Origin: Chiloscyllium plagiosum
Taxonomy: Eukaryota
Reading direction: 5' to 3'
NCBI RefSeq assembly: GCF_004010195.1
Contig: NC_057718.1
Location: 100,634,411 to 100,698,410 of the forward strand
Length of the DNA: 64,000 nucleotides
Part shown: piece by piece, positions 1-64,000 of the stretch
Position numbering within the stretch: the first letter of the stretch is position 1
Layout: each line of letters starts with the position of its first letter
Made by a program: the position numbers and the translations under genes
The notes under the pieces: generated by a model
The model's input: only the letters and a program-made list of their open reading frames with translations
Told to the model about the DNA's origin: nothing
The model's database searches: none

Positions 1-765
1 TTGCAATTGTACCACTTCCTCTGGCAGCTCATTCTATACATGTACCACCCTCTGCGTGAAAACGTTGCCCCTTAGGTCTGTTCTTTATCTTTCCCCTCTC
101 ATCCTAAACCTACGCCCCCGAGTTCTGGACTCCCCAGGAAAAAAAACTTTGTCTATTTATCCTATCCCTGCCCTTCATGATTTTATAAACATCTATAAGG
201 TTACCCCTCAGCCTCCAGTGCTCCAAGGAAAATAGCTCCAGCCTATTCAACCTTTCCCTATAGCTCAAATCCTCCAACCCTGGCAACATTCTGGTAAATC
301 TTTTCTGAACCCTTTCAAGTTTCACAACATCTTTCTGATAGGAAGGAGACCAGAACTGCATGCAATGTTCCAAAAGTGGCCGAACCAACATGACCTCCCA
401 GCTCCTATACTCAATGCTCTGACCAATAAAGGTAAACATACCAAATGCCTTCTTCACTATCCTATCTACTTGCGGCTCTACTTTCAAGGAACTATGAACC
501 TGCACCCCAAAGTCTCTTTGTTCAGGACTTTACCATTACGTGTATAAGTCATGCTAAGATTTGCTTTCCCAAAATGCAACACTTCGCATTTATCTGAATT
601 AAACTCCATCTGCCACTCCTCAGTCCATTCGCCCATCTGATCAAGGTCCCATTGTAATCTGAGTTAACCTTCCTTGCTGTCCACCACACCTCCAATTTTG
701 GTGTCATTTGCAAATTACTAACTATACTTCTTATGCATACATCCAAATCATTTATATAAATGGTG
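1..765 (-). mobile_element. CR1-clade (HER1-like) LINE, decayed 3' part of ORF2
   Basis: ORF 110..505 contains VRPLLEHCMQFWSP...LERVQKRFTRMLPGL, typical of the CR1 ORF2 C-terminus. Near reverse complement of 36055-36850. Confidence 0.9.
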
Positions 766-2594
766 AAAATGACAAAATTCTCTGTCTCTGTGAAGATTCT
801 TCATGCTCAGAACCCCTATGCGCTGGCTTAGACCCAGCATAAAACATGTCTATACTTGAAGGTATGTGAAAACATTGCCAGCAACTGTCAGTGAGATGAA
901 TGGCAAGCATTGATTCTTCACTCTGAACTGCAAAATCCTGGCAAGAATTAGTGGAACATTGTGGGATGGGTTCAGGATGAAAAGTAGGAACAAAGAGAGT
1001 GGATTTGCTGTGTTCGCATGACCTCCATTTGTTTGTGGTGATGCAGCCTATCGGCAGGCGTTAGTAAAGAAACATGGGTTTTCACATTGCAATTCAAACC
1101 CTATTTTTAAGCAGTGGTTTTCGAACAGTAGCCATCACTGAATCATTTTATTTTGTTTCATAACCACAAATCAAAGGGAAAATCCAGTCCTTTGTCAGCT
1201 TATGAAAACTAAATGCTTCACAGATAATCATCTTTCAAAGGCGACTTGTCCAGGAGAATGAGTAATGAAGCTAATGTTGACCACAGCAGCTGAAGCAATG
1301 ATATGGCAATGTATACATGTTACAGAAAAGCATGCAGTAGGTTGACAAAAATATGCTTTGAAGGGAGACATTCTGGAAACATCCCACGAGATCTTCTGGT
1401 TTTCTTTCATTATAGATGGTACGCAGAGAACCACAAATTATGAAATACATTTTCCAGACGTTTTGTAACTAAACTGATTCCCAAATTTAAAAATCTGAAA
1501 AGACATCCAACTTGGTTTTAAAAAGCATGGTCTATGTAAAAGCAAAACACTCTGAGCATATTCTCAACTGAAAATTAGAATGAGAAATTCACAAGGAACC
1601 AGAGAGAGAGAGAGAGAAAAGGAAGGGTGATTGAAAGTATGGACAGAAAGATGATTTTGGGATAGTATTCATTAGGAGCTTGTGAAGAGTTGAAGGAATT
1701 TAGAGTGGGAGTTATGATAAGGAGGAATAAGGCAGAATTTTCCTGAGGCAAATTGAGACACAATCTCAAGAGGTAAGAATAAGAGCATTGAATAAATCAG
1801 TAGGGGTGTGCATGTTTGGAGGAGGTTGCAGTTTGTCGTTATAAAAAGCAGGGATTTGAAGAAGGGGAAGAAAATCTAATGTTCAAATTTGGTGCACAAC
1901 TAACCACTCTACATTGATGAGTGATTGGAAGTATGGACATGATTTTGAAACCCCCCCCAGAGGTGGTGAGAAATGAAGCCTGAGACACTAATCCCCTTGC
2001 CACTTCAGCAAATAAATTCTGGACAAGAAGGTCCATAGACTACCTTTTCAACTCCGACCAATTAAGGTCCATGTGGTCAACCACCTTCAGGTCTCAACTC
2101 TCCACTGCTCCTATTACCTATCTTCTTGATAGGTGAGAAAAATGACTAGTTTCCAGGGTGGTCTGCCTGTCAATTTGGAGGATGGTGGGGCTTCATTTAC
2201 CCCAATCTCAGGCAGTCAGCAGTAGGGAAGTGGAGCAATGTGGTGGCAGCTGAAAGTTGTCCTTGTTTCCCGATCCTCTGATTTCCTCTCCCTGTGATGT
2301 CTTTTTAAAAAAAAAATCCATTTGCTCGCTTGCTCTGTTTAGTCCTTTATAGCCAAGGCCACCAATGAATCTCAAAACCTGCAGCCTCAGGCAGGGTGGA
2401 AAAGGCAAAGCTTTGGATGATAGGCTTTCCAGTCAGTACTTTTAAGTACCTAATCTGTGCTTGATCTGGTGATATATTTCATACTGATGCAACAGGAAGT
2501 TATTTGCGCTTAAAATTGCCCACCCACACTCACTGCAGAGCACTATATCCCAGCCTTAGTATGGGATAGAGATGTGTCTGCTGTATTTTGGGTA

Positions 2595-3498
2595 TGTTAA
2601 GATCATCTGTTTTACTTTTCTCACTTTTGGTCTGAAACAGACAGCTGAAGTTGAGAAATGAACTGATCAGTAGCTTCTTTTGGAAAGGAGAGAGTAAACA
2701 AACTGATATTTGCTAATGGAAGGATATTGCTGGATAATTATTGTTCTAAGAACATTGCAGATGTTTTGGCACCAATATGTGTTATGCTCAAGGACTGGCA
2801 ATTGGTTGGATATTGCAATGGTCAATCAAGGAGAGGCTGCTGCTGGCCAACTAACACCAGAATGTTGAAAAAGAGAAACCATAGAACTGATTTTAACTGG
2901 GTTTTTGAGCAGAGCGCAGTGTGCTAGAAAGCTACTGGACTAGAAGCTCTGTTTAAGCTCTCTCTCTAGTTTTATGTTCTGTTAAAGAATTGTTGAATGT
3001 TCTTAGAAAGGAATCCCAATTTATAAGAAATAAGTGAATATTCCCCTGAGACTGCTAGAATCTGTTTGCATTAACTAGTGACTTTTGAATTCAAACAAGA
3101 TACAATGTCATGTGACCTTAATACAACCAATCATTGAAAGAATTCTATAAAGACCTGGTATTCATGGTTGAAACAGTTATCAAACTGGCCAGTTACATCT
3201 CTTATAATTTCTTTCTAATTTATTCCATAAATGTGTCTATGTAGGACAGTGGAGATTTGTATTCAAAGATTAGACTTAGATTGTAGTTTCTCTGTGTTCT
3301 GTTAAAGTTATGTTCTTAATAATAAATGGTTGATTATGGTTTAAGTTACAAACTTGGTGTCCAAGATCTGTTATTTGAAAAGTCTGGTTAGGAAAAACTG
3401 AGCAATTTTGAGGGCCATGGAATGCTTTAATTTCAGTGTTGCAAATCCAGTGTTAGTGAGTCTGATTTGGTCTAACTTGCTATCCCTGTGTCATAGCA
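2595..3498. mobile_element. Possible solo LTR remnant
   Basis: Starts TGTTAAGA and ends TCATAGCA (imperfect inverted termini), with an internal AATAAA near 3321. No TSD seen. Confidence 0.25.
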
Positions 3499-3958
3499 TG
3501 CGATATTATGAAACAATGCAGCTCCTTAAATATATCAAATATAGAATAACATTTCAATAAAATATTAATCAAAATGTTCAAAAGTTTGTTTCTTTAAATT
3601 TAAACTACCGTGGTTTCTGAATGAAAATTTTAAACTTGTCAAATTATTTTTGCAAATCTGATCATAAATGAAAAGATAGGGCATAAGAAAATTCATGTTC
3701 CTATTTTACCTTACCTTAAATTTAAATGTTTTTGTGAGTTTAACTTCTGATGTTTGATCTTCAGTTTCTTTTTCCAATTAGCTTTCATTTGGAAACTTTT
3801 CCTTATAGAAAACACCTTTTTAGTGATGCCAAGTGATGATATAAAAGAAATACACCATATATTAGCATGACCAAAGCATATGTGAGCATGAACAATAAAA
3901 AAGAAAACTGGTATACACAACTCTTTAAAGCTTTGAATTTCAGCTATAGTCAGAAGAA

Positions 3959-3964
3959 TTTAAT
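3959..3964 (-). promoter_or_regulatory. Candidate ATTAAA polyadenylation signal for ESF1
   Basis: TTTAAT on +, about 200 nt past the stop codon in an AT-rich 3' UTR. Other candidates exist (AATAAA at about 3219-3224 on -), so the position is uncertain. Confidence 0.25.
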
Positions 3965-4166
3965 TCAATTTTTCGGTTAAAAAATAATTTCAGTTATGAA
4001 TGAAACATGAATTATGGTTTTCCTGTAGGTACACTTAACTCTGGAGATAAGTATTTAAACTTGAACAATCTAGTAAACCTATTTTCAACGATTTTTATGT
4101 ACATTGTTATTGATCAAAATCCATAAGAATTTTCGCAAAAAATAGTATCTGTATACCAAAAAAATT

Positions 4167-4472
4167 CTATTTCACAGTTTTTTGTTTCTTTCGAGCCTGA
4201 AACTGTTCAGTTTTTGCTTTCACCGATTTTACAAGCAAAGAAAGTGCAGGATCTATAGGTTTCTTGATGGCTGTCGTTGTCTCTTCTCCAGTAACATCAC
4301 TTTCTTTCCTTTTGTTCAATGCTACCTGCTTCTGCTGCTCTTGCCTTCGCCTCGACTTTTCTTCCAGGATTGACTGTGTGGCATTAGTCTTCTTAAAACT
4401 AGGATCTGAAGGGTCTAGGTTGAAGAGGTGTGAAGTATATATGGCTTTAAACCTTGGGTCAGCAACATCCAC
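4167..4472 (-). CDS. ESF1: ESF1 last coding exon (NUC153-like motif; ends at TAG)
   Basis: Acceptor AG at 4473-4474. Reads VDVADPRFKAIYTSHLFNLDPSDPSFKKT...IDPALSLLVKSVKAKTEQFQARKKQKTVK*, recognisably the vertebrate ESF1 C-terminus. 306 nt, phase 0. Confidence 0.97.
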   Translation of the reverse strand: MDVADPRFKAIYTSHLFNLDPSDPSFKKTNATQSILEEKSRRRQEQQKQVALNKRKESDVTGEETTTAIKKPIDPALSLLVKSVKAKTEQFQARKKQKTVK

Positions 4473-6619
4473 CTGTAACAAAATTAAAATCTCAAATATA
4501 ACTACTTGCATCGTTGTTGTAGCTGTCCAGTTTTACTGCATGTTCAGTGATTAAATTTTTGGCCACCTCTGAATCTTGCTAGGGATTTCCATATAACAGG
4601 ATTGTGGTATTCAGAATTTCTTTTGTCTCCAAAATGAGAAAGCATTTAACATAAAGGATATTTACTTCTTTTCTTTTACACAGTCACAGTTCATTGTGTC
4701 TGTGTTGGCTCTCTGAAAAAGCTGTTCATGTCCTTTTGAGTTTCTGTCCTTAAAGTTTTCACTTTGCAAACAATTGCCCACTTTTCTGTTAAACGGGTTA
4801 CGAGTTTTATTTCTATCATGTTTGCTTGTTAGTCAGTGAATGCGCTTATAATCCAATGCCTTAAAAAACATTCTCCTCACTTCTCCCATTGTTCCTGTGG
4901 TGACAGCATTGCATAGTTATCCTTATTATCAACAAATTGCTTGATCAAATGCCCCCTAATTTCTCATTTCCCTTCGTAATTAAACTTGTATTCTGCTGCC
5001 ATATAGTAAGGGATTCTGCTAGGCATACTGTCACTACACAGTTAAACAGGAGCATAGGAATAGTAGGACTATTAATCATTAAAACCAGTTCTGTTCAGTT
5101 TGACTGGATAGAGATGGTGTGCAGGGAAATGTGAAAAACACAAGACACTGGCATGAGGTAATATGACTAGTGTAGGCATCATCAGCTGAATGGCTTCTTT
5201 CAGTTGCGTAATAATCTGTGAATATGGCTGATTTGCATTGTACTTCAAATTAATTTAACCATCCTTGTTTAAAATTCTTTGGTATTCTAACCAACAAAAA
5301 TTCTAATTTTTAAGAATTCTATGCTTCTTCTTTTACCCAAAACATTTAATTGTCAATGCTATCAATTTATGAACTTACAGAACAGGCCAAAGGGAGTGTA
5401 TAGGGCAGAAACAAAAAGAAAAGTCAGTGGTCATTACAGCCTCTAATTATCACATCATAAATAAACAATAGGGTAACAGACTCTAACCAGAAATCATTCA
5501 TTTGGTCTTTATTTTCCATGCCTTAAATAGATTATATCTCCCCCAGGTATGGGCCTAGAGACCATTAACCATTCCTTATTTGGTAATGCAGCATTATGGT
5601 GCTCTCGACCAGAGATCAAGAGCTCTATGGACACATTTTAAAACTTAAGGGTCAAATTGAATGTGCACCAGCTTGCTATATTGTCTTGACAGTCTATTCT
5701 AACATGCATTTTGTGATAAAATCTATCCTTCTGTGTTCTGAGCTGGTAGCTGTGGAGACAAAATTAGCTGAAGAATTGTAATAGTCAGAGAATATGATGT
5801 TACAATGATTGCTATATTCAATTCTACCTAGGATCCAGGGTGTGCCCTATTAGGTCACTGAACAATGAGTTTTAGTCATTTGTTGGAGGTGGTTGAAACA
5901 GATGCTTGCGACCTTTGAATACCTAGAAATAGGGGGAAGAGGATCCATCCCAAAAGGTGCTGATGTAGCAAGCTCCCATGTGCAGTTAGAGCTTAGAGAC
6001 GTTCTGGGGGATGGTAGATGCAGTGGGGTTTTTGAAGAAAGCATGGGAGCCATTGCTAATTATAGCTGAGTGTAAGAGTGAAGGAAGCTCACAAGCAATA
6101 TTTGCTTGGTGCAGCTGAGAAATATGGGAGCTCAGAAATCCAGCGATAGTGTCAGTTTATTGAAGATAACTATGAAAATACTGGAATTATACTAGAGTAG
6201 GTGCTGGAGTGCAGTCTTAAGAATCCAGTGGACACAGTCTCAGGAAAAAGATTGAACTACCAGGATGAGCATTCGTTGAGACAGTCTGTGCAGTTGCAGC
6301 TTTTGAGGAAGCCCAAACCTAGTTCTTCGGAAATTAAGAATTCAAACCCCTTATAAATGGGACAAACCTTTAATAAGAATTGATGACCCACAGTGTCACT
6401 AATCTAAGGGGGTTTGTTGAAAGTTCTGTGCAATCTTGTCCTGACCGGCTTTGCTATTTGATATGTTATGTGGAGTTTTGACCATAATTTTTTGGTTCTC
6501 CACATTTACCTCCAATAACTTTAGATGTTTGTTAATAAAATCTATTAATTTTGTTTTACTATTACAACATTATAGAGTAAAGTTTATTCCATTTGTTTGA
6601 AACTGTGGAGTTTTTTTTA

Positions 6620-6795
6620 TTATTCATTCATGGGATTGGGTGTTAACGGCTGGGTCAACATTTTTTTGCTCATGCCTCGTTGCCCTTGAGAAGGTAGTGG
6701 TAAGTTGCCTTGTCATATTACTGCAGTCTATTTGTTGTGGATAGACCCACAATGCCATGAGAGAAGGGGTTCCAGGATTCTGACCCAGCAATGCT
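6620..6795 (-). mobile_element. 3' end of a CR1/L2-group LINE (tail ...CCCATGAATGAATAA)
   Basis: Same tail family as 21075-21210 and the SINEs at 33250 and 60645 (ggccagcatttattgcccatccctaattgccc on +). Confidence 0.65.
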
Positions 6796-6976
6796 TGTGG
6801 CTTTATTATCTAAATAACTATCTGGATTCTCAAACTGTCTACTTTAAACCACAAAAGTGAGTGGTCTCAAACTAATCTCATCAACAATCCGCAGTGAAAT
6901 GTTTATATTTTTTGCCAAATATAAAAACAACACAAGATATTTTATCTTGGTATATTAAATTTTGATCATAAAAGTA

Positions 6977-7292
6977 CAGGTACACAATACTTTATCTGAA
7001 ACGCCCGGGACCAGCTGGTTTTCGGAATTCGGAATTCCTTGAATTCTGAGTAAGTGACAGTATGACAGTGAAATTTTTAAAAATCTTACCGGATAGCAGA
7101 CTCACTGAGTACAAAAGGCCCTGAGTCAGAATTGAAGCCTGCCAGTGCTGGGCTTCACCCACCCACGTTGCATCTGAATGACATACATCGAGTGGGTGTG
7201 GAGTTGGGTTAACTGTTTGCACGCCAAACAACCTTGTTAATGAGAAAACTTCACGAAAACCTTCGGATTTCAGATAAAAGGTTATCTACCTG
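6977..7292. mobile_element. Tigger/pogo-type non-autonomous DNA transposon (MITE), 316 bp
   Basis: TA at 6975-6976 and 7293-7294. Terminal inverted repeats CAGGTAcacaatacTTTATCTGAAA / CAGGTAgataacctTTTATCTGAAA. Confidence 0.85.
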
Positions 7293-7321
7293 TAATTGTG
7301 CACACTGAAATGTTACATTAC

Positions 7322-7471
7322 CTGGAAACTGTCTTCTTCTAGGTATCCCTGCTTTTTAATTAATTTTTTCTTCTTCTTCTTACTAAGATTCTGTTGTTCC
7401 ACTATTTTGTCATAATTGAAATGTCTTCGGTCTTCCTCTTCATCATCCATCATAAGCAAGGCCATTTTTGC
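7322..7471 (-). CDS. ESF1: ESF1 internal coding exon (150 nt, phase 0-0)
   Basis: AG at 7472-7473, GT at 7320-7321. Translates AKMALLMMDDEEEDRRHFNYDKIVEQQNLSKKKKKKLIKKQGYLEEDSFQ. Not in the ORF track. Confidence 0.95.
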
Positions 7472-8429
7472 CTAGTGATGAAGAAATATTTTGTAGTATA
7501 AGTTTACTAATTATTAGAATGAAAATATAATAATGTATAAATTTGCAAAGGCAAAAGAAAAGTGTATATGCTCAAAACTGGAGGCCTAAATATACAGAAA
7601 CTCTCTCAATATTATGCTCCAAATGCCCAGTTGGTCTCCAACTGTTAAATCATACCATCTCTCAAACATTCACATCACGGTTGGCCCTAACTCATGTATT
7701 CTAAAAGATCAAATGGAATTATCCCAGGTCCGCCTGTGATAGGTGCAAATGAGGCACAAAAATGATCATATTCACGCAAGAAATATAAGTCAGAAACGTG
7801 AAAAGTAATGGAATAGAAAGTAGAAAAAGGCAAGAAATGAATAAACAAAGCATGATTTTGAAAGCATATAAAATTGAGTTTCCCAGTGTAAATCTTTCAC
7901 TTGTTAATTTTAGCACTTCAATAGACAAACAGCTTTGATAAAAATCTCAACTGCTTAATGGGCAAAATATGGGCAGGGCAAGCAGTAAGCCACTAGAATT
8001 TTTATAGTCTTTTAAAATAATAAATTCAAAATTGCATCAGAGATCACAAAAAGCTTTGAAAGTGAAATCACTGTTCTCATACATAGCAATATAGTATCAT
8101 AGAAAACCTTTGTTTTAACCAATACTTTTGATAAATCCGCAACAATATACCTGAAATACTGGAAGTTTACAGTATTATTACGATGCCAAGTAGTCAACTG
8201 AGGGTATGAATGAGAAGGCTCCCTGCTGGTTGATTTTATTTTGAGACAACTATTATTTAAGTGATTTTGCTGTAAATAAAGCATAACATTGATGTGTATA
8301 CCCCTGCATTATGTTTCTATTGCTTAGTGTGTATTTTTACATTGATTATGGAGACCTCTTAATCATCTGGAACATTTTATCAACCTGCACACTCCTGGTC
8401 CAATAGGTGTGGTTAATAAAAAGTTTGCT

Positions 8430-8635
8430 GTATTTGCATTCAGCATAATCCCATGAGCCACAATAAGTTAACTGACTAAATAATCAATTTTTGGTAATGT
8501 TGGAAGGTGGTTAAAGGGAAATTGGAAATAAAGCCTGTCTCTTCAAAAGGTGTAACATCTTTTGATGTAAAACTGAGAAGATTTAGCTTCACATCCAAAT
8601 GATAAGGTATCTTACTCAATACATACTATGTAGTT
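8430..8635 (-). mobile_element. Degraded Deu-domain SINE (SacSINE1/AmnSINE1-like)
   Basis: Recognisable but diverged reverse complement of the Deu core also seen at 30560-30885. Called from remembered consensus. Confidence 0.5.
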
Positions 8636-8663
8636 CAAATTTTCAATATGGAGCATTTCTGAC

Positions 8664-8752
8664 CTTTTCCTTTTCTAATTCACCTTCCTCCTCTGGTGTC
8701 AGTTTATCCGTTAACTTTTTGTTCTTTTTGCCCATCTTCTTTTGGTGAAATA
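8664..8752 (-). CDS. ESF1: ESF1 internal coding exon (89 nt, phase 1-0)
   Basis: AG at 8753-8754 with a pyrimidine tract, GT at 8662-8663. Reads (V)FHQKKMGKKNKKLTDKLTPEEEGELEKEK; phases fit both neighbouring exons. Confidence 0.88.
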
Positions 8753-9526
8753 CTGCAAATGAGAAAAAAATAAAAACAGTATGCGAGCTGTTCAATCTTA
8801 CAACTTTGGTTGGCTATTTTTAAACATCACAACGAACTGCAACATGCAGTGAATATTATTGCTAAGCAGGGAAACAATGCAATTACGAGTAAGTTTCAGA
8901 AAATAATATCCAATCCACTGATTGGTATCATTTTAAAAATAATTTTACTGTTTTTGTAATGACATCATTTAGTACCATATGTGTCATTGACAAATATTAA
9001 CATTTATGTGCAGAAAGCATGGCATGTTTTCATTTTGTAACCAACTTGGATGTACTGGATATGAATGCCTATAAATCTGATAATAAAAACAAAAGCATGA
9101 AATAATCCCTCAGCTGTGCTCTACTTTAGAAAGAGGCTTGTACTCTGTTTAAACAGAAAGAACGTTGAATATTATATACATTTACAAATATCTAATCATT
9201 GCCATTCTTGTCAACATAGAAAAATACAAGATATTTTCTGTGATTTTAGGCTCAATGTCACAAGTATGTTAAAATTTACATAAACATAATTTTTAACCGA
9301 CTATTCTGTGAAATTTTAGACATGTTTTAGATAAAGACTCTGCTAATAAGATTTAATTTAAAAACATAGCGGTCACTTTAATTCGTTCCTAAACGGTGGC
9401 TTAGAAGCAGGAGTAATTTCTGTGCGTAAATATTTTAGATGATCTATTTTCTTACTTTGAAGAGAATATAAAGAATGGGTGGGGCTTGTCAGAAATAAGA
9501 TTTAGACTGTATAATCGAAAGAAGGG

Positions 9527-11450
9527 TGACGTCGAACACTTCTGCTGCTGCCTCCGCCTCCAAGCTTACATTTTACATCAAGACTCCCTCCCAACTTCTG
9601 AGGACCCCTCTGCCCGCCTCCAACACACCCCATCCACCTGGACATCCCGTGCCAGTCTGTTACCCACCCTCGACCTCTTTATTTCCAACTGCCGCCAGGA
9701 CATTGACTGCCTCAACCTGTCCATTCCCCTCACCCACTCCAACCTCTCACCCTCACAACACGCAGCCCTCCACTCTCTCTGCTCCAACTCAAACCTCACC
9801 ATCAAACCAGCGGACAAATGGGATGCAGTGGTAGTTTGGCGCACTGACCTCTACACCGCTGAAGCCAGGAGCCAACTTGAACACACCTCCTCCTACCTCC
9901 CCCTCGACCATGATCTTACCTCCCATCACCAAACATAGTCTCCCAGACTGTACACAACCTCATCATCTCAGGGAATCTCCCACCCACAGCTTCCAACCTC
10001 AGTTTGGGAACCCCGCACCACCCGGTTCTACCTCTTACCCACGATCCACAAGCCTGACTACCCCGGCCGACCCATCGTCTTGGCCTACTCCTGCCCCACC
10101 AAATTCACCTCCACATACCTCGATACTGTTCTATCTTCCTTGGAACAGGAATTCCCCACATACATTCGGGACACCAGTCACACTTCCAACTCCTCCAAAC
10201 TTTGATTTCCCTGGCCCCCAACGCCTCATCTTCACCATGGACATCCAGTCCTTATACACTTCCATCAGCCAAGACCAGGGCTTCCAAGCAATCCGTTTCT
10301 TCCTCTCCTGACATCCCCACCAGTACCCTCCCACTGACACTCTAATTCATTTGGCTGAACTAGTCTTCATCCTCAATAATTTCTCCTTCGAATCCTCCCA
10401 CTTCCTCCAGATGAAAGAGGTAGCCATGGGCATCTGCATGGGCCCCAGCTATGCATGTCTCTTAGACTGTTCTATGTAGCTGACAATCTTCTGCAGTTAC
10501 ACCGGCATCAATCCCCACCTTCTCCTCCGCTACACTGATGACTGCATGGCGCCACCTTGTGCTCCCACGAGGACGGTGAACACTTCATTAACCTCACCAT
10601 CATATTCCACCCGACCTTAAATTCACCTGGACCATCTCTTCCTGGACCTCTCCATCTCTATCAACAGTGACCGATTCAACACTGACATTTTCTACAAACC
10701 CACCGACTCCCACAGCTCCTTGATTACACCTCCTCCCACCCTGCCTCCTGCAAAAATGCTATCCCTTATTTCCAATTCCTCCACTGCATCTGCTCCCTGG
10801 AGGACCAGTTCCACCACAGAACATACCAGATGGCCCCCTTCTTTAAAGAATGCAATTTCCCCTCCCACACGGTTGATGATGCCCTTCAGTGCATCTCATT
10901 CACTTCCTGCATCTCCGCCCTCGAACTCCACCCTCCAACCGTAACAAGGACGGAACTCCCCTGGTCCTCACCTTCCACCCACCAACATCTGTATACACTG
11001 CATCGTCCTCTGCCATTTCCGCCACCTACAAACGGACCCCACCATGAGAGACATATTTCCCTCCCCACCCCATCCGCATTCCGTAAAGACTGTTCCCTCC
11101 GCGACTTCCTCATCAGGTCCACGCCCTCCCAAAGTCGCACCCTCCCTTCCCAGCACCTTCCCCTGCCACCACAGGAACTGTAAAACCTGTAACCACACCT
11201 CCATCCAAGGCCCCAAAGAGCCTTCCACATCCATCAAGGTTTCACCTGCACTTCCACACTTCATTTACTGTATCCGTTGCTCCCGATGCAGTTTAAATTC
11301 CCCGAGACTCCTAGCCTTATTCCTGATGAAGGTCTTTTGCTGAAAACATAGATTTTCCTGCTCCTCAGATGCTGCCTGACCTACTGTGCTTTTCCAGCAC
11401 CACACTCTCGACTCTAATCTTTAGCACCTGCATTCCTCACTTTCGCCTAG
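9527..11450 (+). mobile_element. Penelope-like retroelement remnant (RT, start of GIY-YIG endonuclease, 3' pseudo-LTR)
   Basis: C-rich. Frameshifted motifs IKPADK, PGRPIV, LIFTMDIQSLYTSI, VAMG, RY(T)DD, YKPTD, then CxxxNCKTC...IYCIRCSRC. Ends in the short terminal repeat 11320-11450 with a degenerate CTGATGA...GAAA core. Confidence 0.9.
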
Positions 11451-11591
11451 TTTAAAATATTTGTCTGAACTTTTTTTTTGCCTTTCCACTGGTTCTGAAA
11501 ATGATTGATTTTTAATACTAAAGACAGCAAACTGGCAGAAAAGAATTATCTAGCTGCATATGATCAATGCACGTGTACTTTTCTGATTTAC

Positions 11592-11682
11592 CTGATTGCC
11601 CCAGTTCATCCGTGAAGAAAGAATCATTCAAATCTACATCTGACGGAATGTCATCATCACTCAGCTTCTCGCCAATTTGAAG
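11592..11682 (-). CDS. ESF1: ESF1 internal coding exon (91 nt, phase 0-1)
   Basis: AG at 11683-11684, GT at 11590-11591. Reads LQIGEKLSDDDIPSDVDLNDSFFTDELGQS, matching the conserved PSDVDLND motif. Confidence 0.93.
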
Positions 11683-11904
11683 CTACAAAGAAGTCAGAGC
11701 AGAAAGATAAATGCAATCATTTAAAAATCACTTTCCACCAAAAATCAAGTTTTGGCATGATCTTCATTGTACAATGAGATGATGTCATTCTTGTGTATAA
11801 TGTAAAAATGCAAGCTATCACCCAAAAATAAATCTCTGACTTCTTCCCATTGACAGAATAGATTGCAAGACATGAACAAATCATATTGAGAAACAATTCT
11901 CAAA

Positions 11905-12440
11905 AAGGCCCAGTTCTGGTCTCCCTGTTAATAGGAAGGATATTATTTAGCTGGAGAGGATTCAGAAGAGATTTACCAGGATGTTGCCAGAAATGAGGGT
12001 TTGAGTTATAAAGAGAGGCTGAATAGACTTTTTAACTGGAGCTTAGGAGGTTAAGAGATGACCTTACAGAGATTTACAAAATAATAAGGAGTCTAGATAA
12101 AGTGAATGGCAAGTGTCTTTTCCCAGGGTGGTGGGGAGGTGGAGATTTGAAGACTAAGGGGGCATATTTTTAAGGTAAGAGGAGAAAGATTTTAAAAAGA
12201 CATGAGGGGCATTTTATTTTTTGTTTACACAGAGTGGTTTATGTATGGAATTAACCTCCACAGCAAGTGGTAAATGTGGGTACAGTTATAATGTTTAGAC
12301 ATTTGGATAAATAAGTAAATAAGAAATGAATGGAGATATGAGTCAAGCGCAGGCAGAGGGTGTAGTTTGGGATTATGGTTGGCATGGACTGGTTGGACCA
12401 AAGGACCTGCTTCCACGCTGTATGACTCCATGACTGTGTA
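11905..12440 (+). mobile_element. CR1 LINE 3' fragment
   Basis: cagttctggtctccc...ctggagaggattcagaagagatttaccaggatgttgcc, ending in a (TATGACTC)-type tail. Confidence 0.85.
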
Positions 12441-13329
12441 TCACCTATAAGGAAAGAGGCAAAGAGCAGTTAGCTGCAGGAGCTGCTTTTCCATCTTACA
12501 ATGATGAGTGTTGTCAAACATGCTGACTTTCATCACACACATTTCTAGTATAAAGTATACAAATTGTGACTTTTGACAAACATTTACATCTACAATTACA
12601 AAACCAGACAAGTGCAAAAAGGAATTCATGTTCCCCACTAATTTGGTTGTGGTCCCCTTAACTCTTCCTACATTCACATATATATCAAGTCCTTATTACC
12701 CATGGAGGATAGGGATTATGCATATGCCACGGATAACACAAAACATGGACAGTGCTATAATAGAAATCCCCGACCATAAGGGAACGTGCAATCTGGCGGA
12801 ATCTTTCAGTTAGGGGAAAAAAGCATATGTTTGGGGCTGACTTCAGGATATGTAGATTTGTGGGTAGTGAACCACATATAATGAGGAACTGATGTATTCT
12901 TAATGAGAATGGTTGACAAGTATAATGCGGAAGCTGTTCTGTTTAATATAAATATATAATTGAATATGTTTATGATCAAAATTCCAATTTGGTAGATATT
13001 TTATTTTGTTCTAATAAAATATTCATAACTTGATCTAAAAATTAAAATTGATTGCCATAGTCTTATGTGAGATGGGTTTAGTCAGTAGTAGTCCATTATT
13101 TTTGTCACAGAAAACTGTTGGTTATACTAATTCAAATGCCATAAGATAGCTGAGGCAGGAAGTAGAATAAATGAGAGAGGAGTAAATGAGGTGAGGACCG
13201 TCACAGAGAAGCAGACACACCAATGGTCTGTGTGGGACACAGGAGTGGTGGCAGTAAGATTAAAAGAACAGACAGATCAGCAATGAAGCAGAAGAAAGTG
13301 ATAAGGATTGATTTGTAAGGGGAGCAAAC

Positions 13330-14865
13330 AGGTAATTTCTGCAGCTGATGATATGACTGCAGGATGGTATGTTGGCGTCCTGGATGTCTAGATTAAGAAT
13401 GTCATGGAATGCTGCATGGCATTCTGAAGAAAGATGTAGAAAAACTGAATTTGTAATCTGTGTTGAGACCAATGACATAGGGAGAAAAAGTAATAAGGTC
13501 CTGAAAGCAGACTTTGGGAGTTTAGTAGGGATATGAAAAGTAAATCATAAAATGCAGTCATCTCCACATTATTCATAATGCTACCCAGTAGTAAGTATAG
13601 AAATAGAAGGATAGAGCAGATAAGTGCATAGCTGGAGAGATGGTGCGGAAGGGAGGGTTTAGATACCCAAGACGTGACATTCTAGGGCAGTTGGGACTTG
13701 AAACAAGTTGGTTAGGCTGGAACTGAACAGGAATGGAGCTAACGACCTCACACAGAATCACAGAATCTGTACAATGTGGAAGTAGGCCATTTAGTCCATC
13801 AAGTCCACACCAACCTTCCGAAAAGCATCCTACGCAGACCCACCCCCCACCATATCCCTGTAACAATCCATTTGCAATGGGACTCAAGGCAGAGTGGCAC
13901 GTTGAGTCCAAAACTGGCTGAGAGGCAGAAAGCAAAGATGATGTTAGAGAGCTTTTTCTGAGAGTGGAAGTCTGTTTCTAGTGAGATTCTGCAAGGCTCA
14001 ATGATGGGGCTCTTGCTGTAGTGAAGGGGTAACCTTTTAGAACTAAAATTAGGAGGAATTTCTTCAGCCAGAGGGTGGTTAATTTGTGGACGCCAGATCA
14101 TTGAGTGCATTTATGTCAGAGATAGATAAGTTTTTGATTGATAAGGGGAGTAAGGGGTCTCATCTGAAGTATACCGATTGAATGAACTCATCCAGGACTG
14201 ACTTGCTAGCAGGGCAGGTAAATAATGTGGTTCGTTAAGAAGGCATATGGGACACTTGTATTCTATACCTGGCCAATAAAGAAAAGAACAAGGATGTTAT
14301 TGCTGGAACTGGTTAATTGGAATATGATACTGGTTAGGCCACAACTTAAGTACAGTGACTAGTTCTAATAACTATATTATAAGGTGTAGGGAAGATTTAC
14401 CAGGATGCTGCCTGGACTGGAAGGTCTGAGCTGAGGAAAGATTGGATTGGCTGGGTAGTTTTTCTTGGAGCAGGAAAGGTTGAGATGGGATCTGGTAGAG
14501 GTGTATAAGATTATGAGGGGGCATAGATAGGATAGGTATGAAAATACTTCTTCTCATTAGTAGAAGAGTCAATAACCAGGAAGATAACACTTAGGTTGAA
14601 ATAAAAGGCTTAGAGAAGAGTTGAGGAAAATCTTTTCACCCACAAGGTGATGGGTGCCTGTACTTTCTTGCCTAAAAGAGAGGTGGAGCTAGAAAGGGTT
14701 ATGACAGTGAAGCAGTATTTGGATATTTACTTGTGTTGCCATAGCGTCCAGGGATATGGGCCAAAGGCTGGAAAATGGAATTAGTGTAGTCAGATCTTTG
14801 TCGAATGGAGTGGACACAATGGACTGAATGGCACCCTTCTGGCTGTAAATATCTATGACTTTATA
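13330..14865 (+). mobile_element. Cluster of old CR1 fragments (ORF1 esterase-like remnant 13330-13670, ORF2 3' parts) with a partial HE1 SINE tail on - (about 13750-13880)
   Basis: Decayed xTNDIGRK...YRNRRIEQIxAxLERWC pattern, followed by the CR1 3' sequence and tail near 14855. Confidence 0.7.
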
Positions 14866-17800
14866 AAGTATCATACTGCAGTAGGAATGGAAATAATTTG
14901 GAACAGAATTCTGAGGCAAAGTTCAGAGGATGCTTTATTCTGCATTTGTCTGTACTATATCTGACCTGGGAGCACTTCATGATGACACTGGATGTTTGAA
15001 ATGCCCTGACTGCTGTTCTCTACAGGCACCTCTCACCTTGATGAGATCAGTTGCTCATGTTTCAACTCTCATGATAGCTTTGGCACAGTGACATTGAATG
15101 ACATGTATCAGTTTGATCAACTTTCAAAGTTGGATGGTATCACAATACATAATTTTCTATAGCTTAACTATATTCTTTTGGAGCACATTACTTCATTTAG
15201 ATAGATGATATCAGAGTTTATCCCTTTCAGTTTACCTTGGATGGTATTATTTGGCAAGGTAATATCAATCTACTTTAATATGATCCAAAATACTGTCAAA
15301 ATGCATTAAAAAATAAATTAAAATCAGGTATCTTTCAGCACAGCGTACGTTTTTTAAAAATACCAAGCTTGATCAAAGTTACAATTTGTCAATTAAACAT
15401 TTTTCCAGAGATGGCCTCAAGCATGAACAGAAAAGATACATTCTCATTTGTAAGCCAATAAATGTGAAGATAAAAAGCAATTATAAACGACTAGTTTCCT
15501 ATTTAAAATCCAGTATGCCAATTCAATTAAAAAAACATCTGTTAGGTTATTCATAGCTACAGAATGTTCTACAAATCACTTAAAATGTGGTAAAATAGTT
15601 GCTCCCAAACTTCAATGTTAAAGAGATTGAAATATTTAAATTCTGTAGTTGCTATTTTCTGGTTACTGAAGTTGAAATGACGCACGCCTACAGTATTGCT
15701 ATTCGCGTGTCTCCATAATTGAGACAGACAGCAGCCAGACTATCCTAACCATATGGATTCAATCTGGCAGCTTGGGTTGTCATGTCGCTCAGCCTTCTCT
15801 TAACATCTGAAGCTGCCAGGCAGCCAAAAATGTCAATATGTACAGATTTTAAAACATATATAACATTAGCTGATAGCAGACCACCACATAATATAAATAT
15901 GGATGATGCATCAAGTTCTCAAACTGCACCCACAGTTTAATTCAAGCCATCTATAATCTAACAAAAATCAAGGTTGTTCATAAAATGAATCTCTACTTTA
16001 GATTTCCATAGCTCTGAATTGGAGCTGCACTTCTGAAGAAGGAAGAGAGATAGAGAAAGGGCTGAATGTTCTTTCTTTACAATGAAATAAAAAGCTTAAG
16101 TTTCATCTCACTAAAGTATATAACAATTGTAAAACGTGGATGTGTCAGGTTTTTCTGACCAGACACATTATTTTGATAATTACGTAACATGGGGTGCAAC
16201 AGAACTTATTTGAGGAATACAGGTGCTGTTACATGGAGATCACATTCTCCAACTTGCAATCATCTCTTCCTTTCCCACCTTTCATAAAAGCAGATATTAA
16301 TTAAAATTCCTTGACACATCATATTTTCAAGAATGTGCCCAGCCCAAATAATTTTTAAACTGATCAGACAACCCACAATCTGTTTCATTAACCATGTTAA
16401 TTTTGTGGAGTACAGAAAGGTGCTAAAATCCATCAAATAATAATAAGGAGCCACAAATCAATTAAAAATATTTAAATGTTTCTGTTAAACACCCTACACA
16501 CAATTTCTTTTACTGAAACTGTGTATAGTTGCATTTTGATCGAGCCAAATATATAGGTAATGTATAACGAAGAAATTCTCAAAAATATACTAATGTTTAC
16601 CTATTAAGTCAGTAATACTTTGACAAAAGAGGCTCAAGGAAGTAGCATTCTGTCAGAAAGCACTAAACTGCACACACTCTACTAGTGAACTAAACTCCCA
16701 GTAAGCAGCCTAACGTTTCACCTACTGCTCTAAGAATAAGTCACTTGATGAATAGTCAGTACTGGGGTCAACTGTAAAGATATATTCCAGTTTTATGGCG
16801 GAGAAACAATGTATGTATGATTAGAAACAAGATTCACAGCAGAAAAAAAGTCAGAAAAATTATAATCAGTTTTCCATGTTCCTGTTCCAATAAAGGGATA
16901 AGCTCTTCAGCGTTATCCCCTCATAAATATTACTCTGTCCATATAGACAAATTCAGAAGTGACTACTTTGATGTGGGATTCACGACTAGCAACATATACA
17001 CATCTTGCTACTTCCGATTAAGAAAAAGCTTTCATGGAATTAACATTCTTCCTTATGACACTTGAAAGAATGGCCTTCATTAACTCTGACGTACAATATA
17101 AATAGAATGCTTCAAAATCTTTGACAGGGTCTATGCATTGTAGAGGTCAAGAAGTTCTGCTCCACTGCTCAGTCGTACGTTTGTTGGGCAGTCAATGTGA
17201 TGAATAATCATGGAGTAGAAAATTACAGGGGTGAGGTTTGCTCCCCTGGAAAGTCAGCAGCCAGTGACAGATTCTGAAGAAATCTGCCCCCAGCCATAAT
17301 GTCCTAAAGGTGGGTTAAATCAATAGATCATGAGATTTCTACTGAACTGGGAGGAAGCCCCATCTGTTGGAGATGTTAACAGCTTCATCAGTCCTGGCAG
17401 TGCCAAAGCTTCATACTGCAGACAGTCTCACATTCAGAATCCAGTGGAACCCTGAATACATCAAGTGTGGGCACTTGGTGGGGAGGGTTTGGCAAGTGGT
17501 GGAAGTGTAGGCTTTAAATTCCTTATATGGCAGTAGGAAGTTACCACCTTCAAGTGGGTTGCCCCAATGTGGAAAGGCCACCCTTCAGAAATTATAATCC
17601 CCTTTCTCCTGCACTTTCATAAACTTGTGAAAATGAAACATGCTGCCCAATCTCACCACTCTGTCCATGCTATAACCCATGCCAACTGTATGGGTAGAGT
17701 AATACTGGAGTCAACTTTGCTTTTAACCTGCTCATTTGACCTTTAATTATTTATTTACTTATGGTGGGCAGGCTCCCAACTTTGTCCCTTTCTCACTCTC

Positions 17801-17984
17801 CATATAATGAGGGTGAGTGGAAAGGTGGTGGTCTGGGTACCTGACCTATATTTTGTGGTTCCTTGTTAAAATTACATGTACCACGTCTGTACATGTAATA
17901 TCCAGCCCGTTAAGACTATTTTGCTCTCTACAGACAGTGGCAGACTGGCTGAATATTTACAGCATTAACTTTTATTTATTTTGG

Positions 17985-18605
17985 CCAGATGATTAGGGAA
18001 CTCTGCCTTTAAAGGATGACAGGAGACAAAAAGACAGATAACTATAGGTCAGTAAGCTTAACATTTGCCATTCAGAAAATGTTAACGCCTCTTATAAAAG
18101 ATATACTAGCAGAGTATTAGAAATGCATAATATAACCAAGCAGAGTCAGCATAGTTTCATGAAGGGGAAATCATGTCTGACAAATTTATTGGAATTCTTT
18201 GAGAATGTTATAAACAGGATAGATAAAGTAAATGTAATATATTTGGATTTCCAAAAAGCATTTGATACAGTACCCACATAAGGATGCTTAGTAAGATAAG
18301 AACCCATGGCATTTGGGGTTGGAGTGGGTGGGGGGAGCTGATGATATATATATATATGCATATATGTGCACAGAGAATTGACTAACTACTAGAGGGTAGA
18401 GCGTACGATAAAGGGGATATTTTCAGAATGCAGCAACCTGTAACTTGTGGAATGCTACAGGGATCAGTGCTGGGGCCACAATGATTTACAACATATATTA
18501 ATAACTTGAATGCACTATCGTCAAGTTTGTGGATGATACAAAAAGGGGTGAGAAAGCAAGTGTTGGGAATGACACAGAATCTAAGAGGGATATAGACAAA
18601 TTACT
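17985..18605 (+). mobile_element. CR1 RT-domain remnant
   Basis: [43 protein letters not shown] and KFVDDT are readable across frames. Confidence 0.85.
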
Positions 18606-19114
18606 GCTGCTACGTTTTATGATGAAAAACCAGTGCAAAGCTTTTGATAGTTATAAAAATCAGGCAAAAAAAGACTTTCAACATACTTGAAACACTTTTG
18701 ATAATGTAAACATTCCAGCTGAATGGATCACAAAAATATTATTAATCAATATAGTCAAAATAAAAAAAGTTATTTGGTCAGTAAAAAAAAACATGTAGAT
18801 TGTACAGTGGAGTGGATTCACAACCAGAAGTTAGCTTACTAATATTGTTACTTGGGGATGTAGGAATGACTTGTTCATTCTAATAGAGGTTGTTTGCAAG
18901 TGATTTTGTGTAATTGCCCACAATATGCTACGATCTATTTTTTTCCTTCAACAAGTTATTAGAGCTTATTTTAAAGTTAATAGCTTTCAAACAAAGAAAA
19001 TCACTTGTTAAACTCTGTGTCCCACTGACGAGCAAAGCTCTTTCATGCTCTTATGCTTCACTCCCTTACTTGGAATGTGACCACAATAAACTTCATAACC
19101 ACATTCCAGCCAAC

Positions 19115-19400
19115 AACTTCTACTTGAATTTACATAGTGTCTTTATTGTAGAAAAACATCCTCTAGCACTTCACAGAGACTACTGGTCAAGAAAGTTATA
19201 CGATTTGAGTGTCTTTTTGGAAAATAAAAATTAGAAAAAGAGAAAGCGCCTTATAAAATGTGAAGCAGTTGAAGTAGATCTGTACTTGATTAAAATCTTC
19301 TGAAGTTGTCAAGTAACACTGTCATGTTAAAGGCTGAGTCTTTGAAGTCAGATCCACCATGGATTCAAATATTGTTCCAAATTAAAAATAAAGGTAGGAA
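19115..19400 (-). mobile_element. Old L2-type LINE 3' remnant
   Basis: acttgaatttacatagtgtctttattgtagaaaaacatcc is the reverse complement of the L2-type tail seen at about 46840-46900. Confidence 0.45.
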
Positions 19401-19489
19401 TCCTTAGGCGAGTTCTTGGAATGTTGGAAAGTGGGGGAGTCAGGAATTGGTATATATACCATCAAAATATAAAGATGATACCGAATTGG

Positions 19490-20025
19490 GATTGGAGCTG
19501 GTGCATGTATGAAATGAGCTGCCAGAGAAAATGGTGGAGGCTGGTACACTTACAACATTTAAAAGGCATCTGGTTGGGTACACGAATAGTAAGGGTTTAG
19601 AGTGATTAGATTAGATTAGATTAGATTACTTACAGTGTGGAAACAGGCCCTTCGGCCCAACAAGTCCACACCGCCCCGCCGAAGCGCAACCCACCCATAC
19701 CCCTACATTTACCCCTTACCTAACACTACGGACAATTTAGCAATGACCTGCACATCTTTGTGACTGTGGGAGGAAACCGGAGCACCTGGAGGAAACCCAC
19801 GCAGACACGGGGAGAACGTGCAAACTCCACACAGTCAGTCGCCTGAGGCGGGAATTGAACCCGGGTCTCTAGCGCTGTGAGGCAGCAGTGCTAACCACTG
19901 TGCCACCGTGCCATGATATGGGTCAAATGCTGGCAAATGGGGCTAGATTAATTTAGGATACTTGATTGGCATGGACAAGTTGAACCGAAGGGTGTGCTTC
20001 CATGCCGTACATCTCTATGACTCTA
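19490..20025 (+). mobile_element. CR1 3' UTR interrupted by an HE1 SINE
   Basis: The CR1 3' sequence ...aagggtttagag|gatatgggtcaaatgctggc... is split by the SINE at 19604-19912. Confidence 0.85.
19604..19912 (-). mobile_element. HE1-type tRNA-derived V-SINE
   Basis: tRNA-like head with A/B boxes (TGGCACAGTGG, GGTTCAATTCC), V-domain GGGTTTCCTCC.GGTGCTCCGGTTTCCTCCCA, and a (TAATC)n tail. Confidence 0.92.
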
Positions 20026-21894
20026 GCTAATAATGTACAGGACTGTATCAAAATACAAGAAGAATTGGACTTCCAAAGAAGGCAACTAAATGGCAAATTA
20101 AATTCAATACAGAGATGTATCCTAAGTTACAACATTAAACTTCAAAAAAAGTATTTTATTGGCTCTGAAGCACTGAGAGACATCAGTAGTTACAAAATGC
20201 TATACAACTGAAAGTAATGTTTTTTTCTTTTGAAATGAGAGGTGGCTCGGTTTAGTAGCATAAAGAGGCCACTAATCACTTGGAAGGAAAGGAAGATAGA
20301 GGAGCAAAGTAATCTGGGAATACAGATGCACAAGTTGTTTGAAGTAGCAACATTGATTGATATGGCCATAAAGCATGTAGATTTATCTTCCCTAAAGAGA
20401 GAAAAACTGCTGCTGCTCACTCCAATTCCAACAAGTATACTATTACACCGGCTGTCCACCATTTTTAGAAGAATTAACTTGAAACATTGTGTGGTGTCTG
20501 CTTGATAGCATTGAGGTTGTCAGTGATATAACAGGAAGTGAGTGACACTTTCCCTCAGCTAAGATGGCTGGACACACACATTGAAACAGTGGCTAGCCAA
20601 TTAGTTATGCAAGTTTGAGGAGCATAATGATTTGGCAGTAGGGGGCAGGCAGGGGATTGGCATCGCTGCTGTTGCTTCATGGGTCAAGTGCCATATTTAA
20701 AAGACACAAAGATAGGATGTATGCAAGGAGTGGTACTCTGGCAGAATCATCTGATCCCCACCCATTGATGTCTTCTCTGAGACATAGTTGAAGGTAAAAG
20801 AATGGCCCCATGGTTCAATGAGAGCACAATGTATGTTTTACTCCAGGATTATTGGGAAAGGTAGGGTGTCCTGTTTCCCAAAGATAGCCATTGAAGGCTC
20901 TCTTGCTTGTCCAGACAACCTGCTGATTTGGAGCCTAGACCCCATAATAGAATCTGGGTCTTGTGCCAAAGATTATGAATAAATCTGCTGGGTTCCACAA
21001 GGGTAAGTGGCACTTGTAGTTGCAATAAAGGTGACAATCACAAGGGTTCAAGCAGTGTAAGTGGTTGCTTTTTTTTGATTCACTCATGGGATGTGGGTGT
21101 TGTTGGCTGGGCCAGCATTCATTGCCCGTCCCTAATTGCCCTCGAAAAGGTGATGAGCCATCTTGAACCGCTATAGGCGGACCCACAATGCCATTAGAAC
21201 ATGGATTCCCCCTAGAGTGCAGAGGCATGTAAATAAGGAGATTGGGCTGTAGGCTTCAGCATCAAATGAAACATGTCCTTGCTTCCCAAACACATGCCCA
21301 CCATTCCAAAGATGCCTTTGTCCTTAGACAACCCTGCTCTCTGCCCCTTAGTCTGCAGTCTCGCTCTATACGACAGCCCTGCCCTGTTATCTTCTAAGTG
21401 CCACTATCTGGTTGAAATCACCACCTATCATCATCTTCCCTAAAGAGAGAAAAACTGCTGCTGCTCCTCTAATTCCAACAAGTATACTATCACATTGGCT
21501 GTCCACCAGTGTATGTAGTTGTGAATCTGAAAGCGTGTATTTCTCACTCACATATAACGTAATCGGAAAGATATACTTAATACAGGCAAGATTGCCCTTT
21601 AATAAGAATATGCAACATGCAGGTGCATGTCATTGGAATACTTAACTTGTCTTTGAATTTCTGCAAACTTAGTTTTATCCCACCATTGAGAAGCTGATTT
21701 TTCGCTCTCATTCAATTAAGTTCCTCTGCCTTCCAAGCTTCCTGCTTCCAGGAGCAGCGTATTAACTTATCTCATTCCACAAATGCTACCTGACCTGCTG
21801 TGTATTTTCAGCATTTTCTATTTCATTTCAGAAAACAAAAAGCAGAAACTTGGTTGGATCACACAAAGTACTGTGTACAATTTTCATTTCCAGA

Positions 21895-22057
21895 CAAATC
21901 GTTCTGCTATAACGTCAGCACAAATTGGCTATAACATAATTTACGAATTGTTTGGATAATGCAAACTTTGTACTGAATGGGTGGAGCATCTTCTACAGCG
22001 CGATTTTCTACAGTGCAAGGTTGCAGAGAAACACAACTGTTGCAGCAGAATGACCTG
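21895..22057. mobile_element. Short Tigger-like MITE
   Basis: Left end CAAATCGTTCTGCTATAAC versus right-end reverse complement CAGGTCATTCTGCTGCAAC. TA at 22058-22059; left TA appears mutated to GA. Confidence 0.65.
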
Positions 22058-23059
22058 TATTAGCTAAAAGATATTGAAGAACTGGAGATTTACAAACATG
22101 TTAATGGAATTGAAAGGATGCAAATTTCAGTTATGTTGGGGAAGACAACTTATGAGGAGACTGAATTCAGGTGGCTTCATCTGTGATGGTGCCATCTCTA
22201 TATAGATTCAACCATTCAGGCAAAAGGCAATAGCTCCTTCTTTGGCTTGGCTTTTGGCTTTATTTATATTTCTGGGAAGTTAGTTGGAATATTTTTGATG
22301 TTTAAGGTGACACAGAATATAAGGTTTTTGGTGTTTGTATATGGGAATCATTGAGATTCCTACTCTCCGTTGTAAAGCTGAAAAAGAATAGGGGGTTTGT
22401 CTGTCGGTGGCTGGACGGGAGGAAGAGAAATAAAACAGGGAGCCCCAATTATATTAGTGATGATATGCGAATAAAATTCTTGCTATTTTTACAAGGACAA
22501 TATTTTCTATTTTCTTATTATTGAGTCACCTTTGTGTTTCTGTGGGTAGATGCTTTGCCTTTCTTTGTCACTGAAATTAGTTTGATGAGAAGAATTTTCA
22601 GAGTTAAAATCTTACACAGGCAGAAGATAAGAGCTGGCGTGAGACTGTATATGTGCAGTTGGATCACAATGACAAATTAGTGATGGAAATGTATAGTCCA
22701 AATTACATTCTTTGAAATTACCAAGGATTTCAACAGGATGGATGAGGAGAAACTTCATACTTGAGAATGAGTCCAGGCAAGGAGAAATAAATATTAGATA
22801 GCAACTAATGGATCAAATAAAGAATTTGTTTGCACATCATAGTGACAAACTGGACAGTGCTGCCACATGGAAGGGCCAAACCTGATAACTTTGCTAGATT
22901 TGTATGTCACAAAGACTGACAGATCGTATAAACAACATATCCCAATATTTGCAGGATAATCCCAAATGAGTGAGGAATTATATTGATAACTAATTTTAAA
23001 ATAGATTTTCGGGCTCAAAGGTCATATATATCACTGTTTCAACTCAACAAACTATGTGA

Positions 23060-23325
23060 CAATTATTCGCTGGTTCATTTCTCAGGGTAATACCTTGGCT
23101 TATTAGAGTCAAGTAGCCTGGTTTAAAATTTAAATAATGCATAGGAATTAACTGTTAATCATCATTGAATTGATATATTCTCCATGATATTGCCTCGACC
23201 ACAATCAACTTCCCATCTAATTTACATTCTCCTTTCATCCTGTAGTTTAAATTGGTATTCTTGCGAATTGTCCTGATGAGTGTGAGATGCAAAGCTTTGA
23301 TAAAACCTTTTTTTAACAGAATTGA
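23060..23325 (+). mobile_element. Penelope-type terminal repeat remnant with a degenerate hammerhead core
   Basis: TTGTC-CTGATGA-GTGTGAGAT-GCAA-AGCT-TT-GATAA at 23268-23303. Related copies lie at 57060-57380. Confidence 0.55.
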
Positions 23326-24668
23326 ATGCAAATTGTTACAAATTGATTTTTCCCTACACTCATAAGAAACCAATTGCTTGATAGTGTTAAATAAACCAGC
23401 AAAGGGGAGTAATCAATTTTGCTTGATCACCTATTATGGCAACTTTCTTCACAAAATTATCCAAAGCATCTGGAACACATATGATGCTATTATCCTCCTT
23501 GATCTTTTGAAAACTAAATTCCCTCAGCACCTTTCATAAGAGGCCCGTTTCAATCACACATCTGCAAGATTTAGAAGAGAAAATTCCAATCCTGTGCAAT
23601 ACGCATGATTTGGCCAAATTGCTAGGCTTCTTCTCAGAAGTGTGTAAATTGAAACTTTTAAATCAGGTTGCCAAACACCCCACCCCCCACTATCTTCAAA
23701 CGTTTAAAGTATTAATTTAACAGATTGCCAGCACTTGAGTTTCAACATCCATAAAATGGAAATCACCAAAGCAATTCAGCTGGAAACTCAGGGATTTCTC
23801 ATTTTACAACTTCAATAGGAATTTGATACATTGGTTTACCCTCTTCCGATGTTGAGTTGCAGTTTATTGCATAATTCCCATTAGGCCAGACTATCCTTCC
23901 AATTTTTTTTTTAAACAGGGTCTATTTATTCTTTTCATGTAAACCATTTATTTACTGATTTTTCAACTTTCAAAGTATGTTTCACCCCTCCATCTTCTCT
24001 ATTTAGAAAAAAAGTTACAAGAGGAATATTACAATGCAGAATCGTAGACATGTACGAAAACAGGGATTTAAAAGGCTATTTCTTAATTCAAATAATTTGG
24101 ATCAGTTTGAATTTTGCTGAAATTTGGGTTAATGGACAATTTAATGAAAGGCATCATAACCCCATCATCCAGTTAACAGAAAGATCCTACCAACAATCAT
24201 GTTGAAAAGCATGAATCAAACAAGTATGAGACACTAATCCAATATTTACTTCTCTTCTGAAAATGTCCAAACAGTGAAATTAAGCATGCACATTCCTAAA
24301 CTTGACAAATTTGAATGATCAAAGTGAGTTTCCAACTTTCTGGGTGGATCAAGAAGATGTTTATTTTGCTCTAATCACAGAAGACTCTTAATGATGTTTA
24401 TCCTGGCAGTCGCACAAAGATTAAAAATATGCTGCCTGCCTTTTTTTTAAAAAAAGGCTGATACCCCAATTGTCATTCAAGTTATAAATTAAAAAGATTA
24501 TTTAAGCATGGGACGTGGTTTTGAAGTAAACAGAACGGTCTTTGGGGACCAGCCAATATTTGCTACTCACCAGAAATTTATCGTATTTGTATCAAGGATC
24601 ACCAACTTTGCCTCATTTTCTTTGCAATGAGGAGGAAATAAGATATCAACATTATAAATTATAATTAC

Positions 24669-24811
24669 CTCCTGATCTTCAGTTTTCGTCTTTTTCTTTC
24701 TCTTCTGTTGCCTTTTCTCTTTTTTCTTCTCCAAGTATTGTTCCCATGGAGTCAGTACATTACCTTTCTCTATTTTCTTCTTTACTATTGCTTCTGTTGT
24801 TTCTTTCAGGC
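24669..24811 (-). CDS. ESF1: ESF1 internal coding exon (143 nt, phase 1-0)
   Basis: AG at 24812-24813, GT at 24667-24668. Reads (G)LKETTEAIVKKKIEKGNVLTPWEQYLEKKKEKRQQKRKKKTKTEDQE. Confidence 0.95.
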
Positions 24812-25479
24812 CTGAAATAAGACAGGACATTTTTAACTGCATGCTAAGATATACAAAATGCTTCGGTGGTTGACAGAGGCTCCAGTTTCAAAATTCAATT
24901 ATAATGCAAAATGTTACATGATATGAAGTCATCAGGCATCACAGCATCTGAATGATGTGAAGAATTGCAAAGAATGGCCATTAAAGGTGTTCCTATGGAG
25001 TGTGGACACTGCACTGCCCTGGTGGTTCTTTCAGATTAGGCCTGCAGAATCTGTTGCTGTGGTCTCTTTGGGCAATGCAGAGTAAAAAGGACAAATCTCC
25101 TTTCCAGCACCCCGTCTACCAGAGCCTTCAGGCCCCTATGGATGAAGTGGTCTGATGATTTCCCCCCTCCTAGCATTGTCTTTTGGAATTTTACTGCCAA
25201 AAACAATGTGCAGTTACTGGCTGGCAGCTTCTGAAATGGTGAGCAATTGGGGTTTAAATATGGTAGTCTTGGAGTGAGTTTCAGAAGATCCTGGCATGGG
25301 TGGATTTTGCCACCCCTGCTGATCACAAGATTGCAATGCTTTGGAGGAGTGATCCATAATTAACAATGTGAACATGGGAGAATTGTGAGAAAAAAGTTGC
25401 CATGTTTCACGGCGGGAATCCTGCCATGAAACTTCCCAAAATCAATACTTTTCTAAAATACAGGAAGGTTCAGCCCATT

Positions 25480-28400
25480 ATATGGGTAGGAAAGATAGAC
25501 AGGATTTATGATTACTTGGAAAACCATAGTTTGATTAGAGATAGTCAGCATGGTTTTGAGAGGAGCAGGTCATGCCTCAAAAACCTTATTGAATTCTTCG
25601 ATGATGTGACAAAACACGCTGATGAAGGTAGAGCAGTGGATGTGGTATACATGAATTTTAGCAAGGCGTTTGATAAGGTTCCCCATGGTAGGCTCATTTA
25701 GAAAGTGAGGAGGAATAGGATACAGGGAGACCTGTCTGTCTGGATACAGAACTGGCTGGCCCATGGAAGACAGAGGGTGGTGGTAGATGGTAAGTATTCA
25801 GCCTAGATGTAGGTTTGCTCGTTGAGCTGGAAGGTTCTTTTTAAGACGTTTCATCACCATACTAAGTAACATCATCAGTGAGCCTCTGGCGAAGCACTGG
25901 TGTTATGACCTGCTTTCTATTTAGGTTTCCTTGGGATCCAGCATTCAGCCTGAAGCTCGGTGGTCAGTGGTGTTCCACAGGGATCAGTTCTGAGACCTCT
26001 GCTCTTTTTGATTTTTATAAATGACCTGGATGAGGAAGTGGAAGGGTGGGCTAGTAAATGTGCCGATGACACAGAGGTTGGTGGAGTTGTGGACAGTGTG
26101 GAGGACTGTTGTAGGTTGCAACGAGACATTCATAGGATGCAGAACTGGGCTGACAAGTGGCAGATGGAGTTCAACCTGGAAAAATTTGACATCATTCACT
26201 TTGGAAGGTTGAATTTGAATGCAGAATACAAGGTTAAAGGCAGGATTCTTGGCAGTCTGGAGTATAAATGTCCATAGATCCCTCAAATTTGCCACCCAGG
26301 TTGACAGGGTTGTTAAGAAGGTGTATGATGTGTTGGCTTTCATTAACAGGGGATTGAGTTTAAAAGCCACAGGGTTATGCTGCAGCTCTGGTTGTGTCCT
26401 GGTTAGACCACACTTGGAATATTGTGTTCAGTTCCGGTCGCCTCATTATAGGAAAGATGTGGAAGCTTTAGAGAGTGCAGAGGAGATTTACAAAGAAGCT
26501 GCCTGGACTGGAGAGCATATCTTATGGAAAAGCTTGAGGGACCTAGGACTTTTCTCATTCTCACACTCAGAGTCATTGAGATGTACAGCACAGAAACAGA
26601 CCTTTCAGTTCATCTCGTCCATGCCAACCAGACATTCTAACCTAATCTAGTCCCATTTGCCAGCACTTGGCCCAGATCCCTTTAAACCCTTCCTATTCAT
26701 ATATCCATCCAGACGCCTTTTAAATGCTGTAATTGTACTAGCCTCCATCATTTCCTCTGGCAGCTCTGTGAAAAAGCTGCCCCTTAGGTCCCTTTTATAT
26801 CTTTATCCTCTCACCCTAAACCTATGTCCTCCAGTTCTGGACTCCCCCACCCCAGAGAAAAGACCTTATCTATTAATCCTATCCATGCCCCTCATGATTT
26901 TATAAACCTATAAGGTCACCCCTCAGCCACCAACACTCCAGGGAAAACGGCCCCAGCCTATTCAACGTCGTCCTACAGCTCAAATCCTCCAAGCCTGGCA
27001 ACATCCTTGTAAATTTTTTCTGAACCCTTTCAAGTTTCACAACATCCTTCTGATAGGAAGGCCAGAATTGCATGCTATATTCCAAAAATGGCCCAACCAA
27101 TGTCCTGTACAGCCGCAAAGTGACCTCCCAACACCATATTCAATTCTCACTCACTCTTTCCTTAAAAAAAATGGTATTATGTTTGCGACTTTCCAAAAGT
27201 ATCCTGGCAGGTCTACTGGAGTTTATCAGCTTTGGAGCAAAGAAGAATGAGAGGTAACCTGATAGAAGTATACAAGATGTTGAGAGGCACAGATAAAGTG
27301 GATAGCCAGAGACTTTTTCCCATGGCAGAAATATCTATCACGAGGTAATTGGAGGAAGGGTTAGGGGAGATTTCAGCGGTCAGTTCTTTTGGATCAGAAA
27401 TTGACTAGCTTAAAGAAGACAGAGGGTAATGGTTGATTAGAAATGTTCATCCTGGAGCTCAGTTAGCAGTGGTGTGCTGCAAGGATCTGTTTTGGGACCA
27501 CTGCTGTTTGTCATTTTTATAAATGATCTGGACAAGGATGGGTTAGTAAATTTGCGGCTGACAGGAAGGTAGGCAGAGTTGTGGATAGTGTGAAAGGGTG
27601 TTGTGGGTTACAGAGAGACATAGATAAGATGCAGAGCTGAGCGGAGAAATGGCAAATGGAGTTAAAGGCGGAAAAGTGTGAGGTAGTTCACTTCAGAAGA
27701 ACTAACAGGAATACAGAGTACTGGGCTGACGGTGAAACGTTTGGCAGTGTAGATGAACAGAGATCTGTGTCCAGGTGCACAAATCCCTAAAAGTTGCCAC
27801 CCAAGTTGATAGGGTTGTTCAGAAGGCATATGATGTATTGGCATTTATTGGTAGGGAGATTGAGTTTCAGAGGCACGAGGTCATGCCTCAGCTGTACAAG
27901 ATACTGATAAGGCCACACCTGGGGTATTGTGTACAGTTCTGGTCATTATAGGAAGGATGTGGAAGCTTTGGAAAGGGTTCAGAGAAGATTTACTAGGATG
28001 TTGCCTAGTATGGAAGGAAGGTCTTATGAAGAAAGGCTGAGGGAACTGAGGCTGTTTTTGCTGGAGAGAAGAAAATTGAAAGGTGCTTAATCAGGGCTTT
28101 TAAGATAATCAGAGGGTTAGATAGGGTGGACAGTGAGAGCCTTTTCCTGGGATGGTGAAGGCGAACATGAGGGGACATAGCTTTAAATTGAGGGGTGATA
28201 GATCTTGGGGATAGGTTCTTTACTCAGAGTATAGGGGTGTGGAATGGCCTGCCTGCAACAGTAGTAGATTTGCTGATGTTAAGGGCATTTAAATGGGCAT
28301 TGGACATCCTTAGGGACAATAATGGAACGGTGTCGGTTAGATGGGCATCAGATTAGTTTCCCAGGTCGGCGCAACATCGAGAGCCGAAGGGCCTGTACTG

Positions 28401-28635
28401 CGCTGTAATGTTCAATGTTCTATGTTTACTCAGAGTGGTGGGTGCATGGAATGCATTGCCAGCAATGGTAATAGAGTCAGATACAGTAGGGACATATAAG
28501 CGACTCCTGGATAGGCATATGGAAGTTAGTACAATGAGGGGTATGTACATTAGCCTGATCTGACAGTAGGATAAAAGGCCAGCACAACATCGTGGGCCGA
28601 AGGGCCTGTACAGTGCTATACAGTTCTATATTATA
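25480..28635. mobile_element. CR1 patchwork: + copy 25480-26560, - copy 26570-27140, further + copies 27215-28635
   Basis: ORFs 25402, 25960, 26219 and 26900 carry CR1 RT motifs ([35 protein letters not shown]). Several 3' tails are present. Confidence 0.9.
25805..25939 (-). mobile_element. 135-bp Penelope-derived hammerhead-bearing insertion inside CR1
   Basis: TSD AG(T/C)ATTCAGCCT at 25793-25804 and 25940-25951. Minus-strand core CTGATGA-T-GTTACT-TAGTAT-GGTGAT-GAAA-CG-TC. Confidence 0.75.
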
Positions 28636-29242
28636 AAACAGTGGGCAATCTAGTCAATTATTATCGAATTATCCTACTCAAAAACCAAGAATAAATTACA
28701 CAATGCAAAAATAAATCTATTATGAGCAAGGAAAACATTGCTGTGCACCATCAACAAATTATGGACAGTTCTTAGCTGGCAACATTTGAAATGCACACAA
28801 CTGCAAAATGCTTGTCTGTAGAGGGCTGTCAAGACTGAATTGCTAAGTATATTAGACACTGAGCTAGGCAGATTTCCTATCATTAAATAATCAAGGGATT
28901 AAGACAGGAAAGGAGTTGAGAATTATCAGGTTAGCCATGATCCTATCGAATCACTGTGTAGCCTCAGTAGGCCGAATGGCCTCCTCCTGCTCCTGCATCC
29001 TATTGTCTTATTATGGAGATTACCCAATCTAAGCCATTACCTTGGAAAGCTTTATCACTCAGTTGTAACCAACTCTCAGAATCTACACCACATTACTAAG
29101 TCAGAATTTGGACCCAACGTTCCTTCTCGCACATTTCTGGTTGGGTGCAGGTAAGCTAGAAGGCATCCAAACAGTGCTTTGTATAACCCAAATCCACCTG
29201 GATGCTCAGTCCAATCGCATTCCCAGTTTCCGGGTACAGGCC

Positions 29243-30031
29243 TTGATTTCATTTCATTTATTTATTGTCACGTGTATTTTGGTACAAAAATACAGTATAA
29301 GGTACTGTACAGAATCCCTACTCTCCAGCACCACCTTAAAACACAGGAAACTAAACTAAAACATAGAAAACAAAGGCGGAAAAAAATAAAGGAAGTGTCT
29401 CCAACTTTACAGTCCTTCTTGTTAAGTGATCAGTCATGGGCCATGGGGCTGGTGGCCAGGTAGGAATCTCCTTTGCCGTGCCACTATCTGAATGAAAGTA
29501 GTCACTCTTCAGCACCTTCTCACCTCTACCGACACCCTAGCCACTATGAATTCTCACTGGACCTTGCCAAAGCAGATGCAACCATTGCCACCTAGTACCA
29601 CACTGACCCATACTCAACTCCACCGTTGCCATGAGTCCACTTGGGGCCCAGCTCACTAATGCAACAGCTGGAGATGCTATTAGGGCTTGTACTGGGCCTA
29701 AGTCACCTCTGCCACTGTCTCCTCGAATCTGCACTGGACGAAAATGCCATCAGGAAACCAAACTCGCCTCTAGTGCGGCAACCATCATTCTGCCTCAATG
29801 ATGCAGAGCTGGCAGAAACCCAAACTTGTCCCTGACGTCACTGCTACAAGTCCACACTGCTGGGCCGACGTGCTAATGCTGTCGCCGTGACCAAGCTCTT
29901 CACAAAGTAGTAAGTAAAACAAAATTTTTTATAAAAGGAAAAAATAGAGGAGAATAAAAGATAAGAAGCAAAAGAAAAGTGAGTGGAGCAGAGGAGCCCC
30001 AGACTCAGAGGCCCTACTACAGCCCCGTCTT
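29243..30031 (-). mobile_element. Putative non-autonomous non-LTR element
   Basis: On -, begins AAGACGGGGC, has a GC-rich non-coding body, and ends TACACGTGACAATAAATAAATGAAATGAAATCAA (Rex1/Babar-like tail). Confidence 0.45.
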
Positions 30032-30559
30032 AACTCACAACCAGTGTTCAGAGACCCCAACCCAATCTTTGTCCTGCTGGTACCATACAGGATAGTAATT
30101 TACCTTCTGATTTTCCAGGACCCACTCATATTCTGTGACTTAAATGGAGCTGGATGCAAAGTTTCTTTCAGGTACTTGTGCAGAAGTTATTCTGAGACCC
30201 AGAAAGATGCTAAGAGTGGGAAGTCACATAAGAGTAGTTTCACCTCCTTTCCTTGGCTGTCCAACACTCACCCAAACACTCAAGTTATATTCCTCGGAAA
30301 CCTCTCAACAACACTAAAGGGGTGAAAAACAGTTCACCAACATTACTTGGTTTTAATTTGAGGCCTGATGCACAGGTCTTTGTCAACGTCTCCCATTTTC
30401 TCAATTTCTATGGTGTGCTTTTCATTGCTGCAGCTGTTCGTAAGGTCGTTCTTTCTCTCGCCTTTAGTATTCCTTTCCATTTTCTCACTGAAGAAATAGG
30501 CATCAGTACTGACTCAGTCATATCATTGGTGCCCAAGTCAGAGGTTGGACAGCTCAAGC

Positions 30560-30885
30560 CTCATTCCAGAGAACTGAACATATGAAATCAAAACTGACAC
30601 TTTATGGCAGCAATAAAGGAGCTCCATAGTATCAGTGCTGTTGTCTTCAAAAATATTAAACTCTTCCTGGTGGAACATAAAAGATTCCATTGGAATATCG
30701 TGAAGAGGAGGAGGGAGATTTCATTGGCCAACCTTGAACCCACAAAAAAAAGTCAATGAAACCTATTATCTGGACATTTATCACACTACTCTTGGTGATA
30801 CCTTGATGTGCATTAGCTGTTTGTTGCCTTTCCCCACATTACTTCAAAACATACTTCATAAGTACTCAACATTTGGTGCAAATCT
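30560..30885 (+). mobile_element. Deu-domain SINE remnant (SacSINE1-like)
   Basis: ggtggaacataaaagattccattgg...gaagaggag...attatctggacatttatcacactactc...cttcaaaacatacttcat follows the Deu-core layout as remembered. Confidence 0.65.
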
Positions 30886-31584
30886 TTTCCATTGCCTCAG
30901 TCACATTTACATTCATAGTGGATATGGCTACAACCCAAACCTTGTCTGTTATTTTCCAAGATGATAATGGCAGCATTGTCCGTTTTTGCACCATGTTAAG
31001 AACTACTCGCCCAAACTGACCAGTTGAGAATTGATTCTTAAACAGAAATGGATTAAGTAATAAATACCAGAGATGGAGACCATAACAAAGTCTAAAATGC
31101 AAAATAAATATCTGGCACTTCTGTTTGGAAGTTCTTGATTATTTATAACACTTAATTCAATAAAGTCAAACTCCATTAGTTATTATCGTTGTAAATGTTT
31201 AAGCCACATTCTCATATTCTTGCACATGCAAACTTTAATAATGTCCCATCAACAAGAGATTCCTGAGCTGCACAAATTATTCAATGCCAGAGAATACATC
31301 CAGTACATAAACCTGAGGAATGGCAGTTTAGTATCAGATCCTTTCAGATCTTAATTCTCAATGCCCTGGATAACTAAATCAATATTTTGTTAAAATTTCT
31401 AGCAACAACTAATTGACTTCTCTTTTCAAAAAAAAAATGTTTTGTAACAATGGCAAAGGCTAATTGTTATTTGAACATAGGATAATATCTCATCACTGGA
31501 CCTAATTTTATTACTCATAGTCAGTACATGGTCCCTCACAGACTGGACAGCCTTATTCGGTCTATCCATGTTAACAATTTTTAT

Positions 31585-31885
31585 TCAAAAACAGAAATTG
31601 CTGGAAAAGCAATTCCTCAATATAGTTTGAGAAAGTTCTGAACAAGGATCACTCGATCCGAAATGTTAACACTGATTTATTTGCACAGATGCTGCCAGAC
31701 CTGCTGAGCTTTTATGCAATTTCTATTTTCGTTTCTGACTTACAGCATCCACAGTTCTTTTGGTCTTTTAACTGTTTTTATTCTTCCTTTCCTAAATTAA
31801 TTTTACTTGAGTTCCAAAGAAGAATTACTGGATTTGAAACGTTAATTCCATTTCTTTCTCCCCTAATGCGACCAGACCTGAGTTT
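31585..31885 (+). mobile_element. Penelope-derived short repeats (two degenerate hammerhead cores)
   Basis: AGTT-CTGAACA-A-GGATC-ACTC-GATCC-GAAA-TG-TT-AAC at 31634-31670, followed by cagatgctgccagacctgctgag. A second decayed copy starts near 31810. Confidence 0.7.
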
Positions 31886-31936
31886 CAAATTTTAAATCAA
31901 TACTGTTTATCATCATAGCAAAGCATCCACAATAAT

Positions 31937-32261
31937 TTAGATTAGATTAGATTAGATTACATTACAGTGTGGAAACAGGCCCTTCGGCCCAACAAGTCCA
32001 CACCGACCCGCCGAAGCGAAACCCACCCATACCCCTACATTTACCCCTTACCTAACACTACGGGCAATTTAGCATGGCCAGTTCACCTGACCCTACACAT
32101 CTTTTGGACTGTGGGAGGAAACCGGAGCACCCGGAGGAAACCCACGCAGACACGGGGAGAACGTGCAAACTCCACACAGTCAGTCACCTGAGGCGGGAAT
32201 TGAACCCGGGTCTCAGGCGCTGTGAGGCAGCAGTGCTAACCACTGTGCCACCGTGCCGCCC
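31937..32261 (-). mobile_element. HE1-type V-SINE, full length, young
   Basis: Complete head GGGCGGCACGGTGGCACAGTGG, V-domain and (TAATC)n tail. Near-identical to the copies at 19604 and 47442. Confidence 0.95.
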
Positions 32262-33249
32262 ACAATTTATTGGCAGCATTCTGGAGATTGATCGATCTTA
32301 TTATGAGACATCAGTGGTGAGAAAAAAAACACCCTGGATGGCGCATTTTCAAGAGGAAAATTTAAATAGTCAACCCAGTCATCTTTCTTTAAACTCATTA
32401 CCAGCAAAGGGCCAAAAATGATCTTTCCCTTATTTCAACTGGCATGGCCTTTGGCTGATGTTAGTATTGAAGTCCCATTCTCTGGATCACTTATTATGAA
32501 TTGCAATTCCCTCATATCTTTACACAATCTGATATTTCCTGAGCATCAAATAGAGACAAGTTTCATAATTCCTATCAGCTGCTCTTGAGCTTTGCGATCC
32601 TTTGCTCTTTCTGGAATTTATGCCGTGTCCAAGTGTTGGTGTATCTATTAGTTCATCAGTTACCATTCCAAAGGCCTCAGTCAAAGTTAAAAAGGCAGCA
32701 TTTCAGCATAAATAATGAAAGTTAGAAACCACAGACAGAGATGTTCATTCAAATAACACTGCCTTGTAGCTTTAATATCTGATACCTTTCATTTATTAAA
32801 ACAAGCAATATAGGATGAACACCTGAGAAAGTATTGTGTTTGGAGCTTTTGCTGGCATACACTGCCAGAGGGAAATTTGAGCATTTTAGAAGCTTACCCT
32901 GAGCCCACACATTAGATGGCAATTTTCAGTACTTGCTCTGCTATTTCTAATGTCACATCTTTTAAACTATGTTACAATTTAGGATTTTTTTTAAAAATTA
33001 TTTTGTGTCTAACGAATGCGTTCAAAAGAAGCTCATAGTCCAGGAATTGTAATTCCATTAATACAAGAGGAGACTTTTGCAGTTATCTGAAAGAATTCTG
33101 GTAAACGTTTTATATTTCATCTTCACCAAAACAAAAAGGAGAAATAGCAGTAAACACACAGCTTTCCTCTAATTTATTACAAGCAAAGGATCTAGAAAAT
33201 TCACCATAAATGCTATCTAGATAGTAAAAATCAATTTTTTTTACCATTT

Positions 33250-33470
33250 TAAAAAAATTCACAGGATGAGAGTGTCATTGGTTAGGCCAGCATTTATTGC
33301 CCATACCTAGATATCCAGAGGGCAGTTAAGAGTCAACCACATCGCTGTGGGTCTGGAGTCACATGTGGTCAGACCTGGTAAGGATGGCAGTGGCGGGATT
33401 CAAACTTCCGTCCCCAGACAATTGCCTGGGTCTATGGATTTATACTGTCCAGCGATAATATGACTAGGGT
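33250..33470 (-). mobile_element. tRNA-derived SINE (second family), internally deleted
   Basis: Shares gagggcagttaagagtcaaccaca...gggtctggagtcacatgt with 60645-60940 but lacks its roughly 120-bp middle. Confidence 0.7.
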
Positions 33471-34634
33471 CATGTTATAGTACTTTTAATATTTTACACT
33501 ATTACTTTTCATTTTAAGTTCAAAACCTTCCACTGCACAGCTTACAAACCTTTCTGGCCTTTGTAAATATTTGATTTATATTGATAATTGAAAGACGTAA
33601 CAGCGACAAAATGACTGTTTCAACCAGAGGTAGTGTAAACTGGGAACACACAGACACACAGCTTATTGGTACAACAAAGATCTCCATTGCTTACAGAAAA
33701 GGTGATCATTTATTTACTTTATGCACTGTAACTGCTGACATATATACAACTGGAGAGCAAATATCCAAACACGAGATAAATTAAGTCAGCTTTAATCAAG
33801 GTCATGAAGTGGAACATTGCTACATCTGGGCATTACGTCTGTTCGTGCCTTTCCTACTAACAATGTGTTGAAGTTGTTCAAAATTTTGTATAACCCTCTC
33901 ATGAAGTTTTGAAGGTGGTCGTTTGTCTAAAGGTCAAAATTTCATAAACTGCTCAAATGCAAGTAAGATTAATGATCATTCTAAGAATTAACTTCATCAT
34001 CAATGCACAATTCTTGTAACGTAATATATTATTTTTGTCACTGTGTGCTTTTCTTGTTCATGTCATTAAATTAGCAGCAAACACCCTTCTTATATTATCC
34101 AGAGTGTCTACCATATGGAGACATTTAACAATCACAGGACAGAGTGAATTTAGTACACAAAGCGAGAGATATGCGCTGTATCATCAAAACAATCTATCAT
34201 ATCTTTCATCATCGCTTTGATCTTTTATCAGTTCTCAACTGTGGCAGAATAGTTCACTTTAGAATTTCCTGCAATCTTAACAATTAAAAATGTTTTAAAA
34301 GTGGCAATGTGCCTGAATTGGAGTATTTACTTGGGGGTTAAGCAGAATTAAACCAAAAAATAATTTCTCAATACTTATTCCAAATGCTGTTGCTTCCTGG
34401 CAACTATTCAGTGCCAAAAGTAATAGACTGGGATAGTATGAGTCATTACTGTGTTTTCACAAGTAATTCTAAAACAGGTAAACAAAAAATTTTAAAGTAA
34501 CTATGCTGATCAGTAAAGTAGCAATTATGATCAAAACGATAAAGCTAAGAGCTCATAAACTACCCTTACATCCCCACCGCCTTGTTATCAATAAGAATTC
34601 TTTTCAAAAATAATGCACAGCATTTGGAAGACAA

Positions 34635-35140
34635 GATTAAGGAAGTGTTATACAATATTACAGAACTCTGGTAAGATCCCACCTGAGCACTGTGTACAGT
34701 TTTGGTCAATGAAGGTTTACTGGATTACTTCTGGGAATGATGGAATTGCACCATGAGAAAAGATGGAGTAGAATGGGCTAATGCTTCCAAGTTTATAAAA
34801 TTGAGAGGTGATTTCATTAAAATATACACTAATTTTTTTTTTTGGGGTGATATGCTATTTCCCAAGTAGACAGTCTAGATTTAGGAAGAGTTTTAGAACA
34901 AAGGTTTGACCATTTCAGATTGAGATAAGGAGAAATTTCTTCATTCAAAGAACTGTCAATCTTTGAAATTCTCTACCCAAGAAAGTTGTGCATGCTTGGT
35001 TGTTGAGTATACTCAAGACTAAGATCAAAAGATTTTTGGACTTGAAAGGATTGAACAGGAAGTGATGTTCAGGTTGAGGATCAGCTAAGGTTTTAATAAG
35101 CAGTGCGGCAGGCTTGAGGGGGCTTACTGCCAACTATAGT
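34635..35140 (+). mobile_element. Old CR1 3' remnant
   Basis: ctggtaagatcccacctgagcactgtgtacagttttggtc...aggagaaatttcttcattcaaag pattern. Confidence 0.7.
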
Positions 35141-35149
35141 TCATTTTTC

Positions 35150-35585
35150 TTACTTATTCGTCAAATAGGGCAATGTGCATCATTACAACCTTCTGGACTT
35201 CTTATTGAGTTCAAAACCTTCAGATTGTGAACTCACTCCCATTCTTCCATTTTAGCTTTACTTGTGGCGTTCTCTATTACCATATCCTGTCTCCCCTCCC
35301 CCCACTCCAGTGGGACCATCTGTTCTTTCTAGTTCTGCCATTCTTGCATACTGATCACTTAATCTGCACTACCAGCGCCCTTTCTTTCCCAACATTCTAA
35401 CAGCTGCCCCCAACTGCTGCATCAATGCTGTCCCTCCACACTTCACGTCAGCTCTGATGAATAGTCATCTAGGCTTGAAATGTTAGCTTGTTTCTTTCTC
35501 CACTGATGCTGCCTGACCCACTGTGGTTTCAGCATTTTTTTGTTTTCAGTACAGATTCCAGCTTCTGCGGTAATTTGCTCCTGCA
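35150..35585 (+). mobile_element. Penelope-like element 3' end: ORF C-terminus plus pseudo-LTR with a hammerhead core
   Basis: cattacaaccttctggactt...attgagttcaaaaccttcaga reads as LQPSGLxIEFxxFR (Penelope C-terminal motif). AGCT-CTGATGA...GAAA-TG-TT-AGCT at 35450-35488. Confidence 0.75.
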
Positions 35586-35974
35586 TCATTACAGTGAGCC
35601 AAAACAGCATGCTGCTGTGGATAGGATGAACATTAGGTCGAGTTCCCTTTTCAGATCCACCTTGGCGCCCAGGAGAAGACAGGATTGTGGAATAGAACAG
35701 AACTGATCTCAAATGCAATGCCCTCTCCTGAAGCCAATACCTTGCAGCCTCAAACATGAAGAATGGCCATTTGAATGGAATGGACCCATTTACACCCGAC
35801 AAGTTACTGTTTCAGAGACAAAGCTGAATCAAGTTGTTCAAAACAGGTCTGTTGTAACAACAACAATAAAAACAAATTCAAAGTGACGTAAATCTGCCAA
35901 TAGTATCTGTGAATTACAGTAACTGAGTGGGCTAATATCTCAGGTTGGTGGGTAAGAGCTCAAAGGTAGAAGAC

Positions 35975-37012
35975 AGAGGTTGGTGGTGTTTTTCAGACTG
36001 GAGGCCTGTGACCAGTGGTGTGCCACAAGGATCTGTGCTGGGTCCATTACTTTTCATAATTTATATAAATGATTTGGATGTGAGCATAAGAGTAAGTTTG
36101 CTGATGATACCAAAATTGGTGGTGTAGAGGACAGCGAAGAAGGTTACCTCCGATTACAACAGGATCTTGATCAGATGGGCCAATGGGCTGAGAAGTGGCA
36201 GATGGAGTTTAACTCAGATAAATGCGAGGTGCCGCATTTTGGGAAAGCAAATCTTAGCAGGACTTATACACTTAATGGTAAGGTCCTCGGGAATGTTGCT
36301 GAACGAAGAAACCTTGGAGTGCAGGTTCATAGTTCCTTGAAAGTGGCGTTGCAGATAGACAAGATAGTGATGAAGGCTTTTGGTATGCTTTCCTTTCTTG
36401 GTCAGAGTATTGAGTACAGGGGTTGGGAGGTCATGTTGTGGCTGTACAGGACATTGGTTAGGCCACTTTTGGAATATTGCGTGCAATTCTGGTCTCCTTC
36501 CTATTAGAAAGATATTGTGAAACTTGGAAGGGTTCAGAAAAGACTTACAAGGATGTTGCCAGGGTTGGAGGATTTGAGCTATAGGAAGAGGGTTGAATAG
36601 GCTAGGACTGTTTTTCCCTGGAGGGTCAGAGGCTGAGGGGTGACATTATAGAGATTTATAAAATCATATGGGGCATGGATAGGATAAATAGACAAAGTCT
36701 TTTCCTTGGGGTGGGGAGTCCAGAAGGGCATAGGTTTAGGGTGAGAGGGGAAAGATATAAAAAAAAAGAGACCTAAGGGGCAACTTTTTCACGCAGAGGA
36801 TGGTGCACGTAAGGAATGAGCTGCCAGAGAAAGTGGTGGAGGCTAGTACAACCTCAACATTTAAAAGGCATTTGGATGGGGATATAAATAGGAAGGGTTT
36901 GGAGGGATATGGGCTGGGTGCTGGCAGGTGGGACTAGATTGAATTGGGATATCTTGTCATGGACGAGTTGGACCGAAGGGTGTGTTTCTGTGCTGTACAT
37001 CTCTCTGACTAA
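35975..37012 (+). mobile_element. 5'-truncated CR1 (HER1-like) LINE, relatively young
   Basis: ORFs 35945 and 36175 give [21 protein letters not shown] and RPLLEYCVQFWSP. Complete 3' UTR. Confidence 0.92.
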
Positions 37013-37419
37013 GCGACGATTGGAGGGCTGAGCACTGAGTGATTGTGAGCTGCTTTTTTATGGTTGGGGTGGCACAAAGCTACAATAATCCCTGCACTGC
37101 TGCACTTGCAGACATCATCTCTTATGATTACTGAGCAACATTAGCAGACGTGTGGGAATGAGTGCACTGCCAGGCAGTCAAGTATGACATTGCTTTTATA
37201 TGATCTACTGAAATTGAGGTTAAACATTCTATTCATAAGCACTGCTTGTGGTATTACTCACAGTGGGAAACTACAGCATGAATTGGGTTTAAGTAGTCAA
37301 TATTAGAAGTAGATATATATCTGATTTAGGGACAGCACTTCTTTGGATGGCAGGGCAGTTGATGGTCACAGGTGACGTCAATGCTGAACAAGTCAGATCC
37401 CAGATCACAAGTCAGTGAA

Positions 37420-37520
37420 GGGTTCTTGTGGTGCAGTGATAATGTGTCTACTGCTGGGCCAGAAGACCTGGATTCAAGTCCCATCTGCCCAAGACGTGTC
37501 TAAAAAGATTGATATCTAAA
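37420..37520 (+). mobile_element. Short tRNA-derived SINE head
   Basis: gtggtgcagtg (A box)...ggattcaagtccc (B box). Related heads occur on - in tandem at 57410-57590. Confidence 0.55.
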
Positions 37521-38734
37521 AATAAAATTCCATTGTGAAATCTGGCTTGCTGGATCAATGAGTTATCTGTTACTTTTGTTTACTGTGCAGGTCAATCACT
37601 GAATGTCCTCACAAGAGGTTGCCAATGTACTTCTAACAAAAGACTATAAATGATCATAATACGAAAGAAAAGTAAGAACTATGTTACACTAGACATGAAC
37701 TATTTGAAACAATTTCATTATAAATATCAGAAAGGTTCAATCCTTTGTGACCCTGAGGGATCTGCACATTTCAGTTCCAAGTATTATTATTGGTTCCATT
37801 CTGCTGGGTAAACCATTGTTTAAAAAAAAGTGACAAAATTCGTTACGCACTTTTTAAAAAATATGCACGGCATTGCTTATCCTTCATCCTTCTCAGATTG
37901 TTTAGCAAGGACAGCCAAAGCATTAAAAGTCTGCCAACTATTAACTTTTGGGATTTAGAAATCAATGATGTTTCAGATACAACATGTGTGCTAAAACCAC
38001 AGACTAACATATTACGACATTTAAAACCTAAAACTAAATAAAGTGAAACTATGCTCTCTCCAGAGATATTTATTTGGTTAATGATATCCACTTTATCCCT
38101 GGGGGTTGAAACTGTTGTTATTTTCTTGAGAAAAGCACATGGGTGAAACATATGGCTTGTGATCAAGACCTCAGATCTCTGATTAGATTCTCATGAAGGC
38201 TTGCCTTGAATCAAAAGCAGTTATTGAACTACATCTGGAGTACTCAATTAACTTCAATAAGGCAGGACACAATCTTCAAATTTTCTACCCTTTTGAAAAT
38301 GCACCTGTCGAGTTAAATAAACTTCACACCGATTGTTTAGCCTCCCCATACTACAACAAACTGCGTAGAAGTAAAAGTATATCTGCAGGACAGCAAGCAG
38401 CAATACACGATTAAAATCTTATGTATGCAGACGTGGTCCTCAGTGGAAGTTTTACATTGTGTGTACACAAACAGGTGCAGTAAAGCTTTTTCTCCCCAAG
38501 TCTTTTTGTTGTAGAACCAGAATGTCTGCATAGCTGAAGAAAAAAAGTCAAATTCAACCCATTTGCATTCAAATAGTAAGATCTGTAGTCATGATGACAC
38601 CTGCTGGCTGAAGGAGGAGTTTTCTTTAAAATCCACAGAAACTACTGGAAAAGCTTCAAACATAGAATTCATCTTATCTTCCACTGCAAGGAAAAATCAA
38701 TGCATCCAACATGACAGGATAAAGAACACTTAAA

Positions 38735-39575
38735 CAAAATTGTTGGAAAAATTCAACTGTTCTGGCAGCAGCTGGGAAAAGACAGCAGACTTAACGTTTC
38801 ATGTCCAGTGCCCCTTCTTCAGAACTGTTCTTATTTCTGATTTCAGCATCTGTGGTTCAGAAGATCATGACAGTACGGAAGTAGGCCATTCAGCCCATAC
38901 CACCCCTGTGATGAACATCACACCCAGACCCATCCACATCCCATAACCCTACATTTCCCATGGCTAATCCACCTAACCTACAATCCCTGGACACTATGGG
39001 CAATTTAGCATTACCAAACCACCTAAATAGCATATGAAATCGTAGAGATGTACAGCACGGAAACAGACCTTTCGATCCAACTTGTCCATGCCAACCAGAT
39101 ATCCTAATTTAATCTAGTCCTATTTGCCAGCACTTGGCCCATATCCCTCTAAACCCTTCCTGTGTAAATTCGCTGCTGTGTCAGACAGCAGTGCAGGTTT
39201 CTTTCTCTCTCACTGACCATGTGGTCTTTGCCTTTGTCTCTCTTCCTCCTTTTTTAAAGTGTCATTCTTTTGATATTTTTCCCTCTAAAGTTGCAAAACA
39301 ATGCAGCAACTTATAATTATTGCTCCTGGAATTCGAGGAAATCAGTTCCAATACCTCAAAAAAGACACTGCTCTTACAGCCACAATTCTTTCCCATCCTG
39401 CATTTGGATTACCCAGAATCCTGTGGGAAGAAACCAAAGCACCTAAAGGAAACCCACGCAGACATGGGGAGAACATGCAAACTTCAGACAGGCAGTTGCC
39501 TGAGGATGGAATTAAACCTGGGTCCCCGCACTGTAAGGCAGCTGTGCTAACTACTGAGCAACTGTGCCGTCCTTC
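38735..39575 (-). mobile_element. Composite: Penelope short repeat (38735-38830), split old HE1-like SINE (38865-39030, 39420-39575) and a CR1 3' UTR piece (39035-39160)
   Basis: Each segment matches more complete copies elsewhere in the window. Confidence 0.7.
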
Positions 39576-42500
39576 GTTTTTTTTTGCACAGGACTCTTAA
39601 GTTCTATGTTTCACAGATGTAGGTGGGTGGTTATTTGAGGTCCAATCCAAAATTATGCCTGGCAACCAGTAAATCAGTCACCCTGGTAAGAAGTTTCATG
39701 CATTTTAGATCTGGCTACTAAGTGAATCAGGATTCAAGAGTGGACACTCCTTCTGGATGTTCCAGTGAGGAACAAGAGGGGTTACATTACTGATGTTTCC
39801 CAAGATAGGAGTACAGTGTTTCAATGGGTATGCTGGTTAAGAATGGGAAGAGAGGTCTCTGCAAGATGGTGGCAATTCACTAGAACTGCCATGGACAGCT
39901 CTGCCTAACAGCCAAGGCATATTGATATTTGTTGCTATCCTTGGCTAACTTCTTTGAGAGAATTGTTAATTTAAAACTTTGAGAACACTTATTTGTTCAT
40001 ATTTTGGAGTGGGAAGGATGCCAAAGGGAAAGGGAGCAAGCAAACAGCAGCAGAGGACACTCCCCTGCAGCATCGGGCATGCCAGAGGGTGCAGCATCGG
40101 CCTCTCCCGAACCCCCCCGGGGTATTGCAGGGACCTGCAGGAATTAGCGAAGGAGAGACTTGACGCTGCCATCGAGAAGATCCGTGCCCAGATCCAACCC
40201 ATTGCATCCAGGCTGCAAAAGCATGAATGGGAGCTCCAGGGCCTCGGGGCACGGATGGAGGAGGTGGAGGGTCGAACCATGGCCTTGGAAATGGCGATTG
40301 AGTCCTCATCTGGGTGGATCCAGGCCCTGGAACAGCAAGCGTGGGCCTTGCGAGTTCAGGTTGACGACCTCGAAAATCAAGGTCAGAGGACAAATCTGTG
40401 GATTGTTGGGTTCCCCGAGGATGAAGAAGGTGGGCAGTCAGCTTCTTTGAACACTGGCTGCCACAGTGTTCTGGGCCTTCAAATTGAGTCCGGCCAGCTG
40501 CACAGTGAAAGGGCCTATCGGGTGGCGGTGCACAGGTTTGGGCCAGACAGCGCCCCCGCCTGGTCTTAGTTCACTTCGACACATACAGGAACAAGCAAAG
40601 CGTGATAGAAGTGATAGAAGCCTCCAGACCACTGAGGAAAGAGACACAGGCACTGATACACATGGGGTCAAAAATTATGTTCTTTCAAGATTTCTCAGCA
40701 GCTGTAATCCGAAAGAGAAAGTCCTTTGATGAAGTTAAGAAGAGGCAAAGGAACCTGAGCACCCAGCACTCCATGAGGTACCTCGCGGTGCTCCGTTTCA
40801 GCCACGAGGATTCAGTTTATATGTTTGACTCGGCGAATAAAGCCAAGAACTTAGTGGACACTTTAAAACAGACCAACTGATCTGAATAATATGGTTCATG
40901 TATGTCCTCTTTTCCCTTTTTTTTCCTCTCTTCCTAATAATTTGTTTCAAAAAAAACTTTGGAATATGTTGTTTTATCATGGGAAATTTTATGGGTGCTT
41001 TTTTGTTTTCCCCTTTTTTTGGTTTCCCCTTTTTTTGATTCTTTTTCTCTTTTAGTCATAATTGAGGTTGACATGGAATTGGGGATGAGTGGAGTGCTTA
41101 TCCTGATTTGTTCGTCATCTGTTGATTTAAGGATCACCTCTTTGTTCACTTGTTTAATTTGACCAATGGCTGGGCACAGTCTGGACTTGAAGGAGCTGTG
41201 AAGGGGGGGATAGGTAGGTTGAGTGCATCCTATGGGCAGCGGGGAAGAGTCTCCTGTTCAAGGTTTTACAGTTGGTTTTCTTTGTAATTTTTTGGTAGCG
41301 ATAGTAGTTTTTGTATAAACAATTTTACGACTCTTTGAGTCTCCATTTACTTGTGCGTGGCGCATTGCAAGCAGGGTTCTCCCTCTCGGGGGTTCAAGGG
41401 TCTCTGAAAGGGGATATGGCTTGTTAAATGGTGCATCTGGAACATCAAGGGAAGTCATTCGCCTGTTAAAAGGAAACAAAGTACTTTCTAGCCTTAAGAG
41501 GGAAAAGGTTGATATCGCCCTGTTGCAGGAAACCCATCTTGATGATGGGGAACACCTGAAGTTACAATAGGGGGGTTATGACCGAATATTCTTTTCATCC
41601 TTTACTACTAAAAGTAGGGGAGTGGCTATACCTATCCAGAAAAATCTTCCATTCACATTATTAAAGTAGGTGAAAGATGAGCAAGGGCAGTTAGTGATAC
41701 CTAAGGCCCTGATATATGGGGAGGAACGTGGCATCTTAAATGTCTACTGTCGCCCGGCGCATTCCCTCAAATTTTTGACTAGTGACTTCTCTAAGTTGTG
41801 TGCCATTTAGAACACGGCACCATTATTATAGGGGGGATTTCAATTGCCTTTTGGATCCAACAGTGGACAAGATGCCAAGTGGACCCTGACTATCTCTTCA
41901 CAGGCTAAGCAGGTGACTGACTTATGCAAGGAGTTGGGCCTGGTGGACATTTGGAAATGTCTTCACCCTACCAGCAGGGACTTCACCTTTTTTTTCAAAC
42001 CCATGTAAATGTCACACGGGGATTGATCTTTTTCTGGCTCCCTCAACCCTTCTGGATTCTTGTAAAATTGGGAACATAGCTATTTCTGATCATGTGGTGG
42101 TATATTTGGAGGTTAAGGCCAAGAGTGAGAGGCTAGGTTCACGGCACTAGCATCTGGATCCTTTTCTCCTCAAGAATTCCAAATTTGTGGAATACTTTTT
42201 GAGGGTGTTTCAGTAGTTTTTGACTATCAACTCAGGCACGGCTAGTAGTCCATCTATGCTATGGGAGACTGCTAAGGCCTTTTCTAAGGGATTAGCTATT
42301 TCCTACTTGGCTAGCTGGAAATGACACAAGAGGGAACAGCGACTTCTACTTGAGACGCTGGTGAAAGCTGCTGAGGCGGCACATTTTGCGAGACCTTCAG
42401 TGACCAAGTACAGCGGATCACAGCCCTCTGGGCTGCTCCGAATTCTGTATTTACACAAACCGCAAAGAGAGAACTTGCTTTTGCTAGACAAAGGCTATTC

Positions 42501-42976
42501 GAGAATGGGGATAGGCCAGGAAATATTTTGCATGTCTGACTTGGAAAAAGTGTGCACCCCAATCCATTACTGAAATTAGAGACAGTGCTGGGGTCCTTAC
42601 ATACAATGCCAAAAGGGTTAATGAGGCTTTTCGGAGTTTTTACTCTGAATTGTATTGGTCTGAAGGTTGCGAGGACAGGTGAGCAAAGATGGAAACCTAT
42701 TTTTAAGAGCTTGGGCCTCCCAGGGGTAACCTTGGAACAGTCCTCTTTCCTTAATGCCCCCTTGACAGTTCAGGAAACACAGCAGGCAGCTCGGCAACTC
42801 TAAAGTGGGAAAGCGCCTGGCCTTGATGGTCTCCCAGGTGAGTTTTACAAGGAGTTTATAGGGATCCTGTCAGGCCGATGTTTGAAATGCACAATCACTC
42901 CTATATGCCTACCACCATCTTTGCAAGAAGCTAATATTTCCCCAATTCTTAAGAAGGGGAAGGTTCCTGAGGATTG

Positions 42977-43865
42977 TGGGTTATTAAGTTTACAGATGAT
43001 ACTAAAGTCAGTGGAATGGTGGGCAGTGTGGAAGAATGTTGTAGGTTGCAGGGAGACTTGGATAAACTGCAGAATTGGACTGAGAAGTGGCAAATGGAGT
43101 TCAATGCAGCTAAATGTGAGGTGATTCATTTTGGGAAGAATAGCAGGAAGGCAGAATACTGGGTCAATGGAAAGATTCTTGGTAGTGTGGATTTTTGGTG
43201 TCCATGTACATGGATCCCTGAAAGTTGCCACCCAGGTTGATAGTACTGTTAAGAAAGCATACGGTGTTTAAGGTTTTATTGGTAGAAGATCCGAGTTCCG
43301 GAGCCATAACGTCAAGTTGCAACTGTAAACGCTAGTGAGACTTCACTTGGAGTACTGTGTGCCGTTCTGGTCGCCACATTACTGGAAGGATGTGGAAGCA
43401 TTGGAAAAGGTGCAGGAGATTTACCAGGATGTTGTCTGGTCTGGAGCGAAGGTCTCATGAGGAAAGGCTGAGGGACTTGGATCTGTTCTCATTGGACAGA
43501 AGGAGGCTAAGAGGGGATTTAATAGAGACATACAAGATGATCAGAGGATTAGATAGGGTGGACAGTGAGAGTCTTTTTCCTAGGATGATGACGTCTGCTT
43601 GTATGAGGGGCATAGCTGCAAATTGAGAGGTGATAGATTTAAGACCGATGTCAGAGGCAGGTTCTTTACTCAGAGTGGTAAGGCATGGAATGCCCTGCCT
43701 GCCAGTGTAGTTAACTCAGGCACATTAGGGGCATTTAAACAGTCCTTGCATAAGCATATGAATGATGATGGGATAGTGAAAGGTGATGGGCTTAGATTAA
43801 TTCACAGGTCGACGCAACATCGAGTGCCGAAGGGCCTGTTCTGTGCTGTACTGTTCTATGTTCTA
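42977..43865 (+). mobile_element. 5'-truncated CR1 nested in L1 ORF2
   Basis: The L1 frame ...KVPEDCG|...|WPISLLNSD is split by a CR1 segment (KFTDDTK...WQMEFN...) ending in a TGTTCTA repeat tail. Confidence 0.9.
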
Positions 43866-45446
43866 CACTGGCCCATCTCGCTATTAAATTCAGATTTTAA
43901 GATTCTGTCTAAGGTTTTGGCACTGAAATTGGAGAAGGTGTTGCTCTATATTGTCAAAGTGGACCAGACAAGTTTTATAAGAGGCCATAGGTCCTCTAAT
44001 AATATTACAGGATTTCCTTAGATGCAGAGAAAGCATTTGACTAGGTGTATCTCTAGGTGAATAGCCGTATCTCTTATGTCTTAGAGCAGTTTGGGCTGGG
44101 TGGGGTCTTTGCTAAGTGGGTGGAAGTTTTATATTGCCACCCTCTGGCTGCAATCATCACCAACGGGGTAAAGTCTGGGAATTTTAGGTTCGGCAGGGGT
44201 AGTCGTCAAAGCTGCCCCCTCTCACCGTTGTTGTTTACGTTGGTGATAAGCCTCTGGCAGAGGCCATTTGTTAAAATGTCCACATAACCGCTCCAGAAGT
44301 GGGATCAAGGGCACATAAGATTACACTATATGCAGATAACGTCCTTCTGTTTTTATCGGACCAAATGACCTCCGTACCCCATCTGATATAATGTATTAAT
44401 TCATTCGGGGCTATCTCAGGATATAAGATCAGCTTTGCAAAGTGGGAGGCTATTCCTTTGGAGACCTCAAGGAAGTGCCAGAAGTTGAAGGTGGCCCTAG
44501 GTTCCCCTTTAAGTGGTCATGAGCGGGTTTCCGATACCTAGGTATTTTTATGATCCTCATGTTTGATCGGTTATTTCGGACTAACTTTGTTCACCTGCTT
44601 GACAATGTTAAGCCGGATATTAAGAGATGGGAGGCTCTTCCAATTTCGTGGTGGGGTTGAACAGCCCTTACTAAGATGAATGTCCTTCCTCGTTTGCTTT
44701 ATCCCATGTGTGTGCTCCCAATAATGTTTCCCAGGTCAACATTGCGGAAACTTATGGGTTGGTTTAGTTCTTTCGTTTGGTGTTACAGGCAGCCCCTCAT
44801 CAAACTTACTAAATTACAGTAACCTCAAGGATGGGGAGGAGTTGATTTCCCAGACATCAGGAAGTATTAATTGAGTTCCCAGCTATCCTTTATGTGCGAT
44901 AGGGCAGGTAATGATCCAGGCTCAATATGGCTGGATACTGAGGCCTCCCAGACAAAGTGCCCTCTTATTAACCTGTTGTTCATGGATAAGATGAGGACAG
45001 TTAATGGACCACTGGAAGAACCCCATTGTGATTAATACGGTCAAGGCATGGAGGGCAATGCATCAAAGTGACAGTTGCTTATCAAGACTTTGCCACTCGC
45101 CCTCATAGATGGTATGTGAGGGTTCCAACCAGGGTTCAAGCTGTGGGAAGCGAGAGGAGTTTCCAGTTTGGAAGACTTATTTGAGGAGGAGGTTATGATG
45201 TCTTTCAAGCAACTGAGCCACAAATACGAGCTGCCCAGTTTTTCCGTTTTTTTCAGGTTAGGGATTTCATCCAGAAGAAGACTACGCTTCTCACTAAGCC
45301 CTACAATTATGGAGCACATGCCCTTGGATGTTTTCACAAATATTGTGCACCACACAATAGATCTTTTATAAGACATGGTAGCCCTTTCTGAGTTATTTGA
45401 ACACAGATTTTTCTGCTATCTTAACTAGGGCATTCGTTTATTCGGG

Positions 45447-45576
45447 AGGAGAAAGTGAGGACTGCAGATGCTGGAGATCAGAGCTGAAAATGTGTTGCTG
45501 GAAAAGCGCAGCAGGTCAGGCAGCATCCAAGGAGCAGGAGAATCAACGTTTCGGGCATAAGCCCTTCTTCAGGAAT
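45447..45576 (-). mobile_element. 130-bp Penelope-derived hammerhead-bearing unit nested at the L1 3' end
   Basis: 16-bp TSD with 2 mismatches (45431-45446 / 45577-45592). Minus core ATTC-CTGAAGA-A-GGGC-TTAT-GCCC-GAAA-CG-TT-GATT. Confidence 0.85.
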
Positions 45577-46339
45577 CGTTTGTTTATTCGGGTACATATC
45601 CATCGCTCCCGTTCTTTGTTTGGGAGCTTTGCGCCGAGCATTGTTATTTTGTGTTTGTTTTTTTTTGTAACTTAAACTTATTTATTGGTGTTGTTTTGAA
45701 CATTGTTTGTTTTGTTTCATTTTATAAGGTAGGTTAATATTTAGTAGACACTAATTGTATTGTAATTTGCGTTTTTTTATTATATTGGTATTTGTTATAT
45801 TTTTTATAACTTTATACTATTGTAAAGTCAAAAAGTTTTTTTTTAACTAATAAATATATTTACAAAAAAAACAGAATGGGAAGAAAAAAGAATGCAGATC
45901 CCAAATTCAAAGCATGATCTCCTTCACCCAGGACATTCCCATTTGTGTCTATTTTCTGTTCTGGAATAGTGAGTTTTCATTATTTTCTCTTTCAGTTTTT
46001 ATTTGCTGGGGGTTCTTTATAACTATTGTGTCAGTCATTTTGTTTTTTATGCTTCGAAAGTGTTTTGGGATTTTGTTTAAAACATTGACCATACTACATA
46101 CATGTTGAGAAACCCTAAGATTACAAAACCAAACATTTTCCCATAATGTATGTCAAACTGTGGAGTGTCACCATTTCAGTGCTGTCATTCCAACTGTCTG
46201 AGACTGAGTCAGACTGTTAGCAACCAAGGTATTACATATAGCCCAAAGTGAACTTCTGATCTTCTATCCTTACAATCACTAACAGTATTTATTTTTGCCA
46301 CAGTAAATTGCCTGACTTCACCACTGCTTCAGCTCATGC

Positions 46340-46900
46340 GCTGCTGAACCATTCAACTATATCCAAACTTAGACAACTGCAACACATTCCTGGTTCGTTC
46401 TACGTTCTACCCTCTATAAATCTGAGGCCATCCAAAACTCTGCTGCCTGTGCCCTTACTCATCCCGTTCAGCCAATACGCCCGTGTTCACTGATCTCCAC
46501 TGGCTCTCTGTCACGTACTTCCTTGATTGAAAAATTTTCCTTGTTGTGTAGTCTCTCCAAGATCTTGTCCGTCCCTATGAAATCTTGTCCAGGCCTAAAC
46601 ATTCCCAGAAATCTGTACCTGAACCTAAAATCTAAGTGTAAACCTGGCCTCTGGAGAATTCCTGATTTTAATCTCTTCATCAATAGTGGACTTGCCTTCA
46701 ATTGTCTTGGTTTTCCATTCTGGCATACCTTCCTAAACTTTTCCATCTCTCTCCACACAATCTATTGCTCTGACCCAAGCACTCCTGTCTTAATATCTCC
46801 TTTTATGGCTTAGGGCCTAACTTTACTCTAAAATGCTCTTGGAAAGTTCTTCAAATGTTTTAAAACGTTTAAAGTGTTATTTAAACACAAGTCGTTATCG
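46340..46900 (+). mobile_element. L2 LINE 3' remnant
   Basis: Decayed IQNSAA...PIxPVxxDLHWL motif, and the L2-type tail ...gtttaaagtgttatttaaacacaagtcgtt ending about 40 nt from an ESF1 donor site. Confidence 0.75.
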
Positions 46901-46942
46901 TTCTCCACAATTCATTCAGGCAACAGGCTACAAAAGGTTTAC

Positions 46943-47098
46943 CTGGAACCCAGCTTATCTCCATCTCCATGTCTTTATTTCTTTCTTCCTTTCCTTGTAT
47001 GGATTTCAATAGCTCTCTGTATTTTAAAATCTGTTCTTCAGTATCCTTCTTTGTCTTAGTTGTCGCTTGACTTTCTTCCACGCTTTTAACATCATTGT
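46943..47098 (-). CDS. ESF1: ESF1 internal coding exon (156 nt, phase 1-1)
   Basis: AG at 47099-47100, GT at 46941-46942. Reads (D)NDVKSVEESQ...EEQILKYRELLKSIQGKEERNKDMEMEISWVP. Confidence 0.94.
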
Positions 47099-47441
47099 CT
47101 AAAAGTAAGCAAACAAAGTAAATTCTCTGTGCCACAAGTCAGTACACAAATATGAAAAATATGATTCAAAAGGAATATATGAAATACATTTTATTAAATG
47201 TCCAGGAATTATGCCACTGGAAATGGCCAAAGACACATTCATGTCTCAGATACAGAAACTCCAAACAAATATTTTACATTTGGAAAATGCTGCTTAAACA
47301 GATAGGAGCAATGGATTCAGTAGAGTCAGCCAAGAACATGCCAAATTAAATTTAATGTAATCAAATATCAAGCTCAGCACGAAATAAAGAGAGACAAAAA
47401 CTCCATGGGTGACACTGAAGAACTCACAAACACAGGTGAAA

Positions 47442-47756
47442 GCACGGTGGCACTGTGGTTAGCACTGCTGCCTCACAGCGCCAGAGACCCGGGTTCAATT
47501 CCCGCCTCAGGCGACTGACTGTGTGGAGTTTGCACATTCTCCCTGTGTCTGCGTGGGTTTCCTCCGGGTGCTCCGGTTTCCTCCCACAGTCCAAAGATGT
47601 GCAGGTCAGGTGAATTGGCCATGCTAAATTGCCCGCAGTGTTAGGTAAGGGGTAGATGTAGGGGTATGGGTGGGTTGCGCTTCGGCGGGGCAGTGTGGAC
47701 TTGTTGGGCCGAAGGGCCTGTTTCCACACTAAGTAATCTAATCTAATCTAATCTAA
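47442..47756 (+). mobile_element. HE1-type V-SINE, young
   Basis: A/B boxes, V-domain, (TAATC)n tail; near reverse complement of 31937-32261. Confidence 0.95.
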
Positions 47757-48050
47757 AGCTAGAAGTCTCAGTTCACATTAAGTTACAACTATAGTAACTT
47801 GCCCCATCAGGTGTATGTGTGTGGTGATTATGAACAATGGTGACCAAATCTTACTGGCCTTGAGTTAAATTAACAGTGTCAATTGTGCGCATTCCAACAT
47901 ATCTCAGAACCCTGGACAGGAAGTGAGGCTAAGAGAAACATAGCTCAGTACATTTTCTAAGGTCCAAAGGCAGGCACAAGCAAGTCCCAGAAACACCACT
48001 GCTTTCAGTAGATGCTGAACCTCCTCCACCTAAATCAAATCCTTCTTTAC

Positions 48051-48213
48051 CTTGCTCTGATTCTTTTTCCTCTTCCATCTCTGCTTCATCATCTTCCTCA
48101 CTTGAAGATGCCAGGTATGCTTTGAAATCCATTTCCTCGATCTCATCCTTCTTAAACTGTTTCGTCAAGGTAGTGATACGCTCATGGTCAGTCTCATCCC
48201 ATGTCAGTTCTGC
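48051..48213 (-). CDS. ESF1: ESF1 internal coding exon (163 nt, phase 0-1)
   Basis: AG at 48214-48215, GT at 48049-48050. Reads AELTWDETDHERITTLTKQFKKDEIEEMDFKAYLASSSEEDDEAEMEEEKESEQ. Confidence 0.95.
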
Positions 48214-48479
48214 CTGCAAGAAAAAATGTGATTTCAGATTAAGGACAAGGTCTACCCTTATCACACAACAGACCTCAAAAGATTGTAATAATGTATTACT
48301 GATATCTCCTGCACTGTCTGGAGGTCATAGGCAAGATAACACTTGAAATTTGAATGGAAAGATTGATAATAGAGATCATTGCTGTTTCTAATTTATATTC
48401 ATGACTTAGATTCATGCAAATGATGCTTACTTTTGTGTTGTACTGCAGTCTCATAGGTATATAAAGGCCAGCATTCCAT

Positions 48480-50170
48480 TAGTCTTTCTAATTATTTTCT
48501 GCTCCCACTCATGCCACTTTAATGATCTACATATGCAGATACATAAATCTCTTCCAACTGCTACTGCTTCTAATTTTTCACTATTTGGGATTTTTTATTT
48601 CCTATCCTTTTTAGATCTATAATGGATAGCATCCCATTTGCCTGCATTGAAATCCATTCAGCAGAGTTTCACCCATTCACTTAATAGTTCTTAGTGATTT
48701 TATGCTTCCATCCACAGCACTTATGACATTGCCAATTTCTGTGCCATTGGCAAATGTGGCTTTGCATCCCATCATCTAAGTTGTTAATGAACATTATGAT
48801 TAGTTAAGGCCCCAACACAGTAAGACATTATTCACGGGATGAAGTAGAGTACTTGACTGTTATGCCACTCTCTGTCGATTGTCATTTAGCCTGTTTCCTA
48901 ACAAGGTCAATCATTTGCCTTCAATTTAATGAGTGTGAATTTTAGCGACTAGTCTTTCATGAGGAATTTTATTCAATGTCTTCATAAAAACAGCATTCAT
49001 AGACGTTCACTTAGACTCATAGTCATAGAGACATACACACAGAACCCTTTCTCTCCAACTTGTCCATGCCGACCAGATATTCTAAATTAATCTAGTTCCA
49101 TTTGTCAGCATTTGGCCCATATTCCTCAAAATCCTTCCCACTCCTATATCCATCCAGCTGCCTTTTAATGGCATATTGTAAATTCACTAACTATAGTCTT
49201 TCAAAATTCTCTCAATTTGGACACCATTACTTTAGATTAGAAAAATGTACAGTCACTTCATGACTTGAGTTGAGAGAGAAATAGAGACCTTCTGGTCTCC
49301 TTCCTATTGGAAAGATGTTGTGAAACTTGAAAGGGTTCAGAAAAGACTTACAAGCATGCTGCCAGGGTTGGAGGATTTGAGCTATAGGGAGAGGTTGAAC
49401 AGGCTGGGGCTGTTTTCCCTGGAGGGTTGGAGGCTAAGGGGGTGACCTTTTAGAGGTTTACAAAATCATGAGGGGCATAGATAGAATAAATAGACAAAGT
49501 ATTTTCCCTGGGGTGGGGGAGTCCAGAACTAGAGGGCATAGGTTTAGGGTGAGAGGGGAAAGATATAAAAGAGACCTAAGGGGCAACCTTTTCATGCAAG
49601 GGTGGTACATGGATGGAATGAACTGCCAGAGGAAGTGGTGGAGGTTGGTACAATTACAACATTTAAAAGGCATCTGGATGGGTATAATAATAGGAAGGGT
49701 TTGGAGGGATATAGCCAGGTGCTGGCAGATGGGACTAGATTGGGTTGGGATATCTGGTCGGCATGGACCAGTTGGACCAAAGGGTCTGTTTCCGTGCTGT
49801 ACATCTCTTATGACTCTACGACTCTAAATATTGTGAATATACCAGCCTCCCAATTATCCATTAATTTACTCTGTAATTCTAGGCTCTTCTTCAAAATATT
49901 CCATCAGGTTTGTTGGCATAACCTACCCTTCAGACATATATTCTGCCTCAATGTGATCGACTAAAACCTATCAAGGTGTTTAATCGCTCAGTCCTTAGTT
50001 ACAGGCTGTAGTAATTCTACAACAATACAGCATTATTTCTCCAATGCTTCTCTTTCAACTCAAGTCATGAAATGACTGCACATTTTTCTAATCTAAAGGA
50101 ATGGTACCCAAATTGACAGAATTTTGAAAGACTATAGTTAGTGCATCTACAATGTGCCTTTAAAACCCTT
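48480..50170. mobile_element. Old CR1 (-) interrupted by younger CR1 pieces (- 49015-49168; + 49290-49826)
   Basis: ORFs 49468 and 49602 are CR1 C-terminal sequence. The flanks show decayed reverse-strand CR1 RT sequence. Confidence 0.75.
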
Positions 50171-50292
50171 AGATAGGTTCTGTGGATTTGATGGCAATAT
50201 TTTCTTCACTTCTGTAATTTTCCAAACATTAATTTTAATGTTCAATTCTCTGATTTAATTCGGAGATTCAGTGCAGATTGGTAGGGATGAAG

Positions 50293-50452
50293 GAGGAGAA
50301 AGTGAGGATTGCAGATGCTGGAGATCAGAGTAGAGAGTGTGGTGCTGGAAAAGTACAGCAGGTCAGGCAGCATCCGAGGAGCAGGAGAATCGATGTTTTG
50401 AGCATAAACCCTCCGAAACATCGATTCTCCTGCTCCTCTGATGCTGCCTGAC
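50293..50452. mobile_element. Penelope-derived short unit with an internal inversion
   Basis: Perfect 15-bp TSD TTGGTAGGGATGAAG (50278-50292 / 50453-50467). 39-bp inverted arms at 50362-50400 and 50414-50452. Confidence 0.88.
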
Positions 50453-51521
50453 TTGGTAGGGATGAAGCCAGATACAAGGGAATACAAATATAAAGAAATA
50501 CTTGAAAATTGGATTATGTTTATTCCAGCAACACAGATATAGTGGAAACTTCTAAAAGTGCTGGGAACTGATAGAATAATTGTTTCCAGTAGTTTGATAG
50601 GCAAACAACAAGGGACTGCGGATACTATGAGACTGGATCCAAGGCACATAGATAAAGCTTGGGGTCTTTATAAAACAAGTTATCAGAGTGTAAAATTCAC
50701 TTCTAAGGTGACAGGTTGATGCAGAAACAATTTTTACATTCAAGATTAGATTTAGTACATAGCTGGAGGAAAGTTGAAGAAATGTGGAAATAGGGTAGAC
50801 AAATATGATTAGAACAATTTTCTGACATGGAGGGCAAATACCTAGACACAGCGTTTGAACTAAATTAGTGTTTCCATGTTGTAACTATATTTTTAGGTTT
50901 TGGATGTGAGCATTAATAAGTAGGGTCTAACATAGCAATCTAAGTTACCCAGAACAAAGCCATTCCATTCCCTGGTAATGATCATATACCAATTAACCTC
51001 CAACACCTGTTTATGTATCTATAAATCTAAGTTTGAATAGCTCAGAGATTTAGAAGTAACATAAAAACAAAGCATTTATAACAGTGCCAAACCTTTAGTT
51101 CTATACCAAAACATTATTACTTAAAGACTGAGACACATGTTAAATCTCTGAAACACTTCACTACCAACTCTGGTTTTTAAAAGAAAACAATTTTGTTTTG
51201 GCACGTCAAACTGATAAAGCTGCATGAAATCTGCCTTGTTGCACGCTCCATTCCTTCATCTGGTCTATGTTATGCAGTTTTCTGTGTCCAAGATGTTTCT
51301 TCAAAAAAATATTCAAAATTGATGCATGTAGAAATGTAGAAAGCAAAGAATTATATCAAGTATTAATTGTTACCATAGAGACTTTATTTACTGCTTCAAA
51401 CTGATCTAATTTGATTTTCTTTATAAATTCCAAGTTCACGGTTTATGAAATGGATGATACAGTGTATATAAATACATGACCCATGTTGTTTATAAGATTA
51501 CACGCAAATGCTTTTAATTAC

Positions 51522-51636
51522 CTTTGATGTGCTGAGTGCTGTTGATGTGAAATATTTTGGTTTGTACGCTGCCAAATCCACATCTGTAGAAACATCCTTT
51601 GGCTCATCTTCAAATGTTAGTTCGTCTGGGATAAAC
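51522..51636 (-). CDS. ESF1: ESF1 internal coding exon (115 nt, phase 2-0)
   Basis: AG at 51637-51638, GT at 51520-51521. Reads (R)FIPDELTFEDEPKDVSTDVDLAAYKPKYFTSTALSTSK. Not in the ORF track. Confidence 0.95.
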
Positions 51637-52885
51637 CTGGGTAACAATACAAACCCAAACAAATCACTTTCAGACATATAAATCTTCCACTCCTCACTGA
51701 CACAGCACTGCAGTAATACAATTTGAATACTTTATTTCACTACCACGAAACAAAAGGCTGCATTCAAAGACTACTACAATTAAGTGAATTCATGTTGTCA
51801 TGTAAATTAATGTAAAAGACAAGTGCAACAGACAGTTCAACTACAATTGCTACCATTATTTCAGTAACAGTATTACAAGTTAGTGCATGAACATCTGTTA
51901 AGAATTGCATCATCATCATCCCAAATGGAGATTTAACCAACTGACATGGGACAACCGAAGGGGAGCGAGAGGAGAAACTGTCGTCACTGTTTTGTATACA
52001 TCACACATACTCGTGCTCATTCATCACTGCAAATTAGATCCATATCCACAAGTAAAAGATATTCTATCAAGTGGCCACCAACAAACTGCACATGCATAAC
52101 ACAAAAAAATTACCACTTGGAAACCTAATGAAGGACAATTGTTCCTTGTGCTTTGTACTTCCAGCACTAAACATTCGGTTCACAAAGGCAAAATGCAGGC
52201 TAAAGCAGAAAATGTCAGAAAACTATGATTAAAAATTAATGACTGTCAAATGTGCAGAACAGACTCTGTTCCCAAATAAATTTAAAACTGCACATGTCCA
52301 AACACTATAGAATGACAATTCAATAGGATGTTGCATTATTGTGATCCAACAGTAGAACATTGTCATGCTCAAACTGTTTAGTGTCATAGTCAGATCACAT
52401 TGTGACCAGTAAAGAATAAAGCAAATGTAGAACCAATCTCACCAACATCGTCATGCAAAAGTTATCAACAAGTGGAGTGGATATGGAGGTGAATAGCCTG
52501 AAATTATTGGAAAACTGGTAGATTACTGTGCAAGAATCAACGTTTGCTCCAATTTGAAGGGAGCAAGTGATGTACTGCCAAGGAAATTCCAAGTTATGTC
52601 TAATATTAGATCCAATTTGACTTCAGTTCAGCTTGACCAGACTGCCACCTGGGAAAATCAGCGCATGCTTCAAATTGGAGGAGCATGGATTTGCACAGCA
52701 ATGTAAATTCCAAGCGATTCTGAGAGCAGCTGGTTACTGCCAAATGGCCCCTGTTGGCTCAAGGTAGCCCTGTTGTCACACAACAAGGCTAACTAAAAGC
52801 TACTGACTTGTCCCTTACAGAACTATTTGCACAATTATACTTTGCTGTTTGCAAGAGAATGAAAGAGTTTAGTATTTTTTTTTAC

Positions 52886-53038
52886 CTGAGATCCAGAAAA
52901 GAGCAGCTGCTCTCAAACTCCATCCCATCACACTCTTCATAAAGTTTATTCGCTGTTTCAGAAGAGTCACAGTCCACCACTGCATAGTAATATTTTAGCC
53001 GTTTGAACTGGTACTCTCGTACTTTTTCCCTGACAATT
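52886..53038 (-). CDS. ESF1: ESF1 internal coding exon (153 nt, phase 2-2)
   Basis: AG at 53039-53040, GT at 52884-52885. Reads (R)[50 protein letters not shown]. Confidence 0.96.
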
Positions 53039-54754
53039 CTATAAATAAACATATAATCAGTTAAAAAGAACCCAAAGCAATTTCTGTAAGACATGTATTT
53101 AAACAGCCCAAATTTGTATCATGACAAAGTGGCTTATGATTCTCTTAGTACTAACTTCAAAGCCAACATTTTAGAAGTTATATTCTATGTTTTTTAAATG
53201 TTCGCAAAAATGTCAACAGAGCAATTCATGAATGTTGGTAATTTGAAGAGCAGGAAATTACTCAGCTCTTTGAAAGTGCTGTCCACTTAGCCCCTTACCT
53301 GTTCTTTTCAATTCTCATGAAATATTTATCCCCTTTCATTTGTAAAGTCATTATGGATGCTCCTTCCACCTATGTTTTTCCTCAGAGAGTTCAAAAGCCT
53401 TATTAACACACTGCATTTTATAAAAATCTTCTCTCTCCTATTTTACCTTTCATAAAAATCTTAAAATTTATGTTTCTAGTTCATGACACTGAGAAATAGT
53501 TTCTCTCTTATTAACTTTATCAAAACCATTGATCATTTTGAGCAGTAACAGATTTCTCCTCAGCTTGTCCTTTTGTTCCCATGGATCCCAGTTTCCTTGA
53601 TTCATAATTAAAACTTATCACTGATCATCACCTTAGTGCTTCTTCTGTATCACATCCACATTCCTTATATCTTTCCAAAAGAGAAAGACCTAAAACAGGT
53701 CGTAATATTCTAACCGGTTCTGCAGCAAAATCACGATGGGTCAAATTTAGATGACACCAAATTCCAGTTAATTTAAAGATGTATGCCACTTTCATTGGCA
53801 GGATAAGGAATCCAACAGAAGAATGTCTTTGATAAGTTACATTTCTAGACTAGTAACTCTGCATGTAACCTGTGCAAACCTATTGTATCACTCAATTAGG
53901 GCAGGATTAGGCCTTGCTACATTGTAAATTTATGGGCAACATATCATAGGACATTGAAGTCTCTCTGCAAGTACAGCTGATGACAGTGACAATCCTGAAG
54001 TGTCTGACGAATGGGTCTCCCCATTCTGAATTAGAGCAATATACTTCCAAGATAGGGGGTGAGTGGCTCACAGGGGAATTTGTCAGTGATGGCATTCCCA
54101 TGTATCTGCTGCCTTTGTCCTTCTATGACAATACTTCCAAAACCTTACCTCATTGTGACACCAGTTTGGCACTAAAGCCCCAGATCTGTGAGAAAAAGGG
54201 AGGTGGCTGGGATGCCTGAGAGCATGGGTGAGAAAAGATGCCTGTCCAAGTGGAATGGGGGTGGGAGGAGATGCTGTTTGGAGTGACACAGGGAATTTGG
54301 AGGGGGGGTGAGTGCCAATAAAAGTGCGGATGAAATGGGTGGGGGGGGGTGTGGGAGTGCGCAGAAAGAAATGTCAAAATCTCTATCATTGATGTTTACA
54401 TAAATGCAATCTTCTGTTTGTTTAGGATAGGAATTAGACCAATGAGGTCAGACAGTTAGGCCATGCGCACTATGGTAAAAACAGTGAAATGAAGGGACTC
54501 ACTTCTGTGGGCACTTGCTCAGAGCAGCATCATAGACACATGGCTGTGACTGGCAACTCCACCGGGAATCATGGCCCATAATTTGAGAAGCTGTGTTCTA
54601 GGTGGTAGAGACCCTTTGGTTAAAAAATGCTGTTGAAAGTACTGGGTGAAGCTGTATATCAGTACTGCTATAAAGCAGTGTATTGATGGCACCTGTTATG
54701 TAATTTCAGCATTACTGGTTCCCAAAGCAAACATCAGGCAAACTGCACTATAAC

Positions 54755-56455
54755 AACATTTTCACGCGGATAGGTGTTGGGTGTATGGAATGAGATGCCA
54801 GAGGAAGTGATGGAGGCTGGCACAATTGCAGCATTTAAAAACCATCTAGATGGGTACCTGAATTGGAAGGGTTTAGAGGGATATGGATCAAATGCTGGCA
54901 AATGGGACTAAATTTAATCAGGATATCTGGTCAGCATGGACAAGTTGGACCAAATGATCAGTTTCTGTGCTATACAGCTCTATGATTCTAACTAGGACAT
55001 GAAATTTATTTAGGCGCAAGGTATTACAATAATTTTTCAATAGAATTTTTAAGAACATGATGATGTAGAATGAAGAATCTCATGATAAGGACTACGCTAT
55101 AATAAGCAAGGAATTTCAAAAAGCAAAAACTCTTCTCTTCATCCTTGTTTAGTCAGCACTTTTGAGAGATAAGTATACCTCTGATACTGATGATTTGACA
55201 AAGCAGAAAGAGAGCTGAATTAATATGGATGTAGATTGCAGTCATGTTGCAATGAAAGAATACACAATCGTACAGCACAGGAATAGGCCCTTTGCTCCAG
55301 GATGTTGTGCTGAACATGATGCTAAATTAAGTTAATCTCTTCTGCCTGCCCTTGGTCCATATATTTTCCTTCCTTGCATTTTCATGGGATTATCTAAAAG
55401 TCCCTTATACACCCTATTGTATCTGCCTCCACCACCATCCCTGGCAGTGCGTTCCAGACTCCTACCACTGTCTGTGTAAAAACTTACCCCTCACGTTTCC
55501 TTTGAACATTCCCCTCCTGAAGAAGGGCCTGTGCCCGAAACGTCGAATCTCCTGTTCCCTGGATGCTGCCTGACCTGCTGTGCTGTTCCAGCAATAAAGT
55601 TTCAACTTTGATCTCCAGCATCTGCAGACCTCACTTTCTCCTCAACATTCCCCTCTCACCTTAAATGCATGCCCTCTCGTATCAAACATTTCTACTCTGG
55701 GGAAAAAGGTTATGATGATGAACCCCATCTATGCTTTTCATAAACTTATAGACTTCAATGAAGTCTCCCGTTAGCCTCTGTCACTCCAAAGAAAACAACT
55801 CAAGTTTTCTAGCTTCTCCTTATAGCTCGTACCCTCTAATCCAGGCAGTGTCCTGGTAAACATCTTCTACACCCTCTCCAAAGCCTCCACATCCTTAATG
55901 TGCCCCCCTCAGCTGATAGGTTCAGTGATCTTTCTAACTAACCAATCATGCCATAGCCATCCAATCAATATCATCAAAATATTTCAGATAAAAATAAAAC
56001 AATTCATACTATTCATAACTCTTTGTATTTAAATAAGCCTGGATGGTCAGATGCCTGTATTGAAAACACATTTTTATTCATGCTTAATGAGGTTGAGAGG
56101 TGACCTTATAGAGGTTTATAAATTCATGAGGGTTATAGATAAGGTGTCTTTTCCTTAGGTGAGGGGTTTCAAGACTAGGGGGCACATTTTTAAGATGAGA
56201 GGAGAAAGATTTATAAAGGACATGAAGGGCAATTTTGTTTTTACACAGAATGGTTCGAATGTGGAATGAACTTCCAGTGGAAGTGGTGGATATGGGTATA
56301 GTTACAACATTTAAAAGGCATTTAGATAAGTACATGAATAAGAAATGTTTGGAGGGATATGGGCCAAACGCAGGTAAGTGGGACTAGTTTAGTTTGGCGT
56401 GGACTAGTTGGACCGAAGGGTTCGTTTCCATGCTGTATAACTCTATGACTCTATA
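54755..56455. mobile_element. CR1 3' fragments (+ 54755-54990; - 55260-55900; + 56085-56455)
   Basis: Each matches the CR1 3' UTR and tail found elsewhere in the window. Confidence 0.8.
55517..55643 (+). mobile_element. 127-bp Penelope-derived unit with an intact minimal hammerhead core
   Basis: Perfect 12-bp TSD AACATTCCCCTC (55505-55516 / 55644-55655). CTGAAGA-A-GGGC-CTGT-GCCC-GAAA-CG-TC-GAATC at 55517-55549. Confidence 0.88.
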
Positions 56456-57769
56456 AATTATTTAATTGGAATTACTCCATGTAACAAACTTTCTTCAAAT
56501 TAAAATAGCTATTAACATTTCTTCGTACTGGTTGAGAAAACAGACGTGTGTCTTAGGACGCAACGTGAGTTCCCATTCAATCCAGGGGGATAATAAATGT
56601 TGCCACACTGCACTAAAAACTTGCTTAGTCTCTTGGGTAATGTAGAACAGACTAAGAATTAATTATTTAGGACATAAGGAAAGAATATATCCTGCAAATG
56701 AGGTGGGAAATAACTGCTATGTGCTGGCCTGCCCCGTGACGGACATTTGAAGTGCAATTTGGATTTTGGACAAAGATCTTTTGGATCTAGTTTGGTCTAG
56801 TTTATCATTCCATCTGTTTTTTTCACTTGCAAAGAGGAAATTACACATATGGGGGTATTGGCAAACTTAATGTCACAACTGGTAAAATCAACCATCCAGA
56901 CTTGGGTAGTCCATTAATATAAATACTTTTACAACTTGGATGTATATATTGTGGTGAACAATCCTATTAAGTGTCTTCAAACAAAATTTGGCAAAGAGCC
57001 AGATACAGAGACTTTAGTATTAATTTATCAATTTGTTTGTGAGTACAGAAATTGGTTATTGTTGAAAAGAGAGACTTGTTGCTGAAGTTTTTTGTTTGGT
57101 ACTCATTAGGACAAATGCAAGAACACTAAATTTCAACAATGGGAAAAGTTTACTGATTCATTGATAAATTGATGTTCAAGTCTTGCACATTTTTTGAATT
57201 CCCTGAGGCTTTGGGGAGTTCCATGAAGATGTCACAGACCATCAGTCAACTTGGCAACTGTTCAGCACCCTTTTCTCTTGTCATATAATTTGTTGAGATC
57301 ATTTGATATTGAGCATTCTTGTATTTGCCCTGATGGGTCCAAGAAAAACAACCTTGGGAAATATGGGTCCCTTTTCAGATATTGTTAATCAACTTGTTCA
57401 AAGATGCTATTACAACAGGTTGGACATGAACCTGGGCCTCCTGGACACAGGACATAGCCACTGCGCCACAATAGCTCCCGTGTCTATTTTCAGATATTTT
57501 CTAAACATAGTATTACACACCTCTGAAGCAGGTGGGAGCTGAACTCGGGCCTCTTGACTCAGGGGTAGGACACTATAATTGCGCCACTACTCTTTCTGTC
57601 TCTTTTCAGCTATATTAAAGAACATACAAGCGAAGGGCATTGATTGGATCAACACTTAAACACTTAAGGAGACAACTACAGATGCAAGAAGTCAAGTGGA
57701 GTCAAGCAATATATAATTATGTTTAATTCTGTGAAAAATAAATCCATCAAGACTGGCTTAGAATGCTTC

Positions 57770-58005
57770 ACCAGCTGGCCAACCGGAATTTGGACTTCAA
57801 ATTGCTGCTAGAAAAATGTCTATTATTTATCATTCTTCTATTACACTGTAACTTACGTGTTTTGCACTTTTAATGCACTTTATGCCGTATATGATTGTGT
57901 AGTTTATACTATTCATGTAGCATTCTCGGTGCTGGAGGAACACTGTCTCGTTTTTCACTCTATCAGTTGTATATGGTAGAAATGACAAATAAAAGCTACT
58001 CTTCT
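57770..58005 (+). mobile_element. Rex1/Babar-like LINE 3' tail
   Basis: atgtagcattctcggtgctggaggaacactgtctcgtttttcact...gtatatggtagaaatgacaaataaaagctac resembles fish Rex1 3' ends as remembered. Confidence 0.5.
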
Positions 58006-58086
58006 CTCAGGGAAGTGGTCAAAAGCCTAGTAAAGAATAAGGAGCTTCTCTAAGGAGGACCAAGGAGTCCAACAAACACCAATTAC

Positions 58087-58202
58087 CTTTGTTCATTAGT
58101 ATCTTCTTCTGCATCTTCAGGTAAATTGTGGTCCAGCAATTCTACAGGTCCATGTAATTCCTCTTCTTTCATCTTTTTTTTTCCAAATTCTGAGGGGTAG
58201 AT
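58087..58202 (-). CDS. ESF1: ESF1 internal coding exon (116 nt, phase 0-2); most 5' exon in the window
   Basis: AG at 58203-58204, GT at 58085-58086. Reads IYPSEFGKKKMKEEELHGPVELLDHNLPEDAEEDTNEQ. No further upstream exon recognised before 64000. Confidence 0.95.
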
Positions 58203-58992
58203 CTACAGTAAATATATTCACCAATTTTAAAAATAGTTTTAGTTCTGGCTTCACCTGCTCTACCAGTGGATACATTATGTGCTTCAAAAACTAGTTTTTG
58301 GGAAAACGCAAGCTAGGATCCATAAGAGGCATTTCACAGCAAGGCAAGATGGAATGCAATGAGCACATCAGGAGGTACTGTATAGGTGAGTGCTAAGAGA
58401 GTGAGCAAGGAGCCCTGAGATGCAGCCTGGTCCAAGCCATTAGCTGGAGGCCTGCACACAAAGTGCCTTTGAAGTATCTTTTGAATACTAGTTGCTGGTG
58501 CAGGTCTCTGCTTCCTAAGAGTTCTGCAAGTGGATCAGAGAGGTGCCATTATGATGGTGAGGGGTTGAGAAATGTCAGATGCCAATGTCAATGACGAGGG
58601 AAGGCTGAGTGGCTGGTGCCCATGCATTGTGCCGTCAGAGGCTGTTTGGCAACCCGCAACATGGAGGCTCCTAGCCACCAGTGGTGAACTGCTTTGACTT
58701 CCATGTCAGGAATACCCGATATTTAGTTTGTTTGGTGAGAGGGGAAACGAAGTATCAGGGAGGTGTGTTGTGTTGTTAATGGTGGTTAACAAGCTATTAT
58801 CCTCTCTAATTGCAATTGTTGCTGGTCTAATGCATAAAAAATGCAGCAAGTTGCTCCCAACATCAAGATAGGCCTTGCTGGACATCACATGTGATTCTAC
58901 AAATCTCACCATTGCCCACGTTGTAAAGACCCACATAAAATTCTGCTGAAATTCTTTGGCAGAAATGAGGCTCAGACTAGGTAGAAAGAATG

Positions 58993-59275
58993 TGGCACGG
59001 TTGCTCAGTGGTTCGCACTGCAGCCTCACAGCACCAGGGACCCGGGTTCAATCCCTGCCTCGGGTGACTGCCTGTGTGGACGTTCTCCCCGTGTCTGTGT
59101 GGGTTTCCTTCCACAGTCCAAAAATGTGCAGGTCAGGTGAATTGGCCATGCTAAATTGCCCATAGTGTTAGGTGCATTAGTAAATACAGGGTAGGGGAAT
59201 GAGTTACTCCTTGGAGGGTCGATGTGGACTTGTTGGGCCAAAGAGCCTGTTTCCATACTGTAGGGAATCTAATCA
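58993..59275 (+). mobile_element. HE1-type SINE, diverged, with small deletions
   Basis: ggcacggttgctcagtgg...gggttcaatccc...gggccaaagagcctgtttccatactgta. Confidence 0.85.
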
Positions 59276-60644
59276 ATATGTTTATTACATAGCACTTAAT
59301 AGCTAATTATATTACATCTGAGTCATGGGTCTCTGACAAAACCTCAGGCTAGATTTAAGAGTAAGTAGACATTACCTTTTAGATACATAAAACTTAGCAC
59401 CAAACTTTGACTTGCAACTTAGAAACTGCTTACCTCCTCGCAGAAATGGTCTTCTAGAGACCGATGGGCCTCGTTTATCTTGTGATCTCAACCTCTTCAG
59501 GGACTACTTACCTTACATAAGTCTTAATCCCTTATTTCTGTTTTTTTATTCCTCTCCTTCAATCACCTATCTAAATCAATCCTTCAATGTTGGAATACTC
59601 TCTGCTTCAATTGATAACTCCACTTGTACAATCTGTAGCCTTCACAGTCCTGTGAAAACAGCCTCTCCTGCTAGCTGTCTGTAAACTTGTACATTTAAGA
59701 TAGTGAAGTGTTAAATATTTCAAGTGATTTCATTCAACTTGTTGCTGTAAGCAGTGATCACCTCTTCAATTTAAAATTCGATGTACAGCACCCTCTGCTG
59801 GGTTAAAGTCCAGAAACAGGGATTGCAATGCGGCCAATAATCCTTTCACTAACATGGACTTTAAACTTTAGCATTAATACAGATGAGGGACAGGTAATGA
59901 AATTTACTTCATCACCATATGCAATTACATTTCTCCTTTTTAATGTCAGATCATATCCAATATTTTTAAATTAAAAATCTTTTAATTTATAAAGTACTAC
60001 AAAAGGAGCACATGTAATCGTGTGAAAATTTGAGAGATTTCTGCTCCTCTTCCCTTTCATTGAAAGGCAAAATGAAAATAAAATACACAAGAAAGGGGCC
60101 AAAATCTCAAACTGCAGAAGACACCACCTGGTCAGTTGTTCTCCGCCGGTCGGGGTGTGTGTGTGTGTGTCAGAAAAGGAAACTTTGCCAAGGGTGTAAC
60201 CCCACCCTCTCAAACAGTCCATAACACAGTAACAACAGGAGCTACTCTGTGATCAAACTTATCCAATGTGTTTATCTTATTCAAACATCCATATGGAGAG
60301 TGCTGATGTCAAATTTTCTTCTAAATGATAAACTGGTGTAAATCACTGGTTCGGTCTGAGATAGAATTTAGCTTCCAATTCTTAGCATCAATTTTAATGT
60401 CCTAAAGCAGTACAGAATCAACTTGCTGTTGGTATACTAAACTTGTAATGCCAGTAATGTAGAAGGATTACAAAAGTTGATCATGTTCTCCTTTAAGTTG
60501 AGAGGTTAAGGGAAGATTCAATACAAGTGTTTAAAATTATAATGGGTTTTAGAAAATAAGGAGAGAGTTTCCATTGGCAGGAGGGTGGGTAATCAGAGAA
60601 CACAGATTTAAGAAGCAGTGAAGGGACCAGGTTTTGTTTTATTT

Positions 60645-60940
60645 ACTCATTTACAGGATGAGAGTGTCGCTGATCAGGCCAGCATTTAATGCCCATTCCT
60701 AATTGCCCCGAGGGCAGTTAAGAGTGAACCATATCACTGTGGGTCTGGAGTCACATGTAGGCTAGAGCAGGTAAGGGTGGCAGTTTCCTTCCCTAAAAGG
60801 ACATTAGTAAACCAGATGGGATTTTCCAACAATGGATTCATGGTTTTCATCAGACTTTTAATTCCAGATTTTTACTGAATTCAAGTTTCAACACCTGCCA
60901 TGGCGAGATTTAAACACTGGTACCCAGAATATTAGCTGGT
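60645..60940 (-). mobile_element. tRNA-derived SINE (second family)
   Basis: Fuller homologue of 33250-33470 with the LINE-shared 3' tail. Confidence 0.7.
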
Positions 60941-62624
60941 TTTTAAAAAGGGCCCATCTCCTACCACTGCACAGATGGTCTGTACAGTTGATGCCATCGA
61001 TCGATCACCACCCAGCGGGTCTCCGTTCAGCTTAGCACTGGAGTCACTACCCTAGTCTCACCCTGATCAATGCTGAACCAGGTGTTCTTCTTTCCATCTT
61101 CAGGCGTCAGATCTTCTTGATGACCCTGCTCTGGAAGGTGTATTTACCCACTGAACAATCAGGAAAACTGCATCTTTTACTAGGTTTGGTCACCGCCACG
61201 TTACTGAAACAAACAATTACATGTTGTATTGCTAGCAGTGACATCAAAGGTTTCATAACTGCACAGGTGGTGATGCAAATACAGCTTGTTTTTAAAGGCA
61301 GCAAGGTGTTATGGCCTAGGGCATTCTGATTGAAAGGGGACTGGAAGCAGATTTTAAAGTAATAATTAAAAGGGAATTGGATAAATACTGAAGAGAAGGT
61401 TTACTGTAGAGGAGGAGACCACTCAGCCCATTGTGTAAATTCTGCCTCTCTGTGCAGCTAATTCCATTGCCCTGCCTTTTCCTGGTAGCTTTGCATGTTG
61501 TTTGTGTTCAGATAATTATCCAATTTCCTTTTTAAAAGCCACAATGGAAACTGTCTCCCCCACACTCTCAAGCTTTGTAGAACCTAATCATTCACTCTGT
61601 TTAAAACAAGTTTCCTTCTGGGTCATCTTTTGCTATTTGCTTTAAAAACATTTTAGGACGTTATGGCAATAAAGCAGTGGAATGGAACTAATTGCTTAGC
61701 TCTGAAACATCAGGCACAGACATGATGGGCTGATGGCCTTATTTAGAGCTATGATTTATTTATCAGGGTAATATGTCAATGAACATGGAGGGCAACATTT
61801 TAGCGGATGAATAGAGATTTTCTTACTCCCTTTATTCTGAGATGCACAATGCCATTAGAGATCTGCCCATCAGCACTGATGACTTTCTTGTGATGTTCAG
61901 TACTTCACCCAATTAGATTAACATGGTTTTTTTAAAAAAATAATTCCATTCTAATCATTCTCAAACATCAATATAACCTTAGACTGCTCTTTGATACATT
62001 TCATCTGTGCATTCCTTGGAAATAAAACCATTCCTTGGGGAGAAACCAGTAAGTAACATGACACTGTAACATTCACCAAGTTCACAACATCGAAATGCTA
62101 ATTTGTTCCACACACAGAAGACAAAGCCATAAGGCCAGCTTATACTCCCATACCACAATTACACAGAGAGAGGAAAATGCAGAGTTAATGTGGCTGTCTG
62201 ACAATGTAGAGGAACTTCCCAGTATTCATGATCCTTGCTGGAGACACCACTACCACACTCGTGGCACCAAGTTAAATACTTACATGAGTTTTCCCCTCTT
62301 TATTGTTTAATGAAAATGCCATGGCAACATTCCAAATCCACAATGGATTGATATCACAGACATTTAAAGACAGAAGACAGCCGATTCAGCCCAGTGCTTC
62401 ACGCTAGCTACACTAACCCATGTTCACATTCTAAAATATTGTGATTTCTGATCACCCCCACTACATCAAAATTTGTGTTCACTTCTCCAAGTCCAATTTT
62501 TAAAACTGACACTTTCTCCTGAATTCTGCTCCCTCCGTCATACAAGTGTTCCCCACGATCAAAGAATGGCTTCCCATGCCTCTGATTATTGTGCTCCTAT
62601 TGAGTGAGGAGATTGGTAAGGAGA

Positions 62625-62725
62625 ATGCAAAAATAGAAATTGCTGGAAAAGCTCAACAGGTTTGGCAGCAGCTTGGAGAAAAATCACAGTTAATATTTCA
62701 GGTCGAGTGACCCTTCCCCAGAACC
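62625..62725 (-). mobile_element. Penelope-derived short repeat with a degenerate hammerhead core
   Basis: Minus strand GGTT-CTGGGGA-A-GGGTC-ACTC-GACCT-GAAA-TA-TT-AACT at 62688-62725. Confidence 0.7.
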
Positions 62726-62726
62726 A

Positions 62727-63046
62727 GGCAGCACGGTGGCACAGTGGTTAGCACTGCTACCTCACAGCACCAGAGACCCGGGTTCAATTCCCGCCTCAGG
62801 CAACGGTGTGTGGAGTTAGCACATTCTCCCCGTGTCTGCATGGGTTTCCTCCGGGTGCTCCGGTTTCCTCCCACAGTCCAAAAATGTGCAGGTTTGGTGA
62901 ATTGGCCATGCTAAATTGCCTGTAGAGTTGCTAAATTGCCTGTAGAGTTGGGTGAAAATGTGGGGGAATGGGTCTGGGTGGGTGGCAGGTCAGTGTGGAC
63001 TTGTTGGGCCGAAGGGCCTGTTTCCACACTAAGTAATCTAATCTAA
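62727..63046 (+). mobile_element. HE1-type V-SINE with an internal 20-bp tandem duplication
   Basis: Full head, V-domain and tail. TGCTAAATTGCCTGTAGAGT is repeated at 62909-62928 and 62929-62948. Confidence 0.92.
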
Positions 63047-63059
63047 AAACCCTTACTTT

Positions 63060-64000
63060 CTTTTGGAAAAGAAGGATACAGTTATAAAACAAGTAATTAG
63101 GAAGCCAAATGGAATTTTGTCATTTATTGCTAAAGGGATTGAGTTTAAAAGCAGGAAGGTTTTTTTTAAGATTCCCTACTGTGTGGAAACAGGCCTTCGG
63201 CCCAACCAGTCCACACCGACCCTCCTAAGAGCAACCCACCCAGACCCATTTCCCTCTGACTAATGCACCTAACACTATGGACAATTTATCATGGCCAATT
63301 CACCTAACCTGCAAATCTTTGGACTGTGGGAGGAACCCGAAGCACCCGGAGGAAACCCACGGAGACAGGGGGAGAATGTGTAAACTCCACACAGAGTCGC
63401 CCGAGGCTGGAATCGAACCTGGGACCCTGGTGCTGTGAGAAGCAGTGCTAACCACTGAGCCCGTACCGTCCCATATTGCACTTGTATGGGGTGCTGGTAA
63501 GGCTACATCTGGAGTACTGTGTACAGTTTTGGGCTCTTACTTGAGAAAGGATGTAATGCCACTGGAGGGGGTGCAGAGGAGGCTTACTCGGTTGATTTCA
63601 GAGAAGAGGGAGTTGGCTTATGAGGAGAGACTGAGTAGACTGGGATTATATTCATTGGAATTCAGAAGAATAAGAGGGCATCTTATAGAAACATATAAAA
63701 TTATAAAGGGAATGGTTAAGATAGAAGTAGAGAGGATGTTTCCACTGGTGGTGAAACTACAACAAGTGGGCATAGCATCAAGATTAGAGGGAGCAGATTT
63801 AGGACTGAATTGAGAAGGAACTGCTCCAGAGGGTTATAAATCTATGGAATTACTTGCCCAGTGACGTAGTTGACGCTACTTCAGTAAATGTTTTGAAAGC
63901 TAAGATGGAATTTTTTTAAGCAATAAAGGAGTTAAGGGATACGGTGAGAGCACGGGTAAGTGGATCTGACTCCACAAAAAGATCCGCCCTGATCTTACTG
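63060..64000 (+). mobile_element. CR1 3' fragment interrupted by an HE1 SINE (-, 63168-63472)
   Basis: RKPNGILSFIAKGIEFKSR | SINE | ...LEGVQRRLTRLISE...LYSLEFRRIRGHLIETYKII. Confidence 0.88.

Follow-up and report, generated by a model that had tools for sequence, protein, structure and literature searches.

Short hammerhead-bearing repeats dispersed through the window (the whole 64,000-nt stretch of Chiloscyllium plagiosum DNA analysed here, from NC_057718.1) are stubs of ordinary Penelope-type elements, and not separate mobile families. We favour, with somewhat better than even confidence, a model in which transcription of the Neptune-type elements is initiated at base 1 of the ribozyme, such that promoter-less stubs carrying the ribozyme become the main product of transposition.

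Intact and decayed copies in the window

Twelve loci in the window are hammerhead-related, counting those pieces that are decayed or have no core. The original prediction placed its motifs correctly (its coordinates mostly mark the GAAA) and the stems that it quoted are present in the sequence; its claim of hammerhead repeats stands in so far as these 12 related loci exist, but just one of them (C3 at 45572, minus strand) passes a strict descriptor. This is a young family A stub (45446..45577), flanked by an 11-base target duplication, which carries the sole intact motif in the window and lies on the same strand as its host gene. A second family A stub, with a CTGT loop (55517..55643, plus), begins at C3 itself (55517); its own 5′ stem I strand is missing and the flank at that point belongs to a 12-base target duplication. 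At 50293..50452 (no strand assigned), two head-to-head family A arms, fused within stem II and bounded by a 15-base target duplication, are without CUGANGA and fold into a long hairpin; Rfam microRNA matches at 50353-50460 are actually this inverted pair.

Family B is represented by stubs at 31634..31767 (plus; C3 31638), where G8 is mutated and the core reads CTGAACA, at 38728..38826 (minus; C3 38822), where the core letters are intact and the stems, including stem II, are damaged, and at 62608..62725 (minus; C3 62721), where the core has become CTGGGGA and the 5′ end adjoins a SINE. Two further pieces on the plus strand are B-like: a heavily decayed stub (31811..31880; E 0.00046) and a core-less 3′ piece of the module (21772..21829). 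A family G (Poseidon-type) insertion sits inside a CR1 element (25805..25942, minus; C3 25878), with a broken stem I and a 9-base target duplication, and a family H remnant (23250..23310, plus, edges approximate; C3 23273) has lost its GAAA.

Of the 18 Rfam matches in the window up to E 10, none was to a hammerhead, and the single window match to the strict descriptor compares with a mean of 0.1 and a maximum of 1 over 30 window shuffles. Applied to 1.15 Mb of genome picked by position, the same descriptor matched 46 times, against 3, 0 and 0 in three dinucleotide shuffles. A motif shared downstream of the core matched 258 times in 1,146,208 bases, where a single local shuffle gave 2 matches. 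The motifs in the window are not chance occurrences. A profile search of the sampled genome recovered 257 arms, which extrapolates to ~0.8 million genome-wide, with about 140,000 intact motifs (also extrapolated); the repeats occupy ~2.5% of the sampled DNA.

Penelope parentage of the short repeats

The clearest link to a parent is a 1.8-kb remnant of a broken Neptune-type Penelope-like ORF (9501..11316, plus; RT, a CxxxxCxxC linker and the start of GIY-YIG), in which a deletion has joined the ORF to its own 3′ pseudo-LTR (pLTR). There follows a family A module (11319..11447, plus), consisting of a decayed hammerhead (C3 11323, stem II damaged), an ORF start and a tail. That this core lies behind a Penelope ORF, as had been predicted, is borne out by relatives of the remnant that match RT and GIY-YIG; the matches, in relatives L129 and L130, fall below the Pfam curated cut-offs, and Pfam returned no match for six window ORF pieces of the remnant. 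A cysteine linker of CHRRNCKTC type lies between RT and GIY-YIG in the window remnant and in L129 and L130; as a zinc-finger-like Cys linker that separates RT from a GIY-YIG at the C terminus is given as the Neptune criterion (PMC8557442), the parents would be Neptune-type, judged by that linker. The second predicted pairing of core and ORF also held: the family D locus (35180..35581, plus) runs from a Penelope ORF end through a 3′ spacer, a decayed hammerhead (C3 35454, stem II again damaged) and an ORF start to the tail, and its last 15 ORF codons (35180-35224, plus) are the window-wide best match to a C-terminal profile, albeit weak when taken alone (E 0.018).

Copies behind a Penelope ORF end occur in each of families A, B, C, D and G, and the module is located before the ORF start as well as after the ORF end. 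Its order is as follows: an AT-rich box, 31 bases, the first stem I base, the core, the ORF start codon (~16-25 bases past the cut site), a hairpin and two 3′ ends ~39 bases apart. The frame is kept from the anchor ATG: in 22 of the 24 arms that could be read, the next ORF motif follows at a distance of the same phase. We consider it probable that the module is the pLTR plus ORF start of successive ORF-bearing Penelope-like retroelements and, jointly with this, that the short copies arose as run-off cDNAs. No intact full-length element was found among 20 stretches around long-frame matches (several of the long frames are N runs), and the upstream pLTR had no match to its own genome in a search that skips very common words. 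Insertion marks of EN+ Penelope-like elements are present, namely an optional tail of 30-40 bases, an inverted 5′-truncated arm and a target duplication of variable length; many copies have such a duplication or an inverted second arm.

The suggestion that the repeats form several independent, non-autonomous, retrozyme-like families is contradicted by these ORF links in A, B, C, D and G, by a tree in which short and long copies interleave, and by the near-absence of head-to-tail arrays (none with a ribozyme in the window). Its underlying idea, that short master elements, each equipped with a ribozyme, are amplified in trans and may pass through self-cleaved or circular RNA, strikes us as improbable. 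It would accommodate the excess of short copies (in family A, the start lies downstream of -32 in 113 of 138 arms), their sharp ends and target duplications, and a weakly supported group of eight old short copies with no long member on the tree; in addition, a 2026 preprint (Li et al.) describes, in the part available, tandem retrozymes in one chondrichthyan. Against this, the upstream box is absent from stubs, the ends lie off the cut site, and the common family A loop variants occur both as short copies and as long copies on the ORF side. Nearest neighbours share their short or long label in 40 of 75 cases (shuffle mean 38.1), a null result, and the weakly resolved tree has 20 label changes against a shuffle mean of 24.1, a slight lean towards clustering that 26-28 of 500 shuffles match (on 87 columns only). 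The arms stand alone or head-to-head (114 of 257), and just 7 of the 257 lie within 300 bases of another arm on the same strand. No cut-site circular joint was found among the RNA-read joints listed, from poly(A) libraries that would miss circles.

Non-LTR retrozymes, as described in the available parts of two reports (PMC7229834, Cervera and De la Pena 2020; Li et al. 2026 preprint), share with these repeats a type I hammerhead, a Penelope connection and dispersed monomers. Their definition, however, calls for units of 150-450 bases repeated head to tail, for canonical ribozymes and for circular RNA, whereas the shark stubs are 95-135 bases long, solo or head-to-head, carry minimal motifs and are contiguous with ORF-bearing elements.

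The hammerhead and its helices

The identification of minimal type I hammerheads of the Penelope kind is upheld by the majority letters of the families, which carry the core (C3-A9, G12-A15.1 and U16.1-H17, with an extra base after A9) and short stems I and II. The helices differ between families yet pair, as had been claimed: of the 25 unforced pairs (stem I and 3:8), 22 are kept across five families, with family E (1 copy) and family D (0 copies matching the pattern) left out of the count, against a shuffle mean of 13.4 and a value as high in 1 of 200,000 shuffles, which ignore relatedness. The stem I quoted as GATTC/GAATC, acknowledged at the time as a composite, is the majority form of no family; in family A, ATTC pairs with GATT (leaving a U.U mismatch) or with GAAT.

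A reading in which the motifs arose by chance or have ceased to be ribozyme-like, their conservation reflecting promoter or coding constraint only, appears to us highly improbable. The silence of Rfam and the one intact copy among 12 in the window lean that way, as do a predicted stem I pairing probability of only ~0.14 in that copy and the lack of a cleavage footprint in copies or reads (there is no read-end pile-up at the cut site in one poly(A) single-cell RNA run, which is not a 5′-end library). Such constraint sits poorly with the retained pairing, with the swap of C3-G8 for U3-A8 in family C (759 exact copies), or with a stem III remnant that stays palindromic as ACGT or AGCT. The ribozyme was probably functional in the parent lineages, with assistance from dimerisation or protein, and is probably decaying neutrally in the stubs.

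Both the element type and its ribozyme were already known, the kind having been described in 2014; the TATA spacing set out below is what is added here. In the available parts of that account of minimal hammerheads in metazoan Penelope pLTRs (PMC4209133; Cervera and De la Pena 2014), the motifs have the type I order, the extra base after A9, G10.1-C11.1, palindromic 15.2/16.2, covariation across many families and a U3-A8 variant, all as seen here, and are mostly solo motifs, attributed to truncated elements, alongside opposite-strand pairs. The taxa include fishes, coelacanth (~4,000) and Xenopus (~9,000); no cartilaginous fish is named in the text or in two supplement files, as compared with about 140,000 intact motifs (extrapolated) here, and the text maps neither copy 5′ ends nor a promoter. 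A literature search with partial coverage of supplements, where an earlier shark listing is possible, returned no shark report and no transcription start at the ribozyme; PDB searches gave nothing useful.

The 5′ edge and a predicted promoter

With 8 N-gap-limited arms removed from 146, 33 of the remaining 138 family A arms have a 5′ end that falls at -1..+1 relative to the base that opens stem I; at the cut site there are 2. The per-base chance of stopping is 0.19 at -1..+1, compared with 0.004-0.008 more than 10 bases upstream and 0.006-0.035 inside. Genome-wide, a base foreign to the element immediately precedes stem I in 7,516 of 27,148 exact young motifs. Family C ends gather at -4..-1 from C3 (12 of 23) and those of family F at -11..-7 (11 of 53, with 2 between -42 and -12); family B has a blurred peak (21 at -8..-2), and about a quarter of its 94 copies allowed no extension. 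In family G, despite a TATA box, ends do not accumulate where the start is predicted (2 of 33 between -24 and -17).

In families B, C and F, a TATA box lies ~31 bases before a putative initiator A, the spacing of a Pol II promoter. Within the 75 bases before C3, TATA-like matches fall at -36..-31 in family B (13 of 13), at -37/-35 in family C (5 of 5) and at -40..-34 in family F (9 of 13), placing the box 31 bases upstream of the edge in B and C; in F both box and edge are shifted upstream, so that the two move together. The most abundant family, A, lacks a canonical TATA and has TTTAT(C/T)T at an equal distance (72 of 82 matches at -37..-35). Loose ends in a public contig set coincide with this start and with both 3′ ends, whilst poly(A) single-cell reads (not a 5′-end library) cover both strands with no site at which many molecules begin.

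We suggest that the AT-rich box, with an initiator-like sequence at the first stem I base, may act as a Pol II promoter, such that the element transcript would start with the ribozyme, and that reverse transcription may begin internally at two tail sites, as for an anole Poseidon in vitro. Priming at the 5′-proximal site would then run off at the transcription start after 95-135 bases, leaving a promoter-less stub, and priming in the 3′ pLTR would yield longer 5′-truncated copies. The stubs are likely to exist because the RNA starts at base 1 of the ribozyme and is copied back from 95-135 bases downstream; that ends concentrate where stem I begins, and hardly occur at the cut site, and that short and long copies interleave, supports the short copies being run-off cDNAs made on uncleaved RNA by the parent's enzyme, which we regard as likely.

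Run-off alone leaves unexplained the 52 of 138 family A copies that start inside the ribozyme, and counting against it is the D. virilis Penelope, for which a TATA-less promoter with a start well upstream of the ribozyme is described in the available parts of two reports (PMC2377424, PMC4209133). Many ends lie within the ribozyme and at inversion junctions, which would suit an edge set by RNA structure or processing, with an RNP or the folded ribozyme halting reverse transcription, or with second-strand priming at AT(T) microhomology; many solo junctions do have AT or ATT in common with the target, and the anole enzyme is described as favouring ATT cuts (PMC11167929, as available in part). We nevertheless think this unlikely, as the edge also occurs in families whose stem I begins AGTT, AGCT or ACAAC, lies on the far (5′) side of the structure, opposite to where the enzyme enters, and keeps ~31 bases from a TATA box that the stubs do not contain.

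Two further signals were considered. A G precedes stem I in 4,544 of the genome-wide exact motifs, against 2,972 for A plus T, and in 44 of the first 100 of a second subfamily; among 14 solo copies that could be resolved, it is part of the target duplication in 9, most of the others being inverted junctions, and an extra G is found in 1 of 8 solo copies of family C. As a trace of a copied cap the signal is not clean, being mostly target duplication or inverted arm. We also set aside a template jump to the cut site, putting that signal down to selection by the query.

The proposed run-off from uncleaved RNA has a close counterpart in PAc, a Poseidon element from Anolis carolinensis (PMC11167929; Frangieh et al. 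2024), where, in the parts of the report available, internal reverse transcription start sites define the tail and uncleaved RNA is the main substrate. Shared features are two 3′ ends that bound a 30-40 base tail within the ORF start, a ribozyme beside the start codon and an uncleaved template, which stubs of the window type only imply. PAc differs in its clade, in an ORF that starts within stem II and in reverse transcription that starts 111-118 bases into the ORF; the shark families, known here from sequence, have the Neptune-type linker and an ORF start 16-25 bases past the cut site. The Adineta vaga Penelope pLTR (Arkhipova et al. 2013, PMC3846280) likewise contains a putative TATA box with initiator, the first ORF codons, an optional tail, an inverted 5′ arm and target duplications, but has few copies and, in the available text, neither a discussion of the ribozyme nor an accumulation of stubs where the start is predicted.

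What the hammerhead does for Penelope-like elements has been called unclear (PMC8557442, in the part available). As the copies indicate an uncleaved RNA template, with the RNA likely starting at the ribozyme, that role is narrowed to the 5′ end of the message, and away from excision of the copied unit; examples would be cap removal, or a part in controlling translation or dimerisation. If true, every element transcript would be headed by a ribozyme and the genome would be a ‘fossil map’ of RNA start and reverse transcription start sites, in which the number of intact motifs permits a statistical test of in vivo activity, and the orientation of about 100,000 of them in introns and spacers could reveal cutting in vivo.

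Hammerhead modules in the window and the genome

The original prediction placed hammerhead motifs at a series of positions in the window, which spans 100634411-100698410 of its contig, and motifs are present there; a search of the window against Rfam, proposed as a check, reported no hammerhead. A profile derived from the copies gives 11 matches in the window and 257 in a sample of the 3.56-Gb genome (120 position-picked 10-kb stretches, large contigs only, 1,146,208 non-N bases), which extrapolates to ~0.8 million arms genome-wide, an arm or module being a pseudo-LTR (pLTR) with its hammerhead, the ORF start and a tail; arms make up 2.5% of the sampled DNA. Two more window copies, 23273 and 25878 (named, like the others, by the position of core base C3), are members of families that lack the shared downstream motif. 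A strict descriptor passes one window copy (45572) and finds 46 matches in the sample versus 3, 0 and 0 in shuffles, 34 of the 46 having the stem III palindrome; extrapolated from this large-contig sample, intact motifs number ~140,000 genome-wide. A 30-letter pattern that represents two young subfamilies has 27,148 exact occurrences; family C has 759 and family B 104. Of the family A copies, 59 extend to the start, and 41 of these keep the 11 core letters, 22 of them with the palindrome as well. Family F, a further abundant hammerhead family with A at H17 and an AGCT palindrome, is absent from the window (examples lie in outside stretches L185, L187 and L163).

CR1-type and SINE repeats are abundant in the window, and its repeat types suggest a shark. 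On the minus strand, a NUC153-domain exon (4170-4532), the sole computed match, and other exon-like frames (24570-24887, 47932-48324) suggest that most window copies sit in introns of one host gene, a putative ESF1-like gene whose name a database search did not confirm. The intact copy (45446-45577, minus strand) shares its strand with this gene and is apparently intronic. Plus-strand remnants at 39970-40880 and 42800-44020, where Pfam matches are to coiled-coil only, are presumably L1-like ORF1 and RT, judging by their motifs; SINE copies with a tRNA-like head stand at 19631-19912, 31963-32257, 47441-47730, 62730-62929 and 63176-63439, some fused to an inverted second repeat.

Pairing among families

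By the majority letters of families A, B, C, F and G, the first pairs of stem I are C-G, U-A and A-U, the fourth stem II pair is represented by all four kinds, stem III is ACGT or AGCT, and C3-G8 in four families is replaced by U3-A8 in family C. Since stem II letters had served to pick the families, the covariation test was restricted to stem I and 3:8, where 22 of 25 cells are paired (shuffle mean 13.4; equalled by 1 in 200,000 shuffles); the shuffle ignores relatedness, so that this counts as support and not as a probability. The variation of helices that nonetheless remain paired, as seen in the original prediction, is supported. Structure prediction for the one intact copy in the window has stem II formed almost always and stem I with a pairing probability of only ~0.14, in line with a motif needing a partner.

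Penelope ORFs and the origin of the stubs

The sample yields 32 Penelope ORF remnants, counting the window's own and five that are matches to the module; in 24 of them a module lies at most 700 bases downstream, the subfamilies of window copies 45572 and 55517 included. Copies of family B (L315, L319, L322, L328), one of family C (L374), the window copy 35454 (family D) and copies of family G, whose ORF end is judged by its motifs to be Poseidon-type, likewise stand after ORF ends. The module is also located before the ORF start. The reading frame begins with the conserved downstream motif, which stands at a distance of 103, 112, 115 or 127 from the next ORF motif in 22 arms out of 24, a single phase. 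Copy 3' ends fall at two sites ~39 bases apart, the tail. Between RT and GIY-YIG lies a Cys linker, described in excerpts of PMC8557442 as a Neptune mark.

The short copies of 95-135 bases (stubs) had been read as retrozyme-like families amplified independently. Arms are head-to-head in 114 of 257 cases, solo in 129 and tail-to-tail in 10, and a same-strand neighbour accompanies only 7. In a tree built from family A copies, 44 short and 31 long, labels change 20 times (shuffle mean 24.1; 26-28 of 500 shuffles equally low) and 40 of 75 nearest neighbours share a label (shuffle mean 38.1), such that short copies may cluster weakly over its 87 columns. Given the ORF links, the module on both sides of the ORF, the arm arrangement and the interleaved tree, the retrozyme reading finds no support, and we are highly confident that the stubs are by-products of successive coding elements.

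In L356 (1340-2150) a module, ~330 bases of ORF start, an ORF end piece and a second module form a partial tandem, a small unit that keeps both pLTRs but is internally deleted. Inversion junctions in L010, L012 and L018 hold short head-to-tail repeats of the ribozyme alone, as from slippage between two similar stem I strands; near-identical insertions with identical flanks at two places (L232 and L233; L089 and L158; L177) suggest local duplication, or else passive copying as part of a larger repeat.

The 5' edge and where the RNA may start

Family A provides 138 arms (146 less 8 limited by gaps). The first stem I base, give or take one base (-1 to +1), is where 33 of them begin; 13 begin at -31 to -2 and 25 still further upstream, 52 start within the ribozyme, and the remaining 15 start at the cut site or past it, 2 of them exactly there. 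The per-base stopping chance is 0.19 at this edge versus 0.004-0.008 more than 10 bases upstream. The edge is the start of 16 of 72 non-inverted arms. Across the genome, the base preceding stem I differs from the element's C in 7,516 of the 27,148 exact motifs, and 13,669 extend at least 4 bases into the pLTR. By TATA and initiator consensus rules, a TATA box is present in the long copies of both family B and family C, its start lying 31 bases upstream of the first base of stem I; that base has an initiator-like context in families A and B. In family F the distance from core to box is greater by 3-4 bases, and the edge too is shifted outward, by 4-5 bases. Against a start here count family A, with only TTTAT(C/T)T at that distance, family G, in which a box is present and no edge was found, and family B, whose 5'-end peak is blurred. 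On balance, we think it fairly probable that the RNA begins at the ribozyme.

In families B and C a pyrimidine tract lies between cut site and ORF start, with CAG immediately before the ATG (for example 31660-31690, plus strand, and L361-L380) in 15 of 25 and 7 of 8 copies respectively (AG in 24 of 148 family A copies), and in family B a branch-point-like sequence spans the cut site. This resembles a 3' splice site, for which the predicted transcript contains no donor, and could be a source of exonisation or mere strand bias. A single-cell poly(A) run gave 1,829 module reads on both strands; at no position do many molecules begin or end, in data of a kind that does not test start site or cleavage, and depth drops ~fifty-fold past the tail. 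The pattern as a whole fits passive transcription inside host RNAs.

Anatomy, ORF links and copy ends are observed steps of the mechanism we propose. Transcription would proceed from box and initiator, giving an RNA headed by the ribozyme; priming would take place internally, at the tail sites, as measured for an anole element (PMC11167929, in part), and run-off to the RNA start would leave promoter-less stubs, priming at the 3' pLTR would yield truncated ORF-bearing copies, and inverted arms may arise from fold-back or template switching. In the same excerpts, ribozyme mutants of the anole element leave insertion unaffected, and protein is required for cleavage.

Much of this has precedent. 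Sections of PMC4209133 already describe minimal hammerheads in both pLTRs of Penelope-like elements, covarying families, U3-A8 and low dimer activity; there too truncated elements account for thousands of solo motifs, and pairs on opposite strands occur. Rotifer pLTRs have TATA, initiator, first codons, tail and an inverted arm (PMC3846280, in part). With up to 120,000 ribozymes given for axolotl in part of PMC7229834, the count here is high, not unparalleled. An RNA start at the ribozyme would set these elements apart from that of D. virilis, where, in the passages concerned, the start lies 46 bases before an intron (PMC2377424) that ends at helix I (PMC4209133). In the literature searched we found neither a shark report of such motifs nor a claim that start site and ribozyme coincide; supplements or further papers may contain either. 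The feature is real and of a known kind, and what it adds is a modest, testable indication of where the RNA starts.
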